Part shown: piece after piece, positions 1-64,000 of the stretch
Position numbering within the stretch: the stretch's first letter is position 1
Layout of the letters: every line of letters starts with the position of its first letter
Assembly: GCA_965637545.1 (NCBI GenBank)
Contig: OZ281497.1
Span: forward strand, 13,206,001 to 13,270,000
Direction: 5' to 3'
Source: Phallusia mammillata
Taxonomy: Eukaryota
Length of the DNA stretch: 64,000 nt
Notes under the pieces: generated by a model
The model's database searches: none
Told to the model about the DNA's origin: nothing
Seen by the model: the letters and a program-made list of their open reading frames with translations, nothing else
Translations under genes and position numbers: made by a program

Positions 1-3000
1 ATGGTCTTCTTCGCATTGTTGCAAAAGAACGTACTGAATTGTATTTGAATTCATATTCGTTTTTTTCCACTTGTTGACGTATACTTTTAACGTTACGTAA
101 ATGGAGTTACATTGGAAGTCAACTTTTTCATGGTTTATCCGTGTTGGTGACGGATGGTGCGAATTTCTCAATTTGTTGATAACATCCATAACGTTTTTAG
201 GTGCTTCTTTATACAATGTCTTGTACACACTCGATAACGTCACCGCTTTGGTACAATCCCCCACCAACAGCTCATCATTGACCAACCTTCGACCAGGGCA
301 GACGTATGATGTAACTGTGGAAGGTGTAACCAGCACCGGACGAGTAATTGGACAATCCAATGTTACACCACTTGGTAAGACAAACCATACTGTTGTTTGC
401 TAGAACAATCATTTTGCTGCAGTAGAGGTTATCCATCTATTTCTTTATCAATAGACATGCTTCCAGCTTTGTTGAACACATCGGTTTCGAACATTACTAA
501 AACAACTGTTGATGTTGAATGGAATCCCCTTCCAGGTTTGTATGCGACAACAAATTGTGCAGCAAATAGCTTCATAAAACCGTCGTAACACATATTACTT
601 TTTTTCGTCTTCAGACACAACTACTTTTGATGTAATCTATGTTGGTCCCGAAACAAACAAGACTGATCGTGTGAACAACATTAGCTCGCTTAATATCGGT
701 CCGTTGATTCCTGGTTCAGAATTTAATGTCACTGTTGTGGGATATGACCAGAACGGTGTGGTGACTGCAAAATCTAAACCAACACCCTTCAAAACTGGTA
801 AGAATCTTTAATCAAAGTTGATGCGCTTCTATTAGCATAAGATTTCTTTTAATAAACTGCTATTATAACAATGATGTTGTGTTCAGATATCCAAATCATC
901 GTTGTTGAATTCACATACGTGGCCTCAACAATAGCAGATGTAATATGGACCAGTGTTCCAGGTAACTTATCTTTCACATGATACTAGATTACATTTGTGT
1001 CTCTGCTTACAAATGTTTATGTGAAAACGAAACAAAATGTAAGGCAAAGATTATTCGTAAAAAACAAATATTTTTGTGAATATTTGAAAGTTTTTTATTC
1101 TTTTGGTCTGGATATTTTTTAAAGAAATGAGTTTATTCTCAGGAGCATCAACGTATAACGTGTCAGCAACTATCGGAAACGTTACTGTCATTACACCATC
1201 CGATACAAATAACGTAACTCTAGTTGAAAAAAGTCCAGGCCAGACATATGAGATTATCGTCACTGCACACACAAGCACTGGGCAGTTGATTGGAAGATCA
1301 AATCGCACTCCTCTAAGTAAATTGCAATTTTGTTGTGCCTAAAATGTGTGCATTGACAGAAGTAATTTATTTTGTGCCTTTTCAGCCATGTCCCATAACT
1401 TGATCACTGTAATGGTTAATAACGTGACCGATTCGACGGCAGATGTCGAGTGGAACAATGTCCCAGGTTAGATTTGCATTTCATTTTTGTGCAAAAAACA
1501 TTGTGACCAACAAGGTTTCAACTTATCTTTAATCCACACTAGGAACGGTTACTGCAAATATCGTCTACAATGGACCAGATGGTACCAATACTCAGAGCGT
1601 CACAACCAACAACAAAACAACAATCAGTGGACTAATTCCAGGGTCCCGATATAATGTCACTATCTTTGCCTTTGACAAAGATAACATACTGATTGGAAAG
1701 TCAGATCCTCGTGTTTTCCCAACAGGTAACAAATATATGCTAAGACTTTTTGCGATTTTGGTATATGACCCACTTTCAAAACTAATGATTGGTGTTTTTT
1801 TCTCGTTTTATAGCCAATCAAACTATCGTGCTAACTTTCGACTTCATTACGTCGACAACTGCAAACGTCACTTGGAGCAATGTTCCTGGTAAGACCATAC
1901 AGTAATGGTCTTCTTCGCATTGTTGCAAAAGAACGTACTGAATTGTATTTGAATTCATATTCGTTTTTTCCACTTGTTGACGTATACTTTTAACGTTTTG
2001 TAAATGGAGTTACATAGCAAGTCAATTTTTCATGGTTGATCCGTGTTGGTGACGGATGGTGCGAATTTCACAATTTGTTGATAACATCCATATCGTTTTT
2101 AGGTGCTTCTTTATACAATGTCTTGTACACACTCGATAACGTCACCGCTTTGGTACAATCCCCCACCAACAGCTCATCATTGACCAACCTTCGACCAGGG
2201 CAGACGTATGATGTAACTGTGGAAGGTGTAACCAGCACCGGACGAGTAATTGGACAATCCAATGTTACACCACTTGGTAAGACAAACCATACTGTTGTTT
2301 GCTAGAACAATCATTTTGCTGCAGTAGAGGTTATCCATCTATTTCTTCTTTATCAATAGACATGCTTCCAGCTTTGTTGAACACATCGGTTTCAAACATT
2401 ACTGACACAACTGTTGATGTTGAATGGAATCCCCTTCCAGGTTTGTATGCGACAACAAATTGTGCAGCAAATAGCTTCATAAAACCGTCGTAACACATAT
2501 TACTTTTTTTCGTCTTCAGACACAACTACTTTTGATGTAATCTATGTTGGTCCCGAAACAAACAAGACTGATCGTGTGAACAACATTAGCTCGCTTAATA
2601 TCGGTCCGTTGATTCCTGGTTCAGAATTTAATGTCACTGTTGTGGGATATGACCAGAACGGTGTGGTGACTGCAAAATCTAAACCAACACCCTTCAAAAC
2701 TGGTAAGAATCTTTAATCAAAGTTGGTGCGCTTCTATTAGCATAAGATTTCTTTTTAATCAACTGCTATTATAACAATGATGTTGTGTTCAGATATCCAA
2801 ATCATCGTTGTTGAATTCACATACGTGGCCTCAACAATAGCAGATGTAATATGGACCAGTGTTCCAGGTAACTTATCTTTCACATGGTTCTAGATTACAT
2901 TTGTGTCTCTGCTTACAAATGTTTATTTTAAAACGAAACAAAATGTAAGGCAAAGATTATTTGCAGAAAACAACAAATATTTTTGTGAATATTTGAAAGT

Positions 3001-3208
3001 TTTGTATTCTTTTGGTCTGGATATTTTTTAAAGAAATGAGTTTATTCTCAGGAGCATCAACGTATAACGTATCAGCAACTATCGGAAACGTTACTGTCAT
3101 TACACCATCCGATACAAATAACGTAACTCTAGTTGAAAAAAGTCCAGGCCAGACATATGAGATTATCGTCACTGCACACACAAGCACTGGGCAGTTGATT
3201 GGAAGATC
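1..3208 (+). repeat. Near-identical tandem duplication, period ~1.9 kb (1-1299 vs 1905-3208), introns included
   Basis: atggtcttcttcgcattgttgcaaaag occurs at 1 and 1905. Only scattered substitutions and small intronic indels up to ggaagatc at 1299/3208. Confidence 0.95.
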
Positions 3209-6200
3209 GTTAGTCACCTCCCTTAGTAAGTTTTGTATGCTTGATATTGTGTTTACTTAGATTAATGCAAACGTTGTTTAGGCATGCTCCCTGATTTGTT
3301 ATCATTGATAATAACCAATGTGACTCATGTCGCGGCTGATGTTGAATGGAATCTGGCTCCAGGTTTGAAATGTTTTCATTTTTGTGATAAAGGATCTTTG
3401 CTTCAAATAATGTAACTTTGTTTTCATGAAACAGGTGCAATTGCGTATGAAGTGGTTTATGTAGGTTCTGCGTTGAGCTCAACCAACGATGTGAAAAACA
3501 CTAACAATACAGTTATCGGTCCATTGGTTCCTGCCTCTCGTTACAGTATCACAGTTAACGCCTATGATGAAACCGGGGTTTTGATTGGAAGATCTCTAAC
3601 TTCTTCGATAACAACTGGTACTGCAAATTGATGTTACACGTTGCTACAATATTTGTTTTCATTTTAAAACGATGGTTAATTTGATTTTAAAACAAATAAC
3701 AATAAAAAAAGGTTTATCTAAAAGTACCAGTTGTCTGTAAATTAAGATAAAACTTTTTTAGCTCAAGTTATTGAACTGAATGTTACCAACATATCTGGAA
3801 CTAAAGCCAAAGTTGATTGGATACCTGTTGATGGTTTGTCTCATTTTGTTTTGTTGTTAGTTCCACTCCATGGTCATATTTTTGATATTTTTATTATTTT
3901 CCTAAGGTGCCATATCATATAACGTCACCCACTTTTCTGCCGGTAAAATGTTGAGCAACTTTTCCGTTCAACCCTTCCTCAATCTTGGCGACCTTATTCC
4001 CAATACAAATTACACCGTGTTTGTTCAAGCTTTTCTAATCAATGGCTCTCTTGTCGCTCAATCTGACCATTCTCCATTCAAAACAGGTACATATTTAAGG
4101 TAAAAACACACAAATCATTGCTGAAGGTTTACTGCCTTTACAGAAGAACTTTCAGTGAATGTCACAGACATTGTGGTGGGACCGCTCACTGCTGAAGTGC
4201 ATTGGGAACCTGTTGAAGGTAGCTACAAGTTTGATTTGTGTTTGTAAGCGATTAATTTTTACATTTGCAACCTTTTGACTTTGACAGGAGCCACTTCATT
4301 TGAGTTCTATCATGAGAATTCAAACACTAGTTTGCCTGGGATCATGAACAGTACAATCGATACGTTCATAGTGTTGGAAGATTTGTCGCCATTAACAACT
4401 TATACATTTACTGTCACTGCTCTTAACAGGAATGAATTGCTACTCGCAAAAACACCGGTCTTAAGCGCCACAACAAGTATGCATTGTATTTAAGAAAGTT
4501 CCTTGGCTTTACTGTAACAGTAAAACTTTTGTTGCTTAGTGCCCGAGCTAGGCGTTCGACCATTATCAGTTTGGTCGAACCCAGTTTCAGCTTCAGTTGT
4601 GTTTATGGCGCTTGATAACAACACAGAGTCTTACCGAGTTTCCATTGCCCCCGTGGCTGATCCAACCAACATTACGGATACCCTTTTTCTCCCTTACGAT
4701 GGAAATCAGGTATACCATTGCTAATAGTTAAACGTTCACTGGTTTTAAACATTTAAACAATTATTTAGAATCACACCGCTACTTTCGTCGGGACGCTGAA
4801 GCCCACAACTGATTATCGCTTTGCAATTAGAACCATTCTTGGTCAAGAAATTGGGCCTCCGGTTTATGCCTACGTTAGGACAAGTCAGTGCTGAATTTTG
4901 ATGTGTGCAGGCATTTGACAACAAGAAATAATTTAATAATTTTTTTTTGCCGTTGCAGAGAAATTTGGGATACCTAAAAACATTACCTTTTCAAACATTA
5001 CCACAACCGGATTTTCGTTGGACTGGCTTGAGGTTTTACATGCTCAGGTATTGTACTTATTTCAAGAGAGTGATTACGTAGATTATTTTGTGTACTTATA
5101 TTTTGAGCAGGGCTACATCATCACTGTGTTTCAAGTTGTTGATCTTCCTCGGACTTTGACAAATAACCAGACCCTTCGAAAAGTATTTTCAACTAATGTC
5201 CCGAATAACACAGCCATTATTAAAAACCTACAACCGGGAAGTTCATTTGTCATTCATCTCCATGCATTTGTCAATGGGCACATTTCACCGGCCACTATCG
5301 TTTCAATTAATACAAGTAAACAAGGCAACACGTCATGTAAACCCCCACAAGTTTTTTGATTTCTTATTAAATTTTTTTTTTGAAAGGACCAAACCCGGTA
5401 GCTGATTTGGTTTTAGACAGTACATCTCCTTCATCCATTACTGTTTTTGTCGAAAAGGCTGAGGGCCCGGTTACCCACTACGAGGTTAAAATTGCCCCCG
5501 TTGAGCAGCCTCTATTGACCCAAGTGAAAAGGGTAATTAAATATGCAATATAACGCTATAAATTAAAGACTTTAAATAAGATGAGTATGTATTATTTCAA
5601 GATTGAAGCCCTTGATGCACAACCATTTGCATCGGTTCAATTCAGCGGTTTAATTCCAGAAACAGAGTATGTAATAACAGCAACAAGCTTTGTTCTCATC
5701 GTAGCAAGTGAACCTTCCAACATCACTGGTACCACCGGTAAATACAAGTCGTATGTTTTTGTTTGTAGTTTTCTTTAAGGTATAGCATTCATACTTCTTT
5801 TACAGATTCCATGCCACTTATCAACGCAACAGTTTTGCGAGATAACAACAGCATACACGTGACCGTCCTGCCTTCTGGTTGGCCGCCTACTTCTTACGTT
5901 GTTCAACTGCAATCATTCCAAGACGAAAATAAAGTCAGTGAACGTAATATCAGTCACATGCCACCCAAGAGCCCAATTGTCTTTTCGGATTTGGTAACTG
6001 GACAAAAGTACAAAGTTTCTGGATTTCTGACTTACGGTGACTTAAACGGGACGCGCAGTAGCATTGGAAATGTAACAATTCGTAAGTAAAATGACTTGTT
6101 TTCTTAAATAGGAGGTGGCAGTAACCATTCCACTGTGAATTACGAATAAATTGTCGTTTTCAGCTCCTTTACCAGTTGTGATTAGGAACATTTTTCCTAC

Positions 6201-9200
6201 GTTTTATGGGGCAACAATTGAAATAACACAGCCGGTTGGATTAGTTGATAACTACACGTAAGTCAAACACATTTGAGGTTTTGTAACTTCTGAAATTGAT
6301 GAATAAAGATTGTGATTTTTTCCTCTTTAGTGTAACCGCAACCGACTTGAACAATGCAACGAAGAGGTTTTTCCCTTTTGTCCCAGATAAGTTGGTGGTA
6401 AACTTGACGTTAAACCATCTTCAACCAAACACAACGTATGACGTCAGTGTTGTTAGCACAAGCAACTTGGTCAATAGCATACCCGCCGTTGATCAATTCG
6501 TGACAGGTACACTTGGGTTTAATATTTTAACAAGCGTGGTATGAACTGTTTTGCAAAACGATTGCATGTTTATTTTTTTAGACTCGAAACCAGTTACAGT
6601 GCTTCCTTCTGATAACATTACATTCTATCCACCTGGATATCAAGCTTACGCACAAATAGCTTTGGTTTCTGATCCCGCTAACATCATTGAAGAAAAGTTG
6701 CTTCCCGAAAACGCTTTCATTTTGCAAGCGTTTCCACCTGATAATTCTAATTGGACTTTGATTCCTGGAGAGTTTTACATCGCTCTGTATGTTTTCAAAA
6801 ACGATGTCGCGTCAATGGCTCCTGCTGAAATAACAAAATTCGTAGTCCGTAAGTATTGGGTTTCTTTCGTACGTGCCAAGAATTGACTAACAAAAAAAAC
6901 ATATTTTTTTAAATACGATGTATCTAATAAAAACTGATTATATATGTTTCTGAAACTGTTTTTAACACAACTGACATAATCTTTTTGTGACCGAAAAAAT
7001 GTTGTTTTTAGCACCCGCAAGTGTAGATGATGTCAACTCTAATTCTACGCCAACAACTCTTACAATGAGATTTGCACCACCTGTCGGAAAGGTTGAGATG
7101 TACAGGTATGTTATCACCAAAAATATTATAAAATAAGATCATCACAATATTAATTTGTTCGCTTCCCAGACTCACTTTATCGAAGAATGATTCTAATTTG
7201 AAAACGGTTGAAATTCCGTCAAACTCTTCACTTGCGTATACCTTTACTGCATTGCGGCCAGAAACACAATACACCCTGTCCATTGTGAGTGTCAGTCACA
7301 CCGTTGAAAGTCCAACAGCAATCTTTTTGGAAACAACGAGTGAGTCACATACTGTTTATTTACAGGTTTACAAACGTATTTAAACGTATTATCGTTTAAG
7401 GTGCCATGCCAGTTGCCAGGAGTGTTAATCCAGTCAAGAATGTTTGGAACGTTTCCATCAACATTTTACCAGATAATTCTACACATGCTCAATACGAAGT
7501 TGTTCTCAATCGTCCACTCGCGTCGGGAACTGTTGAAAATGTTCAAATTGTGAACGTAAGTATTCTCTGAGTCATGTCCAGTTTTTGCTGTTATTTAGCT
7601 CACTAACTAACGCAACAATTTTTCAGACGACTTCCTCTCTTTCGACCATAATTTCTGCGGAATACTATAATTTGACACCAGAAACCGTTTTTACTGGATA
7701 TGTGTCGTCCATCATTGACGGATACAAAGGTTCCCCGGTTAATTTCATCTTCCAAACAGGTATGCTAGACCAACTTTTAGAAATCTGCAAGAGTATTCCA
7801 ATCCATATTTTTTGGCATTTTAGTGACACCATCATATCATTTTTTCAGATATGTTGCTTAACCTCAGTATTGTAAACACCACTGGGACCACGGCATTTAT
7901 GGATTGGCCTCATATCGCAGGTTTATCTACGTTTTATTTGGCTATAAAGTAAGCAATTTCAGCTTTAAAAAAAAACGCATTTTTAGGTGGAATGTCATAT
8001 CTTGTCACCTACGCTTCTGGCAACTCGACTGTTGACAAAGTTACAGTGTCGCCAGGTTTCAAAGCAGTAGATCTTCTTCCTGACACAGAATACACCGCGT
8101 TTGTGGAAGCGCGTTCTATAGACAACACACCAATTGCCTTTTCTCGCAATCAAGGCTTTAAAACAAGTAAGAAGTAAACCAGATTTACAATTTTACAGGT
8201 TGCGTGTGTTTATAATAAATTTTTTATTCAGAAAAACTTTTTGTAAACATCACAAAAACAGTTGTTGGGCCTCTAACTGCGGAAATTCACTGGAACCCGG
8301 TTGAAGGTGGGTACCATAGCTGTACAACATGTGTTACTTCAAACAGTATGAAACTAGACGTTAAATACATTGTTTGACCAGGTGCAACCTTCTTTGAGGT
8401 AACATACAACAATTTAAACAAAAGTGAACCTGAAATCACGAACCAGACCACCAGCAACTACGTTTTGTTGGATGACTTGGAGTCGTCAACAAAATATGCG
8501 TTTACTGTTACTGCTTACAACAAAGACCGTGTTGCTGTGGCAACAACACCAAAGCTAAACATTACAACAGGTATATGCGTACTGCTTTTTAACGCATTAA
8601 CATGTGTTGTTCGATAACGTGATAACTTATTTTGTAGTTTCGGAATTAGGCGTTAAGCCGACTTCAGTTTGGTCGAACCCAGTTTCAGCCTCAGTTGTGT
8701 TTATGGCGCTTGATAACAACACAGAGTCTTATCGGGTAACCGTTGCCCCCGTGGCTGATTCAACCAACATTACAGACACAATCGAGATTCCATACGACGG
8801 ACTTAAGGTTGCCTTCCAGTTTGTTTGGTACTTTTTTACAGACTAAGACAATATGTGTAACAATTTACCCTCTTTAGTTTCACAATGCTTCTTTCATTGG
8901 AACACTAACGCCAGTTACCGATTATCGCTTTACGATCAGAACTATTCTTGGGCATGAAGTTGGACCGCCTGTTTACGCATACGTTCGGACAAGTTAGTGT
9001 ATTTTTTGTTATTTTCATGCTACGAACAGCATACAAGACTGTTAAACTTTTGCAGAGGAATTTGGAAAGCCGAAGAACATTACTTTCTCCAACATAACCT
9101 CCACTGGATTTACGTTGGACTGGTTGGAGGTTTTGCATGCTCAGGTGCAGTGTTATTGACTTTAAGCCTAAACGTCTTTGCGTTTAGTTTTACCATGCAA

Positions 9201-12200
9201 CAATTTTGTGCAGGGATACATTATTACCGTGTTCGAAGTAGTAGACCTTACCCGTGTCCTTACTACAAACAAGACTCTTAAAAAAGTTAAAGCCATTACC
9301 AACATTCCGAACAACACTGCTTTTATCGGCCACTTGCAGCCGGGAAGTTCATATGTCATCCATCTTCATGCGTTTGTTAACGGACACATTTCTCCGCCTA
9401 CCATTGTCACCATTTCTACAAGTAATGTGTTTTACTGACCTAAGTTTCAGATGTATATATACTCAACTTTCTTACCTCACTTTTTCAATCAGAACCAAAC
9501 CCAGTTTCTAACATGACCTTATACGGTAAAACTCCTTCCTCGGTAATAGTCATTTTGGAAGAGGCAAAAGGACCAATAACGCACTACAACGTAACAATCG
9601 CACCCGTGAGCAATCCTTCCTTAACACGAACCAAGACGGTAAATAGCTTGAGTGATACCACCAGTGTGCCATTTTTAACCTGTAAGTTACACCCGTTTTA
9701 ACATAAGTTTTCATTTTAAGTTGGCTGCGGCTGTTGTAAAACCGAATGTGACGATTCAATTTGACGACCTACTACCGGAAACAGATTATGTGGTAACAGC
9801 AAGGAGTTTTGTTGTCATCGTATCGAGTGGACCTTACAACATCACTGTCACTACTGGTGTGTTTATTATTACATTTTTCAACAAGAATGGCTGCTAAAAA
9901 AACAATCTTTTTTTTCTGTAGATGCCATACCACTTATCAACGCAACGGTATCACGAGATAACAACAGTATTTATGTGAATGTCACACCTTCTTATTGGCC
10001 GCCTACCTCTTACGTCATTCAACTCGAAGTCTTTAGAAGCGGAGATATGGTCAATGAACGCAATATCAGTCACCAATCACTTTTAAATCCAGTCGTCTTT
10101 TCTGGTTTGACAACCGGGCAAAAATACAGTGTTTCTGGATTTTTGACTTATACCAACGTGAACGGAACAAACAGCGATATTGGCAACGCAACAATTCGTA
10201 AGTTTTTCTTAATCACTTCGGCCAGATTTTATTCAACTTATAATAATAATGTAGGTAATAATTCAAAACATTATTTTGGAATTACAATAAAAAACAGTTT
10301 TGACATCGTTGTATTTTCTTTTAGCTCCATTACCAGTTAGGATCATTAACGTCGTTCCCACGTACTACGGAACAACAGTTAAAATTGAACAACCAACAGG
10401 ATTAGTTGAAAATTACACGTAAGTCCACGGTTTACTAGGAATTTAACATGATGCAAAAACCTAAATATGTTTCTAGGGTAAACGTTACCGATTCGATGGG
10501 TATGATAACAAAAGAGAAGACGTTTCCTTTTGTTCCTGGTACACCAGTTGTCAATTTGACTATGAACGATCTTCAGCCAAACACATCTTATTACGTTACG
10601 GTCGTTAGTAAAAGTAATTTAGTTCCAAGTACACCCGAAATGGCGCCATTTATTACAGGTAACTTTTTGCCACTATATTTTATCATTTTTATGGCTGTAA
10701 CTCTACAGTTTTCTACTCTTGTTTTGTTCAGTGGGCATTTTTAAGTACCATCATTTCACGATTTGTTTTTTAGACTCGAAACCAGTTACAGTGCTTCCTC
10801 CTGATAACATTACATTCTATCCACCTGGATATCAAGCTTACGCACAAATAGCTTTGGTTTCTGATCCCGCTAACATCATTGAAGAAAAGTTGCTTCCCGA
10901 AAACGCTATTATTTTGCAAGCGTTTCCACCTGATAATTCTAATTGGACTTTGATTCCTGGAGAGTTTTACATCGCTCTGTATGTTTTCAAAAACGAAGAC
11001 GCGTCAATGGCTCCTGCTGAAATAAAAAAATTCGTAGTCCGTAAGTTATCCCCAAAATGTGTTGATTTCGTTGCATTTTATTGCTGGACACATTTGTGTG
11101 CGTTTAAAACACGTGGTTTAAAGACCCCATCGATTTAAACTTTTTCTTGTCCAACAGCGCCATCTAGTGTTGATGTCATAAACTTTACAACCACACCAAC
11201 GGTAATCACACCACTTTTTGACCCACCTGTCGGAAAAGTTGACACGTACAGGTATTGTATATTACCTTGAGCTTCCATTTGTAAAACTTTATTACACATT
11301 CGGACCATTTTTAGGATGACTTTGTACAACGATTCCTTCTCAACGGTTGTTGAAGTTCCATCTAATGTTTCGCCTGAGAAAACCATTGTTGGATTACGAC
11401 CGGCAACAACATACACACTGTCTATGGTAACTGTTAGTTATGCTGTAGAAAGTTCAACTACAACGTTTTTCGGAACCACAAGTAAGCAGATTTGAGGCAA
11501 ATGTTTTACTTGTCTTGTAAGGTATATACATCTTATGTTACTTTTTCAGAGGCAATGCCTGTTGCGTTGAGTGTTATACCAGTAAAAAAGGTTTGGAATG
11601 CAACAATTGTGATTATTCCTGACAATCAAATTCGTGCCCAATACGAAGTCGTATTGCGCCGTCCTATTGGAACTGCAACAGTCGATGATGTTCAAGTCGT
11701 AAACGTATGATAAAAGAAAAAGAGTTTGTTGGATCCATAATTAAACCTATGTCCGTATTCATAGACTTCCTCGTCATTGCTAACTGGTATACAGGCCGAC
11801 TACACCAACCTAACACCAGGAGAGACCATCACTGGTACAGTGTCATCCCTCATTGATGGATATCGCGGATCTCCAGTGAACTTTGCTTTCCAAACAGGTT
11901 CGTAACTTTTTTCCAATAAACCACATGACTTGTTTGTTGCATGTTGATCCGATCTAAATTTTTACTATTTTTTTAGTTCCTGCGGGTGTTGTTGGTCATC
12001 TAAAGGCAAACACTTCTGCAATTACTATTAATTTTAGTCCTGCAAATGGCGGCGCTGACGAATATCGCGTGTACATAACAAAAACCAATGACAAGCAAAA
12101 CCTCCTACAGGTAAACATCTGTAACAAGATCTGAATTCGAGCAGAATTGACACATTTTTTATCACTACAGGAAGCAAGAATACCAGCAGTTGTAGGGCAA

Positions 12201-15200
12201 CCAATTTACACGCAAACCTTTGGAGGCCTTGACAATAAGCAGATTTATACTGTTCATGTAGTAACAAGGCGATACGGCATGGAAAGTGATCCCCCGTCAA
12301 CGTTTACGTCTGTACTAGGTAAAAACAATTAGGGATCCATAGTTTCTCCCTGTTTACTGTATGCATTAATAACAACCGCTCTTTTGACTGCATTTAGTTA
12401 TACCACCTCCACCGACGGGAAATGTAACGGTCAACAGAGAGAACTTGGTGACGGTTGTACTTAACCCGATTTACGAACCACAGATTACCAAGTATCGTGT
12501 CTACATTGCCTCTGTGGCGAATCCTTCTATAAACGTGCAACAAGCAGAAGTGGTTCACAGCCACCGACCAGTCGTGACTTTCACTGGTTTGATTTCCGGC
12601 AAAACTTACTCAGTAACTGCACTATCCAAAATCGGGGACGTTGAAAGCGTTGTCGGTCCCATTCAGGAACAGACACTTTGTAAGTCATATCTTCATCAAT
12701 ACTAGAGTCATTCTTTTCTCTTGCCCTCGTTTATATGTTTTTCAAAACGATGTCTGACCAAGTTTGCAGCACTAAAAATACACTAAATATCTTTTGTTAA
12801 CGCTGTTGTTTTTTTAGATCCAGGACCTATAAATCCAAGCGCACAAATGACGTCAACAACCGGTGACGTCACGTTTACAGAACCTGATGGCGATTCCGAC
12901 ACCTACCTCATCTTGGTGCGAGACAAGGACAACAAATTAATTGCCAACAAAACTTTTCATGGCACACTGCGAACACTTAAACAACAGTTTCATACAACGT
13001 TTAAAAACCTGACACCAAACAGCACTTATCAGGGAACTGGCATTGCTTACAGCAAAGGCCTTGAAAGCATACCCACCCACTTTCCAATGAATACAGGTAT
13101 AACACGGTAAAATAATCGTAAAGTCGTAATATTAACATTGTTTATTTGTGCAGAGCTGCCGTTGCCAGTTGACGGACAAGTTACCAAGCCGTATAACCGA
13201 TCTGTAAATGTTACGATTATTCCATCTGACAACAAAGTTGCTGCTTCTTGGATATCGCATTACCATGTTCGACTGGTCGCTGTAACATCGGAAAATGTTA
13301 TTCAAACCAACATGCCTGCTACAAATGTTTCTACCACGTACGTTGCGCCACTTTTGCTTCCTGCTGCTTGAATTTGTTAGTTTATGAACCCGATTACATT
13401 CACAGGTTTGAAAACTTGACGTACGGAGAAATGTATAGGGTACAAGTTTCGTCGACAATCTCTGACGTTAAAGGACCTTATTCAGAAGTTGGAACATTTG
13501 TAATACGTTAGTTTTCTACTTTGTACCGTTTTATTCTCATAGTAGGCAATTTCATTTTTATTTTGTTTCTGCTTTAACAGCACCTAAGGAAGTAACGAGC
13601 GGCTCGGCAACCAACACCACCAGCACTATAACATGGACCTTTAGCGAAGTTGAAGGATATGTTCGCAACTACCGCCTGTCGCTTGTTGATACCGGTGTAC
13701 CATCAGTGGTGCGACGAACTCTGCTGGTTGGTTGATGGCATTTTTGCTTGGCTTTCTCGCCTTTAGGAATTAACACGTTTTTTTATTTATAGATAAGACA
13801 TGAAAACGTTTCGACCTTTACCGCAGTTTTTCATAACCTCCTGAAAAATACTACTTACGTGGTTTACGTTACTTCTCACAACTATGGTACAAGCAGCGTT
13901 CAAACAACGTTCACTTCCACCACAGGTATGTATTTCAAGCTATTAATTCAGTATATTAAGTACCACTAATCAACCTTTTTCTAAATTTTTGGTTTGTTTT
14001 ATTGCGATCAGAAACTCCGCCTCCTGGGGCTGGCGAGATTCACCTCACCACCAACAACACTCTGCTTGTGCGAATGTACAACCGGACAAATACTCCCAAC
14101 TTCAATGGATTTGAAATATATCTCACAATGCCCAACGCCCCGCTGGATGTGTTACAATCAAAACGTATATATCCACCACTACTTGAGGTGAGTTGGTGGA
14201 GATCTTAGAACCAATATTTTGCTGTAATTAACATAAATTGTTATAAAATGGTTTACTGTTAACATTCTACTTTAGACTGAGTTTACGGAAGGTTTAATTC
14301 CCGGCGAAAGATATCTGATTCGATATAGCGCTGTTGTGAGTAACGAGAAGGAACCTCCACAAGACCTTGGCATGGAAACTTTGCGTAAGAACGGACTAAG
14401 TATTTTATGTTTTGGTATAAACACAGTAAACTAAACTTGTTTTCATGTAGGTCCGGATCCGGTGACCGACGCTAATGTAACATCATCGTTCGGGGAAATG
14501 CATATGCAGTTTAAACCAGCTAACGGAACGTACGATTCCTATCGCGTTTATGTTGTTCCGCAAGATAAGTACTTTGATGTTGCCGAAGAAATGCTGATTT
14601 TGAAAAACGAAATTGATGCTAACGGAACGGTAAGCAATACTTTGCGCTGGTTCGTCTGTGTTGTTGTACTTCTTACTTACTAATAACCATTTTTAGTATC
14701 AAGCGTTCTTCAAAAACGTTTTATCTGTGAACGAAACATACGAGGTGTTTGCCATCACACAATCGTATGAACGTGAGAGTGTACCAGCCAGGTACCCAAT
14801 AACAACAGGTACTACATTTCTGCTTTGTAATTGGCAACTAATTAAACAGAAGCTTCATCACAATCGATGATTTTTTAACAGACCCTCTGCCCACGGCTGG
14901 ACAAGGCAATGTCACAGGAATCGGTTATGATCAAATTCTGTTACTTTTTGAAGTCGATAAAATGTACACCGAACATGCCATTTTCCATTTCCGAGTTGCA
15001 ACTACGAAACGTCCTGATACTGTTCTACAAACAACAAGCACCCTTGCCAACTTAACATCGTTTTTCAACCACACTTTTGTTAACGTTCCACCAGGCGACA
15101 ACTACGTTGTGACTGTTGTCACCGAACATATGAATTCTTTCTCGCCACCATCACCGATTGGCGAAGTTCAACTAAGTACGCTTTTCCCAACTTTAAAATT

Positions 15201-18200
15201 AAATAAAACTAATAAAGTACGCAACCAAAGGGAATAAAGTCTTGAAAAGTTATAAGACAATCATCATATAATTTGCAAAACTTGTTTCATGTTTTCATAT
15301 TCCAACTAAGATTTTTATGTAGGACCACCACCGGTTCAGTACGGTTATGTGCAAAGAGGATTTGACAATACAACACTACATTTCACCGAAACACGAGGCC
15401 GCATTGATTATTACGAAGTAATACTTACCGCAGACAACAACCCAACAAAGGTAAGAGACAAAGCAAAATCGTACATTTTTCATACACGTGTGCATTCATG
15501 CTCCGCTATTGCTGCACCGCATGTCAATAACACTGACGATGGTAAAAGTTTTTGTCAAAAGAAATGTAACAAGATCTAACTAATGTTCCGAACGTAAGAA
15601 AAAAACTGAGACAAAAAAACTGAGACAAAACTGAGATAGTGTCTAACTTGCTTCCGTGTTTAGGTTTTGGAAACCTTTCCACCACAACGGACCTTTGACG
15701 ACTACGAAACACACGAAACATTAAACGTCACCACCAGCGTCGATCTTTTGCCTAACCACAACTACACGTTTATCATTACTCCCGTGGGCGTCAACACGCT
15801 CCGTGGTGATGCTCAGAATCTTTCATTTGCAATGGGTAAGTACAAAATCAGATGATATGAACATAAGTGTGAACAAAGAAACAGGATTCAGACAGGTTAT
15901 GTCATTGCAGATCCCCCACCCATAGTAAAAATTGTCAAAGTCGATACAAATGGAACATCAGCATCCATCACTTATTTACCAGAAAAGATGTACCAACATA
16001 CAGTGGACGAGGTTGTTATACGTTTAATGGCGTAAGTTTCCCCAATATACGTTTTCCTTTTGTTTGTTTTTTGCTTACACTTAGTTCCATTTTTAGGCAA
16101 CGGGAAAACTACACGCAAAAATTCGCACAGCCTAGCGAACCATATGTCGCGAATTTCACTGGTCTAACCTCAGGAATAAAGTATAATGTCGAAGCATTCA
16201 CTGTAGTGAAAAATATTTCTGGGGAAAAGACCCTTTCCAGTGCCTCCATTGGTATGTGCTGAAATGTCTGTCTGTCTACACTACTTTTATTCGTTATACA
16301 ACGTTTAACTTGGTGTTGCAGAACCAGCTCCTGTTAATATCAATGCTGTTGTCACTGGAACCACATTCGTCACTGCCACGTTTAGTAAACCCCAAGGAAC
16401 AGTGGAGTTTTACAGGTTAACTTGTAATGTTATATTTAGTTCCGAATTCTGCTGATAGTTGATCACAAATTAGATCATAAGTTTGAGTGTAAATTCGATT
16501 TAAACCTAAATTAAAACATTTGAAGGGTATATTACACGCCTAGGTGCCATAAAATCAATGAACATGTTTCGCCTAAAGGTGTAACCCTTTTCCTTTTCTT
16601 AGGATTGTTTTGCTGCGTGGAACCCAAGGTTCAATCGTCACACAGCTAGAAAAAAGTGACATAGGCGCACCATCGTACAATGCTACATTGGTTGACGGTG
16701 TCACACCCAACACCAATTACACTGTGGCAATACGTGCGGTCAGCAACTCAGTTCCGAGTCAAGCAAGTTCCGAGTCGGCTCTAACAGGTACATATATATC
16801 TATATATAGCTTAGTGGTTTGATACCAAGTAAAGTTGAAGAAGGACTTTTAGTAAACCTGTACAGGAAAACCACATCAGTGGCCCTATAGCCTTGATTTA
16901 GTTTGCAGCACGACCACTACCGTGTGCTACTCGGTGCAAGAATGCGACTCGCAGTAAAGCCACATTTCTTTCACTTTAAATTGTCGCACATTTGGTTGCA
17001 GTGCTGCAATTTTGTCTTTAGGTTGCTTTAACATCAGTGGTGCACAAACACTTACATTTTATAACCGACTTTGCAGATCCAGTTCCAATCCCAACCGGAA
17101 ACACTACAACTACCAATTCGACTTTTACACTCACGTTAGATCAACCATCCGAGCCGATAGACCAAATAAGGTGATTGTTGGAACTTCGTCTTTTGTTCCT
17201 ACAAACGTTGTACATGAACATCATTGTTTGGATAAACAATTGTCTTGGTTTTTCAGACTTACTTTGAGGTCATCTGAACCCCCTTACCTCTTGGTCAACG
17301 AGAAGACGGTGGACGGCAACACACTTCAAATTGTTTATTCAAACAACATCACTTACGGTGGAACCTATAACATTGCTGTTGAATATGTTATTATCAATAC
17401 AACTGGGGAGTTAAGAACATTTGTCGATGTAGCAGGTACATAATATTACAGCTTTCTTATTATGCTAACGGCTTTTGTAGATTAAATGCGACGCTGTTAC
17501 CATAGTAAAGGTTGTTTAAATACAGTAAAAACAATTTTCGACGGCATTAATTTGAACAACGTTTGCAAGAATATTTTTTGTGTATTGTTCGGTTGCAATG
17601 CTATACTTCTTGTCAAACTTTATTACTTGTTTTATGTCACCAAATTTTACAAAGCATAATGTCGTTTTTTTTGTATGACCAATGTGGATTTAAATAAAAT
17701 ATCCCGAAAGAAACAGCTACTATTATGTATTGTTGTTTTGCAGTTCCTGCAATCGTTGACCAAGCAGTGATCAGCCCAAGCAGCACAACTATCACTACAA
17801 CGTTCCATCCAGCTATGGGCATTTCAGACTCGTACGAAGTTGCATTGGCCACCATCAGCCAGCCCCAAAACATTCTACGTAGTAAAGTTTTGCCGCTCAA
17901 CGGTAATTACCTACCGTAGGCGCCATAAATGACGTATGACGCCCGCGGGGCATATGACTATAGTCAATGGGCTGGCGATACGTCAGTCAGTAGCGCACAT
18001 GCTGCAGATAGCTTGATTACGTACAACTTAACTAGTTTAATGTTTGAGCGAAGGAAATGCGAGACAATTACAATGAAGTTTGTTTTTATACTTGTTTGTT
18101 GCGTATACGGTAAGAACTTACAATGTACAAAGTGTATGTGTATTAACAGGGGTCTATATTTCATAACCTGTATATATGTCATGTTTTGGTTGAACTTTTT

Positions 18201-21200
18201 TAAGTGGGTGTTTGTTTGTAAATTTCAGCCACAGGTGGTCAGATGAGCACTACGTTTGCAACCGGATTACAACAAGGCGTTGACTACAGGGTTACAATCG
18301 CCACCAAAAGCAAAAATAAGACCAGCGAGGCAGCCGTGTTTTTCTCAAAATTGCGTAAGTAAAATGTCATAGCTGATAGCACATGAAGTTGAGTCTATGT
18401 AACCAATATGCTTGGCCTTGTGGTTTCGTTTAAAGAAATAATGGCTGACCGTTTGGTTGGTATTTACTGTATGGACGTAAAAATGACAGGCAGCATTTAA
18501 CGAGTCACCACCTACATTTTGATTCAGTTCCTCTACCAAACATCTTAAACGTTACTGCGTCGCCGATTGATGACGGGAGCACCAACGTAACTGTAGAAAT
18601 TCCTTCTACGTATGTTGGCCCGTACGAAGTTCAGATCTCACCTGTGTCCAACACAACTAACATTATTCAGGTACAAATTACTAAAAATTGCTGAAACAAC
18701 AAACACGTGAAAATTCACATTTGATTCTCTGCAGACGTACGCACAACCATCTACGGTGCCCGAATTCATAATACCTGGTCAGGATCTAATTCCTGGAACA
18801 CAATACATAATCACAGCTCATACAAAACTTGGTAATGCAACCGGAAACTCAACCACCGACCAGTTCTGCACTTGTAAGTTATTGTTTCAAAAATATGTTA
18901 CACATGTCAAATTAGCACGGCCCCGCGTGAAACTACACTCTGTGTATTTGCTTATGTTCAGATTTTGTTTATTTTTTTTCGGACAATACAATAATTTAAA
19001 AGACGTCAGTTATTTAAGCAAGTCCTTTATCATTAACGTGTTTAATTTATCCACAGTCCCTTCAACTGTAACAATCACAAACGTTACGGTCAGCCTCGCT
19101 TATTTGGTATCTGCCTCGTTCGAATCAGCTTCTGGAACAGTCGAATCCTACGTTGCCCATCTCACTTCTGCCGACGGGTCGTTCATATTGGAAAAGATAC
19201 CGATCTCCAGTTCACATCGCACAGTTAAATTTACAACCACAGTCAGTCCGTTGGTCACGTATGCAGTTATCGTACTCACGAAAAGCTGCAATAAGTCAAG
19301 TTTGCCTGCGACTTTTGTTTTCAATCCAGGTAAGCGTCACGTATTTGTACATCCATAATATTCAATTAAAGCAAAAAAGTTATGTGATTTCGCATTGTGC
19401 AAACCCGAATAGTGAATGGTAGCGCAGCTTACAGTTAACGTTTAAAGAAAATGGGCGTGCAATGTTTGAAATTGGTACGTTTGTAAACAAACAGTTTAAC
19501 ACGTTGGAAAATAGCAACAAATAAAAGTAGGTAAAAATAGTGTTTGCTAACCATAAACAAAATATTTTTAATGGACGTCGTTGCTTAAAAATCTACTTAA
19601 ATCCCAAACTTAACTAATCCAAAATTTTGTACAACTAAAGCGTATATTTATATGTACTAGAATTTATACTTGGTCGTGATTCACAGATTTTAGACGTGGT
19701 CTTGATTTGCGTAGTTTGTTTTCCGAACCTAATACATAACTTAAACAACAAACATAGCCGATTGCTCGCGTGCTTTTGTCTGTACAACAAATTATTTTGC
19801 GACGGAAAACCTGTGCTCAGTATGTTGACTTCAAATGAATAGAAAGCCTAATGAGCTCAGGGGCCTAATACGGAATAGAAAAAATGCAAACGCCATCGTC
19901 AAATAAAAATATTTTGTCACATTCGTATGACGTCACAATGGAAAATTAAGCCTCTTTACATGGAGCGTTTAAGCGTATTCGATATGCATTTCTCTCGTTT
20001 TCGAAAAAGAAAAAAGGCAAAGCGTATTAGACTTCTCCGATTTTCGATGCGCTCGGCACAGGTGGTTTGAATACGCTTAGGCGCCAATACGCTTAGGAGA
20101 ACTCTTTTGTGAACAATTACGTCAACTTGAAACCATATGTTGTTTGTTTAATTTGGTGCCGAAAATAACGGGGAAATTTGTAGCTAATACTGAACGAACG
20201 TTTCATACACCAAGTTACATATTTAATCGAGTTTTTCGTCCAACTGGTGCAAATTTATACAAATTAGTCGTTTTATTATACATATAACCCACAATAGACT
20301 CTAATGAAACAAATTTAATATATTTGTGAAGTCAGAGTGATCTATACACTTTGAATATTTCTTCCAACTATTCCTGAGGGTTTAACTGTTCACAATAAAC
20401 AAATTCATACATTTGGTATGTCTAAACTCGACGCAAGCAACTGCTGCACACAAATTAATTCAGATATTTTCTGAAGAATAGACTAAAAGTCTAAAAATAC
20501 TTTAAAATTAACAATTATCCGGCCTTATGTTTGTATATCACTTTACAATGACCACCATATCGTTTTTGCGCAAAGCTGAAAACCTTGAATGCGATTCGGT
20601 TCGGCAACCATGTAATTTTACGCTTTAGCGAATCGAAATCGTGACGTCACACAATGCGCATCAACGATACGATTCGATTCGTGTAGCTGCTCAAATCGCT
20701 CGCTACTACTAATTGATTAAAGCACGTCTCACCTAGTTGAAAACACTTCATGTTGTAGCACAACGACACTTGTTCTGCTTTCAGATCCGCCCAGGTCACC
20801 GACTGGTTTAATACTGTCACTGACCAATGGAAGTACCATCGTCGCCGCATTCCAGCCTTCAGAGAGTCGGGTTGATAACTATACTGTTTTAGTCACGCCA
20901 GTAAATGCAACAGATGGCAGTTTCCTACAACAATCATTGTCTCCGAACGATACGCTTAAGGCAACATTTATAAATTCTGTACCAGGTCAAGTATACGATG
21001 TTCAGGTGTTTGCAAACCTAAATGGTGTGAGGAGCGTCCCTGTGTCGTCTAACATCAGCATAGGTAAACCTTTTCTTTTCACAGTTAATTTCTCTGTTTT
21101 CTTTTTCTATCGACGTTGTTTATGTTCAGGTCCCCACCCTGTTGTGAACCTGCTTGCTACACCCATGCGCTCCAACCTCACAATCAGTTTTGGTCCTCCC

Positions 21201-24200
21201 ACTACCGGCGTGTACGACTCATTCATCGTTTCGATTATTCCTCGTTCAAATCAAACTGATACCAGGACAATTCCGATTTTGGCTGTCACACCAGACACGA
21301 CATACAATGTCACACAAGAAAGGTTTGTAACTGGCGAGATGTATGACGTTTTTGCGGTGACGAAAAGTGGAAGTCTCGCGAGCAACGAAATAAACACAAC
21401 GGCAGTGATCAGTAAGTTTATTTTTCATTAAACTCCAGGGAGATTCAAGTAAATATCGAACTTTCATTACGTAGGACCAGCAATGGTTGGCGGAATAACC
21501 TTTGAAAAAACTACCAGGAATATTACCATCAGCTTTAACCAGGCTGCTGGCATCGCCCAATCTTACAGGTCAGTTACCATTTCTTCCATTGGTTTTTATG
21601 GAGCGCGACAACACTATTATTGTATTGTTTTTCATAGAATATTGGCCCAAAACGACAACTTTACAGACGAACAAATCGTATCCGGACCGTTTGCACCAAA
21701 CGCTAACATAAGTGCTACGTTTACGAATAATCTCGTACCTGGAAACGTGTATCAGTTCTCAGTGTACACCAACAGCAATGGAAGAAGCAGCTACCCCATG
21801 ATGGCGCCTGCAAGTCATCGTAAGTGTCGTAGTTTTTATGCCTCATTGATGTCTGAATGTCCAAATTAGATGAGGTTTTGACTATTTGCATATATATATA
21901 TATATTATGCTATCTGGTTGATACCACAGCGCGAGACTTTCACATGCTTATTTCGTAAAATACATAATTAACAACTTGAAACTTGGGGACCAAGTTTATA
22001 CCTATGCAAACCGATGTTGGCAAATATGGGAACCACTGCAGGATGGTGTGGTGAAAATATACCTTTTTAATATAGGTCACAGTGTAGTTTCTGTACAATG
22101 ACAATACGTGTTATATCATCCGTCTAGTTTGAACCAACTCTTGTTTCACAGTGTATCCGCCTCCACCGCCTTTCGTTAACGTAACAAGGGAAGTAAACCA
22201 AACTCTGAAGGTTTCGTTTGATCCTGCTCCAGCGTCGGTTGATGAATACCTAGTCACACTGACACCAACTTCCGCTGGTATCGATCCACCAGTTCAAAAT
22301 CAAACGATACCTGCCCAAGGAGTTCCACTCTTGGCTAACTTTACCAACTTGGTACCAGGAGAACAGTATATCATTAGGGTCTCGTCGGTCGTTAGCAATG
22401 TGTCCGGAGAACCACAAACGGTGCGGCAAGCCATAGGTAAGTAGAACAAGCAGTACACGTATATAAGCAAAAAGTGCATATATTTAATAAACTGTGATTT
22501 CAGAACCTCTTGAAGTAACGACTGCAAACATCTCCACTACACCGATAACCGCTGATGTTGCGTACGAACAACCACTAGGAGTCGTGCAGAAATACGTCAG
22601 CTGGTTTACATCACCAAATAACTCTGTCCCTCAACAGCTACAGGTGAGAAACTTGCGGGATGATTTTTAGGTGTTTTGTACTTTGTATTTCATGACGGTT
22701 TATTGAAATCAATTCCTGTAGGAGATCAAGGCGTTGCGACAGTCGCTTCCGATGACTGTTATCTTCAATGACAGCCTACTTACACCAGGAGTGACTTACA
22801 CGGCGCATATTCAAGCGATCAGTTACACCCTGACAAGCCCAGACTTCATCAAAGATTTTACCATGGGTAAGTACTTTGTCAATAATCCAAAACCAAATTT
22901 TCAAAACGTTGTAAAAGCTGTTATTTACCGTTTTCCGGGTTGATTTACAAAAAACTAAAGCTTTACAAAGGAATTTGCAAGCTAAGTCAATTTCACTTGT
23001 ATTTTATTACAGAACTGCCCCCAACTCCTATCATTTCTGCCAGCAGTACAACACCTACCACCATTGCCTTTGACTTTGTTTCCAATACAACCCAAGACAT
23101 TCTAAAGGCAATTTCTCGCTATGAGGTGCGAAATATAGTTTCTTACTATATTTGTGATTAATTTTAAAGCCACTGTATTCATTTGTTATGGATTTTTTAG
23201 GCATTTGTACTAGACGCATCAACACCGGACGCAGTCCTTACATCTCGAAATGTCACTCCTGTGGCAATTTCTATGAATGCGACTTTTACCAACTTGCGCC
23301 CGAATTCAACCTACATTGTAAGGGTAAACTCGGTTTTGAGAGGCGTAAAAAGTCTGTTTGCTGAGAAGACAGTTGAAACAGGTTAGTGGTTTAAATCCAT
23401 GTTGTTGGAAAGCAGTAATGAATACATTTTCATGTTGTTAGATCTTCCTCCGCCCGTGGAATTCAACTTAACATCAAAGTCGACAATGATTTCTGTCGTT
23501 CTTAACAACGTGACATCGCTGCCCAGCAACATTATGGTTGACGAAGTCGTTTTTGTAATCGTCGAATCTGCACTACCCGAAATTTTGATTAACACGACAA
23601 ACGTTAGTCACAACATTACTTTCGTATGTGGTCGTATTTGCATTTAATCGAAAATTTTGCATGCAGATCGCTGGTAATCAGCTTCAAAACTTGACCTTCG
23701 CCGCACTTCATCCAAACAGAGACTACACTGTTACAGCTTGGACAACAATACAAAACGTTACAAGCAACAAAACAGAGAAATCAATTAAAACAGGTAAGAG
23801 TATAATACAAGAGTTTTAAACGGAATATTGTGTCGACTACCAACTACGTTTATTCAGGCCCTGGTTTAGTTTGGAACAACTGGACCCTAAATTCAACAGA
23901 TTCGCAGGTCATCGTTAACCTTACGTTACTTCCTACATCTGTACAGTATAAGTACTACAATTTCTCCATTGCTTTGGATTGGACTCCGGATACAGTCTTA
24001 TCGGTAATTTAACCTACACCACATGGGTTTTAATTTCTTCGTACCTAACTCCAGCATATTTCATTTATGTATAGTTTAAGACACTTCCTGTGAACTCCAC
24101 CAACAGTACAGTCATTTTTGACAACCTTAAGGCCGCACAGATGTACATAGTTCGTCTTGCCATGACCACGGACTTGATTGCAGCGTTTCCTGCAAACAAG

Positions 24201-27200
24201 TCAATCAGTACATGTACGTATGAATGTTCAATATTATTCCAAGTTTACATAAGTTTAGTATGTCGTTGTGACATGATGTTGGAGATCATTCCTGTGTTAT
24301 TTGTGTTAATTCCTTGCATGTTTCTGCAGTGCTACCTCTGGTACCTACAAACGTCACACTGTTGCCACTTAATGAAACCGGCCTAACTTTGCAATTGAAC
24401 CTGGATCCAGCTGTAACAACATATGAAGTTTCAACAATCAAAGCAAATGAAACAAACGATTTCGCTGTTACATTTACCTTTGAACCATCGCAAATCATTC
24501 CAAGGTAGATTTACAGCAATAATGAATTGTTTTTATGTTCTGTACCTAACAATCACATTTTAACAGCAACAGCGTGCCGGTATTGAATTTGCTCCCCAAC
24601 ACTGAGTACAACGTTACAGTTACCCCGATCGGAGCCCGTAATGGAAGTAAAGGACCAAACGTAACAGTTCGTGGAAAAACAGGTAATTATGCGGCAAATC
24701 TTACGTTTACCTTTTTTGTTTCATCAAAAACATTTTCTTTCAGACCCAGTATTTTCGCCTGTTTCCGTTAACGTCACCTCTGGTTTAACTGATGCCAACG
24801 TCACAATTCAACCATCACCAAGCAACGTTGATTCTTACAACGTCACTGTTACTCCAATTGACCCAACCGTAACTGACGTCATTCTGATGATCTCTGTTTC
24901 TCCAAACGACGTAACTTTACCTGTTAATGTTAATAATCTTCGACCAAACACAAGTTACAATGCTGTTGTTGTGGCCATTCTCAGTGGTGTTCCAAGTGCC
25001 CCAACCACTGTTCCATTTGCAACAAAAGGTTTTTATTTTACCATTTGAATGATAATTTTCCTTGCACAAAGCGCTGATAATTTGCTTTCTTTTAGCTTAC
25101 GACCTTCCAGTGTTGCAATTGAATGCCACTCAAAATGAAACATCGATTGTTGCAACTTGGGAACCAGTTACCCCAGTGACAAAATACATTCTCGAAATCA
25201 GCAATAGGTAAGTTATGCAGTTTGGAATTATCAAATCTCTGCTGGGCAATTACAAAAAAAATTTCAGCAAAACACCATCAACACTCGAGAAACCAATTAT
25301 TGAAGTCAACTCAACTGACCCATTGGCAGCAACTTTTACCCAGTTAGAATTGGGCCAAACATATATTGTTAGAATCAATGCACAATTTGAAAACAACGAT
25401 GGACCGAAATCAGAAAAAAATGTTTCACTTAATGGTAAAGACTGGGTGTTAATAACTTAATCAGTTTAAAACCAGATGATCATACTTATTCCTGTTTTAG
25501 TGCCAGACATTTTTGTGAACTGGACAGCCACACCTGATATTTCGACGATTTTTGTTGAAATAACATTTCCTTTACCAAGTGAACTTCTTGATCAGTACTT
25601 TGTTTCTGTCGCAAAAGAAAAACAACCATCTGTTGAAATCCAAGTAAATAACCATGACAACATGCTAGAAACAAATTGTTTTCTAAAATATTTTCTAGGT
25701 TATCATGTCCAAATATTTTTTTCGTTTTCAGAATGGAAGTATTTCAGCCAATGACACAATACCTTCTCTAGTTTTGCTTGGACTCAAAGCTTCTGAAGTT
25801 TATAGAGTAACATTGGTACCCAGTTTTGGTGGTGCTAAAGGCCAAGCTCTGAACAAATCGGTTACAACTTGTAAGTGTATAATTATATTTAAGACTCGAT
25901 GAAACGTTGTTTATTAAAAACCGTTATTTCAGTGGAGCCCACAACACCTCAAAATGTCACTGCTTCACCAATGAACGAAACAAGTATTTCTGTCACATGG
26001 ACAATAGATTCTTCTGTCACCCTGTACGAAATCTCATCGATCAACATAGAAGCTACCAATTCCACACCAGTTACGACAACTTCAGATCCTTCTACAAACA
26101 AGTATTTTCCTTACCCATTTTTAATCATAGCAGATAATACTAGAAATATAAACACTTTGTTTGAAATTTCAGTGGATCTGAAACGTTGAATGATCTTTTG
26201 CCAAACACTCAATACAAGATTACCGTCACACCGCTTGGAGCAATTCTTGGAAGCAAGGGACCTTCGGGTGTTGTTAATGAAACAACTGGTATGTTTTTTG
26301 AAGTTTATTGTTCTTTTGGTATCTATGACCATAGTGAATTTTATTCAACACAGACCCAGTATTTTCGCCTGTTGGCGTGAACGTCACTTCTGGTTTAACT
26401 GATGCCAACGTCACAATTCAACCATCACCAAGCAACGTTGATTCTTACAACGTCACTGTTTCGCCGATTGACCCAACCGTAACCGACGTCATACCGACGA
26501 TCTATGTTTCTCCAAATGACGCAACTTTACCTGTTAATGTTAATAATCTTCGACCAAACACAAGTTACAATGCTGTTGTTGTGGCCATTCTCAGTGGTGT
26601 ACCAAGTGCCCCAACCACTGTTCCATTTGCAACAAAAGGTTTTTCTTTTGCCATTTGAATAATAATTTTCCTTGTACAAAGCGCTAATAATTTGCTTTAT
26701 TCAAGCTTACGATCTTCCAGTGTTGCAACTGAATGCCACGCAAAATGAAACATCGATTGTTGCAACTTGGGAACCAGTTGTCCCAGTGACAAAATACATT
26801 CTCGAAATCAGCAATAGGTAAGTTAGTTTGAAAATATCAAATCTCTGCTGGGCAATTATTAAAATTCGTTAAAATTTCAGCAAAACACCGTCAACACTCG
26901 AGAAACCAATTATTGAAGTCAACTCAACTGACCCATTGGTAGCAACTTTCACCCATTTAAAATTGGGCCAAACATACATTGTTAGAATCAATGCACAATT
27001 TGAAAACAACGATGGACCGAAATCGGAAAAGAATGTCACGCTTAAAGGTAGACGCATTTTTTTGATAAACCAATCGACTTTTTAACTACTTTTTACAACG
27101 TTTTAGTGCCAGATGTTTCGGTTAACTGGACAGCCACGCCTGATATTTCGAGCATTCTTGTTGAAATACTGTCTCCCTCCCCAACTGAACTTCTTGATTT

Positions 27201-30200
27201 CTATTCTGTGTCATTGGCAAAAGAAAAACGGCCATCAATAGACATACAAGTACGCTTTTTGTTACAATTTGTTTAAAGAGCGTTTGAATGATATTCTGAG
27301 TTTGTTTCAGATTGGAAGTATTGCGTCAAATGCGACGTCCCCAACTCATATTTTCAATGGCCTTAGTGCTGGAGAAACTTTCAAAGTTACACTTGTACCA
27401 AGTTTTAAAGGCACCAATGGAACTGCAATGAACAAATCAGTCACAACCCGTATGTTTAATTATGATTTTTAGTTTAAATTGTTGTAAAGTAACGCTTTGG
27501 TTTACAGTGGCACCACGATCACCAATAAACGTCACTGCGTCACCGCTACACGAAACAAGTATTATCGTCCAGTGGTCCATTGATCCTGCAGTTACAACAT
27601 ACGAAATATCGACTGAAAATCTTGATCTTCCCAACGCAACAAATGTTACAAACACTATTGATCCAACCATTTTTAAGTACGTTTCTTTTGAGTCATTTAA
27701 ACCTAATAAAGCACCTCACTAACGAATGTTTTTCTATTATAGTGGCATCGTGGTGATAAGTAATCTTGTGCCACGCACTAAATACTCTTTTACCCTCACA
27801 CCAGTTGGTGCTTTGCCCGAAGTCAAGGGTCCCCCGGCTGAAGTCAATGCCACTACAGGTAAGTAAATGGCCATAGGTGCATAACTTTCTTACAAATGAC
27901 AAGTTTTATAAAGGTCATTTAAAATTTTTAGATTCACCTTCTCCAGTCCTCAACATATCCGTAACATTTATCAATGCTACAGCAGTTAACGTGTCAATTA
28001 CACCACCTGTTCGTTATGTGGACAACGTCACTTTGCTTTTGCTTCCGTCGTCACCAGCCGCAGTAAATCCGGTCGCCGAATTAATCATCCCGTATGCCAC
28101 CGTCCATTTCCCTATTATCATCAATAACTTACAGTGCAATTTCACATACAACGTTAGCGTTGTGTCGAAGTTGTTTGGAGTTTCCAGTGATGCTCGATCA
28201 ACTGTCTTTAGCACAGGTAACTAGTGGATAAACTATGTTAGGATTTAAGTGTATATACACCACAGGAACGTGTTGTGTTAATTTTTTGGATTTTTCTTTT
28301 TATTTTGTAGTTTGCTATGACAATTAGAAGAATGTTTACTGTAGACACCTTTAACTTTATTCTTGGTTCAGGTGCTTGTGGAATCCTTCTTCCTCCGCCA
28401 CCACCTCCCCCACCTCCGCCATCTCTTCCACCACTGACATCATCCTTACCAACTATTCCACCTCCCCCAATACCACCTCCTCCTCCAACTCTGCCGCCAA
28501 TCATCCCAACTCGTAAGTTAAAATCATCACAGTATACATCTTCAGTGTTTGAGATCTAAATCAAATGGTCTATTTGTTTTGTAGAACCCTCATTGCCACC
28601 TCCGCCACCACCCTCACCTCCTCCACCGCCACCAATACCCCCGGTTGTTGTGTGAGTATATATGAGACATACATTTTTAGTAAACTAGTATAAGTCAAAT
28701 AAACGCACATCTCATTCATAATAAACAGTGATCCAACCACAACTGCTGAACCAGTTACCACTCCACCTACAAACGAAACAACACCAGTATCGTCAGTGGT
28801 ACCAACCACCCCCATGCCCGTGGTATGGTACGTCGGTTACGCTGTTGTTATTGATGTCGTAAACGTATCAGTATCTGATGTTGTCGACGCCACCAACAAC
28901 TCTGCCCCTGATGCCGTGCGTAAAATGGAGGCGGATTTCAAAACATTTGTAAGTAGTAACTGACAAACTGCATACACATTGGTCGGCTCTTTAATGGTGC
29001 AATTTCGTGTCTTTAAAGGTGGTAACGGAGCACGCTAACCAGTCGGATAGTGGGGACCAGATATCCCAGATTGTGGTGCAGTATTACGAACCGTTGTCTA
29101 ACGGGACGTTTGCCATTCATTTTGCCATCGCCATGGCAGGTAAGTAACAAAATCAGACGGGGGATTACCAATGTCTTTACAGTGGATTATATCCGATGAT
29201 AAATACTACAATCTTGAAAGTTAGGACGAAAGTGTAAAAATCCTATTCTTTACTTCAACGCAGATAATGCACACCCATGCACTGTGGAATACGCGGTAAC
29301 CAAGTCTCTCAATGAAGGAAAACAGCCAACAAACATGGACCTCGAAGAAACGACCTTTCGGGTGTCAGGTTTGTTTCGTTATATAGGTCTCACTTTTCTT
29401 GCACTTTGCTTCAAGGTTTATTTTTGTGTCTAGGAAAAAGGCGATTCCGCGGTGAAGTGACGATGAACGATTTAGGAGCAGGTCTTGTGGCTGATCTAAC
29501 TGCATCTCCGGACGGTTTCCGTGCCTTAATTGAGATTATGGTAACGTTTTTGTTGCATTGTGTAAGCAAGTAAAAAATATGTTACAAGCAATATCCAATA
29601 CCTTAGCTCAACAACGCTGTATCGGAATCTGTACCGGGTCACATCGCTCTTGGGGCTCAATGGAGTTACGCCGGAATGATTCAGATCGAGTCAACAAGCC
29701 TCAAAGCAATTTTTAACATCACTTCCGCCCGTGACGACAGAACAGCAATCCCCAAACGCATTATCAGTTTGTTGCAGGAAGCGTCTGTGCGATACTCCTT
29801 TAACGTTCATCCTTCCAACGTAACAGCCGAGGGTACGATGTCTAACGCCCAAACACATTTCCGCTATATCTGTACTTTATGCTTTTTTTCTGTTATGCAG
29901 CATATGGATTTGTGGGCACACCACTAGCAAACGATCCTTGCCCCAGAACAACAGCCCCGTCGTCTTACAAACATGGTCTCTCGTTTGCACTATCTGTTCC
30001 GCCACCAGATGTGTACAACATTGTGCACAGGCCCAACTCTGACGACTACAAGATGTTTAAGGAAATGACAGACGAACTATTGGCAAATTTGCAAGTTTCT
30101 ATAGTTAACAACACAATCGGCGACTTGAGTTTTGATTACTTCCAAGCCCAAACACCACCTGCTTCCAAGTAAGAACAAGCGTACAAACCGTTTGAATGTA

Positions 30201-33200
30201 CAAATGTTTTTTGTGTTAAACTTTTGGCCTGTTTACGTTGCGTAATATAATCAACGATATTTTACAAGGTCCTCATATGTACGCATTCAAATCATGAGAT
30301 ACAAGCAGTGTTCTGTCATGTTTGAACACAATACAATATACGCATATTTTTTAGTGTGTGGGCTCACTTTACAACCTCAACTGCCAAACCGGATGTTCAA
30401 CATCTGTATCAGCAAATGCAAATCGCCTTTAGCAGCGTCGATACCCATCTTGAACTTCGACCGAACTCACTTCTGTATCCAGGTACGCAATTTTTTTTGC
30501 ACCTGTTGTATCTGTAAACAGATTTTGTATTGGTCACCTTTGGAAAAGATGTTAAAAGGGATCTTCATATGTGTTTAACAGATATAAGAAAAATGATGGG
30601 TGAAATGAAGATTTCCAACTTTTCGGAATCCCTGCTTCAAGGAATAGCTGGAAATAACGAAACTTCTATCAACCGGGCTAAAGGATACGCACTTAGCCTC
30701 ATAGAAGGACTATTGGCTACCACCGGCATTGCCATGATTCCACGAATCAACAAGGTAATAAACGATGTATGGTGTGTTGTACGTTGCATGACTGACATTC
30801 AATAGAACTTTGCAGAAATAATACGATGTAAAGTTTAGCTAGTAACAAGATCATCAACACCACTTCCATTTAGATTGCGTTGGATTCGGAACCAACCCTT
30901 GCAAAAGCGACATTTGATCTTGATCCTTCCGTGCTAAAATCGGTTGCCACACCCAAGTACGTTGCTGACCAACTGAACAAAGCACAAAAAGACACTGACA
31001 ATAGTATTGCCGCAATCATGGGAAGCAAAGTATCATCAGGCTCAGTCCAAGTCTGGCCAATCGGAACTATCTACGGCATGCCATTTGCTGGTAAGTTTCG
31101 GAATTCCGCTCGACTAAAACAACTACCACGGTTCTTTCGTTAATACGATTTTGTATTTCAGGCAAAGTCGTAGTTGGTGGTCTCACACCGGAAAGAATCC
31201 ATGACATAATGTTAAACTCAAACTCAACCGAAGCAGCACATTATAAAGAAAACCTTACACGAACTTTGCAATCAGTCTTGGCTAGCTACTCACAGGCAGA
31301 TGTCTTAGATATACGTAAGAATTTTACACGATATTTATTACTGTTAATTTTGGTAGATCTCAGAAGTCATTGCACTGTTGTTTTTTTAGCTTCCACGTCT
31401 GTCCAGTATTTTGAATCATCATTTAATGCTCCGGACACAGTGGTTGCGCACTTCAAAATGCAAATGAAGAACAACACTTCGCCTGATGATCTTGACATTG
31501 CGCTTTTGACAGATACTATCGGAAATACGTTGACAGGTGGGACATGATCACTTGGTGTGCTTTGTTGTAAACGCCTTGACAAAACAAAACATTCGCTTTG
31601 TTTTTTTTAGCTCCCTACGTTGACACATCTTCCCAAGTTGGCTTCCCGAGACAGTTTAAAGGCACTGGATTGTTACAAATTCAACCCAACGACACGCAAC
31701 TTGAACTGGTTGTCTTTTATAATGTGAGTAAAACCGACTTGACATGAATATGTAATACCAATTTGTATGCTTTATCTTGTGCTTGCCAAACCCGAAATCT
31801 GCATAAATTCACGTAAACTCAATGGTTTATGAACTAAATGAGGTAACCTATCATACCTCAGAGTATTAGTATCATGCCACTAATCAATTTTTTTTACCTT
31901 TCAGTTGGCAAAAGCGTTTAACGCATTGGAAGCATTTTCTGTAAGCCACCTTGACAACGTAACGTTGGTACCGGAACCAAACGTCAGCGATTCACTCCGA
32001 TTCTACTTCCAAGTCACCATGTCCAAGTACGACGTCACTGAACCAGAAAATCTTGAACTCTGGCTCAACTTTGTCCCTACGCCATTCAAGGATCTGAAAA
32101 TATATTGTAAGTTATTTTTATCCGTTTTAACTTAAACGTTTAATTAACCCTCTAAAATGTCTATTTTGTGTTTGTGTACAGTTGACCTACCTCCACTGCC
32201 GAAAGTTAATGGTAAGTACTTACTTGTGTGTTGAGCTAAATGCACTAACATATAACGAATCGTTAAACGTAAACCCATTCGTATTATCGTTCACTTTACA
32301 TAAATATCCAGGATAGTAATAATTTAAAGCGTTTTTTTGCAGTTTACAACGGTGAATTCAGTTTCCCTAACGTGTCTTCATCACTCGACCTGCGCCAAGC
32401 GATGCTCAATAAAACAAGTGGAAGCTTTGTAGAGCAAGCAGACTTTGTACAAAATATCGTAAGTTTTCATACTTTTAACAATGGCCTGTGATAATATTTA
32501 GAAAGTAACATTTTTTTCTTCTGGTGCAGATGTCTGAGGCATTATCGGCATTAGACGACGTCACCATCTCTGTACAATACTTTGCTCCGTTCCTTACGTC
32601 CGGCCTGACTGCCCACGTTGAAGTAAAAACCACAGACACCAACGATACAGTTGATTCCGCTATTAAAGGTTTTGCCACCAATCAAACCAGTCAATTCATG
32701 TAAGTCATAAACCTTCAAGTTTGACAAAACCATCTGCAATTGATCCTGGTGTTTTTTCATTAAATGTTGTTGAATAATCAGGTTGGACCCTGAAACAGTG
32801 AAAATACCAACTCAAAGATCTCTTCTCGGGGAAGTGTTCCTTGGCAACATTTCGGACGCTCAAGTCGACTTCATACTGCAGTACATTAACCCTGTGGCAA
32901 GTGTCGACTACATATCTCTCTCGCGCTCTTTAGCGGATATTTACAACCAAGCTGTCGGCAAAAATGCGATTGTGGATTTGAAAACTTTCGAGTAAGAACT
33001 AAGAATCAAACAGTATAAGCTTGGTTACGTGATATTTAAATGTAAAATTATGATACTGTATAACCCTTAATCTTCTAATTAAGCTCGTTTCCCGATATTA
33101 GTTACTTTTTTGTACACAGCCATTTCCGTACTCGAGAAAACAAGATAAAAGTGTATTTCCGACTCAACCTTGAAACGAACGATCTCGGCGACCCGTTTAC

Positions 33201-36200
33201 GATGACAGACACATTACGATCAGCTCTACAGAAAAACAATACTCGTATGTTGTTCTACATTTGTTCAAGTTTAATGGGAAATATTCTGTTTGATTACCCG
33301 CGATTAACAAATATTTTTATTTAGTGGGAGTCAACGTCGAACCAGCAACGGCCAACATTACGGTGATACTTGATGACCCGCCGCCTAAAATAGGTCTGTT
33401 ACCTTTTGTTTTCAGCAGTTTATTTATTTATTTTTTTGAAAAAGATAAGTCCATAAGATGACTTATTCCTTTACAGCAAAATTCACTGGAGAACTAACCT
33501 TTGCTACAGTACCTTTTGGAATTAGTCAGTACGAAGCGTGCGTTCTGAATGCGAGCAGCAGTTTTGAAAAGATCATAAAAGCTGTTGACAGCATTGTAAG
33601 TGCGAAATGAAACTACAATAAGTTAAACAGCGCAAAAATTGTTGAACATTTTCAGAAATACCATACTTTTTTTAGTTAAATGCCACTGGACATCTACCAA
33701 GTGTTGAATTCTTCCAATTCGAGAGTCAGTATTTCGCTCCGTATGAACACTTCGGATTGGTCGCGCACTTTGTGCTCACAACAGATTTTAACAATACGTC
33801 AGAACTTGAGGCGCTAATAGAAAATCAATCAACAACATTAAACTCGTAAGTGTTGATTTGTAGAAAACGGAATAAATTGTAAGCCTGCTAATAAACCAAA
33901 ACATTTTGAAGGAGGAATTTAATGCCATCGTCGGTTGCCATACCAACCAAGCGTCGCTTCTACTTCGAGGCTGAAATTGACGGACTTGCCCATTCTGAAA
34001 AACAACTTCTTCTGGATGAAAATAGTGCCTTCTTTGACAATGCTAAGCAAAGCGTCGAAGCGCAGTTGGCCAGTGAATTCCAAATATATCCCGAAGTTCA
34101 ACTTAACAGGTACTCGTTCGTCAAACATAAGTCACGTTTCAATTTCGGTTTGTTCTTGTTGAAAAGCAAACTATGGAGGTCTAATTATCTTGTCTTTTTG
34201 TTTTTTAACAAAAATACTTAGTAGTTAAGTCACCAAATTAATACTGATGTACAAAATGTTATGCGTTTATGCAGATTTGAGCAATACGGCATGAACTCCA
34301 TAAGAATGATTGTTAACCTCACGATGTCAGATAACCTCTTGTACGATCCATTCGTTCTGACAGCAGAAGTTCGAAACTCGCCCAGTCCATTAGTGATAAA
34401 TGGTATGTACGCTTGCAAACAATGTTTGTCATAGAGAAGCAACGATTTGTGTATTAACCTGGTGTTGTTTTGACTTAGTTGAGGGAAGTTCCAGCTCTGG
34501 ATCAATTAACAACATTTTTGACCTTATTTCGAAACCCGTACTGGCAACTATGAGTTTGAACCGGACTTCAGCCAACGTCACCACCTACATTTATCCACCA
34601 GGTAATTTTGCTTACATCAATAAAGTAACATCACGGGACTGTGCGCTTCATTGCTAAAAATTAAAACTATCATGGTAAGATGGTGGTTTATTTTGCGTTT
34701 TTTTTTACCTTATTTTGAGGGACGTTTAGTCAAATGTGGTAATCGTGGCCTTAATTAATTTACGAATTTTGCCTTCACAGAATACGCTTCCTTTATTGGA
34801 TTGGTGCATGTTGTTGGACCTTCCGACCCGGCAGATCGTGCCGCCCTACTCGATCCGTTCACAGATAGCTTGGTGAAAAACGAAACAAACGAAAATCTGA
34901 CAAACGCAATCGTCGATCAGTTTAATACGTACATCCCAAGCAAAGTTGACATCCAGTATTACCAACCATTGCTCAATTCTTCTGTAGTCGCTCATTTCAA
35001 GGTATGATATGTTGTAGGTGTGCAAATACATACGCTTGATCCAGGAATATGGAAAACATACTGATGTTCAATGATATTTTGTTCGTCAATGATATTGTGA
35101 ATAGAATTATCACGTGTCATGCAAAATATGAAAAAACTGTATTACAAACTTCATAAGCGCATCTCAAATTTTAGCTAACCTTCCCGAATGGGACTGACTC
35201 TGCAAACATTTTGGATGAACTAAAGAATTGGACTCAACCGACAACCGAGCCAAGTGGGGTAGTTGTAGATCCGAACACAGTAGACTTAGGACCACATATT
35301 GTAAGAGAATTTATGGGAGAAGTTAACTTTACCAAACCAAGCTTGAGTAATCTGACGACCAACGACGAATTCGAGTTCACCAAACTGGTATGTTAGAAAT
35401 TGGTGCGCATTTTACCTCAATTAAAAATAGAAATATTTACAAATTTATTCTGCTCAGTTTAACGACTCGTTCAACGGCAACACAACGAGAGCTACACCTC
35501 GGTTTGACGAGTTCATACCACTGATAGAAGGACCCAGCGGCAACCGCACAACTGAACCAGAGGGTCCCTTGTCACAAGCTCGGGTAATACATGTGTTTTA
35601 AAATCCCAGATTAGTTTTAATAAAAGTGTGTAACAATGGTACATTCGTTAATCTACAGCCACAAATTTAACTGATGACGTGTTACAGGTAAAAATCACAG
35701 CGGAACCAGGTGAAGACTTAACCCCAATCACTTTGACAGACGAAGCAAGACAGTTTGCAAGCGAGGAAGGCCAACAACCATTTATCAAAAAATATGGTTC
35801 CAAACCTACTTTTATAGTTGTTAAAGGTGTGTAGACGCACTTAAATGTATATTTAGGAATCAATCATTGAGCAATGAACGGCAAGATTTATTTGTTTTAG
35901 CGCTTGAGCCGACCGCTGAACTGCCACCAAACACCACGCAGTCACCCAACGTCACGCAGTCACCCAACGTTACACAGACACCCAACGTCACAACAGCGGC
36001 TCCTAAGCCGACTCTCAGAACCGTGAAGGCTGTGTTGTTGAATGTTCCACTTGATGAAGTAATCGGACTTTATGAACCAACCGACCCGGCTACCCTCGGC
36101 TTTTACGTCGATCAGGTACGAAGTATTTTACTAACCCATAAGTTGTGGGCACAAGACATCAACTTTGTTTTTTATAAGGTTCTTAAGCCATTAAACGAGT

Positions 36201-39200
36201 CGCTACCCAACGCTGAAGAATGGCGTCCAACAGTCCAATATTTTGAGCAAAGACCTGATCAATCAGTGTTTGCTCATTTGGTTTTCAATCAACCTATCAA
36301 CGACAGCAAAAACGCAACCGAATTGGAGGCCGACATGAACTCGTCAATCGTTGATCCAACTAATGTCGACGGTTTTACCGTTGGAGGTATTTTTTAAAAC
36401 CGCTTACTAAAATATTTCTATCATTAGCACAATTTGATTTGTTATTCAATTTTTCGTTCTTTACTCCTGATTTGTGTGTTTAGACACTCGCGAGTTTGCG
36501 GGATCTGTTGAATTATTTGTGGATCAGAAGACCAAACAAGACTTACTTACCAATGATACAGCTGCGGATGCGGCTCTAGCCGAGCTAGCTGATGTGGTGA
36601 GGCATTTTAGTCTTTTTGTGTGTCAGCAATAATGTGTGAATCAAGTAAAATCTGCAAACCAGTTAAACAGCCACAAAGTTCTAAACCGAGTATCTAGTGA
36701 AACAAATATTTCAAATATTTCAGGCAAACGGAATTGTAAAAAACTGTGCAGGTGTGAGACCATTGGCTTTTAAAATCAAATGACACACAGTAAAGGGGGG
36801 TATATAAGTCAAACAAAAATTTGTGAAAAAGTAGTAGTCGATGTGTACCTAAGATCTCTTGATGTTCTTTATTCTTGCATAAAGCTTTTTCTTTGTACCC
36901 AGCTCACTTCAACTCTTCCTGTCTCCAACATCACTAAACCTATAGTGGAAGACGTTGGCCCCGACCTTGTCCGTCTCAACTTCACTGTCGTGTCACAACC
37001 TGATGTTCCAAATTTGGCCCCAGAACTACAAAAAGACGGTATTGCAAAACTTCAAACACAGAAAGAATTCAGCAATTTCGCTATCCGCCCTGACACGTTA
37101 ATAGTGAAAGGTAAAGTTGACCGTGCACGTGTTTGTTTGGTTTTTGTGTAATATTTCTTACTTGTGTCTACAGTTCCCGGACCCTTCTTACCAACAGGCG
37201 AAGGTGGAACAATAGGTACGTTTCTTAATTTGGAGAGTTTTATGACTAACATTGAGTAAACTGAACCTCAGTGTGTATTCATCTAAATAGTAGTAATTTA
37301 CATACGTTGTTTGAACAAAATTATCTTTCTAATATCCCTTGTTTGTACTGTGCTTTTTGAAACATTGCTTTAAGCTACATGGACAGTTATTGAGGAATGT
37401 TTGCTTTTAGACAATTTGAGCACCGTCCTGACCGTTTTTTTATTTCAAGACACTAGATTTCCTTAATATTGCGTTTGAGTGGTACGACAAGCAATAAACT
37501 GTATCGATATATCACCTATTTTTATGTTTTACAGTTGCAAAGGCCTTTATTGCATCATTTATGATTCATAACAAAACGTACGCGGACATCAAGGATATGT
37601 GGTTAAACAGAACATCAACACCTGCTGAAGTTGCGATAGCTCATTACAAACCAATGGTGTGAAACTAATACTTAAACCTTATAATATAAAAACAGCCATT
37701 AGCAAAGTGTTTTAATTTGATATTTTTTTTCAGCTTGATCAAGTGCCTTTCAAGATTTCAGTGGATTATTTTGAACCCTGGGAACCAAATACTGTCAAAG
37801 TGCAAATTTTTGTCAATGGTATGAATTCTGAAACTTTGGTTATACGATTTCATTTAAAATTGTAACAACAAAGGTTTGCGTTCTAAGCAGCGCAAGCAAG
37901 TTTAATTCTGTACCCATAAATTCATTGTCGGCTGAGTTTTACCAACGATTTATTGTTAACTGTTTTTTTTTGCAGTCACTGTCCCTGCTTCAGACGTCGA
38001 GGTTTACAACATATTCATGGCTGCAGGAAATAAAACAAACACTTCAATGTCAAATCTTACAATGGCTGTTAAACGTAATTTCGCGGCTCACATGGATGTC
38101 ACTTCCAACGACACTGATCAAGTAATCGTTGATAAGGTACGATTAGACTTTCTCGCAGAACCAATTCAGATAGAAAAAAATGAATACATATCTTTTTCAC
38201 CAGTATTTGGAGTGTTTTTTATTAGTAGCAATTGCATAGGATTTTTTTAGAATCGTTTCTGAAATTCTAACATCGTAAAACTTATGCTTTTCAATCCTGT
38301 ATGTATCGGAGCCAGAACTTACTGGGGTTCTTTCGTGTCGTTATTACAGATCCAAAACATCCTTGGCAATGAAACGAATGCTACTTTGTTTAACAACAAC
38401 GACGCCCCTGATTACAAGTACTGGAAAAATGAGATTGACTTAATGACTGCAACGCAATCAGATGTGCCTACAGGAAGCGGTGAGGGTTTTGAATATTTTG
38501 GCATATATTTGATTCAAAATAAAATTGTCGACAAATAGACAGGGATTCTGCTCAGAATGGTGTTTAATTACACAATAATGCTTTATTTTTCAGCGACTCG
38601 TCGAAAACGGGAAACCCCCCGAACCATGCAAATCCGCCTTGAAACGGCAGCAAACCAACGATCAAATCCAAATATGCTTTATAACGCTATATACGGCGCA
38701 GTGAACGAGACTGGTCTTCAAGTATACGGTAAGTGGGAAAATGTTTGTTTTCTTTGCTGCCAATTAAAATAGCCATGTGTACCCAGAAACATAAAACTGT
38801 TGTCAAAGGCGTACGGAGTTCAGTTTGTGGCGTACGCGTAAAATCTGTTGTACAATGTAAAAACAAGATTCGTTTGCTCACAGTCATTCCACCGCTTCCC
38901 ATTCGTTCAACATCGGAACCCCTGACAACTACAACACCAGTGACAACCACAGCACCGGCAGTGGTTACAGGCCCCATTTACCCAGTCGTGGTGATAATAA
39001 ACTTGGACAACAGAACCATCACAGATGACGTCCTGGTGTACGTGCTACGTAAAGTACTGGAAAAAGTAAGTTCTGATCTGATGCGCAGTGAGACTAGTGT
39101 TTTGTGAATCTTGTTATTGCATAAAACATTTTATTATTTTTGTATGTGTTTCGTACAGTTGAAGGAAACACTGGACTTGAACAATCGTAATGTATCGATA

Positions 39201-41627
39201 AGTAATACAAGAGCAGTGATGCACAACGATACTGATGACCCCAGAAAGAAGAACCTAGCAAAGGTAGAACAAAGAATTTTTTTTGCTACAAAATTAGATT
39301 TGACGGGTATGGGGAAGTTAAATCATCCTGCCATCTGTCGAAAAATGTTCGATGAATCAATAATATTAATTAGCTCTACGATCTCTGGCTAACTACCTGC
39401 TGAAGCCCATAATGGGTATGTCCTGCAGGGACCGCTTATTGCAGTAGTTGGTGGATTTCATTCATTTTATGATTATAAATGTTTAGTAATTAATCTTCGT
39501 TAATTTAACTTCAAAGAAGTTAAACCAGGTGTGTCCAATTCGAAAATACCGCCGTGCTAATTCTGGTTTTAAAATAGACTCGCATGCCGATAATCTTGTC
39601 TCAAACGGTTTGGACTTAATCCGAATATTTGGCCATTTTGTAGAACCCTTAAATATTTAGAAAAAAAACATGTCGTCAAAAACGAGTAAACTTGTTTATG
39701 GTACTCCAGAAACCTTTTATTCCGTTTATGCGGCAAAAAATACTAATAGTTTGTAACGGGGCTTATGTTTGAATTTTATTAGTGGGTTGTGTAACTTTAT
39801 TCCTGCAAGATAATCTTTACCTAAGTGAGAATATGGGCCATGAACAATCAACAGAAAAAAATTAATTGCGTGACCTAAGTCCTAATGTTGCCAATCTGAA
39901 TTTTTGCAAAAGCTCTTGTGCCATTTTTAAATGCTCTGCGTGCCACATTTGGCACGTGTTTGACACCCCCGAGTTAAACTGTGAAGGGTTTGTTATCGCA
40001 TTGGCCTATAGTTTATTTATATCGCTATGTATAACCTAATATCGCCGAATCATGGAGATATTGACTGTATGCAGTTATAATATCCGGAAGATATTAGGGT
40101 TTGGTAAAAGTGACAATTCGCAAACCTTGCACAATCAATGTTTTAGTAAATGACGTCATGAAAGTTATAACTTTAACTGTTTAGGTTACATTTGACATGA
40201 AAATCTACAACTCATCCGAACCAAAAGCAAAAGAGATTGAAAAAGAAATAAGAACTTCGTTTGAGAATGACCCAACACTAACTGATCTCAATGGAGCAAC
40301 TATTGAACCGGAGAAAACTTTCATCGGAGGTAAACACGAAGCCCAAATCGTTCTTTTCCGCTAAACAACTTGACAAAGTGCAATTCAGGAAATTTAACAA
40401 GAGGAGTTTCCATATAGTTTCTATATAGGCGTGTATTTTATCATTTGTTTATAGACCCACAAACTTGTATAAAAGTATATTAGTCTGTTTTAAATGATTT
40501 CACCGAACACCAAAAGTATATTCTTTCTACAGAATATGACAAATGCAAGGATGCTTTTGTGGAAGATTGCCATCCCAATGCCGAATGTCTGCCCACTGCT
40601 ATTTCAAACAACTTTACGTGCAGATGTTACGACGGATATATAGACAGAAACACAAGCTATCCCGGCAGACAATGCGAAAGAGCACGTAAGTTAAAAATGC
40701 ATTTGAAGTACATGGGCTTCTTTTTAAACGTTGATCGCTTTAAGTTTATTTATTTATTTAGTTTTTCTATTAAACGTTGATGCATATAACAAACCAACAC
40801 TTTTTAAAAGCTGTGAATCGACCAGGATCTAACTCGAAATTACTGTAAGACTTTTTTAATGTGTCATTATCGCCAAACACGTACATAAAATGATAGGCGA
40901 CCTGCAGTGCTTGAACGATGTAATTCTTACGCTTTCCTAAACAGTTAAAACAGTTCAGATTTGAAACGCTTTACTATTATTTTGTTAGAGTGACTGAAAT
41001 TTAAATATGAAACATTGATACGTAATTCAGCATTTATTTTTGTACTTTGATTGTAGCATTATATATCGTCATTGTTTCAATGTTCTTAGCAAAGTTAATT
41101 CAAAAATATTAAAAAAAAACAAATAATTCAAAAACATCGCATATGTTTTTGCAGCTGCTCCTTTGGCACTTTCGGAAACAACATTTGTGGTAATTCTTAT
41201 CATTCTCGCATCGTTGATGATGGTCGTCATCGGTGTTTTGGCTTACATGGTTTACATGAAGACTGTTGGGTATGTCTTTGCTTTTTTGCTGCTGTTTTAA
41301 TAATGGATGCCCTAACACAGGGGTCGGCAACCTTCTTTGCACTGCGGACCGGTTTTGAAAGTAAAATTTTATCGCGGACCAGTCTTCAAAAAATTACAAA
41401 TATTTAGCAATGAAAACGCCTAAATTAGTTTATCATTCCCGGGATATATGGGCAAAATGCTTCATAGCATTTATCCTGGAAGATTATGCGACCCGGTAAC
41501 GAACTCCTCGCGGACCGGTACCGGGCCGCGGACCGGCGGTTGCCGACCACTGCCCTAACAAACCATTGTGTTTTGCAGACAAGGGGCGTACAGTCCGAAA
41601 GCTGAGGAAGGAGTCAATTCTGTCTAA
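201..41627 (+). CDS. Giant multi-exon type I membrane protein, 5'-truncated by the window: FN3 x~60, polyPro, SEA-like x~16-17, EGF, TM, short tail. Roughly 8000 aa encoded in the window (estimate).
   Basis: Phase-compatible GT-AG exon chain checked at many junctions, e.g. 201-374, 455-535, 615-797, 887-961, 1143-1316 ... 40185-40329, 40533-40685, 41155-41269, 41579-41627 (TAA). No start codon or signal peptide lies in the window. Confidence 0.85.
3760..11900 (+). repeat. Older 10-FN3-domain super-repeat, two copies, period ~4.1 kb
   Basis: Colinear paralogous exons, e.g. VPELGVRPLSVWSNPVSASVVFMALDNNTESY (4541) vs VSELGVKPTSVWSNPVSASVVFMALDNNTESY (8638), and DSKPVTVLP... (6582 vs 10774). Introns are diverged. 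Confidence 0.9.
24330..27860 (+). repeat. 4-FN3-domain super-repeat, ~2.25 copies, period ~1.6 kb
   Basis: DPVFSPVSVNVTSGLTDANVTIQPSPSNVDSY (24744) vs DPVFSPVGVNVTSGLTDANVTIQPSPSNVDSY (26354). A third partial copy starts at ~27509 (VAPRSPINVTASPLHETS). Confidence 0.9.
28372..28651 (+). other. Two polyproline exons (28372-28512, 28585-28651) of the giant gene
   Basis: GACGILLPPPPPPPPPPSLPPLTSSLPTIPPPPIPPPPPTLPPIIPT / QPSLPPPPPPSPPPPPPIPPVV, in phase with flanking exons. Confidence 0.85.
35930..35995 (+). repeat. Coding 18-bp tandem repeat (TQSPNV x~3), mucin-like linker
   Basis: acgcagtcacccaacgtc-type units encode NTTQSPNVTQSPNVTQTPNVTT. Confidence 0.85.
39526..39971. mobile_element. hAT-type MITE (446 bp), intronic
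   Basis: Ends CAGGTGTGTCCAA...TTGACACCCCCG with a perfect 8-bp TSD AGTTAAAC (39518-39525, 39972-39979). Internally homologous to 61827-62296. Confidence 0.85.
40533..40685 (+). other. EGF-like domain exon
   Basis: EYDKCKDAFVEDCHPNAECLPTAISNNFTCRCYDGYIDRNTSYPGRQCERA: six Cys in EGF spacing. Confidence 0.9.
41155..41627 (+). other. Transmembrane exon (41155-41269) and terminal cytoplasmic exon (41579-41627)
   Basis: FVVILIILASLMMVVIGVLAYMVYM then KTVG|QGAYSPKAEEGVNSV*. The phase-2 junction is consistent. Confidence 0.88.
41318..41552. mobile_element. hAT-type MITE (235 bp) in the last intron
   Basis: TIR CAGGGGTCGGCAACC / GGTTGCCGACCACTG (14/15 match) with a perfect 8-bp TSD CCCTAACA. Confidence 0.92.
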
Positions 41628-42919
41628 ATTTTACTGTTTAAACTTATAAATTCGTTTTATACCAGTAGTGATAGTATTTTAAAATGCCTTAAATTTTATT
41701 TTATCGTAAATTCGCATAATATATAGTAGTTAATATAATCGTAAAATTTTGGTAATATTGATAATATAATAAACAAATTAAATAAACCGCCGTGTGTTTT
41801 GTTACGATTTGCCGGGAATTTTGAGTTTAAAATCACAGAACGTGTCTCAGTGTTTTGTATAGTTTTAGGTACCCTGCAATTAAATGACCTGGAAAGCTAC
41901 GATCAGTCTGATGGCGTCGTTATTTGTAGGGCAACTTGAGTTAAGCAGGATATTAAAATTTAAATAGGATGTCATTTCAGCTTTAGTCAATCATCAGTCA
42001 ATCATTAAAACAAGAATTGTACTATATAACAACAACCGTGGGACGTGCGAAAATATACAAATTTTATTTTCCTCTTCAAAACAAATACACAAAACTTGTT
42101 TGGCCCCTGTGAAAATAATACTAAATAGCCTACCTGTCATACGCCGATTTCCAAAATCTATTTAAGAGAGATATTAGCAACGTTGTATTAATCGAATGTG
42201 TACACAGTGTTAAAAACTGCATAGTGCAGTGCTCTTAATAGTTTAATTAAGTTCCTGGGTTGCAGTGTAATGAAGCGCAGTTTACACTTTGAACAAGCTC
42301 GAACTAAGCTTATACCGCCATCGTCACTATGAGTTTCTTCGGCTAGCTTATCGAAAAAAATGGAAATAACTTTTGTACAATGTAAACAGAAAATAACTAA
42401 AACAACCTTTCCCTTTGACACTTGTTCATCTTTTTCACAACCACAGAATCTCATATGGCAAGAACAACGATCAGACAAAACAAATATGCAGGATATCTCA
42501 CTTGGTTAGAGATGAGGTTAGAGATGTCCGATACGTAGTCAGAACAGGTGTTGTTAATTTTTTATGCCTGAACAGTTTTACAAAAACAGTCGCGGAAGTT
42601 TCAGTTTTAGGAGGTAAAAGTTTTAGGAGGGAACCAGCAAACATTTCCATACAGTTCTTCAACCAAGCAAAAAAATGTAGAGTTTTAACTTTCAGTCATC
42701 CGACTTGGTAAACGATAATATATCTATGCAATAAAGGATATTTCGAAAAAAAGATCGAGATAAAAGACAAACTAGGTTTCAGTCGTGCGTAAGTTTTCAA
42801 TGCAAAAACAAAGCATTTTAATCGCCAGCTGTGGCTGCTCTTGTATAAGATAAAATTTAACACAACGCTGCAGTATGTTTAGCTAAGAAATAAAAAAATA
42901 CTGCTGACTCATAATAACG

Positions 42920-42940
42920 ATCCCGTGACTTCGTCATGTG
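42920..42940 (+). promoter_or_regulatory. Degenerate E-box/M-box pair upstream of V-ATPase B
   Basis: ATCCCGTGAC (9/10 identical to the GBA upstream site) followed by GTCATGTG, ~330 bp before the ATG. Confidence 0.3.
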
Positions 42941-43257
42941 TAAGTCGTTCTGACTCAACAAGAACTTGCGGTCATTCAGGCAAGACGAGTGGTTTGCTGT
43001 TTTATTCGGGTATTATTATTTTTCTGTTAGTGAATCTGTAATAAAGAAAAAAACACGTTTTAAAGTGTGTTAAGTAGTTTATTCGTGTTTGTATTATTTA
43101 ATTCATTGACTTTTGAGATTGGCATGCATGACATGCTTTTGGGTGATCTCAAAAATTGCGTGCTTCAAATTGTTTGTTTGTTATTGTAGATTTTGCCGAT
43201 CTAAGTTGCATAAGTTTACCAAATTGAAAGGAAAGTGTGTGTTGCAATTATCTCAAT

Positions 43258-46202
<2,945 letters not shown>

Positions 46203-46897
46203 TTGACTATATTTTTTTGAAATTTCGTTGTTTTGTATCAGATTATATTTGATGAACCTTGGAATGCATTTGACCCTACCGTTAACCTTGATAACACTAC
46301 ACAAAACCATTATCGTATCCAAAGGCTTGTATCAGAATAGGTTGTTTACTGCATATGTTCACTCCACATATTTTTCTATGTGTTCCTGAGTTTATCGACA
46401 TGGGAAATTTGGATGCATTCAGACTGTGCAATAAATTAATCGCGATGTAAACCATGCTATGTGGTCAAAAATGACACCTATGTTTTCAATGTGACACCAA
46501 AACAAAACCCTTTGGAATAACTAAAAACACATCAGTATGCGTTATGCTCACAATGAGTCCGATCTGAAAGGGGATGTAATTGTAGTTTCGATTTAGCACT
46601 GAACCGTGACGAACTTAGAAATAGGTTGGACCAATCAGCAACAACAGGGTGTGACAGCGGCAAAAAAGAGAACATCATTTTGAATGAACCTTGAACAAGT
46701 GGATACAGCACACACTGTTAAAGAGGACTCTATTTCTCATTTTCTCCACGGTTTGTAGTTTGTTAAAATTTTGCAAAACTTTTTTTCGGTCTAAAACTTG
46801 TTAACTATGTACAAAAGTGTGCAAGTTGTTTTATGGTCCGTTTCAAATTCATAAAATCTTCCAGTCGTCACGGTTCAGTGCTATCTCAGAATCTTGG

Positions 46898-46907
46898 ATC
46901 ACGTGAC
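46898..46907 (-). promoter_or_regulatory. CLEAR-like E-box (GTCACGTGAT on the minus strand) upstream of GBA
   Basis: ATCACGTGAC ~280 bp before the GBA ATG, with ACATGTGA a few bases downstream. Confidence 0.55.
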
Positions 46908-47183
46908 AGTGAACATGTGATGTTTGCATTTTTGTGTACAGCTCTGTGTTGCTTGAATAGTTGCGTGCAGAAGCATTCTAAGCTTTCGTAGGGAGCTAGT
47001 CAATAACGTTGATGAAAATAAAAGAAATGGTGTCTGCCTGTCTGCCCAGCGGCTTAGCAATATGTCACAGGAAATTAAATGTATTGTACAGAAAAAAATC
47101 AAACGCATTTTCAATTTCAATTCTATGTGTTGTTTTTGTTTGTTTCTATTCAGAACTTTTTTCGTGTTACTGCACTAGGAATA

Positions 47184-48737
47184 ATGGATTTGTTTTACTA
47201 CTTCATTCTGCTAATTGCTGTTATCTCAGCAAGCTGTGCAGGCAGTGATGCTGACATGAAATGTGCTTCAAGAGATTATGGACATGGCTCTGTGGTATGT
47301 GTTTGCAATGCCACATATTGTGACACCATAACTACAACTCGGCCTGTGCCATATCAATCAGTGAGTGTGTTTACTTCCACCAAAGGTGGCCATCGATTTA
47401 GTTTCTCTGTCACAAAACTTAGTACAAAAAGCAAAATCAGCACAAATAATGTTGTGATTACTTTAAATAAAACCATAAAATACCAAACGATTAAAGGTTT
47501 TGGGGGAGCGATAACAGATGCTGCTACAGTCAATATTAAAAATTTGACATCAAGAACTCAAGAACAATTAATAAAGGCTTACTTTGGCCCAATGGGAATT
47601 GAATACAACCTAGGTCGTGTTCCAATGGCTAGTTGTGATTATTCTACCAGGAAGTACACCTACTTGGACACACCAAATGATTTTAATCTGAGTACATTTG
47701 AGTTGGCTAAAGAAGATATGATGCTTAAAATTCCTGTGCTTAAATCAATACATCAAGTTTCAAGTCGGAACATTTCTTTATATGCAAGTCCATGGACAGC
47801 ACCTGCTTGGATGAAGACAAATAATGATGAAATTGGTCGTGGGTGGCTGAAAGGGACTGCAGGTGATAAATATCATAAAACATGGGCTCAATACTTCATC
47901 AAATTTTTTGAGGAATACAAAAAGCAGGGCATAACATTTTGGGGAGTAACAGCACAAAATGAACCATCCAATGGCCTGCTCATATCCAGTAAATGGCAAT
48001 CCACCGGTTTCACACCAGAAATGCAGAGGGATTTTATAAAAAGTGATCTTGGGCCAGCGCTAAAAGCATCAGAATTTAAGAATGTTAAACTGATGATATT
48101 GGATGATCAGCGCTTGTTTCTTCCTAGTTTTCCACTGACTGTTTTATCTGATAAAGATGCTGCACAATATGTGTCTGGTATTGGCATTCACTGGTATTGG
48201 GATTGGCTTGTTGGCCCTGAAGTATTAGCAGACACACACGAAAAACTTCCAGGCTATTTTATGCTTGCTACAGAGGCTTGCAACAAGGACACGCCTCAAC
48301 CAGATCTTGGAAATTGGGAGACTGGAGAAAAATACAGCAATGACATACTGGACAATTTAAACAATTGGGCAGTAGGTTGGGTTGACTGGAATCTTTGTCT
48401 TAACTTAGCTGGAGGACCTAATTGGGCTCAAAATTTTGATGACAGCCCTATTATAACCAATGCAACCGGGGATGAGTTTTACAAGCAACCAATGTACTAT
48501 CATATGGGGCATTTTAGCAAGTTTCTGGTGGAGGAATCTGTCCGAATTAAATCTACTATCCAGGGAAATTCAGATCTAAAATTTGTTGCAGTAGAACGAC
48601 CAGATGGAAGCTTGGTACTAGTTGTGTTAAATTCATCAACAAAAGACGTAACTTTTAATGTGGTACAAGACAACTTGTCGTTCACAAACACAATTCCTGC
48701 AAATGCAATCCAAACATTTTCATGGTCAGACAAGTAA
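47184..48737 (+). CDS. GBA1: Lysosomal acid glucosylceramidase (GH30), 517 aa, intronless CDS
   Basis: Signal peptide MDLFYYFILLIAVISASCA; VCVCNATYCD; YQTIKGFGGA; acid/base AQNEP; nucleophile ATEAC; WVDWNL. The first ATG is at 47184, within the ORF-track call. Confidence 0.96.
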   Translation: MDLFYYFILLIAVISASCAGSDADMKCASRDYGHGSVVCVCNATYCDTITTTRPVPYQSVSVFTSTKGGHRFSFSVTKLSTKSKISTNNVVITLNKTIKYQTIKGFGGAITDAATVNIKNLTSRTQEQLIKAYFGPMGIEYNLGRVPMASCDYSTRKYTYLDTPNDFNLSTFELAKEDMMLKIPVLKSIHQVSSRNISLYASPWTAPAWMKTNNDEIGRGWLKGTAGDKYHKTWAQYFIKFFEEYKKQGITFWGVTAQNEPSNGLLISSKWQSTGFTPEMQRDFIKSDLGPALKASEFKNVKLMILDDQRLFLPSFPLTVLSDKDAAQYVSGIGIHWYWDWLVGPEVLADTHEKLPGYFMLATEACNKDTPQPDLGNWETGEKYSNDILDNLNNWAVGWVDWNLCLNLAGGPNWAQNFDDSPIITNATGDEFYKQPMYYHMGHFSKFLVEESVRIKSTIQGNSDLKFVAVERPDGSLVLVVLNSSTKDVTFNVVQDNLSFTNTIPANAIQTFSWSDK

Positions 48738-49226
48738 ATGGAAATGCAATGTTAACTTTTAGCCATGTATTGCAATTCACTGTGATAATTTGTTTTCATT
48801 TCCAGGATTTTACATCCTTTTTGTTGCATAATTTGACAATATACTAACAACTTCCCAAAAGTTTAGTGCATCAGAGATATATTACTATTTCCAGCGGCTT
48901 TACGTCAGTTCTGTGGTTTTTATTTTAGAATGTCAGTTGTTTTATTGGTGTCAAAAAAATACTTGGGTAACTGTTTTGTTGAATGATGTGCAATTGACTG
49001 TATCATAATAAAACTTACAATATATGCATTCCATAGTCAAAATGTTGCTTTTTGGATACCTACAATGCAAAATATGCACAGAAAAGGTTTTAGATAACAA
49101 AGGTTTTTTTCTCATTCAAAGGTGGGAAAACTAGTTCAAATGCAACTCAAAAAATAGTACTACACTAAATGATTGTGAAATGACAAGAATACAACAAATC
49201 CATAAAACATGCTAAATACTTTTGCT

Positions 49227-52200
49227 TTAGCAGTTTATGTAAGCCTTGTGTTGAATACAGTATTCTAAAAATGATCTCCAAAAGTCATCCTAAAAAGCAG
49301 AAAAGTGGTTTTAAAATGCATGTTTTAAAAGTTTATTGTCTGTTACAAAATTGTTTTGGTGATTTCACATTCACCCACAAACATTTTTGATTAAACTTAC
49401 CTTCTTAAGCACAATAGGATTTCCAACCACAACCAGCAATGATTGAGCTCTGGTTATAGCAACGTTAAATCTTTTTGCATTTGATACAAAACCTAATATT
49501 GAGCGCAAACATCCATCATTGTCTGATAGTTCACTAGCTGTGCGTGAACGGACAGTAGAAACTATTACCACTTTTTTTTCCTGTCCTTGAAATTCTTCAA
49601 CTGATCCAACCTTTAATACAAACTCATTTTATTTGCTTTTTTCGGATAACAGAAGACATGACCTTAAAAAATTGCATCTTATATGACTAAATGTAGCTTG
49701 GTTATGTGTTCATAAATTTTCTCAAATTATTTAGGTTTGGAAGTGAACATTATTGATTTTTTTTTCAAATACATTTTTTGTACTAAACTATTAAAGTATG
49801 TCCAGAAATCTGTTTACACATTTACCATAAAACACATTAGGACATTGATGCTTCCCCAGAAATACTGTTTTGATTTAATCTGTGGGACAAAGCAATTTTC
49901 TCTACAGTTTGTGTGACTTTTAATTTAATGTCATGCTGGTATTATGTCCACCCCCACTGCATTTTGCTGTAAGTTTGTTTAAAAATGCTTTGCATTAAAT
50001 TTAGACATCATACAGAAACCTAGGCTCTGCTGGATACAGGTAATTTCAAAAATAACATTTGTTGACAAATGAATACCCTGTGCAGTGCCTAGTACCACCC
50101 CTAGTGCACGCGAGCATATCAGCTCAAAGAGAGGTATCTAAGATGCATATTTTGAGCAGCTCACTTTAAACAGTTAAAACACTTTTTGTGAGATATATTT
50201 TAGTGTATTCTTTCTACCTTTATGCCTGTTATCTTCAGTGATTTAAGCATCAATCGAAGTTTTTCTACTTGTTTCCGATATGGTGTAATTATGCCAATGT
50301 CTGAAGGTAAGACATTTAGTCTTGAAATTAGGAGTTGCTTTGTGTACTGCACAACTTGAACTATTTCAGATGGATTGAAAAAAGACTGGCAGCCTCCTTC
50401 TTTAAACTCCTTTCCCTGGAAAACGGTGTTTTTAATCGCAGGAAGATACATCAACAAAATATACATCTCAATACCATAATTGCATGGAAAAATACAGGAA
50501 AATCCTGAACAGGAAGCAAATTCCATGAACACAATGCTGTTTTAAGTGATTCATCTGCACAGGGCTATGAGAATATTGAAAAACTTAACCTTTTTGATAT
50601 TATGGCTTACACACAACATAAAGCGCATACCAAATCTCACTAGCATAACTCAGTTTAGATACACATATTAGACTAGCTAATAAATACCTTTAATTCATCA
50701 TGATAAAATAGTTTTGATGGGAGTGATAATATGGCTGGATGAGATCTGTAGTTCTTTACAAGTTTTGTTACCTAAAAGATCTTTGTTTAATTTTTGAAAA
50801 TTGTAAAAATATAAATAACCGTTACCAGCAACTCATTGTATCCTTCAATGTACTTGCTGGCATCATACTGATAAATATCTTGGGACATTAGTCGCTCTAA
50901 TAAAGAGATGCCAAGTTGGTAATGAATGGCATAAGGAGACCTTAAAACTGCTCCCAATTGTTGTGGATCACCAACAAGAACAATCTACGTACAAAAAAAC
51001 TGGCGTTTATATTGTTTTGAACTATTCACGTACATTTTGCATTTGCTGTTGACCAAATTTACTGGTGCAATGTCCAAAATAATTTTCACTTCAAAGTAAT
51101 TTTTATCCTACTTGCAAGTTAGGTCATAGAAGAACAAACAACTAAATTCGAATGGATATTTTCTAAAATTGCAATAGATTAATCCAAGTTCATTCTACAC
51201 ACCTGTCCTTTAGGACACAACCCAATAGGAATAAGACATTCCGGTTCAGTTGCCTGGCCAGACTCATCAACACAAACATGTGTAAAATGATCGCTTCGCA
51301 ATTGCAGTGTGTAAAACATGCCAGCATTAACACAGGTTGAAAGAACTATTTTATATCGGGAAATAACTTGTAGACTGTCTTTTGGGTGACAATATGGTTG
51401 GATACAATCTGGTACAGCCTAAACATTTTTTTGCATAAATTACAGTTGAAAACTTCCATGTAGTTTAGTTTACCGAAGCTGGTCTTCTAAATGCATTAAA
51501 TCGAACCATCATTTTTGGTGTGACATGGCCGGAAGCATGCAGCCTTTCACACAGCAGGTCCACAGCACTGTTTGATGGGGCACATAGCAAGAGGCGACAT
51601 GAAGGGTTGTGTTGCAGGATTTGCAGAACTGCTTCCACAAGTGTAACCTTTTAGAGTCAAAGTATTTTTTTTAATTATCATGTTCTAAATAAAACAACAA
51701 CTGCCTTAGCCCACTTGAAACTTTAACATATATTTAAAGTCAGGTATAATTGGAGTCTGGTTAACAAACAGGTATTATCTATACTGGCCATACTGTTTTT
51801 TGATTTTGTTTTATGCCTTTTCAATTCTTTTTTTACTAAATAGGCCCTTATGCAAGACATAAAAATGAAACACAACTAAATACATACCATACAATTACAA
51901 CTAAACACATGCCATGCAACTAGAAGGGTGGCTTAGCACATATTGCCCTTGCATATACACTATAACCTATTTTACAACATTGATATATTTCCTATGCTTA
52001 TTTTATATTGGGTCCCATGCCATCCACTGTCTTTTATAACCTTAGTTGTTTCTGCAAGCAGAAACTCATGGGTCCCCACACATGCAAAGTTGTAAATAAT
52101 GCATTTCAAGAGATAACCATGTAAAAGTTTAGTGTTGTAAGGTAAAACGCAGTGATCGGGACTGGGCTTAAATATTAATACTATGTAGAGTACAAACTAT

Positions 52201-55200
52201 ATAAATTTAGATTCACCCCAGGTATTGTTTGAAGTATGTCCTATTTAACGTTCTTTTTCAAAGAAACGAAGGAGTAAGTAGTGGCATAATGGGGTAAAAC
52301 AAAAAATGAATAGCAAATTCTACAAGCTGTCCAATTTTCATTCAATTCAAACATTGCGAAAAGGGTTACACATTTTAGAGATTAGTTGGTTAAGTTGTGG
52401 TGCTACAGGACAAAACATAACATTTGAGGACTTAGTATGTTTAATAAACTTTGCAAATTTCATATAATTAGCACGTTTTTCAAAAGTTCATTTATTTTAG
52501 GGGGCTAGTTAAGTAAATGTTCAGGCTACAAGGTAAAACACATCAATTGAAACCTACAAATAGCATAGTCCACATACTACCCAAATTTTATCCAATCCTG
52601 ACACTGTTCAAAAAACTGACCCATTTTAGGGGGCTAGTAGGGTAACTAATGGGGTCCGACACACAAACTAATAAAATATGAAACCTCAATGGCTCAATCA
52701 TCAGTACTGCAAAATTTCAGCCCAATCCGCCAATGTTTAAAATTTCGACCACTAGAGGTGTTTTGAACAACAACCGTTAATGTTTCTTACGTCATAGGGT
52801 CGTTAACAACCCCCTAACTGCCATGGCACAAAAATGTTCAGCAAGCAATCCACAAAGTCACAAGCGAGTAACATACAACTGCTTGCCCTTGTAACACTAT
52901 CGAGCAACAGAAATCTTTCGTTTGTGGTGCCCAGTAACATACAAATACAGTTTACACTTTGGGGGCTTGTGGGGTAAATGTTGGGGCTACAGGGTTGAAC
53001 ACACTAATCGACATATAAATGGCATACTCTATAAGCTATCCAAATTTCAGCCAATTCTGACACTGTTTACAAACTCACCCATTTTAGGGGGTAGCGGGGT
53101 AAATACTAGGGTTATTTGGACAAACAAAGTGGGATGCACATCTACATAACTTTATCTACCATCTGTATAAGTTTCAGCCACATCCATCAAACATTTGATG
53201 GAAAAACGAGTCGGACAAACTTTGTCAAGAAAATAACCCATTTTAGGGGGCTAGCGAGGTAAATACTGGGGTTATCAACAAAAACAAAGTGGGATGCACA
53301 TCTACATAACTATATCTACCATCTGTGTAAATTTCAGCCAAATCCATCAAACATTTGATGGAAAAACGAGTCGGACAAACTTTGGGGAGAAGAAAAACAA
53401 ACAAACAATTTGAGTAAAATCAATATGTGTCCCCTTCAGGGAAGGGGACCCATAATTAATATTTAATGTGCAAAAAGCACTGAAATGATTTTTCCTTCTA
53501 TTTGTTCAAAAATCTTACAAACCGTTTTTCCAGTTCCAGGTGGGCCAAACAATACATATGGTTTTTCATAAGCTTCTCCCCTTAAAATGCGAAAAACTGC
53601 TTTCCTCTGTCTATCATTTAATTTTGGGTTATTAAATGATGTATATTTTTGTTTCTGGTTGTTTTTTTGTTTGGAGACTAATTTAAAATTTCCATTATCC
53701 TGCAATGAGATTTAGTTGTTTTTTGTATGTTTTTTTTTAGTTTCTAGGTTTATACATATTAAAAACCCAGGTAAAAATAATAGTACAGACCTGTTTTTGA
53801 AACTGAATATTACAGCATGCCGCAATCTTTTTAACTGTTCCATTTGAAAACAATGAATTTGATGCAAAATGTTGTTTTGCATGCTAAAAATATAGGTTTC
53901 CACTGTAACTTTGACAGGTTTGACATGTGCAATCTTAAAAAGGTAAATTTGCAAAACATTTGTGTAGACCTGGACTGCCAAATGGCATCTTCTGAAAGGA
54001 AGGCGACTAAAATTAAAGGAAACATTGTACTTGACAGCTTCATCAAAATCAATATGCAGTTGTTGATGAAATTTAAGAAACACTTCTTCAGTATCCACGC
54101 AAATATGGTGTATAAAGCCACGATACTCCGGACCTGAAACTGAGGCTGGATCATCAAGTATAAGACTGTCACCTAAAATGAAATGAAATGTTTGCAACAT
54201 CCAACATTTATGCAAAAAGTAATATGTTTATCTAACAAATTGAGTTTTATTGCAAATATAGTTAGTTTTTGTTATGATGCCCTAAAATATTTTTTACCAA
54301 CAGCAAGACATGGTCTTCCATCAGATATGCCCGGAATTACCAGTGACAGAAACTCCCCTTGAATTGTCAAAGTTATATCATGCATTTGCAAAGCATCAAT
54401 CTCCCTCTGTAATGAGATTTCTTCCAAATGCAGCAAGGTTGAAAACTTTGCTTCAAAATATCACTTTGCATTTTATTAAATATGTAAGTAAAAAGGATTG
54501 TGAAAGTGGTGACTGTACTTACCTGCATAGTTGGCAGCAGTAAGTAATTGTTTTAAAACAGGTCGCACAGCAAGGAGGTTTCCACCAGAATCCAAACAGG
54601 TGGTTATAATCTCAGGGACACTGAACTGTGGCAGAAAGGATGGCAAGCTTGTGTTTTGTTCAGAGCTAAATATAAATTGGAATCGGTGCTTTGTGTTAGT
54701 TCTTTGTGTTAAACCGTAGAAAGTAGAAACAACTTACAATCTTGGCTTGTCACCGCATAAAACCCAGGTGGTTTTTTTCATTGACTTCACAGTTGTTTTG
54801 CACTGACTTTTTCTTTGGATTAAATCAATTTCTATTGCCCGCCATGTAAACCTACCTAATATAGCTAAAGGTCATATAAATGAAAGTAATAAAGTTTACT
54901 TATTGTAGCAAAAGGTCCAAAAACTTTTCTTTTTATTCACTTATCAACCCAAAATAATTTTGCAGAAATTCAAAGTCATTCAAACTTTTTTGTGCTATTG
55001 CAAATCACCTTTTAATTATCCTTACTTAACAAAAAAATAAAGAAAAGTTTTTTTCAGGAAATATTTGCTTAAAAGGGAAGTTTTATGCGAGGGTAAGAAG
55101 AACTAATGCACATAAATTGGACTTAAACCGTAATAAAATAATTGAATGTCTGCCTGTCTGGAAATAAATTCCACCACATCACCACAATTTGTGAGGTAGT

Positions 55201-56866
55201 ACATAGTCAGATGATATGCTTTTGACACAAAAGAACCACTTTTGCTGGAAAAAGGATAGTTGTGTTGCAAAATGATCTTCTTAAGTTTGGTGGGTTGTTA
55301 AAGAAGACCATTACTAATTTGGGTTTCTGGCTTGTTAATGTGGTCAAAACAATAACCCTTTAAAAATAACCTACTTGTCATGACAATAGTTTTTGCTCAG
55401 TTTGAAAAGTTGTGTTTGTAAAAGAACCATTTTTAGCCAAATCGATCAGAATTATTCAGCTAAAAACAGATCTTTGTCAAAATGGCTTATTAACCACATA
55501 AATTCTGCAAACTGAATATTCGGTGCATAACTAGTAAGAAGTAGTGACAAGTACAATTATGTGACTCTGTATAACATATTTAAAAAATCATGCTACAGAA
55601 AGAACCAGTTAGTCATATGATGTGTATTTCAAGTGGCTACTTATATTGCATGAATAATATTAGTAATAACTGCCAAAGCTGTTCTTACCAAGTTTACATT
55701 CCATAATGCTACTCATCACTTCATCTCCTCTTCTCGGGCAGTAGTTTTTCTTGCAACTTTTTTTGTCAAAACTTATTTCATTGTTGATAGCTCCTAATTG
55801 AACAACTACATGAAAGCAACAGTAAAGTATAAAATAGGTTTCTTCTCACCTCTGGTAAAGCACCTATCTTCAACACATGTGTATGTCACCACACCAGTGA
55901 TTTCTTTGACACGAAGTGGTTCAACTTTTAGAGCAATACCCCCAGGAACAACCTGTGACTTCACCCAATCCCCAATATTTGGATTGTAACTAAACAAATC
56001 AAAATTTGATACTTCATTTCGAAAACGTATCTATGAAATACAAATACGTATATCTTACTTAGGTACTAGCTCTGATGCTTCAAACTTGATGTCATTTTCA
56101 ATTGTCCCAAAATGTTTTTTATCATGATTGAGTGATGTCAACACTCCAATCAGTGTACCCTGTTCCTCATAATGTGTTGGAATCCTGTCAACAAATTATC
56201 TTATTAAACAACAACCTATTTTTAACCTGTCTTTCTACATAACCTTGCAGCATTATACTAACTTAAACACATTTAGACACAATATCTTCATGTTTACCTG
56301 AAATTGGAATCATCATTTTCATTCCAACCCGCATTATGCTTTAAAGAAACGACAGTAAAAGCTGTCCAACCTCCATCACTGCGGCATTTTTCTGCCTCAA
56401 CATGAACAAGGTCCCCAACAGATGGGCAATCATTGTTATCAAATCCTTTTACATCTGACAATGTTGATACTTTAGTAAATTCAAATTTAAACCATGTATT
56501 TAGGAATGAATAATTTACCTACCCTTCATTGAAAAATAAATGTGGTGGTCCACCAGTCCATACCCATTGCCAAACGCTTTTGTAACTTTTCCATCCACAT
56601 TTTTCCTCTCAGTTTGTTCTTGCTTGATAGTATTGCAGACCACCATGAAAGGTTGATTGTTGTTAACTATCATAATATATTTACATTTTTTGGTAAATAA
56701 AGGCAAAAATGTATGAATGTTTATGTATACCTGGTTCACTATCAAGCTGATTGTACCATTTCAGGAAACTATTTAAGTCTCTATCACTTAAAGATACGTT
56801 ATGTTCTTTTCTTGCTTGTGAGACCGGTTGATTAATTGAAATGACAAAATAAAGTAAGCTTGTCAT
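49227..56866 (-). CDS. MOV10L1: MOV10L1/Armitage-like SF1B RNA helicase (piRNA pathway), multi-exon
   Basis: Three N-terminal OB-like repeats ([38 protein letters not shown]); LPSFLPQF; [10 protein letters not shown]; FGPPGTGKT; CAPSNSAVD; [11 protein letters not shown]; GDPQQLG; NYRSH; [10 protein letters not shown]; [12 protein letters not shown]; last exon [20 protein letters not shown]. The start ATG at 56866 is inferred from frame continuity. Confidence 0.88.
51918..53455 (+). mobile_element. Candidate non-autonomous Helentron/Helitron2-like element in the 1875-bp MOV10L1 intron (51648-53522)
   Basis: Internal tandem units of ~130-160 bp (CCCATTTTAGGGGGCTAG core; near-identical pair 53078/53237). 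Terminal hairpin TATGTGTCCCCTTCAGGGAAGGGGACCCATA at 53424-53454. The 5' boundary is uncertain. Confidence 0.5.
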
Positions 56867-57029
56867 GCTTTGTTTATTTTTTTGTAATATAATTTTGTAA
56901 TTCTGCCCAAATTGAAACACTGACATGCACTTGACGTGTCGTATAAATGATAATTACTTTGGGTGCGTGACTGACGTACTTCGACAGGCTCGTTCGTTCG
57001 GCATACGAGTGAGGGTCGTAACCAAAAAT

Positions 57030-57247
57030 TGCCACTTGCCACTTGCCACGGTTGCCACTCAATCCGGTGGCAAGCAAGAAATTTTTGTGGCAAGTGGCAA
57101 GCGGTGTTGGCAAGTGGCAAGTGTTGGTGGCAAGTCTTGTTGGCAAGTGGCAAGCGTTGTTGGCAAGTGGCAAGCGTTGTTGGCAAGTGGCAAGTATTGT
57201 TGGCAAGTGGCAAGTTTTGTAGACAAGTCTGGTTGGCAAGGGGCAAG
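57030..57247. repeat. TGGCAAG/TTGCCAC minisatellite (~21-bp units)
   Basis: Repeated gttggcaagtggcaag(c/t)g; this array generates the spurious ORFs in 56863-57329. Confidence 0.95.
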
Positions 57248-57474
57248 TAAATGTGTTAAATGTCTCAACGGCAAGAGATGTAAACCTCGATGCCGAGACA
57301 AGCAAATATCCATTCGTGGACGATTATAATGCGAATAAAACTCTCAGATTGAGTTTTGGTGAGGTGAAAAAGAAAAATTCTGCATGCTAATTTTTTTGAT
57401 GAGTATATATAATGTAGATGATTGCGTCTGTCAAATGTATTTGGTTTCTATGACTGGACGTGTTCAAACTCAAA

Positions 57475-57604
57475 GAGACTTGCCACTGAACGTTCAGATC
57501 GGATGAGACTTGCCACTGAACGTTCCGATCGGATGAGACTTGCCACTGAAGGTTCGGTTGCCACTGAAGGTTTGGTTGCCACTGAAGGTTCGGTAGCCAC
57601 TGAA
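57475..57604. repeat. TTGCCACTGAA-cored repeats (30-bp units x2, then 18-bp units x3)
   Basis: gagacttgccactgaacgttc(a/c)gatcggat x2, then ggtt(c/t)ggt(t/a)gccactgaa x3. Confidence 0.9.
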
Positions 57605-59469
57605 TGAAAAGTTCGCTTATTACCGAACGAACAGTTAAACGAACACCTTTTTACTGAACTTAACATCGTCGTTAGTTTGCAACGAATTTGCATGTGTTCA
57701 TGGAATAATCCCGCCATTGTGAATTGGTCAGATTGAAATCGTTGAAAACAACAAGTCTACAAATTTCAATGGCTGAAATTTCTACTTAATTCATAACAAT
57801 TGTGAGCCTGACTTAGCTGACAGTTGAAAATGAGATTAAGAAAATGAGATTAATTCAATCTGTAAAAGGACTTAACCTTGCTTTCAAACATGGAAAAGTA
57901 ATCTCATAAACATTTGATTTTAACCATACAAAAACTCTCTGACATAAAGTCTCACAGGAGCATGAAAATACATGCAAAAGTGGAAATAGACAAACACTCA
58001 GACGATTATGTTCATTGAGACAGCAACATGTAAGTTGGTGAAATGTAATTTTTTTAGCAAGCTATGCCAAACATGTTATGTTACTTTTTTTCCAATTGCT
58101 AATGTTATAGGGAGTCAAGTACTGTGAACACTGTCAATTCCAACTTTTTGTTTGGGACTAATTACATATTTATCACATGTAGTTGTCTTGATACCCATCA
58201 ACGAAGTGGAGAGTTGTCTTTTTAGAGTTAAGACACTTTAATCGTTAGGCCATGTTGAAAAGATAACCCCATGCTGAAAAAGTTGGCTCTGCCTCTGATT
58301 AGCACACAATCCCTTGTGGTGGGTGTGAAGGAATCCCTTAGCAGTTGCTTGGTTGCAAGGACCGTTTTGCCCTATGTTGATGCACAATAAGCTGTTCTTT
58401 TATGACATTTATATCAAGGTTGCTGTACCTGGTATTTAAATACTTGATGCAGAACTTATTCTCGCCATATATGTTTCTGGCCAAGGTTGCTACTTAAAGC
58501 CATGATGCCCACTGGCCATGGCAGCTACTTAAAGCCGTGGTGTCTACTCGCCATGGCTGTCAATTGAAACCATGATGTTGCATTCTAAATCAGACTCAGA
58601 GTGAAAGCAACAATTAATTAGTGACAATTTTTGACTTTTATCTTGCTTAGACTTAAATTTTGTTCTAGTACAAAGGAAACTTACATTGCTCTGTATCTGT
58701 TGTATAATTGCTGGCTCTATTTATCATTTCAGAATTGATGTGTGATTCTCTACGAAGCATATTTTAGTATAAGATTTAAGGACATTTGATTTGCATCACA
58801 ATATTGTTGACCTGCAACTGAACATAACCTGGTCCATGGAATGCAAGCATTACATATATTTCATTGTTTTAGCATATTGTATTGATTGATAATAGTTTTG
58901 TGAATTATTATGGAATTTTACCCTATCCAACATTTATTCATTACACTTGAATGGTTAGCTATTGTGCCATCACTACTCTTTCCATGTTGGATTTTAATGG
59001 TCCTTTTGGCGATCGCCCAAGCATATTTTCTTACGTGGATGTTTAGTTGTTCTGTGATCTATTACCAACTCATAATGTGTTAGCATGTGATACTTTAATG
59101 AAAAATGTTTATAGGTAATAAATTTGTAGTTAAGTGTCGAGCAAGCACTCTCCTCCTCTGGCACACACACAAGCCTATGTGCATTGTCAAGCTTTTTGTT
59201 TGTTACTGCATTATGATATGTTATTTGACAATTACTAGATGGACTTTATATTTCCTCTTAATTATGTTTTTGCAGTAAGGTGACACAGACGTTAACCATA
59301 ATGTTTTTTCTTACTGCTGTTTTGTTAGATGTGCTTACGATTTTGTTCACCTCCTTGAGCAACAGCAAAAGTATAAATGCCCTATTTGCACCCATTTTCT
59401 TTGTTCATGCAAGTTCATCAATAAACAAGATTAATGATTTATTTATGCTTGTAGTGCATCTGCCTAGGA

Positions 59470-59777
59470 CAGGGGATTCCAACCAGGGCCCAGGAGCTGT
59501 ATTTAGGGCAGTCATGGGTGTACGCTTGCTGTAACCACCCACTAAAAGTCAGTGAGCCCTTTTCTATTTTAAAGCTTAGAATTAATTATATGTTGCAAAT
59601 GATTAAATAACCTAATTTAATCGACTATTTTGTGGTTTATGGTCTTTTTAATTTAGTTAAGTTTGTCAAATACATTTTTGCTAGGGGGGCACGAGTCTTA
59701 CTGGGTTACCACTTATGGGTCCCATGAGGCCCAAAAGTGGGGGTGGGGTACAGTGCATGAAAGGTTAAGAACCACTG
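59470..59777. mobile_element. hAT-type MITE (308 bp) nested in the 3.3-kb element
   Basis: CAGGGGATTCCAACC...GGTTAAGAACCACTG with TSD GCCTAGGA/ACCTAGGA (7/8 match). Confidence 0.8.
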
Positions 59778-60175
59778 ACCTAGGAATTTGCCTAAATGTT
59801 CACGAAATGTATTCAAGTATTTTGTATTTATTTATTATAATCCATACTGCAAAAGCCACATTGACAAAGAAAAATAATAATGTTTACAAGGAGCAAAATT
59901 GCAAAAAAACATAAAAAATAAGTTTGATCTTAAAGTTTACATATCACAGTACACACAAATTATGATAACTATATCCAAAAATTTTAGCGTTATACCCAAT
60001 AAAATAATGCCATTTGTGTACACCACTTCTTAGAATATCTCCTTCAAGCCATATCTCATGTGCTCCTGGTAAAGACACCACACTCCACAGCAACTTGCGA
60101 CTTAATAGCTTGTCAACGATCGGGAACAATTTGTATCAATTGATTTACTTTGCACTTGTCACCAAAACCAAACCG

Positions 60176-60290
60176 ACTTGCCACCGAAACCGGTGACAAC
60201 CGAAACACTTGCCACTGAATCGGTGGCAATTGCCACTGAACCGGTGGCAATTGCCACTGAACCGGTGGCAAGTGGCAAGTGGCAATTTTT
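60176..60290. repeat. Right subterminal array of 21-bp palindromic units ATTGCCACTGAACCGGTGGCA
   Basis: About three tandem units next to the right TIR. Confidence 0.9.
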
Positions 60291-61044
60291 GGTTACAACC
60301 CCTGTTGCGGCATACGACATTTCCAGCACAAACTGTTCCGCTTCAAGGCTTGTGTGATGTTATGCGTAATGACACGGTCTGATGATTTTTGGCACAGACA
60401 TCGTAATTTTTGTGCAGGTCAAGTCGTCGCTTGCCAGCTGTGCACTGTGCAGGTACTGGCTACTGGGTAGTTTTTGTAAGGAGTGAGTTGAGTTGAGTTG
60501 AGTTTATTTCGCTTGGTGAAAGACAACATAGCAACACAATTGCACTAAAACAATCACCAAGCCGGAAATAGCTGCGCAACGGAAATAGTGGTGTGAAAAA
60601 ATCACCGCAAACAGAAAAGTGGCGTTGTAAGCCGTCATGGCGAAATATTTGCATTGTTTTGCATTGTAGGGAAACCCTACAACGATAAAAATTAGACAAA
60701 TATGTTTCACAATCGTGAAATTTCTGGATCGTACACCAGACCCAAATTTTTAACCCAAGCGCACAGAAACAAGCAGGCTAACTAATAAAGACAGAAAAAA
60801 ACTGTTTCAAAATATTCATAATGTGCTGTGATGTAACAATGCTAATTTTAACCAAGTGCAATTATTACAAAATTATAGGCGAAGATTTAAAGAATCAATC
60901 AGGTGTGAGCTTTACCATTAGTTAACCATAAGATGACGAATTGACTAACCGAATAGCTGTAATATACTTGCTGACTAAACTGTGTATTTGGTTAAACATT
61001 GCATAGTAAAGTGGGACATACTTAGATTTTATAATGCTTTACAC

Positions 61045-61337
61045 CAGGAGTCGGCAAGGTTTTTGGCGACGCATGCCAATTTACTTTGTTGTTTCCATGT
61101 GTTAATGACTTCGCATGTCAACGTTTTCAAAATAATAGTGGTTCGTGCCAACAGATATCAATAATAAAGAGAAAGCAGAGCGTTTTGTGCATGTAAGTCA
61201 GAATTTTAAGACAGTGGCATGATAAAAAACTATGAGCAAGCAGTGTAACAGGTTAAATTGTTACTTCAATATAAACACTCAAATCGGTTGGCATGCCATG
61301 AAAAACCATCTCGCGTGCCAGGGGTTGCCGACCCTTG
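61045..61337. mobile_element. hAT-type MITE (293 bp) just upstream of CCDC149
   Basis: CAGGAGTCGGCAA...TTGCCGACCCTTG with a perfect 8-bp TSD CTTTACAC. Confidence 0.9.
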
Positions 61338-61471
61338 CTTTACACAATTAGAACTTTTGCTTACCAGGTTGTTTACATAAATGCACAATGACACCTTTAC
61401 AACAGAACTAGATGCAATGTTTTGAGCATTGAAAATTTTGGAATAGTCGATGCAACGCCAGGTAAAAAGAC

Positions 61472-63947
61472 ATGATGTCTGCACAACCTGTTTTGGCCAG
61501 AAGAGAGAGAAGTCATCCAGAATGGCAAGCCATGATCACAGAGGTTAGTTTTGTGTACCATTCATCTATTTTTGAAGCGTTAATCAGTTTGCTACGAATG
61601 TTGCAGTATCAAATTTTGAAGAGAAAATTACAAAGCAAAAGTGAAGCCTTGTTGATAATATCAAAAGATCTTGATGGCGCTCGTCTGGAAAGAGACCAAT
61701 TTAAATTGATGGCTGAAAAACTTCAAGAGAAATGTCAAGTAATGTTAAATATAACTTGAAATTATTGGCCTATTATCTTGAATTTAAAATGTTTGTTTGC
61801 ATACTAAATAAAAAAACGTTACGCCTTAGAGGTGTCCAACTAGCATGCCAATGTTTGGTACGTTTTCCAAACCATGTCTTAATGATACGGGCTCACTCCG
61901 AATAATCTTGTCTTAAACAGTTTGGGTCCAATCTGAATTTTGGCCAATATTTAGAACCCTATTAAATATTTTTAAAAAATTGTCGCCAAATGAGGGTAAC
62001 CTTGTTTATGGTACTCCAGAAACCTTTTATTCTGTTCTACAATACCAGAAACAAATAGTTTGAAATTATGTTTGCCAAAAATTGAAAAATTTAATTAGTG
62101 GGTTGTGTAACTTTATTACTGATAATCTTTACTGAAGTTAAAATAAAAACAATGAAAAATCCATAGAAACAAATGTACTTGGGTGACAAATCCTAATGTT
62201 TACCATCTGAATGTTTGTAAAAGCTTGTGTGCCATTTTCGAATGCTCTGCTTTACGTGCCACATTTGGCATGCATGCCATGCGATGGACACCCCTGGCAT
62301 GGATAGGAATGCTGTTATCATGAAATCGATGCCAATATCCCACAGTTAGAAGTTTTTTTTGCATACATACATGTTTTACATCTTTTTTATTTTACATCAG
62401 GCATTTAAAAGACACCAAGCTGACTTTCCTCTGACATCTGATAAAGCAAAGTTGCTAGTAATGTTAAAAGAAATGAAAAGTCAAAAGTTGCAATATCAAA
62501 AGCAGTGTGAACATTTACAATTGAAGCTAAATGAAGCTGTTGGAGATGTAAAGGTATTTTTTTGTTACTTGACTTTAAAGTCTGCATCATCTAGTACTCA
62601 AAACTACCTTTTTCTCCCAACACAAGTTAATTTGTGAGGAGACAATGATGCCACATGTACCCCTGAAATTTGTTTTTATTTTAGTTATTGCGTGAAAAAT
62701 TTGCAAGACACACAGTTGGCGACGGGGGAATTGGTGCTCGCCACTTTCCGCTGCATGAACGTGAAAAGCTAGTAACTGAACTTGAAGAATCACAACAAGA
62801 GGTGAACATTTATGCTTTATTATGTGAAACGCAATGGTGCCTTATTATGAGTCCTATTGATGACAGTTTAAACTTGTTATTAGATAGGTATGTGTTAATG
62901 GACCAGGCAATGTTTGTTGCTTGAACTAAACAGTTAAACTATAACAAGGCATTTTTTGCTAAATGCACACATTAAAAAGATACAAGATTTTGTATTGGAA
63001 CAAAACATTGTCTTGGGCGAAACCATATTGGTGAAAAATAATTAAGAGCTCCTTATGGCTTTGCAGGTTATTTTAATTAAATAATTTGTTATTGGTGACT
63101 CTTTCATGTGAAGGAGACTAGAATTTGAAAAAAGTGAAAAACAGTGGATAACTTACATTATTTTTATGATTAAAAACATATTACACAAATGCAGCCACAG
63201 ACATTTACAATTACATGTGTGTAAACCATGTTTCTATTTTCTGAAATAATAATAATTTGAAAAGGTTAGTAATGAAGTTTTATTTAACATTTGACTTGGT
63301 TTACCTAAGCTTGAAGAACAAACGCTCGTGCCATTAAAAAAACTGCAAAGCCTGTTTTGGGGTAAAAATGTCTGCAACCAACGTCCACAAGAGCTACACA
63401 AAACTCCAGCAGATAGCGAGATTGCAACTTATTCTATGCAAAGGGAACGACTCCACAGCCATAGAGTGGGCATGTGATGTAGTTAGTTTGCAATGATTGT
63501 TCAAAGCTTGATGCTCCAGTTTGGGTTCTTGAATACTCCCAAAAAACTAGCGTTTGTGGTGCTTAGTGACCAAGGCTGTTTTTGTACTTTGTTATAGTGT
63601 GACCATTGGAAGAAAGAGTTTTTGACCCAGGGTGACGTTTTGTCAGAAGCTATAAGTGAAAAAGATGCAATGCAGAAAAAAGTAGACCGTTTAAATCAAG
63701 AAATGTCATATTTGTTAACGGGAGACAAGAAAAGAATTATTGACATTGATGCATTGTGCATGGAAAACAAGTAAGTGTTTGCATTTAAGTTTGTTGCTTT
63801 TCTTAAACACATTCTTCTATATGTTAATGTTTATTTTTGCCACTTTGTGAAAATACTTTGAATATTTTTGAAAGATATTTGCAAGAAAGAATTACTCAAT
63901 GTCAAGAGGAAAAAAATAGTCTGCATGCCCAGCTGCGCAAATACAAG
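61472..63947 (+). CDS. CCDC149: Coiled-coil domain-containing protein 149, 3'-truncated by the window
   Basis: Exons 61472-61543, 61607-61738, 62401-62553, 62685-62801, 63598-63770, 63875-63947. WQAMITEYQILKRKLQSKSEALLIISKDLD...ERDQFKLMA; GIGARHFPLHERE; RLNQE...RIIDIDALCMENKYLQER match my recollection of CCDC149. Confidence 0.92.
61827..62296. mobile_element. Second, older copy of the 39526 MITE family, in a CCDC149 intron
   Basis: Shared internal blocks (ttgtttatggtactccagaaaccttttatt; attagtgggttgtgtaactttatt; gtgccacatttggca). Ends TAGAGGTGTCCAA...TGGACACCCCTG; no TSD is recognisable. Confidence 0.75.
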
Positions 63948-64000
63948 GTATCTTATCTATTAGAGTTACCAAACACAAAACTTACTGGGAAAAAACACTG

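What the first reader, a model, noticed from the sequence alone, without database searches (positions are those of the whole stretch)
201..41627. Giant FN3-stalk / SEA-array / EGF-TM surface protein with no catalytic tail
Seen: one colinear exon chain of ~60 FN3 domains (more upstream), polyPro, ~16-17 SEA-like modules, EGF, TM and a ~19-aa tail. Known: SEA-EGF-TM endings typify membrane mucins (MUC3/12/13/17), and long FN3 arrays typify R3 receptor phosphatases (PTPRB/PTPRJ/PTPRQ) and usherin. I do not recognise this combination at this scale. Inference: a rigid, heavily N-glycosylated tether possibly >200 nm long that replaces the O-glycosylated mucin stalk with folded FN3s, acting in glycocalyx, mucus-net, adhesion or mechanosensing roles.
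Basis: partly seen in the sequence, partly recalled or inferred. Interest (0 to 1): 0.8.

Follow-up and report, generated by a model that had tools for sequence, protein, structure and literature searches.

The report
Giant sea-squirt FN3/SEA-like surface protein
A sea squirt has one expressed gene for a huge cell-surface protein (61 FN3 beads, a proline rod, 17 small SEA-like modules, an EGF unit, one membrane anchor, a 20-residue tail); I found no description of this build, and its relative in another sea squirt carries a classic mucin stretch at the matching spot.

Summary
A splice-aware model gives one + strand chain of 153 GT-AG exons (201-41627), 7,841 codons, and it runs off the window's 5' end. 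It encodes 61 FN3 domains, a ~62-aa polyproline rod and a 30-aa Pro/Thr stretch. Then come eight alternating A/B module pairs, one terminal module, a six-Cys EGF, a TM helix and a 20-aa tail ending at TAA 41625-41627.

Spliced RNA contigs from three studies reproduce 15 listed exon junctions exactly. One 7.7-kb contig joins the last FN3 exon, the polyPro exons and the module array; the DNA run is unspliced.

Of 1.84 billion representative proteins, only four exon fragments, all from ascidian-type DNA, match. The Clavelina lepadiformis locus is collinear (modules, EGF, TM) and has a Ser/Thr-rich mucin repeat where this species has 30 residues. So this is a membrane-mucin-like family in sea squirts, here with an FN3 stalk. 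Function is untested.

The scan had already noted the A/B repeat on this same stretch (s1-361609), not on other DNA.

The parts
201..28216 (+). FN3 array: 107 exons encoding 61 FN3 domains (model aa 1-~5597). Most domains are split into two exons, and most domain-boundary introns are phase 1. The array continues upstream of the window.
   Evidence: Gene model; self-HMM 58 hits plus 3 divergent units; Pfam fn3 32.6/35.0/30.5 bits; 226 NxS/T sequons
28372..28651 (+). Two polyproline exons (28372-28512, 28585-28651). The Pro rod is codons 28386-28643.
   Evidence: Sequence; RNA joints 28512/28585 and 28651/28729 in three RNA runs, absent in DNA run X9
28730..28819 (+). Short Pro/Thr/Ser stretch (30 aa) in the same exon as the start of module A1. 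This is the position of the long mucin-type tandem repeat in Clavelina.
   Evidence: comparison with L005:1-1221
28787..38897 (+). Eight alternating A/B module pairs (~110-130 aa each). A modules carry the [QD]Y[FY]xP...AH motif. A: 28787-29438, 29924-30586, 31045-31654, 32103-32815, 33366-33951, 34580-35294, 35990-36382, 37101-38073. The B modules lie between them.
38599..38610 (+). RRKR, the only R-x-[KR]-R site in the 7,841 aa. It sits just before the strand of module B8 that aligns with strand 3 of the other B modules. Candidate proprotein-convertase site.
   Evidence: regex; B alignment; Clavelina has HRRR at the aligned place. Cleavage is inferred, not shown.
38884..40329 (+). Terminal module T in three exons (38884-39065, 39159-39263, 40185-40329), preceded by a Thr/Pro linker.
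   Evidence: Frame-compatible exons; conserved in L001 and L005. Not covered by the one read-laying run.
40533..40685 (+). EGF-like exon (six Cys, codons 40544-40675), phase 1-1.
   Evidence: Pfam EGF_3 E 5e-4, 20.7 bits, below the 28.5 cut-off; orthologous exons L005:14925-15200 and L001:1616-1807 score 18.7 and 19.9 bits
41155..41269 (+). Transmembrane exon; 24-residue hydrophobic helix at 41184-41255.
   Evidence: Sequence; equivalent exon in Clavelina L005:15432-15572
41579..41627 (+). Last coding exon. The 20-aa cytoplasmic tail (41256-41624 across the intron) ends at TAA 41625-41627. Poly(A) signals lie at 41768 and 41777.
   Evidence: RNA contig lengths imply ends at ~41741-41783 under this model.

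Best explanation
This is the 3' 41 kb of one expressed sea-squirt gene for a giant type-I membrane glycoprotein.

Shown: the protein has at least 61 tandem FN3 domains, a polyproline spacer and a short Pro/Thr stretch. These are followed by 17 compact modules (8 A/B pairs plus a terminal one), one EGF-like domain, one TM helix and a 20-residue tail with no enzyme domain.

Inferred: the modules are highly diverged SEA-type (ferredoxin-like beta-alpha-beta-beta-alpha-beta) domains. The gene would then belong to an ascidian family built like SEA-type membrane mucins, closest in plan to MUC16 (a SEA array, a TM and a short tail) and to MUC3/12/13/17 (SEA and EGF next to the TM).

Proposed working, not tested: the short tail and TM merely anchor the protein. 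A convertase cut at RRKR inside the penultimate module may turn it into a two-chain protein held together by that module, as SEA autoproteolysis or Notch S1 cleavage do. The module array could act as a series of force-unfoldable buffers. The polyPro rod and the N-glycan-covered FN3 chain, roughly 200 nm or more if extended, would project from the apical surface as a steric barrier or as a tether to overlying matrix (tunic or mucus). In this species folded, N-glycosylated FN3s do the job that an O-glycosylated PTS stalk does in ordinary mucins.
For: - Single gene: 153 frame-consistent GT-AG exons with one stop.
- Splicing: 15 listed GT..AG joints in RNA runs X1, X2 and X11 (three studies) fall exactly on the model's exon borders. 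None is seen in DNA run X9.
- Bridging contig: X2 record 6 (7,732 nt) covers exon 27930-28213, then 211 nt, which equals the end of that exon plus both polyPro exons, then module A1 onward.
- Transcript end: contig lengths put the ends ~113-156 nt past the stop, at the poly(A) signals.
- FN3.
- Sequon enrichment.
- Mucin kinship: the Clavelina lepadiformis locus L005 is collinear from A1 to the TM. It has a Ser/Thr-rich 24-aa tandem repeat in the same exon as A1.
- No catalytic tail.
- Literature: MUC16 is described as the only mucin with multiple SEA domains (PMC1552070). SEA acts as a force-sensitive module, and SEA-type membrane mucins are said to have emerged in vertebrates (PMC9578598).
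Against: - No Pfam SEA hit at E up to 10 for any of 17 module pieces, and the PDB sequence profile search found nothing.
- The fold model is weak: pLDDT 61.8, it includes 21 intron-encoded residues, and strand 4 is not formed.
- Foldseek found nothing significant.
- There is no G-S-V-V-V-type autoproteolysis motif.
- The A, B and T profiles are not detectably related to each other.
- This species' PTS stretch is only 30 aa, so by the usual definition (a PTS domain plus SEA or VWD, PMC1552070) it is not a mucin.
- The N-terminus, and so any signal peptide or other domains, lies outside the window.
- Tissue, localisation and cleavage are unknown.
- A single RRKR in 7,841 aa is not far above chance (about 0.3 expected).
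Confidence: 0.62

Rival explanations
1. The 17 modules are a lineage-specific alpha/beta repeat unrelated to SEA. The protein is then a giant FN3 adhesion or matrix tether, comparable in role to nematode myotactin or to usherin/PTPRQ-type links, and its likeness to mucins is only superficial.
For: No sequence signal for SEA. Structural matches tie with unrelated ferredoxin-like folds. A, B and T are not inter-related by profile comparison. There is no autoproteolysis motif. The only relatives are ascidian fragments.
Against: SEA domains are the top two of 48,161 chains and are the only extracellular, juxtamembrane family among the high matches. The modules lie where SEA lies in mucins: after a PTS region and before EGF and TM. 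The Clavelina counterpart has a true PTS tandem repeat fused to A1.
Confidence: 0.25
2. There are two or more transcription units: a secreted FN3 protein and a separate module-EGF-TM protein, joined only in rare read-through or by contig chimerism.
For: Logan contigs cannot prove a single molecule. In X1 and X11 the contigs break near the polyPro exons.
Against: One X2 contig crosses the junction with exactly the predicted exon lengths. The gaps between the last FN3 exon, the polyPro exons and A1 are only 155, 72 and 77 bp, all spliced GT..AG, which leaves no room for a terminator and a promoter. The polyPro exons have no start codon context or signal peptide. The frame is continuous.
Confidence: 0.06
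3. It is a derivative of an R3-type receptor tyrosine phosphatase (an FN3 array plus a TM) that lost its phosphatase. It would act as a decoy or co-receptor rather than as a structural surface coat.
For: Weak Pfam hits to Dep-1 (PTPRJ) FN3 sub-families: E 0.0014-0.18, all below cut-off. The same genome has receptor families with phosphatase or short-tail variants (earlier notes s1-392393, not tested here).
Against: R3 phosphatases have no module array, polyPro rod or EGF between FN3s and the TM. There are no phosphatase exons before the next gene. Clavelina keeps the same short ending.
Confidence: 0.04

Closest known systems
MUC16 (CA125), vertebrate membrane mucin
   Same: A very large type-I surface protein with a tandem array of SEA-type modules next to a single TM and a short, enzyme-free cytoplasmic tail. 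MUC16 is reported as the only mucin with multiple SEA domains (PMC1552070). Most of its SEA copies also lack the autoproteolysis motif (my own knowledge).
   Different: MUC16's distal part is an O-glycosylated PTS region, not FN3s. It has no EGF and no polyPro rod, and its SEA copies are recognisable by Pfam. Here the modules come as two alternating, mutually unrecognisable types, and no sequence homology is detectable.
MUC3/MUC12/MUC13/MUC17 (SEA-type membrane mucins)
   Same: PTS, then SEA and EGF-like domain(s), then a TM and a cytoplasmic tail. The Clavelina counterpart has the PTS tandem repeat.
   Different: [quoted passage not shown] Here there are 17 modules, no cleavage motif, one EGF, a tail ending N-S-V (not class I), and a stalk of FN3 in this species.
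R3 receptor tyrosine phosphatases (PTPRB, PTPRJ, PTPRQ and others) and usherin
   Same: Long uninterrupted FN3 arrays on a single-pass membrane protein, heavily N-glycosylated.
   Different: They have at most ~17-35 FN3s, placed next to the TM, with a phosphatase domain or a PDZ-binding tail. Here there are at least 61 FN3s, separated from the membrane by ~2,200 aa of other modules, and no enzyme.
[quoted passage not shown] 2007, as summarised in PMC4948705)
   Same: Repeated SEA modules in a mucin-type protein outside mammals.
   Different: Those are secreted and alternate SEA with PTS. Here the modules abut each other, and the protein is membrane-anchored with an FN3 stalk.
C. elegans epidermal attachment proteins LET-805/myotactin (FN3 array plus TM) and MUA-3/MUP-4 (EGF repeats, SEA, TM). 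From my own knowledge, not checked in papers here.
   Same: They use the same domain kinds (a long FN3 array; SEA and EGF beside the TM) in giant tethers between epidermis and overlying matrix.
   Different: The domain kinds sit on separate proteins, and long cytoplasmic tails link to intermediate filaments. Here everything is on one chain with a 20-aa tail.

Membership tests
Fibronectin type III domain (Pfam PF00041) | Match to the family HMM above the gathering score | tested here: met
   32.6, 35.0 and 30.5 bits against a cut-off of 25 for three single-exon units. Other units score 14.5-20 bits. 58 units are linked by a self-trained HMM.
SEA domain (Pfam PF01390) | Sequence match to the family HMM | tested here: not met
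   No SEA hit at E up to 1 or 10 for module ORFs and 17 module pieces. A profile against PDB sequences found only Fetuin-B at E 1.2.
SEA domain (Pfam PF01390) | beta-alpha-beta-beta-alpha-beta sandwich fold of ~110-120 aa | tested here: inconclusive
SEA domain (Pfam PF01390) | G/S-V-V-V autoproteolysis motif between strands 2 and 3 (present in many but not all SEA domains) | tested here: not met
   There is no GS[VI][VI] in the module region. A modules have [QD]Y[FY]xP...V.AH there, and B8 has RRKR there.
SEA-type membrane mucins (MUC1, MUC3/12/13/17, MUC16) | Long PTS (Pro/Thr/Ser) O-glycosylation domain | tested here: not met
   This species has only 30 aa (28730-28819). The Clavelina counterpart does have one: a 72-bp unit x8.5, 43% S+T over the 340 aa analysed, running off the locus.
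SEA-type membrane mucins (MUC1, MUC3/12/13/17, MUC16) | Single TM and a cytoplasmic tail without enzyme; class I PDZ motif in the MUC3 cluster | tested here: inconclusive
   The TM and a 20-aa tail are present. The C-terminus N-S-V is not a class I PDZ motif (sequence).
EGF-like domain | Six-cysteine pattern and an HMM match | tested here: inconclusive
   Six Cys are conserved in three species. Pfam EGF_3 scores 20.7, 18.7 and 19.9 bits, all below the 28.5 cut-off; EGF scores 18.2 against 21.5.
R3 receptor tyrosine phosphatases | Intracellular PTP catalytic domain | tested here: not met
   The stop comes 20 aa after the TM, poly(A) signals lie 140-150 nt later, and the next + strand gene is V-ATPase subunit B from ~43377.
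Usherin | N-terminal LamG-like/LamNT, laminin-EGF and LamG domains among the FN3s; PDZ-binding tail | not testable with these tools
   None of these occurs in the 7,841 aa seen, but the N-terminal part of the gene lies outside the window.

The most novel reading that the evidence does not exclude
Sea squirts have their own family of membrane mucins with SEA-type arrays. That would move the origin of SEA-type membrane mucins, currently placed in vertebrates (PMC9578598), back to the common ancestor of tunicates and vertebrates. Within this family, one lineage swapped or extended the O-glycosylated PTS stalk with more than 60 folded, N-glycosylated FN3 domains and a polyproline rod. That would be a natural experiment in how to build a glycocalyx stalk of 200 nm or more.
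Probability: 0.3. Interest if true: 0.7.

Novelty: new variant of a known kind. Interest (0 to 1): 0.55.

Why it matters
Every domain kind here is familiar, but I found the combination and its scale in no paper searched: at least 61 FN3s, a polyPro rod, 17 SEA-like modules, an EGF, a TM and a minimal tail. I also found it in no protein among 1.84 billion representatives.

Public annotation of the Clavelina counterpart breaks it into ~100-aa 'unnamed protein products'. Such giant genes are therefore invisible to routine comparative work.

If the modules are true SEA domains, tunicates have multi-SEA membrane-mucin-like proteins. That bears on when membrane mucins arose. The contrast between a PTS stalk in Clavelina and an FN3 stalk here gives a testable case of interchangeable stalk designs for cell-surface barriers or epidermis-tunic tethers.

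If they are not SEA, it is still one of the largest FN3 proteins known, and it carries a new juxtamembrane repeat family.

Tried and rejected
- A retrained splice model with a light intron penalty over-split exons into 194 pieces with many micro-exons. I rejected it in favour of the penalised model plus three exons restored on domain and orthologue evidence.
They keep the frame, but I saw no counterpart in Clavelina. The RNA contig lengths fit the model without them but cannot exclude them.
- Exon 107-156 was rejected because its copy at 2011-2060 is intronic.
- The word-index protein search with an alignment of 12 FN3 exons scored 608 candidates and gave no hit.
- Two metagenome scans with A2 and A1 patterns gave no confirmed locus. 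What lies upstream of the mucin exon in other ascidians therefore stayed out of reach.
- L006 (P0005's contig) has long introns and reaches only A6-A7.
- Alignments that included first-half module fragments misaligned them onto the second half, so those rows were dropped before folding.
- Profile comparisons A vs B, T vs A and T vs B were not significant.
- I did not type spliced module sequences into any tool, so B and T modules and an intron-free A module were not folded or scanned.
- Pei & Grishin 2017 on divergent SEA domains (PMC5326570) is not held.
Full report
**What is in the sequence**

The window has 34-44% G+C and no N. On the + strand from the window start to ~41.6 kb there are scores of short open stretches with FN3-like sequence. 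Nothing comparable lies on the - strand.

I built a dynamic-programming exon-chain finder using codon log-odds, splice-site matrices and an intron-length prior. Its first pass already gave one chain ending at 41627. The introns are tiny, with a mode of 60-80 bp, a clear GTAAGT-type donor and a pyrimidine-rich acceptor.

A retrained model with too light an intron penalty over-split exons. The penalised version gave 151 exons.

Three exons were restored on independent grounds:
- 18229-18354 is the missing second half of an FN3.
- 39159-39263 and 40533-40685 are frame-neutral and have counterparts in other ascidians.

The final model has 153 exons (201-41627), all GT-AG, with a median intron of 75 bp. 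It has 7,841 codons and a single terminal TAA. The exon at 201-374 is the second half of an FN3. Comparison with the 97.7% identical tandem copy at 1905-3208 shows that its first half lies upstream of the window, so the gene is 5'-incomplete here.

**Domain content**

FN3 array:
- Pfam fn3 passes its gathering score on three single-exon units and gives weaker hits on others.
- An HMM trained on these units finds 58 copies. Three ~95-aa intervals between hits hold divergent FN3-like units, making 61 in 107 exons.
- The FN3 part has 226 N-x-S/T sequons, 4.1 per 100 residues against 1.5 expected from composition, and almost no cysteine.

Linker:
- After the last FN3 come two polyproline exons (codons 28386-28643) and a 30-aa Pro/Thr/Ser stretch.

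Module array:
- The next ~1,900 residues are eight alternating pairs of two module types. Type A has the [QD]Y[FY]xP...AH signature that another first-stage note on this stretch described (s1-361609). Type B lies in between.
- Each type is recovered eight times by its own HMM at E of 1e-22 or better.

C-terminal end:
- A Thr/Pro linker and a terminal module T follow, then a six-Cys EGF-like exon, a 24-residue hydrophobic helix and a 20-residue tail.
- The tail has no PDZ class I ending and no enzyme domain.
- Poly(A) signals lie 140-150 nt after the stop.
- The next + strand gene, a V-ATPase B subunit, begins at ~43377.

**Is it one transcript?**

For 27900-33800, runs from three studies hold about half of the sampled 31-mers, as expected for spliced RNA. 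Two runs of a fourth study hold nearly all of them, as expected for genomic DNA.

I laid four runs on 26900-32800:
- RNA-type runs X1, X2 and X11 each show GT..AG joints at 28512/28585, 28651/28729, 28948/29019 and twelve more listed positions. All are identical to the model's exon borders. Eight further joints were not printed.
- DNA run X9 gives one unspliced 9.6-kb contig.
- X2 record 6 (7,732 nt) carries exon 27930-28213 at record positions 6831-7114 and exon 28729-28948 at 6400-6619. The 211 nt between them equal the last 3 nt of the FN3 exon plus the 141- and 67-nt polyPro exons.
- That contig continues 618 nt into upstream FN3 exons and 6.4 kb downstream.

With the final model, the contig ends fall 113-156 nt past the stop, at the poly(A) signals. 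This is consistent with the transcript ending there. Still, two genes would need a terminator and a promoter inside introns of 155, 72 or 77 bp.

**Are the modules SEA domains?**

At sequence level, no:
- No Pfam SEA hit at lenient thresholds.
- Nothing among PDB sequences.
- The A, B and T profiles are not detectably related to each other.

At fold level, the result is modest. Only module A7 can be referenced without a stop, because its internal 63-bp intron is in frame. I folded that read-through with an alignment of paralogous and orthologous pieces.
- The model is weak (pLDDT 61.8). It shows the order strand, long helix (with the intron-encoded insert), strand, strand, helix; the last strand is unformed.
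- Foldseek found nothing significant. MUC16 SEA5 had the best TM-score, at 0.40.
- These are tied within one Z unit with PheRS and MscS-type ferredoxin-like domains.

The fold class (ferredoxin-like alpha/beta sandwich) is reasonably indicated. SEA is the best and the only extracellular candidate. Membership is not demonstrated.

The canonical G/SVVV self-cleavage motif is absent. The only R-x-[KR]-R site of the whole protein, RRKR at 38599-38610, sits in B8 just before the strand that aligns with strand 3 of the other B modules. This is where I take the strand 2-3 cleavage loop to lie, if B modules share the layout modelled for A7. Clavelina has HRRR at the aligned place. That suggests convertase processing into a two-chain form, but it is an inference; about 0.3 such sites are expected by chance.

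**Relatives**

- A7 searched against 1.84 billion representative proteins gave five hits. One is a spurious bacterial repeat protein. Four are single-exon fragments of 73-99 aa.
- One fragment is an 'unnamed protein product' of the ascidian Clavelina lepadiformis (CAK8681583.1). The others come from JGI and ENA assemblies.
- The Clavelina locus L005 is collinear with this gene from A1 through A8, by tblastn at 23-60% identity. It continues with B8, T, an EGF exon and a TM exon.
- There the exon that begins module A1 is preceded, in the same open frame, by at least 340 residues of Ser/Thr-rich sequence. This includes a 72-bp unit repeated 8.5 times, 43% S+T, and it runs off the locus. That is a textbook mucin PTS domain at the place where this species has 30 residues preceded by polyPro and FN3s.
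- I could not fetch what lies further upstream in Clavelina, so 'replacement' of the stalk remains open.
- A JGI contig (L001), whose A7 and T modules are 42-45% identical to this gene's, has a T-like module and an EGF exon directly upstream of its A7-like module. Module order therefore varies in the family.

**Comparison with known systems**

- A 2006 mucin survey describes MUC16 as the only mucin with multiple SEA domains (PMC1552070).
- Xenopus has secreted proteins with alternating SEA and PTS domains (PMC4948705).
- SEA-type membrane mucins are stated to have emerged in vertebrates, and SEA is regarded as a force-sensitive module (PMC9578598).
- Searches combining SEA domain with ascidian, tunicate, Ciona, FN3 or mucin returned nothing describing such a protein.
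- The nearest plan is MUC16 (a module array, a TM and a short tail), with the SEA-EGF-TM ending of MUC3/12/13/17 and the FN3 stalk of R3 phosphatases or usherin.
- It fails membership tests for mucins (no long PTS in this species), for R3 phosphatases (no PTP domain) and, at sequence level, for SEA.

**Mechanism and verdict**

Shown: one expressed gene for a giant single-pass surface glycoprotein with this architecture, conserved in its C-terminal half in another ascidian order.

Inferred, at about 0.6 overall: a mucin-like apical surface filament anchored by a passive tail. It would have a juxtamembrane array of SEA-type buffers, possibly convertase-nicked, and a stiff, N-glycan-coated FN3 and polyPro stalk. 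At about 3.5 nm per FN3 the stalk would reach ~200 nm if extended. It would serve as a barrier or as a tether to tunic or mucus.

I rate it a new variant of a known kind, of moderate interest. Interest would be higher if SEA homology and the stalk swap are confirmed.

Noticed in passing
window 47079-48737 (+): An intron-free 552-aa ORF is a full glycoside hydrolase family 30 protein, glucosylceramidase-like (Pfam Glyco_hydro_30 E 1.3e-144 plus the C-terminal sandwich). It stands in a genome whose other genes here are cut into ~150-bp exons. It may be a retrogene or a horizontally acquired gene.
   Followed up: partly
window 43377-~45000 (+): A V-type ATPase subunit B gene (ATP-synt_ab_N and ATP-synt_ab hits) starts ~1.7 kb after the giant gene's stop, on the same strand.
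   Followed up: partly
window 1-1299 vs 1905-3208: A 1.9-kb unit of four FN3 domains is tandemly duplicated at 97.7% identity including introns. This is a very recent duplication, or a possible source of assembly collapse or expansion.
   Followed up: partly
window 6561-6854 vs 10753-11046: One divergent FN3-like exon is 96.3% identical between two copies of a ~4-kb super-repeat whose neighbouring exons and introns (4372-6087 vs 8466-10203) are ~66% identical. This agrees with the first-stage note on exon-limited homogenisation (s1-361608) and suggests gene conversion or strong constraint on this one domain.
   Followed up: partly
L001:463-2644 (JGI metagenome contig, ascidian-like host DNA): A terminal-type module plus an EGF exon lies directly upstream of the A7-like module, with no TM exon between them. 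In that species the family member has an internal EGF or a different module order.
   Followed up: partly
L005 (Clavelina lepadiformis CAUIVY010000067.1:5531761-5552937): The public annotation splits the orthologous giant gene into separate 76-121-aa 'unnamed protein products'. At least one of them (P0003) includes intron-encoded residues.
   Followed up: partly
window 19330-20784 and 39264-40184: Two unusually long introns (1,455 and 921 bp, against a median of 75 bp) hold no FN3 or module exon. I did not check them for transposon remnants.
   Followed up: no
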